A stretch of 64,000 bases of DNA, from assembly GCA_965287045.1 (NCBI GenBank), contig OZ336878.1, forward strand, positions 105,834,001 to 105,898,000. The letters run 5' to 3'. Both the position numbers and the translations under genes were made by a program. Of this stretch, positions 1-64,000 are shown piece after piece. The notes under the pieces were generated by a model, which saw only the letters and a list, made by a program, of their open reading frames with translations, was not told where the DNA came from and made no database searches. The stretch's first letter is position 1; each line of letters begins with the position of its first letter. Source of the DNA: Carcharhinus amblyrhynchos. Taxonomy: Eukaryota.

Positions 1-184
1 GAACCTTTCACATATGTGTCTTTGACCATGTATTTCTATTGCCCATTGTGAAGTATTTTAGCAACTAAGTCCCTGTGCAACTTAGTAGTAGCATCATCAG
101 CATCTTGAATCAGTGGGTGTAATGGACAACTCGAGACAAAGATTCCAACAGTCAGATAAACAGAAGAATATAATATGCACAGAC

Positions 185-211
185 CTGACACCTTCCCAGC
201 AACAACAATTT
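185..211 (-). CDS. Micro-exon, 27 nt, (E)IVVAGKVS
   Basis: Acceptor is a T-run followed by aatcag|AAATTGTTGTTGCTGGGAAGGTGTCAG|gtctgt. Size and K at position 7 match the 27-nt class, but the donor is weak. Confidence 0.55.
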
Positions 212-559
212 CTGATTAAAAAAAAGGAAACAAGTAAAGTTTTACGATTCTGTAAAGAAGTGTAATTCTCTCAACTTTAACTGGAAAAAAAAGATGATCT
301 TACTCTATAGTTCCGATTTTGTTATTGCCCCGCCCACTGTTTATAATTTGAGAATGCACGTGGGTTCGGTGGTGAGAAGATGTTACATGCCTGGCTTCTC
401 TATCTCCAAATCGCACGGCAAGGCATCAGGCGTTGCAGACTCGGGGAAACGCGTATCCGCATTTTTTTTGTAATTGCGGAGGCCATCAAACTTCTAATTT
501 CGCGCAAAATGTCGTGGGTACATACAACTTGATAGCAAGAAGCTGCCGCTGCGCTTGCA

Positions 560-960
560 CATTTTCCGTATTCATTCTGGACCTCAGCATCGCTGGCTGG
601 ACAGAATTTATTGTCCATCCCTAGTTGCGTTTAGAGGGCAGTTGAGAGTCAACCATATACTATGGCTCTAGATTCACGTATAGACCAAATTAGAAAAGGA
701 CTTCTGATTTGTTTCCGTTACGTGCATTAGGGAAGCAGGTCCGTACAACATCAATGATATCATGGTCATCAGTAAAAATTAACTTCAGTTATATTTCATT
801 GAATTCAAAAACCACCAGCTGCTTCGGGACAACAGATCATTTTCTGTGTTTCTGGACAAATAGCCCAGCGATAATGCCACAAGGGTTTCGTCTTCCCTTT
901 AATCTGGAAAGGTTCGTGTAATGTTGTCCTGAGAGGGACCATGTTAACCACGGCTTCACA
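560..960 (-). mobile_element. tRNA-derived SINE, SacSINE1/DeuSINE-like (approximate ends)
   Basis: Shares the core gagggcagttgagagtcaacc with the copies at 1340 and 19975. Family name is from recall. Confidence 0.6.
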
Positions 961-1339
961 GTGCACCGTGACCATCACAGAATCTCCGAAACATGAGACA
1001 CACATTCAACTTCGCTGTAGGTTCTCAAATATGCCATGTCTCCCAGCCGTCTTCAACTACAACCTCCTGCCACACGTCTCAATTAATTGGCTAGGGCTTG
1101 GAAAGTTGGCTCCAATGCAGCATACTTGTTTCATGAGCTGCCTCACTGGGCTTGCGATAATCAACATAATTCAATTTGATGCCTAATCATTTGCACGAAC
1201 AGCAGAGTAATTTAACGTGATTTATGATTCGGATCATCTGTACATCTGCACAGAACGCTGTAAAGTCTTTTCTCTTTAAACAATACATTGGAGAACTATG
1301 TTTCCTATGAAAGTGCGGAGATTCCTATGTTCTTACATT

Positions 1340-1650
1340 ATGCTCATCCCTAGCTGAGCTTCGAGGTCAGTTGAGAGTCAACCAAATTGATATGATTATG
1401 GGGTCACATGTAGACTTGACCAAGTTCGGATAGCTGATTTTGTTCGCTAAGGGAAACGAGTGAACCAGACGGTTTTTTTCCGATGATCAATAATGGATTC
1501 CCGGTCATGGAAAGATGAGTTATTACTTTTTTTTTGTATTAAATTTAAATTCCACTACCTGCTGAGGCTGAATTTGAACTCGAATCGCCAGAACATTAAT
1601 TCAGTTTATCAAATAACAGTCCAGTGATTATATTAATAGGACATCACGTT
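1340..1650 (-). mobile_element. tRNA-derived SINE, same family as 560-960
   Basis: Core cagttgagagtcaacc...cacatgtagac. A B-box-like gagttcaaattc lies on the minus strand near 1570-1581. Confidence 0.6.
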
Positions 1651-2658
1651 TCCTATGTCATGCTGGGCTGTTGTCCCCACATAAATTATCATATTATTAT
1701 TTAGACTTTGCCCCAGAACACTTGCTTTACGGCTCTTATTGCTGTCTTCGGGGAAACTAAGCCACCATACATTAAAATCATTCATCCAAATAATTTATAT
1801 CAGTTGTCAATATTTGAGAATTCGGCACTGATCTTTCAACCACGGCATTATCAGTTTGTCAGCACAAAAAAAACATTTGTTGCTACTGTCTCTTTCTCTG
1901 TTAGCCAACCAATCAATTGCCCAACCAATATACTATCACCACATTGTGGGTTCATAACATTCTTAGATGCCTTTGCACATTTTCCCATACCATGGAAATG
2001 GAAGCACTACATTTTTGCAAATATCACTTTGCTGGCGATTTTTCTCCAGAGAATATTGCATTAGGTAAACGCGGTTTGCATTTTCCAATGTGATATTCAC
2101 TCTGGCTGTACTGTTTATGATCGTATAAGCATTTTGCTGTAACCGCATTGTAAATTGAATCCGTCAATTGCCTGTAACACGATACTATTCCATCTAGTTT
2201 AATGAATGAGGGATGTCATTCCATTTATTTCTGAATACAAATGGCATGCATAAAACAACAGCAGTGTACCGGATAAAGCATAGTTTGATGAAAACAGAAT
2301 ATGATGCAGGCTGAAGAACCTATTCGCTAACTCAAAGGGGCCTTTGTTTTTATGTTATTTGAATTTCTGTGTTCGCAATATCTGTTATGAAGATAATGAC
2401 ACATTTGCTTGATTTTTCCGTCCATTCTTCCACAGGAACCAGACTAGGCGAGGGGAGGGCAATGGGGTGGTCGACTGAAAGCCGACGGAATTTTACATGC
2501 TCTGGACGAGTGAACCGTATAATCGCGCCCCTTTTATATGTGCGTGCAATTAACTTAATGCCAAGCATTGCCGCGCTTTTTTTTTATAAACCCAATCCAT
2601 GAACAATGAAGTGGTAACAGAAAGCAAGAATCACAGAAACGTGCTAATAAGTGCTCAC

Positions 2659-2685
2659 CATTCTCGGAATGAAGTTCTTCAATTT
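2659..2685 (-). CDS. Micro-exon, 27 nt, (E)IEELHSEN
   Basis: tttaatttgtaatatag|AAATTGAAGAACTTCATTCCGAGAATG|gtgagc. Confidence 0.82.
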
Positions 2686-3639
2686 CTATATTACAAATTA
2701 AACGTAAAGTTTCAAGTAGATTTGACCAAAATTTACATTAGCAATGTGATATAATCCGATGCATCTTCGCAATAATATGCTGCAATGCCACTCTGTGTGT
2801 TCACTCACTTATATTGGTCTTGGCATATAACATGTATTTGTATGCGCTTTTGGAAATTAAAAAAAAAGTTTCGTAGGGTTCCGATTGTTCTTCGTAATAT
2901 CCGGCATCACAATACTTACTGAGGGATGATCATCCGCAAGAAGCCTAACGCTGCAGCAGCACTGCTGATATGATTTACTTCAACCGTTTCAAATAATAAT
3001 CAGCGGTGGACTTGCTAATGAACAACATTATGATGCTGTGCATTTGTTCATCAGATTTACTTCGCCCCCATATTTATTCCAAACATCAAACAATACTGTT
3101 GTCATTTGAAGAACAGAGCACATTTTGAGAAAACGAATTTTAAGCGATCGCCATTACATTCATTTTGCCGTTGGTTTCTATATTTCTCCTTTGCCGCATA
3201 TAATTTTCCTACTGTCACATAACTGAAACATTTTGAGCTTGTTTCGTAAAAGAAGGTCTGGCCCGATTAATTGTCTGAAATTGAACTTATAAAAGCATGG
3301 TAATGTTTTTCAGTGAGCTCCGAAAAAAAGGTGTGTTCACTACTGTTACACAGTTCACAAATTGGAATTTACGTGCCAAGTTTACCATACATTTATGATA
3401 GTGATTTTTCTGCTTTGATAAAATGCAACAATTTGATTTTCAACTTTGAAGTATTTTTTTTCACGGAAATGGGAAGAACTGTTACGTGGATGTAATAATT
3501 GTTTTTTTTTGCCCCCAAACAGTGGAATCTTCCAAGAGCAAATTGGCCAAGTGAACTTTTTCAAGCCTGGGTAGCAATTTATCTGACACAAGGCTTCTGA
3601 TGGCAGGAGTGGCGATTGAGTGGAGGTTTGCTGATCAGT

Positions 3640-4110
3640 CCTTTAGATGTTCTTACTTCCCCACATTCCAAACTACAGAGCATGAAAAAAACATTGATAC
3701 TTTTTTTATAATTAGACAATTTCCATCCTCCTGTCTCCCCAACAGTCATTTGTTTCGTTTTATTCTGCCCGTTTTCCATGTCTTGGAGCATGTTGCCTTT
3801 GAAAGTCACAATCCTTGTCCCTCTCGAGTACCGGCTTGAACCTAGCACCAACAACATTTTAGGTAAAGCTTTTGCATTCAAACGGATCCCAGCATACAAA
3901 AGAAAAGAGCTCATGTCGAATTACCTCCTTATCAGTCCCCTAAATCTGTACACTCATATTTCGGATCCCTCCAATAAGTAGCATCACTTCCCTCCTCTAT
4001 TCGGTCCAGGCGGCTTGTACAGCAGTATCGAGCCTACGCTCAACATTCTCTTCGGCAAGGAAGATTGTTCAAACTTCTCCATGCTTGACAGGTAAGAAAC
4101 GTTTTTCACG
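3640..4110 (-). mobile_element. Old degenerate CR1 LINE 3' fragment
   Basis: Resembles the CR1 ORF2 C-terminal and 3'UTR sequence seen in the younger copies; heavily decayed. Confidence 0.4.
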
Positions 4111-5951
4111 CCTGGAAAAATCGCTTGAACAATCGACAACTTTTTTCCTTTTGAAAGATATGCCAGATGGTATGATATTATCTTCGTCTTTGTTGTCGCG
4201 TTTGTTGCCTTATAACGCTTAGAGAAAACATATTATAGAAAAATTGCTACACGTCGCCGTAATGACATCATGAATCAATGTTTATGGTACAGAATATCCC
4301 TTTTCATCATTGTTTCTAGGAGGATGAATTCTTCGGCTATTTTGAAATGCAACAACAAGCAAATGGTGCACATGTTGTTTTTTTCTCCAACTGGTCAAGT
4401 TGGTAATTCACAGGCTTTTCCCAGAACATTAAAGGCCTTTTGTAATTCCTTCACCAATATGCCCTGCAGAATAAAAACTGTCTTGGTGTCAACTTTCGAC
4501 ATAATATTGTGCACGTGTTGCCCCAAAAATCCTATGCCATCACATTAGCCGACCAAGACGGTGTGTTACAGTGTATATCAGAATTACATCTAGGAGCTGA
4601 AGAACAATATTTAAAGTAGGCTAATTGTCAAATAAGGCAAGGATACTTTGTTGCATAAAACGCCAATAAAACTATGGAATTAATAGGAAATCAATAATTG
4701 ATAATCAATAACTGATATCTGCAGTGTTGCATTTGCTTAGGAGAAAATATGGACAGATGACACTTTGGACGGTTCAAAATAAAAGTAAAGGTTGAAATGG
4801 CAAGGATAATGATGGTCAAGGATTCACCAACCATTAGAAGTTACAAATAATATCAAGATGAATGCACCATTTGGAATAACTCACATGAGATTATGTTTTC
4901 ACCTTAATGCATCACAGAAATCGGTGCAAATAGAAGCCCAATAAGATACGTGCTGCATGAACTTTAAATAGACTAAGAATACTGTAACAGAAGTTATCTC
5001 CATATATTAAAAATAATGCTCCCGTAGCCATCCTTTCCTGGTATAATGTTATCTACGCTAATGTGAAGGGAATTGGTCGCTATGTTCAGGGGAGAGTATA
5101 ACATTCACGACACATTAAATGCATTGACGTAATCTTGGGTAGAAGTAATGTTATGTTATTCAAAATCGATTTAATGCGCATTCTGTTTTTTCACTGACTT
5201 GTATAATGTGATTTGCAATTATTACAGTTTGCCAATGAATGCATCTGTATTTTCACGGTTGCGAACGATGCATACTGCGGGAATAGAACGTTCGCCGCTG
5301 TTCAATGCAGATCACATGGAAAATTAAGCATTCATAAAGAGTATTCAGGCAACAGGGGGGGTGTCTTGAACTTTGCTGCTGTTCGTCAGCTCAGTTATTT
5401 TCTCTGAAAATATGAAGTATAATGACTTCGGTCTTCCTTTTGATGTTCTGATATGCTGCAGAGTGTAGTCCTGGACGCATTGCAGGTTGGCACGAATATC
5501 AATTGTTATGCCAAAGGATCCCATAAATTAATCGTCTTTGCTAAGCCTCACATAACTCAGTCACCTTTTGACAGTTCTGGTGTTTCTTTTCCTAAAATGC
5601 AATTTTCATTGGTGGTTGATTTATTATCGTTTCTAACGATTAAAAAAAAACTACATATGTTGTCATTATTTTAAAGAAGACTTGAAATTCGACAACCTTA
5701 CATTATCTGGCTCACATTTGCCGTCAGAATTATACGAAATAAACTCGCCCCAAAGGCGTTGATTGTTCAATTTAATTTCGATCGAAGGAGCTGCGTGCCG
5801 ATCAGGGCAGCAACAGCTATTTCTCCTGTTTCTAAATTGCAAGGAGTTCAATATAATATTCCCTTGGTGAATGATTATGTAAATTGCTTTCATCTGCTTA
5901 ATCACTTTTAGCAAAGATGTGCAGTCAACACACACAATCTCGAAATGTTAC

Positions 5952-5978
5952 CTTTATCCTTTCTTCGTAACCGTTCCT
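5952..5978 (-). CDS. Micro-exon, 27 nt, (E)ERLRRKDK
   Basis: cttttatcttgttttcgcag|AGGAACGGTTACGAAGAAAGGATAAAG|gtaaca. 20/27 nt identical to exon 42610-42636. Confidence 0.9.
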
Positions 5979-6764
5979 CTGCGAAAACAAGATAAAAGTC
6001 ACAAGAACAGAACACTTGTTCCTCCTCATCGTAAAATCTAAGTACTCAAATTAATCTATTTCCAATATCACCATACTTGCGCAACAATAAACAAAGAGAA
6101 TATCTTTGTATGTTCTGGACACAGGCGTGGCAATTCCTGCAATTTTTATGCACACTGAAGTATGTAGGCTGGATAAATAGCAGTAAGCAATACCATTTCA
6201 TTAAACAAGCCAACTTAGCAGCATTGGCATAAGCTGGGTAATAAAAAAATGCCATGCATGATTAATCGTCTGCCCTAAGCCATTCAAAAGTGATTCATTT
6301 TGGATAGTTTAGGCGATTAGTTTCGTGAATATATCATTTCCATTTAATGTTGGTTTCAATTCATTTGTTAAGACTTTAAAAATATCACCTATATGTCGGA
6401 GTTCCTGTGAATCGATCACTTGAAATTCGTCATTTTTAAGTTAATTTAACTGTCTCATATTCAGTACGATGCATACATTTCAAACAAGAGTGCGGTACAA
6501 TTTTGATCTGGTCGTACAGGGTGGAGACCGAATTTGAACAGTTACTAGTTCAATACCACGAACTGATTACTCGTGACTATTATATTTTAAAATAAGTATC
6601 CAATTGATTGGCCTAGGTAGAATGTTATTCCACATTTTAACCAAATTTAATGGAACGTTTTCATAGTGTTATCCTGTCGTTACAGACCGTAACTTTTAGT
6701 TGGTTGCGGATTTGCATAACGAAAATACAACGAGAATGTTCTGAAAACTGCGTGGGATGCGTGG

Positions 6765-6823
6765 GGTAATTTCACAATCATTGCACGCATCTGAGGGATG
6801 CGTGCAATAATTGTGAAATTATC
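6765..6823. repeat. Near-perfect inverted repeat: 25-bp arms, 5-nt loop
   Basis: taatttcacaatcattgcacgcatc-tgagg-gatgcgtgcaataattgtgaaatta. One mismatch, which is a U.G wobble in minus-strand RNA. Confidence 0.9.
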
Positions 6824-6929
6824 TATTGTGACATACATCCGTTTTGGACGCAAACTCAGGTCAACCTTCTGTGTTTAATAACCCCACAAATACAATATAA
6901 CCGCTTCTCGCTCTCTCAAAGTAAAACAT

Positions 6930-8460
6930 TAGGAATTGCAACGAAATAATTAAAGCAGCGATGTGGGGCTAGGTGATGTGTTGTAGGTGCTTGTTCTGGG
7001 AGGTCGGGGACCCGATTATTGTTCCTAAAGTCTCATCGGTAGCTGGTTGTCTGAGGATTATGGCTTAGTTTTGGTGAGCTGGCGTCTGAGCTTTAAAGAA
7101 TGCAACACATCCCGAGATTCATCTGGATGCGTTGATTCCAGAGGCAATCAAAAACCCAAAGGTCAATTACATCAAGTCCAGTCACTGGTCAGGGACAGAA
7201 TGATGTTGCTGAAAGCAAAGAAGCTTGCGGATTCCAGGAAATATTGCTGAAAGAGCCTTGAGCTGTTCAAACAGTTTTTAGATCATTGTTATTTATGTGG
7301 TTGAGAGAGGGGTCTGTATGGAGAACGAACAATCTAACCAACGTACGGTTGTTTGGGGAGCCATTCAACGGATGGGGTGAGGGTATGGCGTCGGGAGCGT
7401 AATGTGGATGCAATTGGAGACAGTGTAGTCAGGAGAATACACACTGTTCTTTGTAGAGATGATCGTGGAGTCCCGAAACTTCAATTGAAAAACTTGTGCT
7501 GTGGTTCAAAACATCTCATCGGCACTGCAAAGGAAGTTGCAGCGGGAAAGGAAAGATTCAGTCGTCATGAGCCAGATGCGTATGAACAATATAGGTAGAA
7601 AAAAGTAGTAGTTTTTGCTGAGGGTATATGAGCAACTAACAAAAAAAAAAGGAAAAAAGAGGTCCTTATCTCTGGATTACTATTTCAACCAAGAACTAAT
7701 TGACACATGATCAAGAAGATCAAAGACGTAAATGCATGGCTCAAGTATCGGTGCAAGAGAAGTGGGTTCAAATTCATGGGGCATTGGCACCAGTACTGGG
7801 GAACAAGTGAGATGCTCTGATGGGATGTGTTCCACTTGAGTCATGCTGGATCTGAGCTCTGGTGAAATTCATAACAACAGTTGTAGATGGGGCTTGAAAC
7901 TAAATAGTGGGTGGGAAGGGGGCTGCAACTGCTTTCGAATTTTTGAAGAAAAATATATTAAAGGGGTAACATCCCAGCGAAGACTATTAAAGTCTGCATC
8001 AGGCATAATAGTTCAGCGTGTTTGGATTGAGTTACGAATCTAACTCCAGGCAAAGCAGACACGAGGGCGACTTAGAAAAGAGGGATTTTCAGTGCAGCAC
8101 TGAGGGTGTTGTATTTGAATCCACAGAGTATACAAAATAAGATATATGTACTTGTAGCATAGATTCAAATTGGCGGTAATGTCGTTGTGGGCATCACAGT
8201 GAGGTACTGACAAGTAGTCAGCGCTGGGAGTTAAATATCCTAGTTTACACGTACTATCAAAATGATACGGAGGTGCGCATGGGAGCGGGGTTGCCCTGTT
8301 TATAAAAGGAGAGACGAGAACCTGAGAACACAGCCTCACAATGGAAGGAAAACCATGTTTGAAGGGTGATGGGAAAGATTCTCTTCAGCCTTTAATCTAT
8401 GGAATTATTGCCACAGAAAAAAAATGTAGAAGCCAAGACCGTGAGTGAGTTTATGTCGAG
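6930..8460 (+). mobile_element. Degenerate CR1 LINE: ORF1 (SGNH-esterase-like), start of ORF2 endonuclease and a 3' scrap
   Basis: Peptide IGDSVVRRIHTVLCRDDR (GDS motif). A downstream FMGHWHQYW-like segment and an ITVRY...GSGVALFI endonuclease-like segment; many stops. Confidence 0.7.
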
Positions 8461-8653
8461 AAGACTTGTCTCTCTCCCTTTCTCTCCCTCCCTACATATA
8501 TACCATCAACTGCAGACATTTTTTCAGCTTTTCTCTCCTATATAGCTGTTGTACAGATTATTAACTAATATTAGGCCCTCTGTTTCAAGACATCCATTGT
8601 ATGCAAATATCAGCATTTATTTTCGGTGAAGTTAGGAGCGTCAGGGCGTCTGA

Positions 8654-11600
8654 TAGAACATAGAACACAACAGCACAAACAGGCCCTTCAGCCCACAAGT
8701 TGTGCTGATCACATCGATACCTACCAAGCCATAGAACTATCTGTAACTCCCAATCCCATTAAATCTCATATACTCATCCAGAAGTTTTTTTTAAAGACCC
8801 CAGCGACATCGCCTCTACCACCACCGATGGCAGCCGAGTCCACTCACTCACCACCCTCTGAGTGAAAAACTTTCCCCTAACATCTCCTCTGTATTTGCTT
8901 CCCAGCACCTTAAACCTGAGTCTTCTCGTAGCGACCATTTCAGCGCTGGGAAATAGCCTTCGAGAATCCACCCTATCTATTCTTCTCAACATTTTATCAA
9001 CCTTGCCTCTCAACCTTCATCTCTCCAGGGAGAAGAGACCTAGCTCCCTCACCCTGCCTTCATAAGACATGCCTCCCAATCCAGGCAACATCCTTGTAAA
9101 TCTCCTCTGCACCCTCTCAGTAGTTTCCACATTCTTCGTGCAGTGAGGCGACCTGAACTGAGAACAGTACTCCAAGTGGGGTCTGACAGGGGTCTTATAA
9201 AGTTGCAGCATTACCTCCCGCCTCCTAAACTCAATCCCTCGATTAATGAAGGCCAGTACACCATACACCTTCTTGACCACATCCTCCACCTGCGAGGCCG
9301 ATTTAAGAGTCCTACGGACTGGGACCCCAAGACCTTTCTGCTCCTCAACACTGCTAAAACTCCTACCCTTGATATTGTACTCCTTCATCCCATTGGCCCT
9401 GCCAAAATGGACCACTACACATATATCCGCGTTGAAGTCCATCTGACACTTCTCCGCTCAGTCTTGCATCCTATCCATGTCACGCTGCAACTTCTGACAT
9501 CCCTCCAGGCTATCCACAACACCACCAACCTTCGTATCGTCGGCGAACTTACTAACCCATCCCTCCACTTCCTCATCCAGGTCATTTATGAAAATGACAA
9601 ACAGCAAGGGTCCTAGAACAGATCCCTAGGGCACTCCACTGGTGACCGACCTCCATGCAGAAAAAGACCCATCCACATCCGCTCTCTGCCTTCTGCAGGC
9701 AAGCCAGTTCTGGATCCACAATGCCAAAGACCCTTGGATACGATACCCACTCACCTTCTCAAGAAATCTTGCATGGGGGACCTTATCAAACGCCTTGCTG
9801 AAGTCCATGCAAACCACATCCACCACTCTTCCTTTGTCAATGTGTTCAGTCACATATTCAAAGAAGTCAGCTAGGCTCGTAAGGCACGACCTGCCCTTGA
9901 CAAAGCCGTCCTGACTATTTCTGATCATTCTAAACTTCTCTAAATGCTCATAAATCTCTTCCCTCAGAATCCTCTCCATCAACTTCCCAACAACTGAGGT
10001 CAGACTCACCAGTCTGTAATTTCCCAGGCTATCCCTGATCCCTTTCTTGAAAATAGGAACCACATCCGCAATCCTCCAATCCTCTGGAGCCTCTCCCGCC
10101 TCCATCGATGATGCAAAGATCATCACCAGGGGTTCTGCAATCACTTCCCTTACCTCCCACAGTAACCTGGGTTACAACCCATCCAGTCCCGGCAACTTAT
10201 CTATCTTGATAGAATTTAAAAGTTCCAACGCATCGTCTTTCTTAACGTCCACATACTCAATCTTTTCAGTCTGCCACAAACCTGTAGTACTACCTCCCAG
10301 ATCATTTTCCATCGTGAATACCGAGGCAAAGTACTCATGAAGCACCTCAGCCATTTCTTCCAGTTCCACACAGCCTTTTTCCCCTTCACCTTTTATAGGT
10401 CCTATCTCTTAATTCTCATCCTTTTACTCTTCACATATTTGTGGAAAGCCTTGGTATTCTCCTTAATCTTACCCAACAAGGCCTTCTCATGAGCCCTTCT
10501 GGCTCTCCTAATTTCCTTTTTAAGCTCCTTTCTACAAGCCTGACACTCTTCTAGATCCTTAACATCTGCTAGCTCTCTGAACCTTTTGTATGCCTTTCTT
10601 TCCTTTCTGACTAGGTTCATCACAACCTTCGTGCACCATGGTTCCTGCGATCTAGCAAAACCTCCTTGTCTCATTGGGACGTTGTCGTGCAGAGCTCCAG
10701 TCAAACATTCTTGAAAATCCGCCACCACCCTTCAGTACTTTTCCCCAAGAACACCTCCTTCCAGTTTAGTCGTCCAATTATCTGCCTCATGTCAGCATAT
10801 TTCCCCTTACTCTAGATAAACACCTTCTTAGCCTGCCTGATCCGATCTCGTTCCAATGCTATCGTAAAGGAGATAGAATTAAGATCTCCATCCCCAAGAT
10901 GCTCTCTCACCGAGGGATTCGACACCTGCCCTGGTTCATCAGCCAGCACCAGGTGAAGTAAAGCCTCTCCTCTCGTAGGATTATCCAAGTGCTGTGTCAG
11001 GAAACCCTCCTGAACACACCTAACAAGCTCTTCCCCATCCAAACGCCTTACCCTAGGGATATTCGAGTCGATGTCTGGGAAATTAAAGTCTCCCATCACG
11101 GCAACTCTGTTATGACTACATTTCTCTAGGATCTGTTTCCCTATCTGCACCTCAACTTCGCTGTCATTATTGGGCGGCCTATAGAAAACACCCAGCAAAG
11201 TTATCGACCCTTTGCTGTTCCTAACTTCCACCCACAGAGACTCTGTAGACAGTCCGCCCACGGCATCCACCTTCTCTACAGCCATGGCACTGTCCCTGAT
11301 CAACAGTGCCACTCCACCAACTCTTTTGCCTCCCTCCCTGTCCTTCCTGAAACATCTAAATCACGGCACTTGAAGTACCCAGTCCTGTCCCTGAGACATC
11401 CAAGTCTCTGTAATGGCCACCACATCACATTCCCAAGCAGCAATCCACGCCCCAAGCTCATCTATTCTATTCACTACACTCCTGGCGTTAAAATAGACAC
11501 ACCTCAGACCCTCGGTCTGGGCGCTTCCCTTCTCCATCATCCGTCTAACCTCCTTCTCATACTGTCTACAATCCGTCTCTACTTGGGAGCTACCCTCCTC

Positions 11601-12750
11601 GCTCTCAGTCACTTCATCTCTATTCCTTCCCCTCAACCTTTCTAGTTTAAAATCCCCCCAGTAGCCCTACCCAATCTTCCCGCCAAGATATTGGCCCTCC
11701 TTGGATCCAAGTGCCACCCGTTTTTACTGTACAGGTCACACCTGCCACTAAAGAGGACCCAATGATCCAGGAACCGGAATCCCTGCCCCCTGCTCCAGTC
11801 CCTCAGCGACGCATTCACCCTCCACATCATTCCGTTCCTGCTCTCACTCTCCCGCGGCGCAGGCAGCAATCATGAGATTACTAACTTCACGTTCCTCTTT
11901 CTCAGCTGTCTACCTAATTCTCTATAATCCCTTTTCATGACCCCCTCCTTCCTCCTGCCTATGACAGCGGTACCTATTTGTACCACAACCTCAGGCTCCT
12001 CACCCTCCACTTTCAGATGTCTGGGACGCATCCAGAGACATCCCGGATCCCAGCTCCAGGGAGGCAAACCACCATCTGCGACTCCCGTCTGCGTCCGCAA
12101 AAACACCTGTCTGACCCCCTCACTATGGAGTCCCCTATTAACACTGCCTTAATGCTTTTTTTTTCTTACTTTTTTGAAGTACTGGATTGGGCTTAGCTCC
12201 AGAGGCCTGGCCACCGCTGCCTCCCCCAGGTGAGCTGTTCCCCACCCCCCCCAGCAGTACTCAGACAGGAGTACTTATTTTGAAGGGGGGCATCCAACGG
12301 CGTGCTCTTCATCACATGAGCTTTCCCCTTCCTAACAGTTACCCACTTGCCTTCCTCCCGTTGCCGCACTGTGACCACTTGCAGGCAGCTCCTGTCAATT
12401 GTCTCCTCATTCTCTCTAATGAGACGAAGGTCCTTGAGCTGCAGTTCCAGTTCCTTAACCCGGTCCCTTAGGGACTGCAGCTCCACATACCGAGCACAGA
12501 TATGGACGTCTGGGAGACCAGGATCCTCCAGGACCTCCCACATACTGCATTGGCAATAACATACTGGCCTCGCACTCACCGTTCCAATTTATAGTAAGGG
12601 GAAATAAGAACTACCCAAGCCGCTTTGCAAACTCCTTCCAGTTTCCGGTATAAAATTTAAAAAAATAGAAAAGTTAGCTTTAAAAATCACTCTAGCATAC
12701 CCTCAAGCTCTCCTTTCACAAATCGCTGCCTCTCTTCTGTGCTCCCAAGG
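8654..12750 (-). mobile_element. Near full-length CR1 LINE with frameshifts and stops (ORF1 plus ORF2 APE-RT)
   Basis: ORF1: CCQCSMWE zinc finger, coiled coil, esterase segment (11642-12579). ORF2: YFNARSV..VAITETW and MGDFNFPDI endonuclease motifs; RT motifs GNYRLVSLTSVVGK, DFSKAFDKVPH, SVTSGVP and RPHLEYC. The 3' tail reads tagaacatagaaca on + at ~8654. Confidence 0.95.
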
Positions 12751-13141
12751 AACAACGATAATATAAAGTTGATACTCAGTTAATATTCTATACGCTAGTC
12801 AGGTAATTGGGATAGAGAATCTTTGCGACGGCATCACCGCTGCGACCAATTTGTGCATCGAAATAGCCTTATATTTTTCACAGTTCTCTAACAGAAATAA
12901 CAGTGGGCATGTATTAGTTAGCGATCGCTTTGTGAAAATTTCTGCAAAAGCCTGTCTTTACATAATCTATCACTCCTTAAAAATCGTTTTTTGTTTTTTT
13001 CCCAATATGTTGTCTACCTAATTCAAATATGGGTGCAATAAAAAGCTCTATCAAATTTATTTGGTGTAAATATGTCTTGATATGTTCACCAAGTAATTTA
13101 CGCACGAACAACTTGATTTTTCAAGATTATTTTCTTCTTAC

Positions 13142-13177
13142 CAACATCCAGTTTGAAAGCTTCTATTTTGGCTATTT
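13142..13177 (-). CDS. Micro-exon, 36 nt, (E)IAKIEAFKLDV
   Basis: cctttatgttgattcag|AAATAGCCAAAATAGAAGCTTTCAAACTGGATGTTG|gtaaga. 22/36 nt identical to exon 35986-36021. Confidence 0.9.
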
Positions 13178-14959
13178 CTGAATCAACATAAAGGAAGAAG
13201 CATAGCAAATTCATCAGTCGTTATTGTTTTTCTTTCTGCAGTGTAATTAATTTGCAGTTAATGCAGAACAATGTATAGTCGTAGCTATTTTTCATGTTTA
13301 ACCAAAGGAGGTGCTAATTTAATGAAACCTTAATACTCGTTGACGCGGAATACTCCCCAGGGACATAAATTAAACAATATCTTCAGCCAATCAAATATTT
13401 TTCACAAGTTATTTTCGGCTACTTTACAGCCTGTGCTGGAGAGGATACAGAACCTCGATGTTCTTAAATACATGTGTGTTTGACCACTGATAATTGAGCA
13501 GCAAAGTACAAACCTGCAACTGACAATTTGGTGCATTAGTTTTTTTTTCTGAGAATCAATGCCATTTTCTTCATTGCATAGAAAGTCCATGAAGGAGCAT
13601 ATGCCAACTGAAGCTTCAGATGAATGCAACATTCCTGTTGGCATTTATACTCTTTTTATCTTTCAGTGTCCAGTCACAGTGTTCAGAATATTGGAAAATA
13701 ATGAATATGTTTCTGATGAGATTTCCGTTAATCCTGCATTTTCCATTCTACTCCACTCTTTTCTGATTGTGTTGGAATGATTTGGGAATGCTCCTTTTCT
13801 TTGCAGGTTTTGGGGCAATGTTTACAAATCTGTTGATCAATATGTTGTTGATATACATTTGTAGAAACACCGTATCTTGTAATTCCATCTTTTCACCTCT
13901 CCGCCATTTTAGGCCAAATTTAAATTGTTTTAAATTTTCAAATGCTTTCCCTATGCCTTTCCAAATGCCCACCACTCTCTCCTCCTTTTAAGGAAATGTT
14001 TTGTTTTCGATTTTATAAAATATTTTTCGAAAATATGTATATAATGTATAAATATTTAACTTTGAAATACTCCATCTGTACCGTAGGTAGACCCTGTTAT
14101 TTTCATCGAAGTAGCCGCAATGATTTCATACTGAAGCGTGAACAGTGTTTCATCACTTCAAAATAAAGCACTCTATAGTCATATATCAATTATGTTTTAT
14201 TCAGATCTGTTGTTAGTAGTTCAATACTTGTTTCCAAGTTCCGATATTTTGGGCAATGATTTACTCGTCTTGTGTATGCACGTCGAACGACTTAAATACA
14301 ACTGAGTGAGGAAAGTATAAGAATACTTGCTGAATTTAATCTATTCAGTTTTATGTGAGATCCAGGAGTAGGCATCGCTAATATTTTTCTACAGAACAAA
14401 CCATTGTTCTTGTGTTGCAAGGCAGCAGCCAGCAGACATCGATATATGTTAATTGCAAGTAGGAGTAACTTGGGTCTCCGTAATTTAAATCTACACTATC
14501 GCAAAAACAAAACGGACTCACCGTTGCGACACTGAAACGTCCCAAGCGTGCAATGACACAATATCTCTTACAGGCAAATATTGAGTAAAATGTTGCATGT
14601 TCCGAACATGTCTGCACAAGATCCCATGTTAATGAAAATTGTTTGCAATCGACAATTAATGCTTCCAGAAAGAAAGAACTCGGCAGCTATTCTCACACCT
14701 CTTTCGTTTATTTTCCTTCATTATGTGTTACATCAATTCACTTGAGACTAGTGACAGTTCAATAAAAAAATGTTTATAAGTTTATACTTATATTTAATAA
14801 ATTCGGGCTTCTTATCCGTTTTAAAACAAAAACACTTTCTCAACCTGCCTTGCGAAAATGAAGATTCACCTCACAGGCACTAAAGTCTCCCCGCATCCAG
14901 ATGAGAATATTTCTCCAATAAAAGTAAAACCTCCACAGAAACAGACCGCCAAATCTATT

Positions 14960-15235
14960 CCATTAAGGTGAAGTGTGGGCACATGGGAATACAGCACCGG
15001 GAACTTTCCTTACATGCCATCATTGTTTGGAAAGATAGTGCCTGTTCTTCGCTATCGCTGAATTAAAATCCTGGATCTCCATTCCTCGCAGCATTGTGTG
15101 TGTGCACCTGCAACACATACACTGCAAAGGTTTAAAACTGCCTTCCACCACAGGAATATCAAGGTCAAGTGCCATAGGCAGCAAATGCTGACCTTGTCAG
15201 TAAGTAAAGTCCACATTCCAGCAATGAATGTGGAA
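14960..15235 (+). mobile_element. Old LINE 3'-end fragment whose tail resembles the SINE tail
   Basis: gggaatacagcacc...aaatcctggatctcc...gcaaatgctg...ccacattcc...aatgaat. Similar blocks at ~31060-31520 and ~57200-58010. Confidence 0.5.
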
Positions 15236-17627
15236 AATACATTCCTGATTTCCAGGTTTTTATCCTTTATTAAACGTTATGCCCTCCGCAGAGCATGTTA
15301 TTTCTAGCTTATACGGGCCTCTGTCACAGTATTAAAACGTGCTCTTCCACTCTTTGCTCCATTATTTTCCCCCTCTAAATGCATATGAATTCTTCTGCCC
15401 AGTTTTAATTATTGCCATTCCGCCCACTTATTTTAACTGTTGTTAGTCCGTGATAATCCAGTTCCACGTAAATTAAGGCAATCAATTTATCTTAGTGAAT
15501 TGTTCTCTTGATAACGCCAAAAAGCATAATTCGCCAAGCTAATAGTCACTTCTTCCGAAAACAACCTGGGGAAGCTTAGGCATGCTCGAGGCTCTGAACA
15601 TCAACGTGACGCTGGATTTAATATGTTCATGTTTCGCTGTTCTTCCAATAGTCCATCGTCCAGCGCTGTGTTCATGTAAATTCCGGGGCGTGAAGTACTC
15701 GGAATGGACGAAAAGTAAACGCTCCGTATCATGAACGCGATGCAACTAACTGAAATTTTAAGATTTCATTAACACGAACATTATGACGTTAATCTCGTCA
15801 ATTAGTGTTACTCCACAGAATGCGCTGAATAGAAACACAAATCGCAGGCAAACTCCTCCTTAAAAATCTAAGAATGATAATAGTAAGGAGACTTTCAAGT
15901 GTCCACCTCGCACATCGTTCGTTCAAAGCACATTGAACGTTGCAGCACGTTGCGTCAACTATTAGACCCCAATTAAAACCGAGGTGGTCTCTTCAATTAA
16001 TAAACTGAAAATCTGCGCTAAAAAAATCAAATAGTTATTAGTGGAGCCTTGGCAAATTGTGAATTAATGACTTTAAGATAACGTTTAACATCATGTAATG
16101 CGTATTTTCCACAACATTTTCGCTTTCAGTAAACTCCATGCCCTCTGTTTCAGCCCGAAGCCAGACAACGACCCATCTCTATTTTCAATTTACTCTCCTA
16201 CCAAATGTTTTAAATTATATTCGCCCGTCAGATTTCATCTGAATTTCGTACATCTATGACAGCCGTTTGCTTAGCTGTTTACTATTATTGTCAGCTTGTA
16301 CAGCCTGACAAAACTGATGCAACTGTAGGTCTGACGGTCTCGTCACGAATTGGAGTTGAAATGTCCCTCAGCCGTAAGATATATCTATCAGCAACACCAT
16401 TTTCTGGTCAACAGCGAGAGGTTTCAGCTCGCCATTGAATGCAATGACCAATCCACTCCAATAAATAATAAGTGCCCTATTTGCTGTACAATTGTCCTCC
16501 GAAATAACATTAATCTTTTGAATTGTCGGCACGATAACATCACGCTTGGTCGAAGCATGAATAGATTCAGCGTCGCACCTTGAAACAAAATGTGAGACAG
16601 GACATAGAGAGAAGTATTAAGTAAAATTATCGCCAATTTGGTCGACGACTGAGCTTCCGGAATGTATTAAAGAAAGACCGAAAGTAGAGGCATAACTATG
16701 AAGAATTGTCAACTGAATGCATGCCCAAGATTGCTCGAGAAATCATAATTAGGCAGACTCAAGACCTCGGTCAGTACAGGTAGCTCTGTAGGTTTTGGGG
16801 CGCGATAAGATCAAACGCGTCGTGTATTGCCATGACATTGAATGGATTTGTATGCAAAGCGCAATCTCAACACGTTGTTTCTCCGGTAGCGAATGCATTC
16901 AGTAAGCATGGGATAATGACCGAATTGGCGTCAATATAATGTTTCTCCAGCTCCAGTTCATTTCAGGCATGGAATAATTTGATCTGAATGATTAATTGCC
17001 GCAACCAAATGCTACAAGTCTTAATTTCATTGCGAGATCATTGGATGTCCCACTGTTTGTTATTAACCTAGCGACAGTGTGGCAGAGTGCTTTACGAGGG
17101 TAAGGCATATTAATTGATACCTACCAGTTCAAATGACTTACATGATGCAGAACGGGTCGGACAAACAGACTACACGATTCCAATAGTAAGTGCTCAGTCA
17201 TGAATGGTAGTTGCAGAAAAAACACATTTTCTATTACTTGCTGATTACATTACCAAGATATGGCCTAGCAATATGCATTGCTCTTGTGTGTCCAAGAATC
17301 AAGATATCCATTAGATAGTGGTGTGGATCTGAACCGGAAAGTATATAAAATGAGAACGGTTGATGTTTCTCCTGATCTTGAAGAACATGTGGGGTTCACG
17401 ATTTATCCCAAGCAGGTAGTGTATACGACATTGAAACTCCAGTTAATAGACCTGATTTTCAGCACTAAGTAATATTCCAATGTTTTTGTTTCGTCTAAAA
17501 ATCATAATATTATGATATTATGAACGGAATGCCACGAATAATAACTGGATGCTTCGCTCTATTATAGCATTTCACAACAACAGCACAAAATTTCAATTCA
17601 AGTTTTGATTTGTAAATGTCTGTATAC

Positions 17628-17663
17628 CTGCATCAGTCAGACGCTCTTTCAAAGATCTAATTT
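17628..17663 (-). CDS. Micro-exon, 36 nt, (E)IRSLKERLTDA
   Basis: Acceptor is a T-run followed by gcag|AAATTAGATCTTTGAAAGAGCGTCTGACTGATGCAG|gtatac. Confidence 0.9.
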
Positions 17664-18699
17664 CTGCAAAAAAAAAACGAATCAACCAAATGTTGTGAAC
17701 ATTGAATTGGTTAATGAATGCTACAATTCATAATCATCAGTTGAACCATTATGCTATTTGAGCTCTTTGCACTCGTAGGAGCAAGAAATTTAAGGCAGAT
17801 CAGTGGAATACAAAAAAAATGCACTCGAAACTTATTGGATGTTTTTTTGCCCGTTCAAGAAGATCGTGATGACAGAACCATTAGCAGTGCGTCATATTTT
17901 GAGAAATATTATATGTTTAATTTGTTTCTGCCAGAAAGTATTAATTTAACCCATTATTCATGCCATCAATTTAGCGTATCTCCAACTGTAATACGCATCC
18001 CACGCCATTTACCGAAGAAATGAATAGAAAGTGGATAACATTTTGATAGATTAATTTTAAATTATGATTCGCCTTAATGATATGAGACTCGTTGGGCAAT
18101 ATTTCCCTCCATTTGCAGCCAGCTGTCACTTAGCTTTTCACGGCATCTCTGTAAGTGAATATCTGATCGACTGGCCGTCAACAACAGTTATGCACAGTTG
18201 AATCGAATGCATGAGTCAGGTGGATCTATGCAGGCCCAAGAAGATGTGCTTAACGGCTGTTTTGAGGATCCCCGAAGTTGCACTCAGTTACACGAATCAT
18301 GGGTAATTGTCAAAGAAAATGATACAAGGAAGCCTCTAATGTGAAATTAAACATCAGCTCTGGAAATAAGGAGATATCCAAGGATTGCGTGACTTTTTTT
18401 TTTGTTCAAACGACGCTCAACTTGATGCATTAAGGACATTTCTATAACTGTGGACCATATGCATCTTATAAACTCAAGTAGCACAACACATTTCAGAAAC
18501 GGAATTTCCATAAATGCTACATGCAATATCGTGGAAATTGTAAGTACAAATCACATTTCCTCAAAGAAAACGTTTTTATATTCGCACAAGTGCTAATGGT
18601 AAATGAAAAAAAAAGATGAAGGGGAAGGAGCGTATCTTGTTGACAGGAGAATGAACATTGCACATTACAAACGATACTGTTCTCTCCCTGCAAGTATAC

Positions 18700-19095
18700 A
18701 AATCATCCACAACGCAGAATCGCTGAGCAGAAACTGATCGCCAAGTTCCGCACTCAGTGACAGCCTCAACCAGGATCTTGGGCTCGTGTCACACTATCTG
18801 TGACCCTCAAGACTTGCCTGGGCTTGCAAAATCTCCCTGTCCTGGCTGGAGACAATACACACCTCTTTAACTTGTGCTTAAACCTCTCTTCACCCACCTT
18901 GTCTGTATCTTTGAAACTTAATTGCCTGTAATGACTTGCATTCCCACCATTACCATATAAATTGTGTTTGTGTATAGATACCCTGTTTGTGAACACAATT
19001 CCTCACTCACTTGATGAAATAGCAGCACTCCGAAAGCTTGTGCTACCAGATAAACCTGTTGGACTTTGACCTGGTGTTAAGAGACTTCTTACTGT
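18700..19095 (+). mobile_element. Penelope-like element terminal fragment with a degenerate hammerhead motif
   Basis: gctgagcagaaactgatcgccaagttccgcac (EQKLIAKFRT, GIY-YIG C-terminal-like), then ttgatgaaatagcagcactccgaaagc...aaacctgttggact. Confidence 0.6.
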
Positions 19096-19231
19096 CAGGG
19101 GTACTAGCAGGGTAAACACATGGGGCTACGAAAGACATTCTGTGCAGGATTGTTGTATGTTGACTTGATGGGCCGAGTGGTTTCCTTCTGCACTGTAGAA
19201 ATTATATGATTCCATGTTTCTGTTGACTGAC

Positions 19232-19258
19232 CTGCATCCTTTTCACTGATTTCTTTTT
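19232..19258 (-). CDS. Micro-exon, 27 nt, (E)KEISEKDA
   Basis: gtgtttttgtttacag|AAAAAGAAATCAGTGAAAAGGATGCAG|gtcagt. Confidence 0.88.
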
Positions 19259-19974
19259 CTGTAAACAAAAACACGATCTAAACACGTTTTCTTCAGACTA
19301 TTTTTTTGTCTGAAGGGCAATTGACATTCTCCACAAATATGAACGGGGGCCTTTGAGAGAAAACATTGTAAATATCAATAGAAAAAAAGAAATGCGTTGG
19401 TGTAGTTCATAGAAAAAAAGAAACACACCATTATGTCGCATTCTCCCAGTTCGACGTGTTCAGAAGAAAAGTAAAAAAAAAACGTAGAAAATTCTGGGGT
19501 TTTTTCTAGAGCATGTATTCCATCACGAAACGAGGACAATTGCTTTGATTCCAGAGGAAATGAATTGGCTGAGGATGTATAATGTCTACTATTATATAAC
19601 GTAAAGAATACAAATAAAATTATAAAGTTCCATCACGAATTCATAAACACCATGTGATGGGGGCGATGTACCAAGGAGTAGTGACTTCGGGGGTTCACAA
19701 GCAGTTTCCTATATGACAGAAGAATGCGCCAGAGAAATCAATGTATCATTAATCTGTCCAGTAGCGAAAGCCATGATTAATGCACGAGAGCGCATGTTTT
19801 CATGAAAAATATACTAAAATAATAAAAGGAAACAATTTTACGAAGAAAGCAGAATCTCCGTAGAAAATTATCGAAACAATTAAGGAACTATAGCCGTAAA
19901 AAATGAAACAAGAAAGCTGAACAGAAAGGAAGTAATTTTGTCCTTTATTATCACTTTGGACAGCCATTTCGATG

Positions 19975-20360
19975 TTTTATTCGTTCATGAGGTATGGGGT
20001 CGCTGGCTGGCCAGCATTTATTACCCACCGCTAACTGCCCTTTTACTGAATAGCTTGTTAAACCATTTCAGAGGGAAGTTGAGAGTCAATCCCATTGCTG
20101 TGATTCTGGGCTCGCATTTCGCCCAGACGAGGTAAGGTCGCAGATTTCCTTCCCTAATTGATATTAGAGAACCAGATGTGTTTTTTCTTCGACAATCGAG
20201 ACTAGTTTCTTAGTCATCAGTAGATACTTAATTACAAATATATACATTTTTCATTCGTGTTCCATCAGCTGCCGTGATGGGATTCGATCTGGTTTTGCCC
20301 GATCATTAGTTGAGTTTTGGGAATAATAGCAAACGATAATGCTACTAAACCATCTCCTTC
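19975..20360 (-). mobile_element. tRNA-derived SINE, SacSINE1/DeuSINE-like
   Basis: Minus-strand head has A-box-like tggtttagtag and B-box-like gatcgaatcc. Same core as the 560 and 1340 copies. Confidence 0.65.
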
Positions 20361-22339
20361 CCTTCTCGAACTTACGTGTGAACGCAAATCCCCATATGTG
20401 TTAAATCACAATCGCATTCGTATTCAAAGTAGTTCGTTGAAAATAATTCCAAATTTTTGACTTTTTTTCATGAAATTTAGTTTAATTAGTTTACTGACGG
20501 CTCGGTTTTCATTTTCTAATTACTCTTCTTATCTTTTAATCTAATACTACAGAACACTACTTTTTTGGCACTTGGGCTGAAAGAATCCCGGTAGTGATTT
20601 ACTTGAAAGTACGATCAGGATATTGAATTTGATGGTCAGCTATGATCATACTGAATGCCAGCGCAGTCTCGAAGGGCCTTATCCTCTTTGTGTTTCTATG
20701 TTTCTACGTTTGTCACATTTCAACACTGCAGTCAGAACACATCCCCCTCTTCTATTTTAACGAATGTTTTTGGCGCCAACAGTATGCAAACTGTTCTCAT
20801 AATTTCAGAATGTGTACCTTGTAAAGTTTGCGGAGAATTCATGCTCTTTCCTATTCAATCCAATATATCCTTGCTAAAAATGGGGTACAGACATATAAAT
20901 ATAACAGATTGCCGGAAAAACGATCCATCCTTCGGAATTCTTTGTCTATGTATGCAACTCTACGTACGTTAAAAAATTACATTCTCTACGTTTCCCTTGA
21001 TATTTATCGTGATAAATTGGATTGTATGACAGTTATTGTCAAGCAGGGCATATGTGTGAAAGAATGCGCAATCGCATTTGGAAAGAAAAATGTTCGTTCA
21101 GAGGATTACACTTTCACACAAAGTTTTAAAAAGGTACATAGCAGAAAAGCGCAGAGCTAATTGGCCGATTCGATGCATATTTGAGACCAAATATGAAACA
21201 TCGTATCACGGTGTGACGACCAGGTCTAAGAAAATATACTAAGAATATTAAGCAAATCGGTTAAGAATAGCAAATCAAACAAGGTTGTGGAGGGAATGGC
21301 ATATCCAAATTCAACCAAAAAGAAATACAATTAGTTAAGAAAACAATACTATCAAATCATATAGGTTTATCAAACGATGCAGAGAATCTACGTTAAAAAG
21401 CGTAGCAGTAGGCAATATTTTTGAAATAATGATGCAACACAAGGAGATTTCAGAGTAATTAAGCAAGTAACTTGAAGGAAAACTGCAGCACGGATATATG
21501 GACATATCTGAAGTGCCGAAATGGAGGCAAAATTAAGCCGAGGATGGCGGATGAGGAAATAAATGGTTCAGAAATGACATTGGCAGTTATACGTGAATTC
21601 TACCACGTTCGAGAAATAAGACCCAGGATCAGAACTAACATTTAACTGAGGTAGCAACTGCACTAGGTGAAATTCCAAAATTTGGAAGTGTGATAAAGAA
21701 TTGTGGAGAGAAACAAAAAAACAGACAAATAGTATCACCGGTGAACTCTGAGGTTATTAGTTGCTGAGTGCTGCTGTCATATTCCTTCCCCCAAATGGAT
21801 TAGATATAACCCAATACACAGCGAGATCATTAGCGGTAGAATCTCACAAATATTCACGATGTATATTAAGACATGTTATTTTGGTTTTGTAAGCATGAAT
21901 GTAAAGACGAATTTGCATTGCAAACCTCTGATAGATCTTCCTAAATATTATAGTTACTGGATTCATTTAATAATGTTCATAAGCCATGGGAAAGATAATT
22001 GAAAAGTTGTTTGCCCCTGAAAACAATTACACAGTAAACATATTCCGTTTCAACAGTTACAACTCCAGGTTTTGGAGCTTGAACAGCATGCCGTTTCAGG
22101 GCGGTGCATCAAAGAGATACAGACCTCCGTTGTCAGAACACTTATAGATGTAGCCGCAAAGCAGCACAATAATGTCAAGAGCGAGAGTTACTGCGTGGAC
22201 AATACAAACCAAAACTAAAACAATGTTCCTTGAGTGCATTCCACCCTCCAACAAGTACTTAATTGCGGACGTTGATGAGCGTGAACCTGCAAATAAAGGC
22301 TTCAGCCATAAGCGTGACAATGACACCACTGGTGGTTCA

Positions 22340-23250
22340 GCTGTAAAAATTAGCACAAGGAGGAGTGGATAAGAACAAAATAAGGATATAATATCTCGAG
22401 GAACAGACCAAACTATAAGCCACTGCAAATTTGAAGCAAGAAAGTAGTTTTGCCTCTATTATGCCAAAGTTAACGATGTAGCATGTTTTTTTTCGCAGAG
22501 TATCCTTAGATGGAGTATCAACAACAAACAACAGCGATCCATATTGTTATGAACATCCTACGCAGAAACACAAGGATATTCCCCAATCACAATTTGGTAA
22601 GCAATAAAGAAGCTAGTTAGATAACCCTAAAGGCAGTAATCTCTGTATGATTGTAAATACCATGCGCAAAGGATCTAGCGAAATCAAAACAAAGCTACAT
22701 AGTACAACACGGGAACACAACAGGTTGCTAAGAGACATGTTCAAAAGATGTTTCGCATACATGGGATCTGTACAAGTCGAACGGCTTGTACATATGATGA
22801 AACACGACTGAGTGTTTTGCTGTGTTCACTCTTAGGGAGAATGGAACCTGAATAGCTAGGGTAATGATCATTATTAATAATTGCATAGGATAATTTGAAT
22901 AGAACAGTGGAGGAAACATATGGACCGACGATTTGAAATTGGATATCATTTAGTTTGATTAGAATGAAAGTGCAAGTCATAAAGTGAAAATCGGGAATAT
23001 TGTGCATACATTAATGGACAGAGTATGCTGATTTTTTAAACAAATTAGGACATATTCTCTTAGTGTCAGTTCGTGGAAGTGGTTATAACAGACGCACAGT
23101 AAAGAGGCCGTTCTAGTGTCAAATATTAACAGTAAATAATTGTTCCTGAATGTCAACAAAACAGTGTAAACAACATTGGCTGCCGCTATTGACCAAAAGG
23201 GAATTGCACCAATGTGGAAAAATCGGATGTCTCACCTGTTCAAGAACAGA
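22340..23250 (+). mobile_element. Highly decayed LINE ORF2 fragment
   Basis: Patchy resemblance to LINE endonuclease-RT linker sequence; no intact frame. Confidence 0.3.
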
Positions 23251-23699
23251 ATGTGTTTCCTGCGAATTTGGGATTTGAACGTCGAATGGAATGGCTAGGA
23301 GTGAGCTGGGGATTTTTTTGGGGGGAGGGCGGTGGGGGGCTGATATTGCTCTCGCTATATGTTACACACTAATGACCAAGATGTGGCTAAACAAAGTTCA
23401 AGATAATTGCAGAGAATTTTGAGAAGTAACGAGAGGTCCTAATTCCGCGTTTTTTTTTATTTTCTAAAAATAGATAGAAATAGATTTTTTAAAAAGGATA
23501 TCTAGCCGAACGCAGAATATGTAAAATAACATTGTAATGGAAAACTGTATAACCGTTCCAACATGCATAGATATTAAATGTTCGCAATTGGGCTATGCTA
23601 CTTGTTAAGATAGAATGGCCGTACTGGTAGGCTCTGTTCTTCGCATTAAGTTGAGACAAGTCTCTCAAATTTTAGAAGGAGGACATTGAGGGAACGGTG

Positions 23700-23995
23700 A
23701 ACATTAGCCTTCTAGGTGCCACAGTTGTTTGTCCTGATGCCTCGCAATAAGATTCCATCCGTGAATCTCTGTGGATATTGCATATTCTGGCGACATCAGC
23801 GTGGGCTTCCTCTGGGGCCGCAGTTTCCTCCCACAGTCCAAACATGTGCAGGTTAGCTGGATTATTCGTGGGAAATTGTCCGTTGGGGTCCAAAATATGT
23901 AGCTTAGGGGAAATAATCGGGTAAATGCCGGTTATTAGGGCGGGATGGTATAGGGTGTAGTTTCGGGGTCACAGTCCTCTGACCGAGTCCGTAGA
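23700..23995 (+). mobile_element. V-SINE (HE1-like), degenerate
   Basis: V-domain core cagtttcctcccacagtccaaacatgtgcaggttag, shared with the copies at 30340 and 40790. Confidence 0.75.
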
Positions 23996-24013
23996 GATAT
24001 ATTAATCTAGATT

Positions 24014-24729
24014 TGCTGTAGAACAAGAACAAGAGTAACAATTATCCAATTACTGCAGGGATACAAATCTCAATGCAGTAGTACTGGATCGCGCCAGACG
24101 GAAGAAAAACAAACGTTTACAGTTAAAACGATACATTTATATTAGCGCAACTTAAAATAGAGACAGTTGATACACAATCAGGGTACTGCCTACATCAACC
24201 CACAGTCCGGAAGCTCATCCACGACCAGACCTCCCACTGCCTGACTACTATGAGCTTAACTTTCTAACAATCATACCACCACCCGCCCCCCCAACTCCTC
24301 GCCACACAACGTCACACTTTCATCAAACTGATTAACACCCACCTTGGACTCGGGTACCTATCGCGTCCTGCGTCGGCTAGATGTCTAATAAGTCTCCACC
24401 CGCAGGTCCAAAGGGCCCAAGCAGCCATCCAACTGATTGTGAAAGGCAGCAGCCAGATCCCGACTCAATCGCCAAATAGCAGGGAATCCGCCTTTCCTGA
24501 TGACAGTCACCAACCTCTAATGTCTGACCAAAGAGCTGCCTACCCCTGCGAAAAAGACTACCCCTCCTTTTCCAAGGCTGGACATCACCATAGCCCCTAC
24601 AATTCCTCCTAACCTGGTGCACCAATCAAGAATTTCCGCCACGAGTTGTCTCCCACTCTACTGACTCGTTCACACCCATCACCCCTATATCCGACCGCTA
24701 GCCATTCCAAATGTCTGGTTACTGCAGCA
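24014..24729 (-). mobile_element. Solo-LTR-like segment
   Basis: Inverted termini tgctgtag ... ctgcagca (TG...CA) bracket a compositionally distinct C-rich block. No clear TSD. Confidence 0.4.
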
Positions 24730-25728
24730 CAACCATCTCGGTCTAGATCCTGGCCCCGTTGTGCAAAACATATCCACTTGCATTAGAAACTTCACTCCAT
24801 GATGCTCCCTCAAATTAAGTGTAACCTTAAAGATTCAAAACTTCGCGGCACAAAGAGCAGAGGAAACGGGCGAGACGTACTTCGTCAGAGCTCAACGTGA
24901 GGCATTGTGGGTAACTGCGCTGCTGGATACTGTCTGGCTTCTATCACGAAGGAAGAGGCTGGCGCCGCGCAAATTAGCCCTTGGTAACTGGCGACGAGTG
25001 GCAATCCCATGTCAATCGGACCACGCAACGGCCATTTACACATTTGTTTATTGAACGAACCCAGAAAGAAATGGTTAATTTGCATTTGAAGGAATACGGA
25101 TGCACACATCTCTTCTCAATAAAGTTGTCATTCATTGTTTTATCACAAGCCAAAAGTAACACAACAAAATGAAATTTATTCCATAGATGTGCACATGATA
25201 TCGCCATTTTGGTCAATTAGCCACAGACTTTAAGACAGCAGGCGCAAATGGATCGCACTTCAAGCTGATATATTGTTGAAGATTCACACCTTTGAGATTT
25301 AATGCTGTGTTTGATGTTTCTACGTCTAAAATCCAAAAACAGTTACAGTTAATCAGAATCCCAATTACTTGTCAATGAGTCACCTCTTAATGTTCACCTC
25401 ATAATAGAAAGAAGAGTTGACGTTGTAATTATACCACAAAACATAAAATAAGTTCTGTCATCTTATCCAAATGGCAGAGCATCAAGTGAGAAGAGCAAAA
25501 ATCATACCTTTCGAAAATGGCTAATAAATTGAGAGTTTTGGAAAGTGCATGCTTATTATTTAGACATCAGTTGTGACGAAGTAGGGAAAAGATGAATGCA
25601 ATTTGTACCTGAAGGGAAAAGGTTAAAGGATTTTGTCCCTAGAATATGTCACAAACATAACCCTTCATCATTACTGTTCTTCTCAAGCTTATACAGCTCG
25701 TGACCTTAATATAAGCTATTTGTTCATG

Positions 25729-26274
25729 TGTTACATTGTTTAACTCTCATTTTCATAAAGTCAGATAGTTTAATGTGGCTGTTACTTTGCAGACTTTGCG
25801 AATCTTACCCGTTTGTGTTAGTTGGACGTTATTACACAGTTGGTAGTTTACGATACGGGCTTTTGACAGTTGCTGATGGCAGATCGCGATGCCGGCTTTT
25901 AACAGGAAGAGTTCTGCTGGGGCAGCCGCGATCGCACAAGTAACTTCAAAGACCGGGATGTCTGTACTATTGCAGAAAGGTTTTGCCTGGTGGCCGTGCG
26001 TTGTGACTGCAGCTGCCAGCTGGACTGTGAATCGTGATTAAATCTGGGACTTTATCACGACCAAGGAAAACCCGGAGTTGTAGCCTTAATGGGAAACTTG
26101 GAATCATTTCACCAAGACTCATGATGTATAAATGCTCGCTTATGTTTGCGTTCTATGAAAAGTCTGCAGTCCTGTTTCTCCCAAAATTCTGGACTGCACC
26201 ACAGAGTTTTGAAATAAAAAAAAACACTGTATTTTGACTCAGTAACTGTTTCAGTTATTATTTTATCTACAACA
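25729..26274 (+). mobile_element. Solo-LTR-like segment
   Basis: TGTT...AACA termini, tataaat at ~26128 and aataaa at ~26213, in LTR-like order. TSD not evident. Confidence 0.35.
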
Positions 26275-26429
26275 GTGACGGCAAATGGAAGGGAAGTCAG
26301 GGCAGTAATTTACAAAGAAGTAAGGACCGAATGAACAAATCATTCAAAACACTGGCAGGTCCAATGATGAAATGAAACTTTACTAAGTATCAAATGGAAT
26401 ATTGTCATTTGAGGCAAATCCTATTCGAG

Positions 26430-27640
26430 TCATCCAGTCATCGAGGTTTGCAGCATGGAAAGAAGCCATTCGGCACAACTTGTCCATGTCACCCTTTTAA
26501 CCCCTAAGTTAATCACACTTTCTCGCATTTGGTCAATATCCCTCTGTATCCATCGTACCCATGCAAATTTCTAAATGTTTTTTTCAAAAGATACATTTGT
26601 AGCCGTCTCTGCTACTACCTCTGGCAGCTCGTTCCAGACACTCACCACCCTGTGTGAAAAAAATACTCCTCTGGACACTTCTGCATCTCTCACCTTTCAC
26701 CATAAATTTATGCCCTTTAGTTTTAGACTTCCCTTATCTTTGGGAAAACATATTGACTATCTACCTTTTTTCTACGCCCTTCATTATTTGATAGACCTCT
26801 TTAAAGTCAGCCCTCAACTTCCTATGCTCCACAGGAAAAAAAAGTTCGGGCCTATTCAGCCCCTCCTTATAACGCGATCCATCAAGCCCCAGTAGCATCC
26901 CAGTGAATCTTTTCTGCACTCTTTCTAGTTGAATCATATTCTTCCGATAACAAAACTTCCCAACACCAGTATGTAGTGTTCTGACCGATGAAACCAAGCA
27001 TGCCGAATGCCTTCTTCACCACTCTGTCCACTTTCAAGGAGTTATGAACGTGTACCCCTATATCTCTTTGTTCTATAACTCTTCCAACGTCCTACCATTA
27101 ACAGAATAACTCCTGCCCTGGTTCAATCTACCAAAATGAATCACCTCACATTTGTATAAATTAAAGTTCAATCTGCCATTCATCAGCCCACGCGCCCAAT
27201 TGATCAAGATCCCGTTACAATTGTAGACAACATTCTTCACCTACGAGTATGCCACCAATCTTGGTGCCATCTGCAAACTTACTAACCATGCCCCCTATAT
27301 TCTCATCCGAATCATTAATAAAAATTATAAACAACAGTGGGCCCAGCACTGTCCGCTCAGAGACATCGCTAATCACAGTTCTCCAGTTTGAAAATAAAAA
27401 CTCTCTACAGCCATCCTCTGTTTTCTGTCAAGTAGCCAATTTTATATCCATTTAGTTACCTCAACCTGGATGCCGTGGGATTTAAGTTGATGCAACAACG
27501 TCCCATGCGATAGGTTGTCAAAGGCCTTGCTAAATTCTATGTGTACTGCATCAGCTGCACTGCCCTTACCTACCTTCTTGGCTACCCCTTCAATTAAATT
27601 TATAAGACATGATTTTACACTGATTACGCTGATCGAAGAA
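26430..27640 (-). mobile_element. CR1 LINE 3' portion (RT C-terminus plus 3'UTR), degenerate
   Basis: Peptides EFSKAFDNLSHG and LERVQKRFTGMLLGL in broken frames. Confidence 0.85.
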
Positions 27641-27985
27641 GAATTCCAAGAAGACTCAAGGACATGAGCTATGACCCATCCTTTATGCCCTGTAAAATAC
27701 TTCTGTGGTAACCATCTTTCCTGAGTTCCTTCCTGTGTAACATTACCTAATGATTGAGGCATTACTTTTAGAATTTTAGAGCCATAAACTTAGGAAAGGC
27801 GCTTTGACCATCACATCTGCAGCATAAATAATTCACAGTAAAGGTGCATCAACCCAATTTTCCGTATTTGTTCCTTATTTAGAATGTATTAGCGGAAATG
27901 AATCCCGATAAAATAAACTATTCAACTGATCTTCCATCACCAAATTACAAGTTTATTTTTATGGAAACAATGTACACGGCATTAC

Positions 27986-28013
27986 CTTTTTCTTTTGAGA
28001 CAATTTTTTGAAA
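27986..28013 (-). pseudogene. 27-class micro-exon with one extra base (28 nt; FQKIVSKEK-like): pseudo-exon or assembly indel
   Basis: catatatctacag|TTTCAAAAAATTGTCTCAAAAGAAAAAG|gtaatg. Fits the x-x-x-[IL]-x-x-K-[DE]-x pattern only if one base is removed. Confidence 0.55.
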
Positions 28014-29029
28014 CTGTAGATATATGTTTCTCTACCTCTAGGGGATTTTCTATCGTATATTTTCCATGTGTTTTTTTCATATTTTGACCATATATGTATT
28101 CAATGCATTCTGAAATAGCCCACTGAATTCTTCCCATTTAATTACTATTGGTTTACCCATTATCGAGTTTGCCTATTCACTTTTACCAAGTCAGCTGTCG
28201 TTCGCCATCATCATTGCACTCAACGAAGATATAAACATGGATACCGACCACTTCCCACAAATGGAACGTGGAGTTCAATCGCATTATTGACGCTGCTCAA
28301 ATCATTATGAAATTTTCCATCTCATTGCGCAATTCGTGTCTAGTACGGCCGGCTCTTATAAATTCCAGGAACGGCAGCTGAAAGAAACCACGCCGGGAAT
28401 ATTCCATCAGGCTCTCTTTTAGTTTAACTTTATTTTCCATTTCAGTTCGCTGATCTATATGTTGACGAAAATATTAAATGATTATCGCTGTGTCTTGCTG
28501 ACAAACTCCAGTTATTTATCTTGATATCACCATCAACAATTTGGATACACTTAGTGTTCTGTGCATCTGTGCACACTTCATGCTCTTTCTAAATATCATG
28601 TACTCTTCATAATTCAGTTCCCAAACAATTGTCTGCTGCAGCAGTATCTCCGCCATGCCTGAAAAATAGAGCATATTATTGTCGATCTGCGCTCTCTGTT
28701 CATCTGTTTTACTTCAAATGCTACGTGCATTCTATTACAAAAGGTTTAGTTTCAACATTTCATTCTGTTGTATATCATGCAACCTCAGTTGTTGAGTTAT
28801 TGTTTGGTATATACTCTCTAAACCTTCCTCGAGAGAGTTAACTTAACATTTGTCATTTGCAAACTGTTACAGTCCATTAAAAACTGTGCAATAGCAGGGC
28901 AATTCGAACTGCAAACTTAACACAGCTTCGTATACAAGTGGCAACGAATAACATGGAACAAAGTGAACTGGTACTTGTAATATACTTCGATTGACAAAAC
29001 AAAAACACAACAAGCCTACTTAATGAGAT

Positions 29030-30100
29030 ATCGGCCCGTCCTGCTGGGGATAACACATTAGTATGAATCGATTAATTAATTGCTGATATAAAGCAAATAG
29101 TTGCGATAAGAGGGGATTTTTCATTTTAGCAGCACTAACGAGTGGAGTGCCAGAGGAAAGAGTCCTCGGGTCACAATTATTTACAATAAGTATTCATGGA
29201 TTGGACCAAAGGAAATGAATGTGCTATGTCTGTGGGAGGCAAAGAGTAGTTGTGAAGGTAAGTGGCGAATGGTACAAATGGTCTGCTCAAGAATGAAAAC
29301 TGGTACAATAAGTGGGCGAAAACTTGACAGATTGGACATCGTTCAAGCAAATGTGAAGTTATGCCCTTATTGGGAAGAAAATACATTAAAAAATGGATAT
29401 TATTTTAATAGAAACAGACTGTAGAGAACGTGTATAAATCACAAACAAAGAAAAACACCAACATGCAGGTTCAGCAGGTCACAGAGAAACTTAGACGTTA
29501 TTTCAATCTGAAATATGTTTCAAAAAAAGGATGCACTACTAAAATTAGATAAAACACGTAGAAGACTACACGTTGAATGTTACGAACAACTTTGATCTCT
29601 TTACCCGTGGAAATAAATATTTGCTTTGTGGCAATCCAGAGATTGTTCGTTATGTTGGTGCCATTTTTAGGGAATGTACTTAAGAGGAGATGTTCAGTAG
29701 GTTTCGATTATACCGAATGACGTTTAGAAAAAAAGGTCATGTTTAAATGAGCCATTTAGGATACTCAGATGGCTTCGCAAGATAGGTATTGGAGAGTTGT
29801 TTCGCGTCCTGGGAGAGTTTACAAGTAAAGGGCATAATGGAGAGTCACCCATTAAAACATAATGAAGAAGGAAAACTTGTCACTCAGGGCAGTGTACCTG
29901 TGAAATGTTTTACCACAGGTGACTGTAAATGCTGATTGATTCGAAGGATGAAGGCTGACATAGTCGGATTGTTAATCAGTAAGAAAATTAGTAATGGTGG
30001 GGATAATAGGGAAATTGGAATCGAAAATGTAGAAATCAGATCATTAATGGCAGAACTCACTCGACCGATAAAATGACGCGCCCCTCTCCTAATGTTTTCT
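29030..30100 (+). mobile_element. Old CR1 LINE 3' portion
   Basis: agtggagtgccagagg (SGVP), aaatgtgaagttatgc, and CR1-like 3'UTR; decayed. Confidence 0.7.
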
Positions 30101-30339
30101 AGCTGTATGGTCTTCTCAATTTTAAATTCCCTGCAATAATGCATTTCAATTGTCTCTTGTTTCTGCACTTTTAATTACCAAATATTTCCAAATTGTAGCC
30201 CACAATCCGGATGTTCAGATTAACCCCTTATTATTAACAAATTATGTGGCTTCCAAAAAATAGCACCATTGATTTGCAGATTGACAGAAAGATACAGTTC
30301 ACACAAATTTCCACCTCCAGCTTCAATGCCATAACATTG

Positions 30340-30680
30340 GGGCGGCACGTTGGCACAGTGGTTACCACTGCTGCTTCGCAGCTCCTGAGACCTTGGTTCG
30401 CTTCCCGGTTTGGGTCACTGCCTGTGTGAAGTTTGCAGATACTCCTCGTGTCTGCGTGCGTTTCCTCCGGGTGATCCAGTTTCCTCCCACAGTCCAAAGA
30501 TGTGCGAGTTAGGTTGATTGGCCATGATAAAAAATACCCCTTAAAGCCCTGACATGCATGTGTTAGAGAGATTAGCGGTTAAATGTGTAGGATATTGGAG
30601 TAGGGCCCGGGTGGGATTGTGGTCGATGCAGATTGGATGGGCCGAATAGCCTCCTTCTGCACTGGAGGGTTTCTATGATA
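30340..30680 (+). mobile_element. V-SINE (HE1-like), near complete
   Basis: tRNA head with tggcacagtgg (A box) and ggttcgcttcc (B box), V-domain, and CR1-derived tail gggccgaatagcctccttctgcactg...ttctatga. Confidence 0.85.
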
Positions 30681-31059
30681 ACACTACAATGCATTTCTCC
30701 TGCCACCTCCCCCCTCCCCTCCTCCTCCGCCCTCCGTCTTTGAGCCACGCATTCAGCTCTCTATGCTGATTTGCCTTTCGGTTCCTTACACGTGGGACTG
30801 TTATAATTCATCGATTATTATGATGTTTGAATTTTTGTCTCATTTCTTGTTGGCTCGGTCTCAGACTTACTATTTCGAAATTTCATCTTTGTTCTGCATG
30901 TTAGGTAGATAGACGCATACCAAGACAATGCAACCTCCTCTGCAGCTCGGAGCAGTTGTCGAAGCAAAAACAAAAGCTTTTTTTTTCATTTTAGATAGCA
31001 ATTATGTGGAGCGCAAATCACCTCCTGGGCACCTAAGACCTGTCCAGCAATGATGAGGC

Positions 31060-31520
31060 TGAATTCAAGATTGCAATGTAGTATGCTCCCCTTGCTCAAG
31101 GAAATTTGCCACATTATTTGCAAAGCAGCCCACTTCACCTATACCTCGTCCACAATGCTGTCTCGCTCCATCACCGATGTACAATTGTAACAGTTGACAC
31201 CATGCATGTTGATATCTAGGAATACATATTATTTTTCGCAGCTTAGAAAATCAATAATACGACCATCGAGATGTACATGGGCAACAATTACACGGGATCG
31301 CTACCGTTTGTATGTTCCGTTCTAAGAATTGGAATGCGATCGCCTTTCTTCCCCTCTGGCTGGATCGGAATCCTGGCACTTCCTCCCCAGCAGCATTGCA
31401 GGTCAGCCTACACAATATGAACAGCAATGTTTCTATACGTCAGGTCATCACCGCCTTAAATGGCAATTTGTTATGTGAGGTGATTACTGGCACAGACAGT
31501 GATCACCACGTCCAATGAAT
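31060..31520 (+). mobile_element. Old LINE 3'-end fragment
   Basis: Same motif series as 14960-15235 and 57200-58010. Confidence 0.45.
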
Positions 31521-32761
31521 GACTCTATATACAAAATCACATTGATCAGCCCATTGTATATTAGTATTCTCAAAATTGTTCTCTCCATTTCTGTCGTTCT
31601 CAGAGACCCCAATGCATCACTAAAACATTGAAAAATGAAGTAATCAACTTAAAATGAGGAACCAATTCGCCCTGTGCGTCAGAACAAAATCGGCTTTAAC
31701 AAATCACGAGGTCAATATAATAACGTCGTGCGTTCCTTCTCGAAAATCTGATACTCGATAACAACTTCGAGTGTTCGGTCGGTTTGCCGTCAGGGATTTG
31801 CACAGTCCACGAATTCAAACCAAAAATCTCGGTGTACAGTAGCCTGTACTGCAAAGAGGCCACCGACATATGTTTGCATGCATTAGGGAAAAATACAGTT
31901 AACTCGTTAAGTTCATCCTTTGATCATTAAACAGATGGTAACAATGGAAACACAATGTGAAGTCAAACGTTATGCAAAGTTTGGAGAAAATTGTCTGCTG
32001 GAAACTTGACTGTATATGTATTTGCCAGCGATGATTTCCCATCGTAGCGGATGCCCACAACTAAGGTTTGAAGAATCAAAACAACGTGGCATAGACAATA
32101 CAATTTCCAATATCCAGTGCGGGCCTGTCTATTGTGTGACTCATTGCAGACACCAAGCATAGTCGTATTGTCACTATATTTAAAAAAAAAACTTTTTTTA
32201 TGCGGAATTTAATTTTGTACCGCAACAATCTATGACGAGCACAACACGTTTTGAGAAAATAAGCAGACTGAGTTAAGCCGAATATCTATCAAATTAATAT
32301 CAAAGTTTTCAATGCACACATATGACACTTGCCTTTATTTTGAGAAGCAAATTAAAGTATTTCAGTGTATATTGAAGTGAGTTGAATGCTGCCGTTTATA
32401 AATTCGTGGTGACAAAATGTTTGGAAATTAATGTCTCATGCTATCAAAGTGGCTTTGTTATGGTTCTTCGGTCTGCAATCTACCGTCATCTATAAAGTTT
32501 TGTTCGCGTTTCAATAATTTCCAACTCTGCTCACACAGCATTGACATGTACAGTAATATTATTTCGAACAGAAGAAATCTTACTTTGAAGCTTCCTAAAT
32601 GTTGGCCTCCGTAGGTCTAGGGATACGAACATATTTGAGATTCACAGTTAATTTCCAACAGCACATACATTGGCATAAGGACTAATCCAACACTGACATC
32701 CATATTTGATTTCTAAAGGTATATATGTGTATCATTCTGTAACGTTCTCTTGGTTGCATAC

Positions 32762-32791
32762 CTTCATTTTCAACCGGACGATTTTTTATAA
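32762..32791 (-). CDS. Possible micro-exon, 30 nt, (V)IKNRPVENE
   Basis: gatttaattag|TTATAAAAAATCGTCCGGTTGAAAATGAAG|gtatgc. Symmetric with a good donor, but a weak acceptor and an off-pattern peptide. Confidence 0.35.
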
Positions 32792-33108
32792 CTAATTAAA
32801 TCTGCATCATGCATTTTAACATTATGTTGGATATAGTTATTGCGATCTATATTCCATATCCACTAATATGACTTCAAGCTGGTCACTTTACCAATTGAAT
32901 TTAACTAAGTCGGTTACTCAATAAGTAGACAGCAGCTGAGTAAAACGCACGTTCCTTAAAATAATTTGATTAATGGGAAATTCTACTCGGGAATTACGAT
33001 GATACTTATTTTACTTGTAAGCACAGAAATCGTTTTTGTTGTAGTTAGATCGCACATTGTTGAATCAAAGTTTTTTTTTTAATCAAATGATAATTGTTTC
33101 CTATTTAC

Positions 33109-33135
33109 CGAGTTCCTTACGAAGCAATTTAATTT
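33109..33135 (-). CDS. Micro-exon, 27 nt, (E)IKLLRKEL
   Basis: cttttattttgttcag|AAATTAAATTGCTTCGTAAGGAACTCG|gtaaat. Confidence 0.85.
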
Positions 33136-33626
33136 CTGAACAAAATAAAAGTGGAAAACATTGCATTCGCGGATTAGTAGCAGCAGAAATTTATCACATG
33201 GAGTTACGTTACATACATTTCACTTCCAAATATCAATGTACAGTGTTGCCTTTAAGATGCTTTTAAAAGAAACGTATTTTCTTCAATTTCGAAGGATTTT
33301 TTTTTAATCGTGATCCTAGATGTAAATCTGAGCTTTTCGATTTGACTTTCGTCTGGATGCAACCTTAATTTACTAAGGTTTATTTATTTGTGTCACAATT
33401 AAGCTCCGGTAACACGGCAATGGAGTTATTGTGTAAAACCCAGAGTACCCACACTCCCGCGTCTGTTTTGGTAGACTTAAGGTAGAATTTAACGTGACAA
33501 ATACACCTCATAAGCACATCTTTTGGATTCTGGGACGAGCACTATATGTTGTTTCTCAATCAATAATTTACATTATATAAGTAAAACATGTATCCATTTC
33601 ACAACAAGCATAGATAAATGTTCTAC

Positions 33627-33653
33627 CTTCATCCTTTAGACGCAACAGTGCCT
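33627..33653 (-). CDS. Micro-exon, 27 nt, (E)ALLRLKDE
   Basis: tctatttttctaacag|AGGCACTGTTGCGTCTAAAGGATGAAG|gtagaa. Confidence 0.87.
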
Positions 33654-33999
33654 CTGTTAGAAAAATAGACACTCGTAGATATTAAAATAACATCGTTTTG
33701 CGCTACGACTTGCACTGAGCAAATTAAATGATCAAGAATGCTAGCTGGCGCCTTTGGTCAGTAACTGAGAAAATAATTTCAATACGGATAAGGGTCAAAT
33801 GAAGCGTGTTTCGTTAAAAAAAAGCGTAGAAAGACCACGTACCTTGCTCAGAATTAAAAACAAAAAAAACCGTTATTTTCGGAACAACGCATATCTTTCC
33901 GTTTAATGGATTATTTGCATCTGGCTGTTAGTAACGATACAACCTTTGTTTTTATTTCCTTTTAGATGTGTGCTTCACGTGAATTACACATGGTAGCTT

Positions 34000-34325
34000 C
34001 AAAACATATGTTCTAATCCAGTGGGGGAACATAGTTTGAGGATAAGTGGCAAACATTTTGGAACTGAGGTGATGGAGAACTGTTATCAAAAAAGAACAGC
34101 AAATCTGCAGAATTTATTGCCCACAGAACGTGTTTTAACCCAAAGTGGTGTGTGATTTCAAGGGCAAATTAGATGCAGCTCTTGGAGATAAAGAGATGAA
34201 GGAATATTGAGGGGACGTTGGATTAAGGTATTCTATTTGATGATCAGCCATGATCAAAATGAATGACAGAGTGGTTCAGAAAGGCGAATGGACTATTCCT
34301 GATTCTTTGCTCTATGTTTCTTGTC
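34000..34325 (+). mobile_element. CR1 3'-end fragment
   Basis: gggggaacatagtttgaggataag...tgatcagccatgatc...gaatggactattcctg...tctatgtttc tail. Confidence 0.65.
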
Positions 34326-35306
34326 TAGATGTTCGAAAGGCAGTGGTACGGTCAATATCCCAATATGTTTATATTTTTCAAACCTTTAAATTGAGCTAAT
34401 TGCTATTGATGTTTTGTTCGTTTGGTGAAATTTAAAAATAGAAACTCAAAAAATAGTTGGAAACAAATATGTTTTTGCCAGTGACTTTTGCCCAGGGACA
34501 AACCGGGAGGCAAAGGAGAACAGGACAAAGAGAAAATAAAAACAGAGAACTCAATTTCTGTAATAAGAAATCCGGCAAGTCGGCTGGTTAGTGAATTCAT
34601 GGAATATATCGTGAGTGGAATTAGCAGTGAGTTTAAAATTCAAATTCTGCAATATCCAGGTGGGTAGAAAGCGGAAATACATTTCCTAATTCATTATCTG
34701 AAATTCACCGGAATAAACTTATTTGAAACTGAAGATCTCCAAGCAAACATAATATAGACACAATGGTATATCTTCACAGGGCTGTTGTATATTTCCAGGT
34801 TGCGTAGATAAAATAGGTGACACGGTTTTGAAACGTTATCTTGTCTCCTTGTTGAATTGTTCAATTATTTTTGCTGACGTGGTGCACAACACAATTATTC
34901 TGCACTTAATAAACGTTTATTTTCTTGTATTAACAATATACTTTCAGAATCTGGAGAATATGTTCAGCAGCTGACTACAGTTTCATAAAACAAAACAATG
35001 CTTGCATCGACCAGAGAAACATTCACTCTGATTTACTTGCCCACTATTAACAAGAATTGGGTTTATATCGGCTTAAATTGGAAACTAGTCTTCAGCGTAT
35101 TGAGGACTCAAATAGGAAAAGCGACGTTAGAGGTCACTAAAATCACCGAAGGACGCCAATGAAATAGGGTTCAGTTCCAAAAAAGGCCAATTAACAAAGG
35201 AGCACGTGTTTCTAATCATTGTTAGAATTAACTGAATCCAAAAAAAATCAACTCGAGTACATTGTAATAACTTCCATAGGTAAAATTACGTTCTTTACCT
35301 GTTAAA

Positions 35307-35838
35307 TTTAGAGACCGGAGAGCGGGAGTTCTTTCTCCACCTGTAAGCCTTGGATAGTGCATCCAAAGGACATATATTTCTACATCCGGGCGCGGTAAAA
35401 AAAAAAAATACCATGTATATAAGTAAATATACTGACCAATTTAATTGAAAAATCGGGAGCAATCTCGTGCCCGGACAGTAACAATATTATAGAACATCTA
35501 AGCATAAATATGCTTGAGGTTACTATCGCAAACTTAAGTAGCTAGGTTAAAAACAAAAATGAGTGCAAAGTGTAAATTGTCCTTTGTCGGAAAAAAAAGG
35601 ATGACAGACAGTGGAGAAAATCTGGCGTGCAGGATTAAACGGTCACGCAGACTTTGGTACATTGGTGGCGTATGCACATAGTGATTCGAAAATGGCAAGG
35701 GATTAACTTGGCAGACTTCTTTTTACTAGTATTTCTTCAGCGTAATTAGTAAACCACAATTCAGAACGCAGACAAAAAACGAGAAATTTATGGTTGCAAA
35801 TGAGGCTGCATATCCCTGAAAAGTAGAAATAATACTCA
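35307..35838. repeat. Local direct duplication, copy A (~535 bp)
   Basis: Collinear high similarity to 37204-37739, e.g. ctgtaagccttggat..., aatattatagaacatctaagcataaatatgcttgaggttactat, ctgaaaagtagaaataatact. Confidence 0.92.
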
Positions 35839-35985
35839 TATAATGAAGACATGATGGACATGATATCAAAGCGGATATTTCGTATTTTACACGAGCGCTA
35901 AAAGGCTAAAGTGACAGACGATGTCTCATCTAAATGAAATGCGCTCATTCTTTGTCCTTTAAAAGAAGTAGAAAAAAAACCTTAC

Positions 35986-36021
35986 CGACGTCTCGACGAA
36001 TTGCTTCTATTTGTTCCATTT
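35986..36021 (-). CDS. Micro-exon, 36 nt, (E)MEQIEAIRRDV
   Basis: ttcgcattatttttcag|AAATGGAACAAATAGAAGCAATTCGTCGAGACGTCG|gtaagg. Confidence 0.9.
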
Positions 36022-36663
36022 CTGAAAAATAATGCGAACAATAAGTGATGATGCTTATTATGAAAAAAAAATGTAACAGTTCATGTGTGTTAAATCTATC
36101 AGCTCCGATCTGAGTTTAACAATTCATGTCTGTTCGGCAGAGTCTAACAGTGCCTTCAATGCCTATGTGGAAATTTGCAAAGGATGTACATGTTAGGTAA
36201 AACCATACCAGCTCAATTATTCAAATTCTGTTTGGTTTTGCACCAATATAAATGGTTCCATTGTTTTCACAGTGGGCGGAACTCCGGGGCAGTTTGGAAT
36301 TCAGTGCCCTTCTGAAAATTGGCTATTTCGTGCCGTACTTATGTGTGGTACCGTGCCTTTATTTTGAGCAAAGGGCTTGGCGATTGCGATTCTGTCTCGT
36401 ACGGATATGCACCTTTTGGACGTATTTTTGAATTGCTGGTTTAGTAGGTTATTGGTCTCAAACCGATTAGGATTGCTAGCGCAGAGGAGGTGGAATCCAC
36501 AATGGCGAACAGATTATTACCCTTGTTGGGGCAAATATACATAGAACTGTTGCCTGAAAGGCACAGGTAATTTTATTTCCTCAACCACACTGTTACGTCC
36601 AGAATCCTACGCGGAAACTTGTGGGGCTGTGTGACCGCGGTCGCTTGCAGTGTTGTTGAGTAA

Positions 36664-36690
36664 GGGGGCGGGGTGGGGGGGGGGGCGGGG
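36664..36690 (+). repeat. G-tract, G-quadruplex-capable, containing two GC boxes
   Basis: Four G-runs separated by single c/t/c bases, including two GGGGCGGGG motifs. Confidence 0.7.
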
Positions 36691-37203
36691 AGGTTGCGGT
36701 ATGGCCGTTGATGACTTGCTCGGTTGACTGACCGGCTCGTTTGTGCAATGTAATGTCAACAGCGCGTGTTCAATTCCCTTACCATATGAGGTTATTCATG
36801 AAACCCGCCTCCTCAGCTTCGCCGGAGGTGTGTGATGTTCAAGTTAAACATCATCTGTCGGGCCTCCTTCCAAAGGAAAACGTAACCAAAGGTCACCTGT
36901 GCTCTTGGCGACTTTACCTGACCTTACATCGGAATTCTACATATTATCATGCAGGAAAATACTTACCATCCCCCGGTGCAGCCGTGTGTCTGACTTGTGA
37001 CGTTTAATTCATGTTAATTTCGTTCTGGAGCTGCCGACCATGTGCGTTCTAGTTCTATATTTTAACTCACAATTGGAAAAAAAATCCACCGAGGCATGCA
37101 TGTTAAAATCAATCCGGGAAGTTGTTTTTTTTTCCAGCTTCTGAGCAGAAAATTCAAAACATTTTTAGGGTACTCGATGGAATTTATATGTTGAGTCTAG
37201 AGG

Positions 37204-37739
37204 TTAGAGGCCGGCGAGCGGGAATGCTTTCTCCATCTGTAAGCCTTGGATATTGCATCCAGAGGAAATATATTTCTACATCCGGGCGTGGTACAAAAAA
37301 CAATTAACCATATATATAAGTAAATATACCGACCAATTTAATTGAAAATTCGGGAGCAATTCCGTACCCGGAGAGTACCAATATTATAGAACATCTAAGC
37401 ATAAATATGCTTGAGGTTACTATTGCAAATTTTAAGAAGCTAGGTTAAAAAGAAATGAGTGCAAAGAGTAAATGGTCCTTTGTCGGAAAAAAGTAAGATG
37501 ACAGACAGTGGTGAAAATCTGGCGTGCAGGATTAAATCGTCACATAGACTTTGATACGTTCGTGGCATATGCACATCGTGATTCGAAAATTGCAACGGAA
37601 TAACTTGGCAGGCATTCTTTTTCTATTATTATTATTTCTTCAGCGTAATTAGTAAACTACAATTCGGAACGCAGACAAAAATCGACAAATGTACGGTTGC
37701 AAATGAGGCAGCATATCGCTGAAAAGTAGAAATAATACT
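37204..37739. repeat. Local direct duplication, copy B
   Basis: Matches 35307-35838 with scattered substitutions and small indels. Confidence 0.92.
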
Positions 37740-37870
37740 TTTGCGTTACTTGGACAGGTTATGAATAGAAATCAGGAATTTGGTTCGCTAGATTGAAAAC
37801 TCTTTGCAGAAATAAAATTAGATTATAAAAATAGATGTGCCTATTCCCCAGGCCCCTTTCAGACACATTC

Positions 37871-39003
37871 ACCATGGTAGGCTTCTGCAGAAAATGCAGA
37901 TGTATGGGATTGTGGGTAATCTAGGAAGTTGGATCAGGAATTGGCTATCAGATAGGAGACAGAGGGTGGTGGTGGATGGTAAATATTCATCATGGAGTAC
38001 AGTTACGAGTGGTGTGCCTCAGGGATCTGTTTTGGGGCCACTGTTGTTTGTAATTTTTATTAATGATCTGGATGAGGGTATAGTTGGGTGGATTAGTAAA
38101 TTTGCTGATGACACCAAAGTCGGAGGTGTGGTAGATTGTGAGGAAAGGTGTCATAGTCTGCAGGGAGACTTAGATAGGTTGCAGAGCTGGGCCGAGAGGT
38201 GGCGGATGGAATTTAATGCGGAGAAGTGTGAGGTAATTCACTTTGGTAGGAGCAACAGATGTGTCGAGTATAGGGCTAACGGGAGGACTTTGAATAGTGT
38301 GGATGAACAGAGGGATCTAGGTGTGTGTGTACATAGATCCCTGAAAGTTGGGAATCAAGTAGATAAGGTTGTTAAGAAGGCGTACGGTGTCTTGGCGTTT
38401 ATTGGTAGGGGGATTGAATTTAGGAGTCGCAGTGTAATGTTGCAACTGTACACTACTCTAGTGCGGCCGCACTTGGAGTACTGTGTGCAGTTCTGGTACC
38501 CGCATTACAAGAAGGATGTGGAGGCGTTGGAGAGGGTGCAGAGGAGGTTTACTAGGATGTTGCCTGGTATGGTGGGGAGGTCCTATGAGGAGAGACTGAG
38601 GGATTTAGGGTTGTTTTCGTTGGAAAGAAGGCGGCTAAGAGGGGATCTTATTGAAACATATAAGATGATTAGAGGTTTAGATAGGGTGGATAGTGATAGC
38701 CTTTTTCCTCGGATGGAGAAAGCTAGCACGAGGGGGCATGGCTTTAAATTAAGGGGGGGTAGCTACAGGACGGATGTCAGGGGTAGGTTCTTTACCCAGC
38801 GGGTGGTGAGGGATTGGAATGCCCTGCCTGCTGCAGTTGTAAATGCGTCTAGTTTGGGGGCGTTTAAGAGATCTCTGGATAGGTTTATGGACGAAAAGGG
38901 ATTGGTATAGGCTAGTGGGTCATTGTTTTTGTAACTGGTCGGCGCAACATCGTGGGCCGAAGGGCCTGTTCTGCGCTGTAATGTTCTATGTTCTATGTTC
39001 TAT
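37871..39003 (+). mobile_element. Young 5'-truncated CR1 LINE; RT C-terminal frame uninterrupted (ORF 37837-38910)
   Basis: [32 protein letters not shown] and ERRRLRGDLIETYK, followed by a 3'UTR and a (gttctat)n tail. Confidence 0.96.
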
Positions 39004-39136
39004 ATATATAGGTACATCATAACGTGTCAAATGACGTTAATTTAGTTTTTTTTTAATGTAACTTCAGGCTTTTCTCTGTGTTTGTGCGCACATAATTGCT
39101 GTAACATCCAGTAATGTCAGTATGTATATAGTTCAC

Positions 39137-39163
39137 CTGATTTGGTTTCACGTATCTTTGCTT
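39137..39163 (-). CDS. Micro-exon, 27 nt, (E)AKIRETKS
   Basis: ttttgtatttccacgttacag|AAGCAAAGATACGTGAAACCAAATCAG|gtgaac. Confidence 0.85.
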
Positions 39164-40401
39164 CTGTAACGTGGAAATACAAAATAGTGTTTGATTCTTG
39201 GTATAGAGAATCCCAGGTTTTCTGTTTGATAATATCATGCTTAATAAATGAGTGAAATTCATGAATAATTTACTTGGGACTGCAACAATTCTTAAGAAGA
39301 AACTCGGAGCAAAATAAAGAAACTTAATTTTCATTCCATGCTCTTGCTTCTCGCGTCGATTTTACTGGACTTATGCTCAAGCAGTTACCGTGTATTTATT
39401 TAAAGAAATACGCTTTAATTTGTGCACACGCATTGCTTAAGAATCCCGAACATATTCGCTTACAAATCTGTGTTTTACGTTTTCTCTACCCGTAGGAAAA
39501 TTTAAATTCCTGCTTAACAAGATCTGCTTGTTCGTTCAGCTTTCACCAGAGGTTTCATGCTTAATATTCAAGTGTGTACGCCATATCACTCCAGCAAAAA
39601 GCTACGGTACTTGTGAATATGAAAACATTAAGATTGGTTGGTACAAATCTGTAATATTTCGAAATTGCCAACTATTTAAGATAACAATATTATTGTTGGC
39701 ATTTTGGCTCCATGCAAAATTACATTTATAATTTAGACGATAGTCAGTGTTACAATATAAATGGACCTGAGGCGTGGTTACGATGTATCTTGTTGTCATT
39801 TGCGCTTCAGTTGGCCGCAGCATTTGGTGATGTATCACATTTATGCACTCATCCCTTTCCCAGTTCAGTAGCACATCCCCACTAATACAAGAAAGCCATA
39901 ACCTTCGGTAACCAAAAGGGAAAAAAAAGCTATAAAATTTCAGAAGGTCTGACAGCATCAAAAAGGAGAGACGTTTCCATTTCAGATGGTCTTTCAAATA
40001 TGGTGGATCGTCACCATAGGCGTTTCATTAGAATAATGCTAGAGGCAGGGAAGGTGTAAGTGATTTCCCAGACTGCATCTTAATCGCCCGCTTCCTGAAA
40101 AGTCAGTTACAAGTTGCAAGTACCAGAATGTTAAGCTTTCCGAAATGAATTAAAGTTCTCAGGTCTGAAATAGGTCTGAAATGTGCCATGCCCTGAGATC
40201 TCTTTGGTTTATTCTGTTTTGCTGAATGGCGTTATTAAAAAATAAAGTTATCTGTTGCTACTTATTAGTAGACCAAATCCATGGGTACGATGAGGTGGAA
40301 TACCAAAACAGCCTACAGTAATGTGTCTCCAAATAGTACGCTGTTTGGTTTGACGTATTCGACATACCAGATTTTCAGTAATTTATCAGTATAATGCTCA
40401 C

Positions 40402-40419
40402 CATCGTCCAGCAGGTGTT
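40402..40419 (-). CDS. Micro-exon, 18 nt, (Q)HLLDD
   Basis: caatttcgttatag|AACACCTGCTGGACGATG|gtgagc. Confidence 0.72.
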
Positions 40420-40593
40420 CTATAACGAAATTGATATTAATTCTGTTAAGTACTACAAAATTCGTAACAATCATATTAAGGGAATTTACAAGAAAATTCA
40501 AGGCAAACAGTGTAAGGCAAAAATAAATTGAGACCTAATTATCAGATGAAGAACATTGACCTTTATGTTATTATAATTGGTAAGTACGCTTAC

Positions 40594-40608
40594 GTTTCTC
40601 CTTCTCAG
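40594..40608 (-). CDS. Micro-exon, 15 nt, (A)EKEK
   Basis: tttttgctccttttcgcag|CTGAGAAGGAGAAAC|gtaagc. Confidence 0.78.
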
Positions 40609-40789
40609 CTGCGAAAAGGAGCAAAAAGACCGCATTTTAATAATTAAATGCGAGTCAGCGACATATACGTGTCATGAAAGTAAGACAAAGCAGATATGAA
40701 GCGATGAGAAAGTATAGGGACCCTATAACCAATCGTAAGCCTTTATATATCCTTACTTGAAGTACAAGGATGCTTTGAAACTTTCAAAT

Positions 40790-41122
40790 GGCAGGCACGG
40801 TGGTGCAATGGTTCGCATTGCCGGATCATATCGCCAAGGACTGATGTTTAAATCCGGCCTGGGGGATTGCCTGCGAGGAATTTTAACACAGTACTTTGGG
40901 TGAGTTTCATCCGTTTGCTCCGTTTTCCTCCCTCAGTCCAAATGTGTGAAGGTTAGGTAGGTTGGCCTTAATAAATTACCCCTTGAAGGCCCAAAATGTA
41001 TTTTTTTTTGGAGAGGGATGAATTAGTGGGGCAAATACGTCTGGAGATGCTGTGTCGACAATCATTGCAAGCTCGATGGGCCGAATGGCCTCCTTCAGCG
41101 CTGTAGCAATTACTGGATTCTA
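40790..41122 (+). mobile_element. V-SINE (HE1-like)
   Basis: ggcacggtggtgcaatggtt head, V-domain cctcagtccaaatgtgtgaaggttagg, tail gatgggccgaatggcctcctt. Confidence 0.8.
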
Positions 41123-41176
41123 AGGGAACATAGAAATTGGCAGGTCATGCCAGTTATGTTTTTGTTTTTCTCTCAC

Positions 41177-41212
41177 CTTGTTTCCTCAGAGCATCTTTCA
41201 GATCGTCCACTT
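41177..41212 (-). CDS. Micro-exon, 36 nt, (E)VDDLKDALRKQ
   Basis: catgtatatattccag|AAGTGGACGATCTGAAAGATGCTCTGAGGAAACAAG|gtgaga. Confidence 0.88.
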
Positions 41213-41439
41213 CTGGAATATATACATGTATAAACACACGTTTACTTGCCATTTGTAATTCAAACGGGCCATTATTCTACAGCGTCACTTCCAATGACGA
41301 TTTCTCTGCTTTCTTGTTATGCCATTTGTTTCATCAAGTGCCACCTCTGCCTTGTGATGATTTATTTTCCTAGTATCTCTTGGAACTATGTTTTGTGGAA
41401 CCAGTCAGTGAGCATGCTACTCTGTATTTTGTATTGTGC

Positions 41440-42597
41440 ATTGTGGAGAGTTTACATCATTACATCCACGTTAAGGAGTCGTGATCATAGTCTGGTAGGA
41501 TTCAAAAATCAGTTTTGGGTGCGAGCAAGTTTAGTCCCATACTAACGTTCCGGAATTAAACAAATGAAATTGCAAAAGTATGAGGGTAGATTTGGCTCGA
41601 ATAGGGTGGGCAAGAAGACTAAAATTTGGACAGCAGAAAAGCAATGGCAGACGTTTAAGGAGATACTCAATTACTTACAGCTAAAAAAAATGACGAAAAA
41701 AGGACGTTAGAAAAAAAAAACAACGTTAAACAATAAGTCCGAGGGTCATATAAAAACAAACAAAAAAAAGTGTGTATCATATTAGGAAGGCAGCGGATTC
41801 TGGAAGATTGGCAAACTTTCAAACATAAACAACGGCATAGTAAAAATAAGTAACAAGAAGAGTTAAGGTAAATTATGAAAAACAAAGCGCAAACATCAAT
41901 ATGATTGCAAATTCTCCTATCTATTCTTAAAAGGGATGAGTGACGCTAAGGCGAATGATAGACCCTTCGAAGATGAAAGCGGGAGTCCATAGTGTGGAGC
42001 GCTGAAATTGCAGAGATACTAAATCAATACTTTGCCTCACTTTTCAGTGAAGGAAACCAGTGCCATTCATGTAGGATCGGGCAAGTAGGAGGCAATAGAA
42101 ATGGTCGAAGTTAGAACAATCGCATATATGGGGAAATGGTACTCAGCAAACTATTTGCATTGAGAGTTGATAACTATACCCCATTACATTCACCGCAATG
42201 CCAGCGCCCCCACCCCTCCCCACTGCCTGACCACATAAATCCGAGGATATTAAAGGAATAGCGGTGTCGATAATGGATCTATTGGTTCTAAAATTCCGAA
42301 ATTTCCTAGGCACCGGAAAGGTTCCAGTGGATTTGTAAAATTCTAATCTACCGCCCTTATCCAAAAAAAGAGGGAGAAGAAATATGGGAAATTTCAGACC
42401 AATTAGTTTAAGGTCTGCTGTTGAGAAACTATTTGATTCAATTATCAACGACTCAAAATCAGGTAATTTGAAATGTCAAAATGCTATCCATCATGTTCAG
42501 CGTTGTTTTATGAAGGACAAATCATGTTTGACTAATTTGGTCGGGTTCTTCGAAGATGTAACACGCAAAATGGACAATGCGAATCTTGTTGATGAAT
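41440..42597 (+). mobile_element. Degenerate CR1 ORF2 internal fragment
   Basis: GNFRPISLRSAVEKL and KSCLTNLVGFFEDVT. Ends about 12 nt from a micro-exon donor. Confidence 0.8.
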
Positions 42598-42609
42598 AAT
42601 TAAATTCAC

Positions 42610-42636
42610 CTCTATCCTTTCTACGTAGATTGTCCT
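42610..42636 (-). CDS. Micro-exon, 27 nt, (E)DNLRRKDR
   Basis: caatttctttttacag|AGGACAATCTACGTAGAAAGGATAGAG|gtgaat. Confidence 0.9.
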
Positions 42637-43509
42637 CTGTAAAAAGAAATTGTACTTTCTCACTCAAGTCACTTTTCAGGATTCATTTCGGTGACATCTA
42701 CTGCAAATCCTGACTGGTAGTTGTGGACGAGCTCAATCGCTCTTAAATCAACTTCATAATTCATCAGATCCAAATTACGTTGCTATCAATGTCAATATTC
42801 AAATTTAACTATGAAATATTCGGTCCTTTGATTTTGTCTGTCCAGAATGTCGTCAAAACTTTGCACTACGCGAGGTATAAACATCGAAGCTCGATAATAT
42901 TGTGCATCTTCTTCATAACTTTGTAGAATCAATTTCAAAATATGTTGCATCTGAATAATCGGTAAAGTTTGAACTTTTGAAAATCGACCGGAACATCATT
43001 CAATTTTGTTAAATCTGAATCGCACATCCAATATATCTGGGGAGAGGCCTCGGATAATAACCCATTCCCCTATATTTCTTGTCAGGAAGATGAAATTCCA
43101 CAGGATGGAAAATTATTAATTTGGTTACAGTCAGACTGAATGCATATCAAGTAGATATTTACTGCCAACAAAATATTTAATGTTCAATTCCTAAGGACGG
43201 AAATCTGTCCTTGCAGTTTTCTGACCGTAAACCAATGTGACCGTGAGGTATTAAATACTCCTCCAAAACAAATAACCTATGGTGTAAATAATTTAGTACA
43301 CTTGTTTTCTGATGATTATTCTGATTTTGTCGGAGAATCAATGTCGAACTATGTACATTCTTCTTTTAAGAAATGACTTGCACTTATGCATCAAGTGATG
43401 AGAACTGTGTCAAAACACATTATGCATTTACGTAAAACCTGGTTCAATTATGCCTGGTTGCTTGTATCGTTAGGTCTTGCTGACAGTACTTCGAAAAGAT
43501 TTCCCTCAC

Positions 43510-43545
43510 CAACATGTTGTATGTCTTCCTTCATTTTTTCTAGTT
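43510..43545 (-). CDS. Micro-exon, 36 nt, (E)LEKMKEDIQHV
   Basis: ttttgactttattttgcag|AACTAGAAAAAATGAAGGAAGACATACAACATGTTG|gtgagg. Confidence 0.9.
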
Positions 43546-44619
43546 CTGCAAAATAAAGTCAAAACGAACAAAATTACTCGTTATACCAGGTTCAATATGT
43601 AAACCTAAACATTCCTCAGCGTTCTGTGTGACACATAATAAACATGTCCATTTTCCTTCTGGCTTGAAGAACGACTAAAAGGGGCCTCAGGATTTGAATT
43701 TGCTTTTCCCAATATTATCTGTTCTCCTCCATTTTACTGTTCATCAGAGGATTGGCAGGACAGGGAGCCAATATCACATTTCAGACGTCCGTCAGCTTTG
43801 TACTCAACATTGTGAGTGCACAGAAGAGGATGTGTTCAGACAGGCAGTGAGTGAGAATTATTCAGGCCTCTTTTCAAGAAAGAAGCGAAATATACAATTT
43901 GAAAGTAGAACCCATGAAGTTTTGAGGACTATCAGCATCAAAATAATTTTATTAAAAATGAACCCGTAATCTCTTTGCAGGTACACTTGTTGAATTAAAA
44001 TTAGGATGATTCTGACAATCAAGGAAGAATTTAAGAGAACGCGATGACGAATGTTTTTATTTCCTAGTGTGGATTAGAAAAAAACCACGTACCGACATCA
44101 AAGTATAATCACTGAGCAATCTACTGGGAATTGAAAAGACCACTCCTCGCAAAACGACACGGAATGAATTGAAACTCACAGCCATACATAGCGGATGAAA
44201 TGAAGAGTGTAAATGCGTGCAAGGGGGAAAAGGCTAATATCTTACAGAAATGTGGGCGGATGATTGCAACCTTAGATTTTGATTACAAATTGTGAGCTTG
44301 TTTTGTTCGATCATGATCAATAAAGTGGCAATAGTTTGCCAAGTCCTCTGTTCTGGTAATGGAAATCCTATTTCACCTCATGAAATCTTATGTAACACAT
44401 GCAGTCTCTGGAGAAGCAGTTGAATTTTATTTTGTGAAGCTTCTGAATCTGCGATATTTGATTGCTGGCACATTAAAAAGCATGAGTATTGTGACGTTAA
44501 ATTAGCAAATCAAACCGACAATTAATCAGTTACATCAGATGTATTCACTCCATCCAACATCCATAGTTGAAAATTAATTTCAAAGAAATAAGAGCCAGAG
44601 GAGGTGACTGTGAATACAT

Positions 44620-46710
44620 TCCGATCTTCACGGATTTCGGGGCCCAGCGTGTTGTTGTAAAATATGCAAGGAAAGTATTGCAGCTGTACCAGTAGCTAGC
44701 ACTTCCGATAGTTCCCAAAATCCACAAGGAAAGACTGTCCTGGTTGGCCCATATTTATTCTTATCTTGACTCCATCCTTTCTCCTCTGGTGGATTGTCCC
44801 CCCTCCTACATCCGGGACTCCTCTGATGCCCTGTCTCATAATGGCAGCTTCCAGGTTGCATGCCCTCACTGCCTCCTATTTATCATGGATGTACAATCTC
44901 CCAATGACTCCATCCCAACGGGAATGGACTGAGAGCTCTTCGCTTCTTTCTTGAAAAGAAGCATGAATAATTTCCATTGACTGCTTGGCTGAACACATCC
45001 ATCTCTCAACAATGTCTCGTTTAACTCATCTAGCTCCCTTCAAATCAAAGGTGTCGCAATTAGTATCCACATGGGTCCTAGCTGTGCCTGTCTTTTTCAT
45101 GGGGAAGTGGAACATTCTTTGTTCCAGGCCTACCTTAATCCCGTCCCACAACTCATTTCTTGGTACATCGATGACTATATTTGTGTTGATTCGTGGTCTT
45201 GTCAGGACCTGGAAAAAATGATAATTTTTGCTTCCACTCTACTCCGCCATCGCTTTCACCTGGTCAATGTTAGGCACTTCCCTTCCCTTTTTGTGGGCTT
45301 TCTGCCTCCATTTCTGGGAATAAACTATCAACCAATACCTATTAAAAACCGACTGACACCTAATGTAATTTGGATTACAGCTCGTCGCACCCTACATCTT
45401 ATAGGACTCCAGCACTTTTCCTCATTTCATTCACCTCCCTCACAATTGTTCTGTTGACGCCATTTTCCAAAGTTGTGCTTCGAACATGTACTCCTATTTT
45501 CTCAATCATAGTTTTCTACCTACAATTTTGACAAGTCTCTCAACAGCGTGCGTTCCATCTTCCAAGCTACGATGCTCACTCCCTCCCTTCTCTCCGTGAA
45601 CGAGGATAGATACCTCTTTTTCTCACATTTCCACACCACCAGCCTTTACATGCAAAGCATAATGCTCTGCCATTTCCGCTAACTCCAGCGTGATGCCACC
45701 ACCAAACACATCTTTGCTTCACTACCTCTATCATCATTCTGCAGAGACCATTCCCTCCGGTATAACCTATTCCACTCCTCCACTGCACCTAACACTACTT
45801 CATCACCCATAATGCCTTCCCATGCAATCGCAGAATGTGTCACACCTGTCTTTTACTTCTATCAAGCTTTCCATCCATGATCCAAAACACTAATTCCAAG
45901 TTAAAGCAGTGTTTCACTTGCGCCTCTTTCAATTTGATGTACTGCATTTGCTGCTCCGAGTGTGGTTTCCTCCATAGCGGAGAGACCAAATGTAGACTGA
46001 GTGATCGCATTACTAAACACATTCGGCCTGGTGCAATCAGGACCCTGACCGTATTGTTGCTTGTCATTTTAACACGCAGTTCTGCTTCCATGCATACATG
46101 TCTGCCCTTTCACTGTTGTAATTTGCTAGTGAAGCTTAACGTAAACTGCAGAAACAACACCTCCTCTTGTGGTTAGGCATGTTACAAACTTCCCGACTTA
46201 ACATCGAACTCAGCAACTTCAGATGATTAGCTCTACGCCACATCAACGCTTTGTTTTCATTTTATTCGTTCTTTTTCGCTGTTCTCTACCATTTATTTAT
46301 TGTTTTTTCTTTATTTCGCTTCTCCCCAAACCTTTCCCCTATTTTATCCACCTTTCATTAATTTTTCTTCCCCTTCGCTTACCCTTTCTCCCTTTTTCTC
46401 AATTTAACTTTCTCCCACCCATCTCCCCCATCACCTCACATCTTCATCTGCCACAGCTTATCCTCTGGTTTCAGTTTATCTGCCGTTTGGCCATTCACAC
46501 CTTTTATTCTCCCTATGGACTGCCATTAATAGCTGTTTCCCTTGTGTTTTATGAATATGGCTCATCTTTCCTTCCCGCATCCAACAGTATAATCATTTCC
46601 CACTTTCTATGTCTTTCAGCTTGGACAGAGATTCCAAACGCCAGCTCTTTTCTCTCGTTACAGATGCTGTCAGACTTATTAAGATCTCCAGCATTTTCCC
46701 GTTTGGTCGC
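44620..46710 (+). mobile_element. Penelope-like retroelement (RT plus GIY-YIG endonuclease), decayed
   Basis: RT motifs SYIRDSSDAL, MGPSCACLF and WYIDD. GIY-YIG-like NLMYCICCSECGFLHSGETKCRLSDRITKH. Pyrimidine-rich 3' region. Confidence 0.85.
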
Positions 46711-46849
46711 CAGATCATTTGAGATTTCGTTTTTGGAGCGTGAATTTCACGAATTTTACTATCCAGGATTTGAAGGGACAGGATGCGCAATAGGATGCGG
46801 ACCCAAAGGAAACAATTTATTTCACTCAGAATTCTAATGTCTCACAATA

Positions 46850-47760
46850 ATTAGCGCCCAATTTGTCATGTTCTTGTCAAGTCAAACAGGCATCTATTGG
46901 ATGCATTTCAGATAAGGCTTGACATAAGCACGTCGAACTCCGATACGGCTGTCCACGCATGTTAGTCATTGCCAAGAAACTTGACAGAACATGCCGCAAA
47001 TGGACTGAAGGCAATTTTCAATAATGTTCGATTTGTTTTCCATATGTGAACTCTTATTGCAACACTGTTGTATGCTCAAAGCAGAAGACGAGCATCACTG
47101 AGATCTGGTAAGAGATAACAAGGCAAGATCTGAACGAGTGAAGCAGCCAGGGAATGTGGCAATTCGAAGTGATGCATGCATTGAAAGTGAAAACATAGAC
47201 TGATTGCAACCAAACATAACGCAAAGGAATATGATTGCAACGCCCAAGGCAAGTTCTTCTTTTCATTGCTTCACAGAATGTCCCCATAGTTGGCGAGACC
47301 AACCTTAGGTTACTCAGCCAAAATGTCATGGGGAAAGTGCCGGCGAGCAGCTGTCTTGAACTGCTGCACTCTGAGTGTTGTAGGTGCAAACAAGGTGTTG
47401 TTACAAAGATTTGCAGTGCCGATTGACAACAATGAGATTGCAGTGGATCTTTAAGTCACAGTGCCTTGCAGCTTGGATGAAGATTAGCCCTAAAATAAGT
47501 TTCAAAGATTTTCTGTGTTGCTTAGATCAAAATTTGGTTCGTACTGTTGAAGATGCATTTAAGAGTTACAGCATATCTTCACTAAGGCAACACTCCGACT
47601 ATTGACCATAGGAGGACGGATTGTATGCAGATAATATTTAAAATGGTGGTTGAAGGCTCAGACAAGCAGAATTCTTTATCACATTTGGTGCTGATGTTCT
47701 AGCCATTGTTGGCATCCCATTAATTTGGACAATAACAACACTCCTCGCTTTCCAAGTTTG
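46850..47760 (-). mobile_element. Old LINE ORF2 fragment
   Basis: Patchy RT-like decayed sequence; no intact frame. Confidence 0.3.
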
Positions 47761-48090
47761 TGTCTTGTTGCTACAGGCTGAATATTAGAAAGCAAGGACG
47801 GAGTCCCTCGCTGCAAAATTTCCAGTTCTTGTTTAATGCGCATTTGTTATATGATTGCCCATTTTGCTCAGCCATAAATATAACCAATTGTGCATTATTT
47901 AACTATAAGACCTAAAAGAAAATGTAATATGCAGCAAGTTATGTCTTTCTATTTCTGCCAACGTCAGTTTGCTGTTTTCAACGTAAATGGTATTGGTAAA
48001 TCGTGAAATCTACATGACAGAACATGCATTCATCGAACCGATCTGCAGTTAATAATTGAAATACTGGAAAACGTATCTCGGTAAAATTAC

Positions 48091-48117
48091 CTGTATCCTT
48101 TATAAGAAGTTGTCTCA
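48091..48117 (-). CDS. Micro-exon, 27 nt, (M/V)RQLLIKDT
   Basis: ttttcttgtcttctcgaacag|TGAGACAACTTCTTATAAAGGATACAG|gtaatt. Confidence 0.87.
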
Positions 48118-49624
48118 CTGTTCGAGAAGACAAGAAAATAATTATTAAACCGCAACATATACATCAGACTTTTAGAAACAAAACACGTTGATCTAATCAA
48201 TGCGAAGGAACATTTGGCTTCCACTCATATGCTTAGCTTTCAGATAAACACTTGAGACTGGTATTTTAAGTGTAATTTTCGGGCATATTGGTTGAGATGC
48301 CATTAAATAAAATGAATGTTTGTAAATAGAAAAAAAAAGTATCTCTTAATGTCGAAGATCTTCGAAATGCATTAATATTTCCATTCTATTACCGCATTTA
48401 CAATAGCATTCAAACATTGTTCAATTCAAATAGTGGGTCAATGCATCAGTCTCCACATCGCTTTATAATCGTATTCATAATTACAAGTGTGAAATATCAA
48501 GCTCAAGTATTAGCTACCAGCATGGTAAAATAGCAACGATATTTTCTTTCTCTGTCCCGAGCTGCGGACATGATATCTTCGTCATCAATAGGACCGCCTC
48601 CGTGAGTATCCATACTACCGGGTATTCGTCCTTTGACTCACAGTGTATGGTATGAAAACCCTTACTCATGCTTCAGTTGCCTCTAGTTTTGTCCTTCAAA
48701 CATGGTCTGACTAGAAATTTGGGCTACCGCAAAAGAAAAGGTGCTTACCACAATTTGATTCACAACAGATACTTTTAACAGTGCAATCAGGTATTCACTG
48801 GTCGACATTGAGTATTACCAAGATGCTTATTTGTCCCTCTGCCGCCAGTTTCAACAGCCTTTCGAATTCACATATATTCGGAACGCCGTTCAGCCTCGTA
48901 CGAGTTTCAAACTTTATAGATCAGCAGTTCTACTCAATTCCTAACTAAATTCCCTTCCGGAGATTTTCACACGTGTTTTCTAAGTCCAGTTTCGCTGAAT
49001 TTAGGGACCCTTCTCTCACATACTCTTTACTAATTTTTAGGCCAGTTAATTTCTTTTCCAAAAATTTAATTTCCTGTACCAATGCCGGGTTTATTAAACA
49101 TTCTAACTTGAAGTGCATTGCACTATTTTAAATTAGAAATGTGAATTAGCAATGCAAGTTCTCATTGTATTTGTGGACTTTCATTTATCTGCTGATCGTA
49201 TTATTTCAAATTGAATGTTCATTTTAGTGCAAGAAAGCTTGTGTGGTTGTTCCTCGAAAGAATGATAATACTAGCCTTGGAAAATGTAACAACAACACAT
49301 TCAACTACAGAAATGAACGAATACTTTTACCCAAGAAAGCACAGCAAAATGTATCAGCAGGAAATGATGCAGTGAGCAATATTAGAGAACAGGCAGAATA
49401 AAGTGCATAATGTTAGTGGAGACCAGTAAAATGTACAGTAACAATATTCATAATCGATAGAGGGGTGTGAGGGAACGGCGAGCTTTAAGGAAATATGCCA
49501 AGTTGCAGATACATAAAGAAACGCTCGGAAAATAATAGTGTTTTGCCGGATAAATACGTTAGAATTCATCAGATTACAGCAGAATAAAATGAAAGGCAGA
49601 GGTGAGGATACACACCAAGGTAAA

Positions 49625-49790
49625 GGAAAAATACTGCAGCTGCTGGACTCTGAAATAGGAAATCAGAAAATTCTCGGAAACTCAAAAGGTTTGACAGCAT
49701 TGTGGAGAGAGAGAGAGGGTAGTGCCCATGTTTCGAAAAAGAACGGCACGGACAAATACCGGGCAGTTGAAAGGAGACAGCCAAGCAGTT
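49625..49790 (-). mobile_element. Penelope-like terminal fragment
   Basis: Reverse complement resembles the 46640-46720 terminus (ctctc...atgctgtcaaacct...gagttt...tccagcagctgcagtattt). Confidence 0.45.
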
Positions 49791-52700
49791 CAGGAATTCA
49801 ATAAATGAAGCCAGCTCACAGTTGAGCATTCCTCTCTGAACACTGATTAAACCGGACGATTAAAAATATATTTTTTTAAAAATACGTGTTTTCTTTGGTG
49901 TCTTCCATGGGACCAGAAAATATCAGGAACATGTGCAGGAACAGATTAAATTACAGTAAAGTGACAAGATTAGATATTATTGTAATGTGATTGATGTCTA
50001 GATACACACGCAAAATGCCAACAATCTCCTATACCAGCTATTTCCCCTCTATCAACACCCGAACCCAACCCACTCCCAGCTGCAGTGGTGTAACGAGCAG
50101 TTTCGTTGTAAAACGTTAAATTTGTTGACTTAAGTGGACCCACTGAGCAACTCATATTTGGAAAATAAAGCTCAAAGCGCGCTTCATTCGCTTTTGGATA
50201 GGGAAACTAAATATTTGAGGCCTGACTGAGTTCCCAGCTTTTCCATGCATTCTGTATGTAATTAGCCACCGTCCGCGGAGCACTGACATCTGCCTTGGCA
50301 TACTCTTTAACCCTTGTGGAGAAGGGGTGAGTGAGAATCATCATTGCGTACATTCTAAATGACTGCTTTGGAAGATATCAACGCAAAATGATATGAAAAC
50401 CTGAACAGAACCCTTACACAGAGCTCACAAGTCGAAAGCATCGTTGCCCTCGAGCAAAGCAGTGCAAAGAGGATGAACACTTTACAATGTGCCCTGAGAT
50501 GGTGTATTGAGAAAATGAAGTGTGTGGAGTTGCATTATCAATGGACTTCCTCCAATGATTTTTTTGCAGGTCTGGGGATATATAACACCAACTTCAAGCC
50601 GAAAGCACAAGATAAAATTAAATATTTGAATGTACCCGATACGTAAACTAAGGAATTAGTTTGGCCTCTGTATCACACGCATGAGGAATCTAAATATGTG
50701 ATCATCATTAGGTTTATGAGCAGGTATTTCTCTACTAGCCATAATATACTATAACATAGTTTTTTGACCGCTCATTGGGGGAAAAAAGAAACAACATGCC
50801 TTTGGTCGGAGCACAGAGGACACTTATTTCAATGATATCCATTCATTAACAGCTCTGCTCTGAAACAAAAAAAAACACCGTATTCGAACCTCACCACCCG
50901 ACATAGAGAGTTAATTAAGGAAACGCTTGCAACCTGGCCCAAATATGAAAACCAGGAAAGAAAACCCACCAGTGCGGATGTTGCGAAACAATATCAATTA
51001 TGCACACTTGTCGAAGGCCGCTGCCTCCGGAAGGAAGTTCAGGAGCAATTTACAAACCAGCGGAAATATCTACCTAATCCTGAAAAAATGCATATAGAAT
51101 GTGGGATCAACAGGGAATTCTTCAGAACGTCGAAAATGACAAGATTGTTAGCTCAGAAAATTTATCTGTGATATGTTTTAATACTGCATTTTTTTAATGT
51201 TAGGCAATTTATCGTCCCATTTAACGTCCATTAATTGCCACAGCCATCTTGTGAAACAACAAATTAACATTTCTGCAATAAGAAGTCCATAACCTGCAGG
51301 TAAAAAATTGTGCTATCAATATCTTGGACATTGCAAGTTTTGGAGTAAAGTGGACATCCACTTCTTATGCAGTTACGTAAATAACCGACCTAAGTCTTCC
51401 ACTCAAGCCACACCAAATAAATAGTATTGCTGGAGAACCAGATTGGTTTCTTGAAAATCTGAGCCACTGGCGCCGCAATCTTCACAGTTCTATAAACACA
51501 GAACGAATGTCACGATCAAATTAATCTTTTTTCATTCTTTGGGTCACATTCCCAATTCTTTGAGCACCACTGACGCAGTAAGGCTGTGGATTTTTTTTTA
51601 GAAGAATTTGGTTTACTTGATAGAGCTGAAAATTTAAGTTGCCATTTTGAGAATGGGATGAAGTGACATTTCTCGATTGTTCTAAGCATGCTGAAACCTT
51701 TGATGAACACAATGGCTTGGGACATGGCTGGCAATGCCAATGTGCTTTTTATTATAATATTTCACAAACGTTATTTGGATGTTTAATTCGAAATGCTAAT
51801 GAAATGTACACCTGCTTCAAAATAAGCATACATCACTACAGACTGATGGGGCAGAATTCTGCAGCTTACATACCAGATATTAGGATATCGTAATTGTGCT
51901 TTGCCAATGACTGTGCCCTTTTGTTACACTGTGAGAATGAACTTCATAAATTGTTTTTCAAAGCAGAAAACGAGTGTTGTTGTGTTTTTTTTGATCAACA
52001 GAAGTAATATATTGCATCAAACAGCAAGATATGACTACAACTCACGAACTGTAGTGACCGCATATTCAGGTTACTGACAAATTCTTCTATCTAAGATCGA
52101 AAGGTCTTGCAACATATGCACAAGTTTTGACAGAGGACACAAAGCCTTAGGTCAGGACCTTACATTACGACAAAGGAAATTAATTATCTGCCATAAAACA
52201 AGACAGACTATGCGCAAGATCATCATAATACTTGTTTTTGTGTGTGAGTCATGGACTTGCAGAAATATCGACGCATTGAATTGCTGTCACATGCTGTTCC
52301 ACTCGGCTAACAAAGGGTATTGAATGAAAAGAGAAAGTGTGTTGTCATTTCATCTGGAATATGGGTATGAGATGTGGCCCTAGCCATTTAGCATGGTTGT
52401 GGAGGCTGTCCATGAAAGCATGGTTGCATGGCAAAGAACCAGGAATCAATATTTTCCGTTATGTCGATTGGTTGAAGTACTCTGAGAAAAGAGAAAGTTG
52501 ACATAAAATTTGCTGGAAGCATTTGAAATCAGCATTTTAATTGCTGATTTTTTTTTTGAATTAAAACATTCATTATCAGAGACATGGACAGCCAGAATGG
52601 AAATGCAGTGAAGATGATAAAGAATATACTCTCCGAAGGCGTCATACATTCGGAATACAATCTTGAAGTTGTCTTTAGAGATAAGTCATCCTCAAGGATC

Positions 52701-54852
52701 AAGCTCATTTTAATGTCGAATCAAAGAAAATATGGCATGTACGCAACACATTCAAACAACCAATTGGGAAGACATTTCAAATAATAGCGCAGCTTGGATC
52801 CAGTAACAAATAAAATGGCAGCAAAGAAAATTCCCAGGTTAAAAGACTGTGCAGTCGGAACAAAGTAGGGAATTTATCCTGATCTGCAGCGCACAATAAT
52901 ATCCGTACCTATAATAAGCTCAAAAGACACAATATTATCCAGAAAACTAGAATGCACAGGGAGGAAAAGGTCAACTTAAATTATGATGGAAACAGAACTT
53001 GGAGTCGTAAAACAAGGAACCTGCTTTACATTTGTATAGGATTATATTTTCACCTCAACTGTAGCATTTGCGTGACTTCTGGGCACCAACGTTTAACATC
53101 GGTGCCATGGAAAGAATGCAGAAAAGTTCTACAGGAAAATCCAGGATCCAGGAATCAACATTTTTCAATTGTGTGCTTTAGTTATATAAGTCATGTCTGT
53201 TTTAGTGGGAAAAGAGATGTTTGGGATCTAAATTGCTGGAGACATTCGAAATTAACACGCTCTTTGAAGAGTGGAGAAACAGGAGTTGTCCCCATCCATG
53301 AAATGATAAAAAACACAGCAGACTGTGATTTTGAGCAAACTGCGGTTGGTGAGGGAGGTGGGACGGTGATAGAAGCAACATGTCAAACACGTGGTAATCA
53401 TCGTGGATAATTGATATAGAGTGAGATGGAGTCATGCTAAGTTGAGGAATTCTCGAGTGACTTTATTTTCTAAAAATAAGAAGTGTACAGGGTAAAAGAG
53501 GGAAGTGCAGGCAAGCAGTAAGTGCATTGATATTTCAGATCTCGAGCCCTACGGCATAAGCCACAGACATCGTTCTGTTTAACGAGCAGTCTTTAATTCC
53601 CTGCGTTTTTTTTTGCAACACGTCCTATTCATTTTGAGATGGGAACTGAGTTAGAAATTTTGCGTTCCTGAGTCAAATGTTTTAATGGGTTTTGGTTGTA
53701 AGGTTGAAAGAAACTTTATGCCTACCTCGAAGAAGAACGGGATAGTAACAAATCATTTGCATTTCGTATCAGACAATGGTTACAGCACAGATGGATGCAA
53801 CTGATTTCCCTTGTTCATGTTGGCTCTCGGCAACAAAGTTTCAGCTAGTTCCACTCCAATGAAGTCATGCAAAATCCACTTTCATCGATCGGATCATTCA
53901 ATGGAGGTTTCTCCCCCCCACCCCATGTTTAACTATAACATTGAAGAGGAACATGTACAAACGGACAGCCACAATTACTATCAAAAACGAATAAATTGAG
54001 ACAGGATGTGAATTATTTATGGATGGGAGACAAAAGGAGGTGAATCAACGTGCATGGTTTTCAGATGGATGTTTGCAGGCCATTTGGTTTGTCCCAAAAT
54101 TAAAGCAGAATGCTGTAAGCAGACTTGGAGTCTCCATATTGTAACATTAAATACGTATTCGCTACAAGCATTCATTCGAAATTCCCTAAAATATCATTAC
54201 GTTCCCAAATTGGAGGCAGTGTGCAATATCACCGAATTCACGGTTCCTGAATGCAAAAAAAATTCGGATCTAATATTTTGAAGTAATGTTGTTTTTTGAG
54301 GCATATTATTGAGTTCGGTTGAAGTAGAACCTAAGCAATATTGTTGTTGATGTCTGTTGTAAAAAAAAGTCAGTTTTTTTTATCTAAATAACTCCAATCT
54401 ATGCTGTTCAGTTGCTGACATAGCACTGCAACACAACATACCTCACCTCCACGGCAGAGTCAAGTTACTTCTCGTAATATATATCGAGGCGGACCTGACA
54501 AAAACTCAATTATCTTGTGTTCTACTTTATTCAAAGTAAATAATACACCGTGGTGGTTCTGCGCGGAAAAACGGCAAGGATACTGCAACTTCATTTCTGA
54601 TACATCCATAAAATAAAGTCATACTAACGAGGGTAATCAGTAGTTTTCAAATAAATTAGAAAATGTATATATCAACCTGAGGCATGGGTAGAAACTGATC
54701 TTATAAGAATTTACAACTTTTGTAACGTTAGCTTAGAAATACCAGTAAAGGATCTTAGGCGACAAAAAAACCCGAATAAATTCATATATCCTGTTGTCGT
54801 ACTTCTAATGACCCAGAAAAAGACCCAGACTCAGTACAACAGTGCTTGATTT

Positions 54853-54884
54853 TATTATTATTATTATTATTATTTATTATTATT
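54853..54884. repeat. (TTA)n microsatellite
   Basis: Imperfect run of ttattatta... Confidence 0.9.
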
Positions 54885-56392
54885 TCTGCAAAGTTCCCCG
54901 ATTCCTTAACGGCCCAAATCATTTGTCGATTGCAAGTGGGGCGTAGTTTGTCGAGAAAACGAACGTGGGAAATAAAATTAAACTATGTTGAAATATAGGT
55001 TAGTTGGCTTGACATTATTCGTCAAAATAATGCTCGAGTACTTTCTTTGGGAAGCGCAATATTTTTGTACGTCAGCCAGGCAGATTGATGCGATTTTACG
55101 GGTATTTTGCAAATTCAGTACGGTTTCTTTTTTTTTGAGAATGTAACAAGTATTACAGGTTGTCGACGCCTGTAGAGATGATATGTTTTGATTCAAAAGT
55201 AAGTTATTTTGTAAGGATCAATGTTTGATGTGCATTATGCATTCGCATGAAGTCGAGGACAATGTTTTAACATCAACTGAAGACATGGAACAGACAGAAT
55301 GTAGGCCATGCGGAGAAAAATTATATTTTGAAATTTGTCAGACTGCGCCTCGAGGGGATTTTATTTAGATCTCAGAGCTCAGATATTTACATTCACCAAC
55401 AACAACTTAAATTACAAACCTAGAGCAACGTATTTTATTTTGGATCACAGGAAAAGTTTTTACAAGTTCAGCCAGTTCGGAGAATCCAAACGCAGAATAA
55501 GATAGAAACGGTGTAGTTGAGCGGGTAAGATGTGACACAGCAAAAGAGAGAGGTTCGTAACAGAAGTACAATTATACAATGTAAGCCGACAGCATGGAGG
55601 ATGTAAGTGCTGACTTTCAGACAGACCTGACTGCACACATGCGCGCCAAGAGTAAAGCGAGTCTTCAGCGACAGCTAACGATTAGGAAGGTAAACTGAAC
55701 GCTTGTTTTCACTGAAATTATACATGAAACATGAAATATTGCAAATGTGATGTAATTGCAGATGCTTTTGTCCAGTCCACACATAGCGAAGTAAAATAAA
55801 TTTGTTTTGCAGATTTTCGATGGGGTCATGGGATAAAAGGTTCATCATATTTTGGAGGATGAAAAGTTTCTTATGTTTGGAAGGGAAATAAGGAATGCTT
55901 TTACTTAAACTTTGAAAATTGCCAAAGATCTTTTTTTCAGAATCGAGGAAACTTTTGTTTTCAACGAATTTTGGAATTAACTAAACAACGCCACGTGCCG
56001 ATGGTCCGTTCAGATTAGTTAGAGTAGCGCAGAGTCTATTTTGTTTCGTTTAGGGATTTTTCCATAATTTCTGACCCCCTTCCCCCTCTTCCGTATTGCA
56101 GTTTTATCGTTCAGTATGCACAAGGTTTGGAATATTTCTCAATGCACAGAAGTCAGGAAATCATTGGACGCGGGAAGTGATTATGAATGTGAAAATCAGG
56201 CAGACGCTAAGTCAACTTCGAAATACTATAGGAACAGAGTTCCAGTTTCATATTCTTGTTCACCCTTTTGTAACGTGTACAGAAAATCGAGGAATATTCT
56301 TTTTTTTTCTTTTGGTGCAGATATTCCTCAATTTCATACCACAGATCGTATAATTTTATATAAATAATTCCCAAATAGTCGCGATTGCTTAC

Positions 56393-56419
56393 TGGTATCT
56401 TGAAGTGGTTTTTTGAATT
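56393..56419 (-). CDS. Micro-exon, 27 nt, (x)FKKPLQDT
   Basis: ttttgattatttaattcag|AATTCAAAAAACCACTTCAAGATACCA|gtaagc. Confidence 0.68.
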
Positions 56420-57199
56420 CTGAATTAAATAATCAAAAATGAATTGCATTTTACATATGTCAATGGGAGTTGAACTTTGAGTAAATAACTAACTGCATGC
56501 AAAGAACAAATCATTAAGATAAATCCATAAATAGATGTAGAATTTTGCTTAAATAAATCACACATATTTCTACACACGAGGTAAAATAAAGAATTGACTT
56601 TTTTGTAAGGAGATCTCCAATTATTACATGAAGGCATAATTCCTATATTTCGGTGGCATCACGTAAATGTAAAATGTCCTCAACAAAACAATTCAAACTT
56701 CATCCTGTTGACGTCAAAAACAAAATTTTAGAGTAATCAGGTAATTTACTGTGGGAGACATCAGCAATGCCATTAATTGATGCCTCCTCACCAATTGCCG
56801 AAAAAGATTTCTGTTTTGACAGAGACTCGCCAGTTTAGGCATTAGGTACATGGATAGTTGACGTTGACAGCAAAGTTTGATTAAACTATATAACCTTGTT
56901 CGATCATTAATTTGAACATTACAACAAAGATTTTCATGAATGCTAAACACTTTTCCCAACACATCATTGGCAAATATTAACACTATTTAGGATAGAGCGC
57001 ATGCACATGCAATCCTGTGGTTCGAGCTGCCAGAGTGTTGTAGAAACATACTAAGATAAATACCTAATTCTTATGGTCCTCACACATTGTGGTGGTAATA
57101 TATCTATACATGCCCCAATTATCACCGCTGCTTAATAAATGCATAGCTACCATCACAATTTCAAATTGGAATGTTCAGAAATGCTTGCACATTGTTCAG

Positions 57200-58010
57200 C
57201 ATCATTCGTCTGTCTCCTCAGTTACTGAAGCAGTCTCCGTCGAAGTGAAACAAGACCTGGGCAATATATAAGTTTCGGCTGACAAGTGACAAATAATATT
57301 GTACCACCCAAGGGCAAGTTAATTCCTAACTCTAGCAAGCGGGCAGCTGATCATTCCTCCTTGTCACCTCAAGGCGCCATTGCCACTTAATATCCAACTA
57401 TGAACATAATTTACCAGAAACGTACTGACTAGCCATATAAATACTATGGTTACAAGAAAAGGTGAAAGGCTAGTAGCCCTGCTGTGCGTAACTGACCTGC
57501 TAACTCCCAAAAACGGACAACCAGCTAAGTAGAACAACTCAAGAGTGGAACGGAAAACTTTCCCCTCACCCGGGTTTGGCAGCACCAAGAACACTCTAGT
57601 AGCTTAATTATATCTAGGGAAAAAAAAACATCTACTTCATTCACATCCCTTAGGCACCTCCAGAACTACGGATGCACAGGAGAACCATTGTCTCCCATCT
57701 TCGAGATGCATCGCAAAAATCAGCAACGCAGCTCTAATAGCACCGTCTGAGCCCCAACATCTAGGGCAGATGCACGGGAACACCACAATTTGGACATTTC
57801 GCAATAAGCCACTCAACAAACTTACTTGAAATACTTTGTCGTTCCTTCACTGTTGATGGTCAAAATCCAGTAACTCCATTCCTAGTGATACCTGGGTCAT
57901 ATTATACCACAGTGACTGTTAAAGAGAGCACCACACCGCTAACGTCAAAGGACATTCCGGAAGGACAAATGAATTGTAGCTTAACCAGAGAACATCACAT
58001 CCCTGAATCC
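57200..58010 (+). mobile_element. Old LINE 3' portion
   Basis: gctgacaagtgacaa...gcagatgcacgggaacaccac...caaaatcc...catcacatccctgaat. Same family as 14960 and 31060. Confidence 0.55.
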
Positions 58011-60369
58011 AATGCCCTACGATATGTGAAAAAAAATGTTATCTTACCACAGAGGCCCACTATCTGCTTGTGCATGGAACTATCATTCTGATAGGTGAAT
58101 AGATTTAGAGCTGGATTATCCTGCAGCTATGGAATTATGGTCCGGCATACATTGAAAAGCCATGATTATGCACTCTACGCTTAGTAGCAAAATGCTGGAT
58201 TAATATTGGTTCAGGGAGGAGTTTTCAAGTGTGCATTTATCACTGGTATGTGCGGCTAAACATTGTGTAGAAATTGCAACACTGAAGATCATGCAGGGTA
58301 AACAATGGAAGTAACAACTTTTCGCCAGAGTTCAGTGATCAAGTAATGTAAGGGACAAACAAGAATCGCAAAGTCATTGTCGGCATTCAGAAATTTCGCA
58401 AATACTGTAGCTGATATCGTCAAGAAAATTCCCATGAAATTTTCAATGCTTGAAATCAGAGAATAAGAATGAATATTCTAAATCATTTTAGTCTGAAGAA
58501 CATTTTGTCATACTTCGCTCATAATGCAAATTTCCCAGGTTCTGGTATGCACCCAAGTAGATTCACCAACACCAGAATATGAACGCAAAGCTGTGTGAAC
58601 TGCTTAGAATGAACACCCTCCTATCAGCAACTGACCGACTGTTTTAGGGAAGATTTTTTTTAGAAATTTCCTAGCTTTTAGCGAAGATTCTCCAACTCAA
58701 AAAATAGAAACGTCGACTATATCTGGCAATGTGCAGAACTGTCGGATTTTCTTTTTCATTTCAATCTGGCATGTTACCACCTCAGCAGTTCATTACAATA
58801 CCAGCACGATGATGAACATTGCCGTCAGCTGTGTTCAATGATAACTATCTTATAAAGTATGAGTGATGTCGCCTCCAATATTATTCTCAGTCGTTACTAC
58901 CGTGGTTGAAACATGTCATAGCCAGTTGAAATCCAGTAAATGAGCGATTTAGAGGCGATCGAACCTAAGGGTCCATTTGGTTAGAAGAGCATGTGTCGCA
59001 CAATGTTGAAATCAACGTGGATCAGACATAAAAGTCGCACCTGGTTGAAGTTGTATTCAGCACAACGTGCCGATCAGTAGACAGCCCGGACATTAAAAGA
59101 GATCGTTGCAAGAGATTAGCAATCATGAACTTGGCACAATCAAATTGAGGCTTCTTGAATGACCTTCCAATCATCATAGAGAGAACTCCGTGTTTTCTTT
59201 TGTGCTGGAGAGCTCACACTTTATTGGCTTCCATTCATTGCTCAAATGGAACTGTCGCTCACTCATGTGCGTATAAGACATCTCCAATATTCAAAATGGG
59301 GCTGTTACGGGACATATGATTTTCAATGTTAAAAGTGAGAGGCAAGGAATATTTAACTGGCCGTTTAACCCAAAAATAAGCCGTTCAACTAAACATAACT
59401 AGAGAAAACCATGGACACAATGCCCATGCCAGCAATTCAGAGACTAGATGTTGCGAAAAAAATCAATAGCCTTACACTGCAAGTCTTGTATCAAGTCGGC
59501 AGCACACAAACCAGGAGCATTCTGGAATGCCTCCAGTTGTCGAAACACATTCAATTCCGAAAGCACTGAAAAATGTTGATGCAACCATAGCATAAACGAT
59601 GGCATATTTTCATCAGCCAAAGTATTAACAGGTTCAAAAAGTCATTAAAGCTGCAGCATTTATGAATTTAGTTGAGAAATTTCCACAAGTTTTGGCAATG
59701 TTCCACATGAACAACTTGTCGAAGCTGAAATAGAAAAAAAACATCAGCAGAGAGATGGGACGGTAAGCGCTTTCAAGTTCTCAGCAATAAGCAAAAACTA
59801 TCTCTTCTTGGAAGCATATCGCCATTTCTTGACAATTTTCGTGCCACAGCCATGGAATTCCTTGTCAGCAAAAGTTTGCTTTTACTATATCCACCACGTG
59901 GATTGTTGCCATTGTGGACGGTTGGACACTAGGACCTTTAAACATGCGATTAGCAATGGAAGTTATTTTATTGTTAATAAGTATGAAACAAGGAAACAAG
60001 CACAATTCAATCAACCAAAATTTGGAATCCGACAAACTATTTGAAATTTTGGTACCGAATGCCATATAATACAATTCAACACACTGTACTAACGACGGTG
60101 ATTGTACTAAAAATAGTTCTCCAGACCTTGCTGTGCAAAGATGACTCAAACGAATTTATTTCCCCTTGCCCCTGTAAAACAACTGCTTGTCACTCACTCC
60201 CAGAACGCATTTATTGTCGGAACAATCCGAAAGTATGACCCCCACGCCTGTGCCTAAACAGTGTGAATATCAGCGAGGTTTCTGCGGACAAGTAATTGCA
60301 TTGTAATTGCATTGGCCAGTTGCGAAAGACACATCGAGTGAGATGCAGACAGATTCAATGTGATTTTGA

Positions 60370-62590
60370 GGAATTTGGCGCTGAGTGGGAATTAAGTGCA
60401 GCGGGGTTAAGAGCTGCTTTTTGTTTTCATCTCTCGCTTTCTAACACTTACATTTTCAGATTTTTTTTTGTTTCCTGCTGCAGTAGTAAGAAATAAAGAG
60501 AGAGGGCTGAGTGGTAAGTCGCGGAGCAGGGCAAATGAAGCAGTTCAAGAATAAATTAGATTGAGTGGAGTTTCTGGGAGATAAAAAAGGCGTGGGGAAG
60601 TGGTGTAAAATCAAACAAAGCTTCTGATTACCGATACGACCTGATAGCTATTTTCATGGCATTAAAGTAACCCATTGCCTATCACTGAGATAGGCATTAA
60701 TAAAACAAGTATAGTGTAATACTGTACAATTGCCACTGGAGTGTTTGGGAATAAACGAGTTTCTTTATTATCTTAAAGAAATCTTGAGTTGTCGTGCTTT
60801 GGTTCAAGGGAGAAACGAGCATAATCGAGTGGAATATCATGGCAGGAGACCTCAAAACCGGGATAATCTCCTCTTGCATAAGTTGGGCAATCGGAACTTT
60901 GCGCCCGTGTTGACCATGTGGGCAGAGGATATGTCCAAATGCAACTGCTAGATAACCGGCTTTCGGAGCAGCTGCTGCGGTTGAACTCAATGCGGAGCCT
61001 CCAGAATTCCGAGCGACTCATGTTCAGCAATTTTACTGGGGTGCTGACATTGCAGTTGAGGAAGTATCTGGCAGACATGGACGAGTGATCAACAGAAACA
61101 GTAAATGACTCAGGAAGACAGTGCTGTGGGCCCCTGTCGTCATTGACCTCTCAAGCTAACAGACTGAATTTGATATTGATGGGGAATGGCCTCTTAGGGA
61201 AAAGCAGAAGCAGCCATGTTCAGGCGCCATGGATGACTTTGCTGATCAGAGGGCCGGCATGAAAACAAATTGTTTGCCTTTCGTCGCAGGGAATTCAATA
61301 GACGGGGGCAGAGAAAGATGCTTTGTTTAAAGCGGACTGAAGAAAATTCATTAAAGAAAAAGGAATAAAATTATAAGCCAGTTAGCCTTACATCAGTCAT
61401 GGGATAATGAGTTGAGTCAACTGTCACGTCGAAAGTCATGATTATTTCAGGAAAAAGCATTGATGAATGCAACGTGGTGGATGATGTGTGCATGAATTTG
61501 GCATGCGTTTTACGAGGTCTCACATGAAATTCAAAGGGTTCATTCAAACAACAAAGTCTTATGTGGCAATCTGGATCAGACGTTTGCTGGTATCAACAAG
61601 CAAACGTCGGTTGGTGCCACTTGAAATGGCAGGTTGTTCCAAATCGTTTTCCACGGTGTTCGCTTCTTGACTCTTGAGATTTTAGTTTTATATCAATGAT
61701 TTTGATGTGAACTTCCGGGTATGATTGGAACATTTGCTGGTACCGCCATTTTTAATATACTATCGATTTTGGAGTGGGCCGTAAATTCGAGCTGGATCTT
61801 AAACCGTAAATGTGTGAGTTGATGCAATGAAGGAGGTCAACCAGTTAAAGAAATGCGCAATAAATAGAAGTCTATGGCAGATGAAGATACATAAATCGGT
61901 GTACAAGTATCAAGGCAGCAGTGCAGGTATAGTGTTATAAAGAAGGTAATGTGGAATGATCGACTTCATCGGCAGATGCATGAAATATAAAAGTCACCGT
62001 ATGATGTTTCAATTACATAAAACACTGTTGTGTCATAATTAGAACAAAGTGTATGTTGAGCTAGTCGCCTTCTTTACAAGAAGATCGTAATATTTGTGGG
62101 AAAAGAAAATGCACAGAGTTTTGCAAGTATTTTGTTAGGGCTAGAAAAGTGTAGCTTTGAGCAGACATTGGATAGGTTGGGATTATTTTCCATGGAACGA
62201 AGGCTGATTGGTGGCTTCATAAAGGTGTACAAAATTATGTCGGGGTGAGAAGCAGTAGACAGGACAAAATTGCTTACCTTGTCGGAAAATTTTAGAAAGA
62301 GTGGACATAGATTTAAGTTATGTTCTTCCACGTGCAACGGGAAAATGTGGATTCTTTTTTCACACAATGGAAGATGGGGGCCAGCAGTTCTCTCACCCAA
62401 GTTAGTGATGAAAGCAGAGGCCTTACACTTGTTAAAAAAAACACATTGAAATGCACCTTAAGTGCAATGAGCTGCAGGGGTATGGATCGGGTTCAGGAAG
62501 ATGGCTTAGAGATGTCATCTGGATGCCCTCGGGTTTCATGGACCATATGAATCGAACGGCTTCATTCTTTGCTGCTGTACGGTTTCTATG
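60370..62590 (+). mobile_element. Old internally deleted CR1 LINE (5'UTR and ORF1 start joined to RT and 3' end)
   Basis: ORF1-like tgttgaccatgtggg...tgcaactgc and gggaattcaata (GDS-like), then RT C-terminal remnants and a tail ending ...gtttctatg. Confidence 0.7.
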
Positions 62591-64000
62591 GAGTGCAATT
62601 TAATGACAATTTAAAGCACGACGGACCCAACAATCTCCACGCAAATTAATAAAACCTAACATTGTTATATTGCGTAAGTTTAGATTCGTTTATTTGGTAT
62701 CACGTTTCATGCACAGATCTGTTCCAACATACAAAGCACGAACCCGGAGGCAAAGGATGAGAGCGTATGGTTACTCGACAACAAGTGCCTTTCCGGCTGA
62801 CCCTGTGAGAAAAAAAAAAGCCTGGCCTTTTCAAAAAAAAACATTCGATGCCTTGGCATTTGGCACGATGTATTTCAATAGATCTGCACATCCTTTGGTA
62901 TAATCCGTGCTCTCATTGTACAGAAAAGTGTCTGCCGATTGCTGTATCGCAAACACACATGTATTTGAATACGTATCTGAGCAAGAGTAGGCAATTCAGC
63001 AGACTTTTCTTCACATAAGTTTTGATTCAATAAATGGTACTCGCATTGCATCAACTAATAATACAATAGCTTTTTAAAGAAATCTAGAGAAATATGAGCC
63101 AGAAGGAAATGAATGGCCACGATGCAAGTTTTCGATGACCAAAATGACATCTGAGTGCAACGTAAACTACACCACTGACTAACTTGGTCGAAATGCCTGC
63201 TTCCCTGACATAAATCTTACTTCATCAACTCATTTTCAAAATTGAACAAAAATCTATTTCCGAGGCAGAAACGGATTAGTCCAACATTTTTTTTGTTGAC
63301 AGATCGTTTAGAATCCTGATTCAACAACATTTGATTTAATTGCTGTGTTTCCCCATTAATTTCAGCTGGAATTTATTAATTGCATTGTCGGATTCTAATA
63401 ATCAGAATGATCACATAAGCTCGTGCAAAATGTCATACAATCGTTTTGCAGGACAGTTATGCTCATTGCAACAAGTCAGGGATGAATCCATTGTTTCACA
63501 TAAAGTGAGTTCGAGTAACGCCTGTTTTAAATCTGGCACCAAGACTGAAAACAGTCTCAGAAATTTTTATTTGTTTTAGGGGGTGCAAGTTGGCATCCAA
63601 AGAAAAAAATGATTCGAGATTGAAGGCATGTGGTGAAAATGAACGTTTTTCCACGCAAGTGCGGGAGCAATTTAATCAATCAGCTATTATATTGATTGCA
63701 GTTGGATAAATTGATTGTAAGATCAAGTTCAGTGTTTAAGATTCGGGGACGTGTTAATCTTCATGGATTTGCATATTTTCTGACAATTGTTGATTTTCGT
63801 TCTCAGCTTTGAAAAAAATGTTCTCTTCTGGTGCCTCTCCATGAAGCAATATGTACAAGCTGATTACTTTGCTTGGTTTATGTTTTCGCCAAGAAAGGAA
63901 GAGAGATCCCAACAGCGAAGTGATCGAACATATCTTCGTATTACTGCCAAGTGTACGCTCTCCTCAGTGTTTTTTTTTGCTCCGTATATCGTTACTGAAA

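Follow-up and report, generated by a model that had tools for sequence, protein, structure and literature searches.

Micro-exons on the minus strand of the window

The window, the whole 64-kb stretch of shark DNA that we analysed (positions 1–64000), lies in the interior of an array of very small minus-strand exons, both ends of which fall outside it. A scan for AG..GT-bounded segments, with splice scores from a simple hand-set matrix, identified 17 such segments on the minus strand: ten of 27 nt, five of 36 nt, one of 15 nt and one of 18 nt. The original prediction had described 17 symmetric minus-strand exons in these same size classes; it lacked most of their coordinates, which were recovered here by the scan. 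Read along the minus strand, the series begins with a 27-nt phase-1 exon (56393–56419), which aligns to the exon preceding the 'MRQLL' repeat, and a 27-nt exon of the 'MRQLL' class itself (48091–48117). The scan and the joined frame support the exons at 43510–43545 (36 nt), 42610–42636 (27 nt), 41177–41212 (36 nt), 40594–40608 (15 nt), 39137–39163 (27 nt), 19232–19258 (27 nt), 17628–17663 (36 nt), 13142–13177 (36 nt) and 5952–5978 (27 nt). The 36-nt exon at 35986–36021 corresponds in class and boundaries to a 12-residue block skipped in the ray isoform XP_069775423.1, the internal residues of the 27-nt exon at 33627–33653 are identical (8/8) to those of S. canicula XP_038671246.1, and the 27-nt exon at 33109–33135 would be 15 nt long if an inner donor were used. 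The weakest of the 17 are 185–211 (27 nt, non-heptad and linker-like), which has strong splice sites and no homologous match, and 2659–2685 (27 nt) and 40402–40419 (18 nt), which have weak acceptors. The last of these is probably the 18-nt exon of the original prediction, as judged from its match to a homologous 'H..DD' segment of database proteins; 27570–27587 was dropped in its favour.

Together the segments amount to 483 nt, or 0.75% of the window, consistent with the predicted coding density of below 1%. Joined by genomic order they give 161 codons once 40402–40419 is counted, as predicted, with no stop in the phase-1 frame as compared with 12 and 16 in the other two. The open reading frame listing contained retroelement fragments and noise only.

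Length, strand and frame of the segments

Segments of 27 and 36 nt exceed chance. At a score of ≥7 and with no coding filter, the minus strand of the window held six 27-nt and four 36-nt segments against 0.14 per other length, while the plus strand held none of either. In a 787-kb scan (−300 to +487 kb relative to the window) at a score of ≥8, again with no coding filter, the minus strand gave 22 segments of 27 nt and 25 of 36 nt, the other lengths from 12 to 60 nt having a mean of 1.8 and a maximum of 8; the plus strand gave two and none, respectively. These 47 high-scoring segments contained no in-frame stop in phase 1 (0/47), as compared with 34 and 25 in the other frames. Over the same 787 kb the candidates numbered 132 on the array strand and 9 on the opposite strand, 100 of the 132 being 27 or 36 nt long and four being 21 nt.

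A hydrophobic residue occupies position 4 in 77% of 27-nt exons (n=48), and positions 2, 5 and 9 in 95, 77 and 73% of 36-nt exons (n=44), so that a 27+36 pair makes up three heptads in register. By these per-position counts, the heptad spacing originally described was correct. The Fourier peak of the whole 160-residue join, at 3.55, is weak because runs of 27+27 shift the heptad register.

Alternatively, the 17 segments might belong to a partial duplicate that is decaying and no longer expressed, or be pseudo-exons arising by chance in introns rich in repeats. Recent duplicate exons diverge by 22%, as compared with 21% in their introns, and their changes by codon position are 70/59/90 (the pairs are not independent), which suggests that residue-level purifying selection is weak and is what decay would produce; the window also lacks some exons that the repeat unit would lead one to expect, and no splice junction was observed at this locus. 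However, none of the 47 segments carries an in-frame stop or a change in length over 787 kb, splice sites are intact, the opposite-strand control gave 9 against 132, and collinear shark and ray proteins are on record, making this explanation very improbable. In the sequencing runs covering 28300–48250, two that are DNA-like span introns as well as exons, with coverage of about 98% and 95%, and two presumed to be RNA covered repeats, no exon-linking joint being among the 15 of 980 joints listed; no RNA run on record contains 34000–43800 of the window. Taken together, strand, length and frame indicate that the window exons are almost certainly coding.

The array beyond the window

The gene had been placed at 185–56419, but the array extends far past both edges and is 15–40 times longer than 56 kb. 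It extends from about +486 kb (C9:106.32 Mb) at least as far as −406 kb (105.43 Mb), and sampling traced it on to C9:103,955,183–103,955,692, about −1.88 Mb from the window, where a B30.2 terminal exon lies. A second B30.2 (PRY-SPRY) terminal exon, at +549.7 kb, is the end of an upstream paralog; samples show the array continuing across the 2.4 Mb that these two exons bound. Of this 2.43-Mb interval, 41% (1.0 Mb) was read, giving 160 candidates, and six 10-kb samples represent the remainder. The search of +486 to +549 kb gave no convincing first coding exon, nor any hydrophobic first-exon candidate.

Tandem duplication has enlarged the array on two scales, namely by units of 10–20 kb (between +95 and +166 kb) and by modules measuring a few hundred kilobases, of which there are about five, a number that rests on one exon class and the samples. 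The modules start with N-terminus-like exon classes, and 'MRQLL' clusters lie at about 106.02, 105.88, 105.51–105.55, 105.17–105.19, 104.43–104.50 and 104.09–104.12 Mb. On C9, all 15 'MRQLL'-class matches at 104.09–106.42 Mb fall on the minus strand, as do all 18 matches at 103.4–106.5 Mb to a pattern also used on C16. A 36-nt acceptor pattern trained on the examined region had 11 of its 12 C9 matches inside that region and thus says little about 104.0–105.5 Mb. The array is sparse from −73 to −150 kb and empty at 105.400–105.428 Mb; the module at 105.47–105.43 Mb breaks off at a point some 40 residues before the B30.2 domain of XP_038671249.1, and the following 28 kb contain no candidates. 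A separate array at 103.49 Mb has no clade B30.2 exon downstream.

The array is located in the MHC-linked region of TRIM and butyrophilin genes. The MHC class I matches, 82 in number, all lie on C9 at 89.6–101.1 Mb, placing the array 3–5 Mb from the class I cluster, and butyrophilin-type IgC matches occur at C9 98.80 and 102.66 Mb.

B30.2 terminal exons form a distinct clade

The two array-flanking exons match the SPRY profile PF00622 (E values of 1e-9 and 4e-12), and the PRY model PF13765 had no match in the family's B30.2 exons. The exon at C9:103.955 Mb has a phase-1 acceptor, as do the B30.2 terminal exons of neighbouring TRIM-type genes, and is preceded within 19 kb by six 27-nt candidates. 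Its best PDB sequence match was the BTN3A1 B30.2 domain (E value of 4e-14), and its predicted fold (pLDDT 64, first 40 residues unresolved) resembles the PRY-SPRY of TRIM21, TRIM7 and BTN, with a match to TRIM58 as well.

The B30.2 exons of the family group in a clade of their own; its eight members in this genome were consistently at the top of genome searches. In a quick tree of 53 rows, midpoint-drawn and with no bootstrap, the clade comprised 17 rows with an SH-aLRT of 99, apart from butyrophilins and shark TRIMs. When longer members of the clade were sought with a profile, TRIMs and butyrophilins made up most of the 120 of 377 matches listed, and two of those 120 belonged to the clade. 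Genome searches detected no clade B30.2 exon between 103.96 and 106.38 Mb, and no B30.2 remnant was present in the 1.0 of 2.43 Mb read; the nearest downstream clade exon is thus 1.88 Mb from the window, on the same strand and in the same phase. On C16, all 40 pattern matches listed at 60–66.5 Mb lie upstream, and on the same strand, of one of six clade B30.2 exons, and one micro-exon group spans 1.5 Mb before its B30.2 exon.

Homologous proteins on record

Proteins with the same repeat motifs and B30.2 clade were found, under automatic names, in two catsharks (S. canicula XP_038671249.1, XP_038671246.1 and XP_038672306-10; S. torazame XP_072329362.1), an electric ray (Narcine XP_069775384-90 and XP_069775418-28), the basking shark (Cetorhinus XP_078422387.1) and the epaulette shark (Hemiscyllium XP_060706632.1). 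The predicted micro-exon-built rod of cartilaginous fishes therefore has homologues in sharks and a ray. The models are automatic, partial and undescribed, the longest having 945 aa, and none spans the window's module or a comparable array; the suspicion that gene predictors miss the gene was right for most of it, partial NCBI models being the exception. The family loci adjoin on one chromosome in the catshark and likewise in the ray. Searches of open-licence PMC and bioRxiv turned up no account of the family and no paper citing six of the accessions, and the main text of the catshark genome paper does not mention SPRY, coiled or butyrophilin. The AlphaFold model of a 460-aa catshark paralog has helices followed by strands, at a mean pLDDT of 42 that is too low for use, and ESM Atlas matches were generic coiled coils only.

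The order of the window exons is collinear with XP_038671249.1 (score of 267, shuffled maximum of 212), XP_072329362.1 (257 and 196), XP_069775418.1 (228 and 216) and XP_038671246.1 (232 and 168), none of the 500 shuffles reaching the score in any case. These exons thus very probably belong to a chondrichthyan rod–B30.2 family. XP_038671249.1 (945 aa) joins a rod and a SPRY domain in one protein, the latter being 63% identical to the C9:103.955 Mb exon. Its true ortholog is the last module, 104.16–103.955 Mb, where residues 133, 257, 323, 621 and 633 appear in order, and it is consequently no proof by itself of a link between the window and B30.2.

Among the closest models, XP_072329362.1, the XP_069775418.1 group and XP_038671246.1 end without B30.2, one such model being a separate catshark locus. 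They would fit a separate B30.2-less paralogous gene in the window (about 0.55–0.9 Mb, 100–140 exons) with its own short terminal exon, which we consider unlikely, though a serious alternative; its product, with the same limited likelihood, would be a pure coiled-coil rod like zipper protein, structural or a dimer partner of B30.2-bearing paralogs. The N-terminus-like starts and 'MRQLL' clusters of the repeated modules, the array gaps and the 103.49 Mb array suit this reading as well. In contrast, each C16 match listed points to a B30.2 exon, with one group extending over 1.5 Mb, the DNA read revealed neither a terminal exon nor a change of strand, and all exons are phase 1. Moreover, the B30.2-less models end in non-rod sequence, as we read it, in the way that truncated or intron-retaining models would.

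Domains looked for in the array and family

No Ig, RING or B-box domain was found in the array DNA or in the family proteins examined, so membership of the butyrophilins, BG or the TRIMs fails. Profiles from the N-terminal halves of eight butyrophilins and nine TRIMs, and tblastn, gave no match in the 1,024 kb of C9 searched, the full 63 kb from the stop of the upstream paralog to the first micro-exon included; positive controls matched. IgC had no match on C9 above 102.7 Mb and none on C16. None of eight clade or rod proteins matched the butyrophilin and TRIM N-terminal profiles, and none of 12 family proteins exceeded a 19-residue hydropathy of 1.4, neither a signal peptide nor a transmembrane helix being found; the hydrophobic first 40 residues of two partial models appear to us to be intron-derived. 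Of the flanking exons originally suggested, B30.2 was found and IgV or transmembrane exons were not.

These results bear on a further explanation, in which the array would encode the cytoplasmic tail of a membrane protein of butyrophilin or BG type, or a TRIM coiled coil, whose N-terminal exons were missed. The array does sit among butyrophilin and TRIM genes by the MHC, the phase-1 B30.2 terminal exon is common to neighbouring TRIM-type exons, and small heptad exons encode BG and butyrophilin tails (PMC4046983). Nevertheless, the empty N-terminal, IgC and hydropathy searches and the separate position of the B30.2 clade render it highly unlikely.

Proposed gene and its significance

We favour, with some confidence, the reading that the window exons encode part of a member of a chondrichthyan B30.2 family, in which a long micro-exon rod precedes a single C-terminal B30.2 exon, an architecture that would have no RING, B-box, Ig or membrane anchor. 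We predict, by a narrower preference, that at least some transcripts splice them to the C9:103.955 Mb B30.2 exon. The window could belong either to a single 2.4-Mb gene ending in that exon or to one of several upstream rod modules that share it. Tentatively, C9:106.32–103.955 Mb may be one transcription unit of about 300–450 symmetric micro-exons, a figure that combines the 160 candidates of the 1.0 Mb read with an extrapolation from six 10-kb samples. Equally tentatively, it may be a 'variable rod, constant head' cluster, with some five rod modules splicing onto one common B30.2 exon.

All exons are in phase 1 at both boundaries, which means that duplicating or skipping an exon, or a block of exons, leaves the reading frame intact. 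Single-exon skipping is seen in the gene models of relatives, and isoforms among the database models differ by indels of 6, 8, 8, 9, 9, 11, 12 and 23 residues, two of which alter the junction residue, as a split codon would. The product is in all likelihood a coiled-coil dimer, and is probably cytosolic. Exon number would set the length and flexibility of the rod, and the dimer would present paired B30.2 domains as its binding end, acting as a non-catalytic spacer or adaptor in which a BG-tail-like rod is joined to a TRIM/butyrophilin-type recognition domain. The most likely setting would be innate immune or cytoskeleton-linked recognition, an immune role being plausible at slightly below an even chance.

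An eight-member B30.2 family (about 8 Mb, two chromosomes), mostly missed or mislabelled by annotation, occupies megabases by the shark MHC that look like gene desert. It represents a third use of B30.2 in the MHC region, besides TRIM and butyrophilin, and bears on the origin of the BG/butyrophilin/TRIM region in early jawed vertebrates. The array offers a natural system for splicing-controlled coiled-coil length, with exact junctions that are testable, and is possibly among the most exon-rich vertebrate genes. A single 2.4-Mb unit or a shared-head cluster, if true, would rival titin for number of exons and dystrophin for span, and would place B30.2 receptors on rods tunable by 9- or 12-residue steps, up to several hundred nanometres.

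Comparison with known systems

Schistosome micro-exon genes encode secreted proteins with a signal peptide and mostly symmetric micro-exons; symmetric micro-exons are present in the window, and a signal peptide was not found in the family. Neither a 63-nt exon class nor a transmembrane segment, as in CD23 and type II C-type lectin receptors, was seen in the array, and none of the results points to homology with CD23 or the schistosome genes. Among teleost signal-peptide PRY-SPRY proteins, Lates XP_018533038.1 ('interaptin') likewise has a very long coiled coil ending in PRY-SPRY, but it carries an N-terminal hydrophobic leader and belongs to another B30.2 clade. Tested as an ortholog, its window-order score was reached by 251 of 500 shuffles, with no collinearity, so the resemblance is one of parallel architecture and not orthology.

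The family resembles TRIM-B30.2 proteins (TRIM39-like, A33-like) in its coiled coil and PRY-SPRY, phase-1 terminal exon and neighbourhood, and lacking RING and B-box it would be no ligase. The NCBI names TRIM39-like and A33-like given to family models are automatic and misleading. Butyrophilins have a heptad region followed by B30.2, and are MHC-linked in cartilaginous fish too (PMC12841164, PMC8813856). Unlike in BTN and BTNL, no IgV, IgC or transmembrane segment was found in the shark family; its B30.2 clade is separate, and its rod runs to hundreds to thousands of residues as compared with a few heptads in butyrophilins.

According to the BG literature (PMC4046983, PMC8813856, PMC5043582), chicken BG genes lack B30.2 and have 13–36 exons of 21 (24) nt, which follow the exons for the signal peptide, IgV and transmembrane segment; zipper protein is a soluble form of the BG tail acting on actin–myosin. 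Chicken BG and the shark array both build a long coiled coil from many tiny exons, with variable exon number and skipping, in a tandem cluster by the MHC TRIM region. In contrast, the shark array uses 27 and 36 nt, has far more than 100 exons and no Ig or transmembrane segment found, and its family ends in B30.2. The butyrophilin/BG parallel originally drawn is apt because the family carries B30.2 and lies in the MHC-linked TRIM/butyrophilin region; B30.2, heptad exons and MHC linkage stand, while Ig and transmembrane segments and the 21-nt unit do not. The exon principle is common to the shark rod and the BG tail and the unit differs (27/36 nt versus 21 nt), making the array an independent and much larger version of the chicken exon-per-heptad design.

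Results

Micro-exons in the window

The window was scanned with a hand-set splice matrix (window coordinates are those of C9, contig OZ336878.1, minus 105,834,000; source assembly, 2.92 Gb). The scan gave 17 minus-strand segments, ten of 27, five of 36, one of 15 and one of 18 nt, all bounded by AG and GT and summing to 483 nt, the same tally as in the original prediction. Their join, predicted to be stop-free, had no stop in phase 1, whereas the two alternative frames contained 12 and 16, and none of 2000 shuffled orders created a phase-1 stop. Without a coding filter, high-scoring segments numbered six of 27 nt and four of 36 nt on the minus strand and none of either length on the plus strand, with 0.14 per other length. 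We conclude that the micro-exon observation is real. A variant at window 48103 in one DNA-like sequencing run falls inside exon 48091–48117 as a conservative Ile-to-Val change; Val at this place is also present in catshark repeats.

The array exons are symmetric and phase 1, with hydrophobic residues at position 4 in 27-nt exons and at 2, 5 and 9 in 36-nt exons, so that a 27+36 pair makes three heptads, bearing out the heptad spacing claimed originally.

Two LINE-type reverse-transcriptase/endonuclease-like frames seen by eye (window 9017–11645, minus; 37822–38910, plus), which we take to be CR1/L2, showed very high read depth in all four aligned sequencing runs. A local duplication (35308–35836 and 37204–37739; 1.9-kb offset, 85–91 % identical) flanks exon 35986–36021 on both sides, its upper copy ending near the LINE fragment, and a short interspersed repeat family (19157–19210, 23821–23863, 30477–30679 and 40921–41118) also gives false 15-nt exon-like matches on both strands. 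On the plus strand, splice scores were very strong for three segments (4010–4091, 16.2; 12180–12229, 14.5; 60484–60513, 15.1); no homologous match was noted for them, and they would be antisense non-coding exons or chance.

Extent of the array

The array had been predicted to span 56 kb; like exons run on beyond the window, from about +486 kb to −300 kb, the lower edge of an unbroken 864-kb stretch (−300 to +564 kb). Over 787 kb, a classifier based on splice score and composition found 132 minus-strand candidates (100 of 27 or 36 nt; 3918 nt in total; median spacing 3.9 kb) as compared with nine on the plus strand. This classifier was partly trained on the array exons themselves, and the 132, when joined, contain two stops, owing to exons that were wrongly called or overlooked. 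For lengths of 27 and 36 nt, the unbiased test, a splice score of at least 8 alone, gave 22 and 25 minus-strand segments respectively (1.8 expected per length), with a phase-1 stop in none of these 47, as compared with two segments on the plus strand. Further down, the classifier found 10 minus-strand candidates at 105.40–105.47 Mb (70 kb); six spaced 10-kb samples held 2, 2, 1, 2, 0 and 5 candidates, and 20 kb at 103.954 Mb held six, with none on the plus strand throughout.

The pattern for one class of 27-nt exon, 'MRQLL', matched at 28 places in the genome, 15 of them on the C9 minus strand at 104.09–106.42 Mb (control, 2), in clusters that appear to mark about five repeated modules plus a neighbouring rod gene, the upstream paralog. 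Growth was by tandem duplication (blocks 63–92 % identical, +95 to +166 kb), and duplicates diverge by 22 % in exons and 21 % in introns; residues drift freely, with exon length, frame and core positions kept. By eye, introns contain LTR-retroelement/endogenous-retrovirus-like fragments at about +358.5 to +362.8 kb, +120.7 kb and −147 to −144 kb, with zinc-knuckle, polymerase-like and envelope-like pieces, and a DNA-transposase-like fragment lies on C9 near +263.4 kb.

B30.2 exons at array ends

On the minus strand, the open frame found at +549.7 kb (C9:106.384 Mb) is a phase-1 terminal exon scoring as SPRY; preceded by micro-exons, it closes the upstream paralog. Genome searches with this exon, the next such exon and a distant relative (150 candidates scored each) all placed the same eight exons on top, at 106.384 and 103.955 Mb on C9 and at 60.45, 61.08, 63.07, 63.15, 63.74 and 66.44 Mb on another chromosome, C16. 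All eight were open (27–58 % identity) and, in a quick tree of 53 rows, joined nine database rows in a clade of 17 (SH-aLRT 99) separate from TRIMs, butyrophilins and the coiled-coil PRY-SPRY proteins of teleosts. The 103.955 Mb exon matched the BTN3A1 and TRIM21 PRY-SPRY by sequence and by predicted fold.

C16:60.4–66.5 Mb forms a second cluster, with micro-exon matches before each of its six B30.2 exons, on the strand of that exon, and spans of about 0.3–1.5 Mb. The micro-exon pattern had 112 matches genome-wide (control, 58); among the 100 listed, all 40 at C16 60–66.5 Mb preceded one of these six exons on the same strand, changing strand together with it. The 'MRQLL' class was absent from this cluster in the genome-wide search. 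Isolated micro-exon matches at C29:24.93 Mb, C20:24.60 and 24.85 Mb and unplaced contigs (C62, C71, C99 and others) may be further micro-exons or chance; those on unplaced contigs are one repeated sequence.

Inspection of the flanks, as originally proposed, yielded the clade B30.2 exons at 106.384 and 103.955 Mb. Profiles and tblastn with butyrophilin (8) and TRIM (9) N-terminal halves gave no match in 1,024 kb, which takes in all DNA from the upstream stop to the first micro-exon; butyrophilin-type IgC was found neither on C9 above 102.7 Mb nor on C16 (35 matches, 87 candidates scored), and the search upstream of the first micro-exon did not identify a first coding exon.

Downstream of the window the nearest clade B30.2 exon, with 150 candidates scored per search, is that at 103.955 Mb, 1.88 Mb off, and no B30.2 remnant was found in 998 kb searched of the 2428-kb interval. 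Three close database models end without B30.2, a module ends at 105.43 Mb before 28 kb without candidates, and three minus-strand micro-exons at C9:103.485–103.495 Mb, below the 103.955 Mb exon, have no clade B30.2 found downstream; a separate gene lacking B30.2, to which the window exons would belong, is therefore a real rival, if a rather unlikely one.

Relatives in databases

Querying with the 103.955 Mb exon retrieved a S. canicula protein of 945 aa, XP_038671249.1, which combines a rod with a SPRY domain 63 % identical to the query, and automatically named models from S. torazame, Narcine, Cetorhinus and Hemiscyllium were further relatives. The source-genome ortholog of XP_038671249.1 is the last module (104.16–103.955 Mb), which makes the window a paralogous module. 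The joined peptide, whose database search had been suggested, was collinear with chondrichthyan relatives: in genomic order the 17 exons aligned to four of them better than all 500 exon-shuffled orders, exon borders coinciding with repeat borders (57/125 and 67/135 aligned residues identical to two S. canicula proteins). For two other proteins, 5 and 13 of 500 shuffles reached the genomic-order score, and the genomic order had no such advantage for the upstream paralog of catshark or for two proteins of teleost type (410, 251 and 101 of 500). The suggestion of an undescribed gene holds in that the open-licence papers searched contained no description of the family, but automatically named database models exist.

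These models are presumably supported by RNA reads. Internal blocks distinguishing their isoforms measure 6, 8, 8, 9, 9, 11, 12 and 23 residues. The one of 12 residues is of the class of window exon 35986–36021; when it is skipped, the residue at the junction changes, which fits a split codon. Exon skipping and rod–B30.2 joining are seen only in relatives' gene models. The S. canicula model orthologous to C16:63.07 has an N-terminal part that looks LINE-like by eye, which suggests that genes of this family are mis-annotated by ab initio prediction.

Discussion

The family is a variant of the B30.2 coiled-coil theme, and it does not belong to the butyrophilins, BG or TRIMs. Its product would be cytosolic and form coiled-coil dimers that carry B30.2 domains in pairs and lack ligase activity, with a reach that depends on the number of exons. 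At the coiled-coil rise of ~0.15 nm per residue, a single uninterrupted rod made of the 1300 residues found over 787 kb would measure close to 190 nm. By analogy with TRIM/butyrophilin B30.2 domains and the BG tail, the product may act in recognition or as a spacer, either in immunity or at the cytoskeleton.

All 82 MHC class I matches were on C9 (89.6–101.1 Mb) and TRIM-type B30.2 exons are dense at C9 96–103.7 and 108.6–112.5 Mb, placing the array in an MHC-adjacent TRIM/butyrophilin region. Chicken BG genes likewise occupy such a region (PMC4046983, PMC8813856). Teleost PRY-SPRY proteins with automatic names, which combine a hydrophobic leader, a coiled coil of 1100–2400 residues and PRY-SPRY, form a separate clade and represent a design parallel to that of the chondrichthyan family.

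Follow-up and report, generated by a model that had tools for sequence, protein, structure and literature searches.

The very small exons of the window, the 64,000-nucleotide stretch of shark DNA that was analysed, are probably for the most part constitutive coding exons of a long coiled-coil family of cartilaginous fishes that was grown by exon duplication. A divergent B30.2 (PRY-SPRY) domain closes the members of the family identified so far. The rod would have lengthened as phase 1-1 exons were duplicated again and again, in tandem and in segments, and these duplications would have survived because the exons are symmetric; excerpts of PMC3632108 describe tandem duplication as one source of symmetric exons. 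When all exons are joined, an ordinary donor G meets an exon start of AA or AG, which would account for the prevailing Glu junction. Minor isoforms probably lack some single exons, a loss that is tolerated as a by-product, and such minor skipping may apply to the window locus as well. The skippability of the exons seems to have come along with growth by duplication and is not a proven length-tuning system. We infer that the window locus is expressed, and its product may act as a cytoplasmic rod or spacer.

Exons of the window

Splice-site scans recovered 16 exons of 27 or 36 nt on the minus strand, all open in phase 1-1, which span 185-56419; the limits given by the sequence-only reading coincide with the outer edges of the outermost exons. 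The features are as follows.

56393..56419, minus strand: 27-nt exon, phase 1-1, ends in A; low profile score (2.2), supported by the collinear alignment
48091..48117, minus strand: 27-nt exon, starts with TG; 7 of 8 residues match a repeat of catshark protein P0168
43510..43545, minus strand: 36-nt exon
42610..42636, minus strand: 27-nt exon
41177..41212, minus strand: 36-nt exon
40594..40608, minus strand: candidate 15-nt exon of moderate confidence, ends in C, outside the count of 16; 21 nt if a second donor at 40588 is used
40402..40419, minus strand: candidate 18-nt exon of moderate confidence, outside the count of 16
39137..39163, minus strand: 27-nt exon
35986..36021, minus strand: 36-nt exon
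33627..33653, minus strand: 27-nt exon; agrees with P0168 at 7 of 8 residues
33109..33135, minus strand: 27-nt exon
25290..25325, minus strand: 36-nt exon, low charge, lower confidence; splice-site scans, below the profile cut-offs
19232..19258, minus strand: 27-nt exon
17628..17663, minus strand: 36-nt exon
13142..13177, minus strand: 36-nt exon
5952..5978, minus strand: 27-nt exon
2659..2685, minus strand: 27-nt exon, weak acceptor
185..211, minus strand: 27-nt exon of low charge and lower confidence, with a strong acceptor; splice-site scans, below the profile cut-offs
1..64000, minus strand: the window in full, which lies inside a longer microexon array; introns with SINE/LINE-like repeats

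The exons exceed chance: across 264 kb, the minus strand had 23 strong acceptor-donor pairs of 27 nt and 21 of 36 nt, whereas the plus strand had 0 and 1, respectively. A profile trained on the minus-strand calls with leave-one-out, the donor term of which was blind to the last base of the exon, gave 129 calls on the minus strand and 8 on the plus strand over ~0.92 Mb. The lengths of 27 and 36 nt proposed from the sequence are the main classes, but they are not the only ones, as the 15/21-nt and 18-nt candidates in the window show; calls of 18, 21, 24, 30 and 39 nt exist elsewhere. Joined to the exon that follows, the one at 56393..56419 yields a Met codon, and the same is seen in the catshark proteins. 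The DNA runs X3 and X4 are collinear with 30001-49000 of the window and differ from it by ~2% and 4-5%, respectively, and the single difference that related DNA runs show in the exon at 33627..33653 (position 33645) is synonymous. Two runs guessed to be RNA gave, among the matches listed against 30001-49000, pieces and joints at repeats only, and are not informative on splicing.

Junction codons, heptad register and exon order

It had been claimed from the sequence that no exon ends in T, that most start with AA or AG, and that any junction codon is consequently a sense codon, mostly Glu. All of this holds for the 16 window exons: none ends in T (G in 15, A in one), and 14 start with AA (11) or AG (3), the remaining two with TG and AC. 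The 120 forward junctions are all sense, with 97 Glu, 13 Lys, 8 Asp, 1 Met and 1 Asn. However, a terminal T is already barred by the full-length transcript alone, because about 88% of the exons (87.6%) start with AA, AG or GA. With an assumed background of 5-10% for T at an exon end, a model in which every exon is included expects 0.8-1.8 T-ending exons among 129, where one was observed, and gives P = 0.80-0.90 for finding none among 16. The missing terminal T is no evidence of selection for skipping and matches a constitutive-only model. Weak T-ending candidates do occur, for example at 63500-63532 (score 5.8, inside the plus-strand control range); if they are real, skipping the exon that follows one would produce a stop.

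The exon peptides follow a heptad pattern, with core hydrophobic residues at positions 1, 4 and 8 of the peptides from 36-nt exons (0.93, 0.82 and 0.68 of 56) and at position 3 of those from 27-nt exons (0.85 of 47). The arithmetic by which loss of a 36+27 pair preserves the register is correct, as 10 of the 13 possible two-exon skips in the window would remove 21 aa, whereas none of the 14 single-exon skips would give a multiple of 21 nt. A preference for multiples of 21 nt, raised along with it, was not seen in the data at hand. Internal in-frame deletions were found in three of eight database isoform sequences from two short relatives, so skipping is not rare in these two, and their lengths of 9, 6 and 9 aa include no heptad multiple. 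Recent duplication units have 37 aa, and of the seven spacings between modules of the catshark rod, one is divisible by 7.

The window rod is homologous to, and collinear with, an elasmobranch B30.2/SPRY coiled-coil family of the P0168 and P0001 type. P0168 is a catshark coiled-coil/SPRY protein model of 945 aa. A chain of 17 window exons aligned with its residues 372-532 at 69 of 147 identities (47%) and a score of 290, compared to 152.6 ± 14.5 for shuffled exon orders, none of which reached the real score in 300 shuffles. When 22 downstream exons were added to the chain, the score was 546 versus 288.8 ± 22.8 for the shuffled order. Matching by exon peptide gave no orthologue of the window exons among the best 14 of 153 proteins, and a library search with P0001 returned mostly generic B30.2 proteins. 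A complex prediction for two copies of P0168 residues 372-532 gave 0.30 with the mark at 0.32; no verdict was drawn and the result was not used. P0168 stands alone in its 90% cluster. This single sequence is weak evidence for constitutive splicing, because microexon isoforms may be missed in the RefSeq models of relatives.

These observations bear on the reading that the array is a combinatorial system, in which regulated skipping would produce rods of many lengths, as in schistosome micro-exon genes (MEGs). The uniformly sense junctions of the window, the in-frame deletions in the relatives and the many potential two-exon skips of 21 aa are in its favor, and excerpts of PMC4350168 describe MEGs as drawing variation from such an architecture. 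In-frame skips are indeed possible and isoforms of relatives do show single deletions, so that part of the original proposal stands. Against regulated tuning are the no-stop property, which is expected without any skipping, the isoform deletions, none of which is a multiple of 7 aa, the exon order kept relative to the catshark paralogue P0168 with its one-sequence cluster, and the variation documented for chicken BG genes, which in excerpts of PMC5938342 consists of intron read-through and between-gene differences in exon number. We consider this reading unlikely.

Extent of the array and gene boundaries

The microexon array lies on one strand over ~2.4 Mb, between ~C9:106.32 Mb and a single B30.2/SPRY exon of its clade (C9:103,955,186-690), and holds ~400 microexons by extrapolation. 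All 25 pattern matches across it were on the same strand. Six of 14 stretches sampled between 105.3 and 103.95 Mb were without a minus-strand call, and a later pattern search found exons in those intervals. Paralogous microexon arrays are present on another contig (C16). Genomic units of 12-19 kb, ~68-85% identical including their introns, carry repeated exon sets, and the duplicated exons diverge less than their ungapped intron flanks. They differ most at the third codon position (0.24 vs 0.20 and 0.17; 0.39 vs 0.18 and 0.29), and this excess is present in the downstream duplicates. In the upstream duplicates, 26 synonymous and 58 non-synonymous single differences were counted, suggesting that purifying selection is weak there.

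Microexons and B30.2 exons are linked at the level of the family. Among paralogues of the neighbouring B30.2 exon, the best seven are C9:103.955 Mb and six C16 sites; the C9 site and five of the six C16 sites lie downstream of same-strand microexon matches, and the sixth has its upstream matches in common with another site. The nearest downstream B30.2 exon of the clade is at C9:103.955 Mb, 1.88 Mb from the window. A search of the first 260 kb downstream and of C9:105.34-105.44 Mb gave no B30.2 exon of the family, so the window's own protein may be without this domain.

A search for the 5' end or first coding exon of the gene did not identify it. A CpG-rich stretch at C9:105.686-105.689 Mb was rejected as a promoter, being a broken LTR-retroelement-like insertion, and a homologue search with a candidate 174-nt phase 1-1 exon at C9:105,372,205-378 gave none. 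In P0168, P0004 and P0165, Pfam detected SPRY, while PRY stayed below the cut-off; RING, B-box and Ig were not detected in any of the three. Short RING and B-box motifs had no match in C9:106.318-106.398 Mb; since neither domain was found in the relatives or this upstream stretch, a classical TRIM identity was rejected. An Ig-bearing butyrophilin was likewise rejected, with Ig-V found neither by Pfam in the relatives nor by motif scan on the coding strand across the array stretches examined and 80 kb upstream. Genome-wide PRY and V-set searches were dominated by other families, and the V-set result (150 of 1794 candidates) is uninformative here. Eight hydrophobic transmembrane candidates in C9:105.36-106.318 Mb were not convincing, and the N-termini of the relatives appear hydrophilic by eye. 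A type II C-type lectin receptor stalk was rejected, as the motif scan was negative and no Lectin_C was found from C9:102.82 Mb to the contig end among 59 matches (150 of 211 candidates scored).

Where the gene ends can be read in several ways. It is narrowly probable that the window is part of a paralogue in tandem, or of a partial duplicate, without B30.2, a pure coiled coil like the BG-derived zipper protein, and that the array comprises several genes. The window and downstream chain parallels P0168 almost to its B30.2 domain (residues 372-725 of 775), and the ~78 kb beyond the chain hold few convincing exons and lack B30.2; N-terminal residues of P0168 find their match in exons at C9:104.199 and 104.195 Mb, which lie 1.6 Mb downstream of the window, and exons similar to the A-ending one occur at C9:105,765,148, 105,427,990 and 103,972,439. 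However, open exons with good splice sites are also present at 104.209, 104.222 and 104.226 Mb, immediately upstream of where the start of P0168 matches, the strand is the same throughout, the C16 arrays likewise take ~0.4-0.7 Mb per B30.2 exon, and neither a terminal exon nor a promoter was identified. This reading is compatible with mostly constitutive splicing and differs from it in gene boundaries only. That C9:106.32-103.955 Mb forms one ~2.4-Mb transcription unit of ~400 microexons, with internal promoters and in-frame skipping that yields rods of varied length, is rather doubtful as a whole; its single-gene part is doubtful, and a single gene that also has regulated combinatorial tuning is very unlikely. 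One gene would encode a ~4,000-aa rod (~0.6 micrometre as a coiled coil) with a single terminal B30.2 domain, and its ~400 exons would rival the record, as titin has 363. That the window exons are untranscribed duplicates in decay is highly improbable. Codon-position bias is weak in the most recent duplicates and an own B30.2 exon was not found nearby, but more than 100 exons have intact splice sites and frames, the heptad core positions are strongly retained, the match to the catshark model keeps both its identity and its order, and the downstream duplicates show the third-position excess.

Comparison with known systems

By analogy, the shark array resembles the tails of chicken BG proteins, for which excerpts of PMC4046983 and PMC5938342 give, per gene, 13-36 exons with lengths of 21 or 24 nt and heptad repeats. 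From the same excerpts, BG and zipper protein genes have in common with it a long heptad tail of tiny symmetric exons, an exon number that varies from gene to gene, and multigene clusters. On the other hand, each BG exon encodes one heptad, whereas those of the shark array are mainly 27 or 36 nt; BG genes have a signal peptide, Ig-V and a transmembrane exon and no B30.2, whereas in the shark stretches examined no Ig exon and no convincing transmembrane exon was found, and B30.2 is terminal in family members; and the shark array has about 10 times as many exons. Butyrophilins (BTN/BTNL) have heptad repeats followed by a B30.2 domain in excerpts of PMC4046983, as does the shark family. BTNs carry few heptads, Ig domains and a transmembrane segment, whereas the shark family models have a rod of ~200-770 aa and no Ig. 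Enterophilin-1 combines a long heptad rod with a C-terminal B30.2 domain (leucine zipper plus B30.2), a domain layout similar to that of the shark family. Its SNX1/EGFR role is cited in excerpts of PMC13749957. In schistosome MEGs, very small symmetric exons permit in-frame alternative splicing, according to excerpts of PMC4350168, and the shark array too has most of its coding region in small symmetric exons. MEG products are secreted or membrane-anchored, with signal peptides and demonstrated transcript variation, whereas such features are hypothetical for the shark array, which has no homology to MEGs.

Skippability by itself is ordinary, as it is shared by any gene grown from symmetric exons. 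The scale stands out, with several hundred 27- and 36-nt exons over 2.4 Mb. Together with the arrays of the second contig, each with a clade-specific B30.2 end, the array marks an expanded cartilaginous-fish gene family, and a literature search, with most subscription journals outside its scope, found no paper describing this elasmobranch coiled-coil/B30.2 family. As a single gene, the array could serve as a test bed for the ordered splicing of hundreds of microexons and for the evolution of BG/butyrophilin-type tails. The elasmobranch RefSeq entries named 'TRIM39-like' or 'zinc-binding protein A33-like' (XP_038672306-310, XP_069775384-390 and P0168) belong to the same family. These automatic names are based on SPRY only, with RING and B-box not detected by Pfam, and they mislabel the family; its annotation is probably also incomplete, because standard gene finders fail on microexons. 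The RefSeq relatives have 353-945 aa, far below the coding capacity of the array, and the B30.2 domains of the catshark models are 63-66% identical to the two flanking C9 B30.2 exons.

Exons of the window and their order

Splice-site scans identified 16 exons of 27 or 36 nt in the window, all on the minus strand and open in phase 1-1; for two of them (25290 and 185) the basis was the splice sites only. Over 264 kb, the minus strand had 23 strong acceptor-donor pairs of 27 nt and 21 of 36 nt, and the plus strand of the same 264 kb gave none of 27 nt and one of 36 nt. The features used below are as follows (C9 is the contig containing the window, at 105,834,001-105,898,000).

Window 56393-56419 to 185-211, minus strand: 16 exons of 27 or 36 nt
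Window near 40.4-40.6 kb: smaller exon candidates, one of 15 or 21 nt and one of 18 nt
C9:106,383,658-106,384,175, just upstream of the array: B30.2 exon ending the neighbouring gene (Pfam SPRY, E 2.6e-12)

The 16 exons and the 18-nt candidate were joined into a chain of 167 aa, which aligned with residues 372-532 of P0168, a catshark model of the coiled-coil/B30.2 family, with 69 of 147 identities and a score of 290. Shuffling the exon order gave 152.6 ± 14.5, and none of 300 shuffles reached 290. With 22 downstream exons added, the alignment extended to residue 725 and scored 546, versus 288.8 ± 22.8 when shuffled. Exon 56393 ends in A and exon 48091 starts with TG; the Met codon formed at their junction was also found in the catshark repeats. 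Together, the collinear alignment and the shared junction support the prediction that the exons are real and read in a conserved order. The N-terminal residues of P0168 matched exons near C9:104.20 Mb, so the window is a duplicate block or a paralogue of that region. Open exons carry on upstream of that match, and the array may comprise one gene or several.

A local intronic duplication adjoins exon 35986 (window 35308-35836 and 37204-37739, about 1.9 kb apart, 85-91% identical); its second copy appears to have no exon.

Terminal bases and exon skipping

The sequence-only reading had proposed that the exons can be skipped in frame, in any combination, without creating a stop. This holds in the window, where all 120 forward junction codons are sense and 97 encode Glu. 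Every stop codon begins with T, and hence only the terminal base of an exon decides whether a junction is a stop; this base is G in 15 window exons and A in one. A scoring scheme blind to the terminal base gave 129 exon calls over about 0.92 Mb (plus-strand control, 8), ending in G (115), C (8), A (5) or T (1). Since 87.6% of these calls start with AA, AG or GA, a T-ending exon would usually produce a stop even in the ordinary full-length chain. With an assumed background T frequency of 5-10%, a constitutive-only model expected 0.8-1.8 T-ending exons among the 129 (one observed) and gave P = 0.80-0.90 for none among the 16 window exons, against 0.19-0.44 under a naive model, the exons being duplicates of one another and thus non-independent in these statistics. 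The lack of a terminal T is no excess needing explanation.

Isoforms were compared among database models of short family members. One of three catshark sequences lacked an internal 9 aa; among five from Narcine, one lacked 6 aa and another 9 aa, and the remaining differences were N-terminal. Judging from deletion length alone, these would be skipped cassette exons. Because none of the three deletions is a multiple of 7 aa, they would support occasional single-exon rather than pair skipping, and a preference for multiples of 21 nt is not apparent in them. The long relative P0168 is the sole member of its cluster, which is weak evidence for constitutive splicing, as microexon isoforms are easily missed. 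For combinatorial length tuning, then, the single in-frame deletions in relatives speak in favor, but the no-stop property is explained without skipping and is probably incidental; a regulated system appears unlikely.

Heptad register and duplication

In the peptides of 36-nt exons the core hydrophobic residues occupy positions 1, 4 and 8, and in those of 27-nt exons position 3, so a 36+27 pair makes three heptads and, as had been suggested, keeps the register. The 36-27 alternation is the most frequent pattern (62 of the adjacent pairs), which counts in favor of a 21-nt rule. Recent segmental duplicates comprise 37 aa both upstream (12+9+6+10) and downstream (9+9+12+7), apart from a single 30-aa unit, and one of seven distinct module spacings in P0168 is a multiple of 7. 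Of the 13 steps from one 36-nt exon to the next in the assembled exon chain, 6 shift the register; some of these shifts could stem from missed exons, and there is one in-register run of six. The rod appears to be built in segments and to tolerate breaks in register, and there is therefore no ground to expect a 21-nt rule.

Four to five segmental duplicates of recent origin, 12-19 kb long, lie at C9:105.93-106.00 Mb (L014-L021). Each carries exons of 36, 27, 18 and 30 nt, and their 27-nt exons have an unusual weak donor in common. Copy number likely varies between individuals here.

Extent of the array and its family

The array reaches from about C9:106.32 Mb down to 103.96 Mb, far past the window. 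A 27-nt exon pattern had 25 matches at C9:103.97-106.11 Mb, all on the minus strand. Eight fall in the contiguous sequence analysed, and extrapolation (129 calls × 25/8) gives roughly 400 exons in total. Titin has 363 exons. A 174-nt phase 1-1 candidate at C9:105,372,205-378 (minus strand; L075:2205-2378) has a very strong acceptor and encodes several tyrosines as well as an internal Met; homologue and Pfam searches gave no match, and it may represent either a first coding exon or a signalling-like insertion. An array gap at C9:105.685-105.691 Mb (L039-L040) contains the remains of a broken insertion that resembles an LTR retroelement, including gag-like and pol-like pieces; it has partial relatives elsewhere in the region. 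Two near-identical, inverted reverse-transcriptase element copies at C9:105.736-105.740 Mb (L010; open frames of 647 and 533 aa) looked Penelope-like by eye.

Catshark, basking shark and electric ray supply the nearest protein relatives of the locus, which marks the genome as shark-like. The two flanking C9 B30.2 exons retrieved catshark P0001 (451 aa, 66%) and P0168 (945 aa, 63%). Pfam found SPRY in P0168 and its relatives P0004 and P0165, and no RING, B-box or Ig domain. The seven best paralogues of the neighboring B30.2 exon, at C9:103.955 Mb and six C16 sites, lie downstream of microexon matches on the same strand. No further B30.2 exon of this clade was listed between C9:103.955 and 106.38 Mb among the 150 of about 335 candidates scored in each search, and six queries from the family turned up none in the downstream stretches read.

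The analysis directly showed the array with its duplications, the heptad pattern of its exons and the link to the family. Most likely, a symmetric-exon cassette went through many rounds of duplication, one at a time or as blocks, and the coiled-coil rod ahead of a B30.2 interaction domain grew longer. Tandem duplication is a described origin of symmetric exons (PMC3632108), and schistosome micro-exon genes are likewise composed largely of very small symmetric exons (PMC4350168). The layout of a long heptad rod and a C-terminal B30.2 domain is that of enterophilin. For enterophilin-1, PMC13749957 cites a role involving SNX1/EGFR. Length variation would be mainly genomic, between genes and species, a likeness to the chicken BG genes (PMC5938342, PMC4046983). 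Expression, cytoplasmic location, dimerisation and function of the array product are at best inferred. Literature searches, in a library covering few subscription journals, found no description of this shark microexon/B30.2 family. What makes the locus interesting is chiefly how large it is and how incompletely its family is annotated.

Several more family microexon arrays, in both orientations and of about 0.4-0.7 Mb, lie at G000:C16:60.4-66.4 Mb, each followed by a clade-specific B30.2 exon. On the minus strand at C9:103,490,006-039, one more family-type 27-nt exon lies downstream of the B30.2 exon at 103.955 Mb and suggests a further array member. In a bony fish, the catfish model P0054 (Hemibagrus guttatus KAK3511214.1) combines a rod of some 900 aa with a B30.2 domain; the likeness to the shark family noted here is one of domain layout. 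Numerous PRY/B30.2 exons, along with a V-set Ig exon cluster, occur at C9:96-112.5 Mb and 83.8-85.6 Mb, and single-exon C-type lectin domains stand in tandem at C9:102.75-102.82 Mb; this part of C9 is rich in immune genes.
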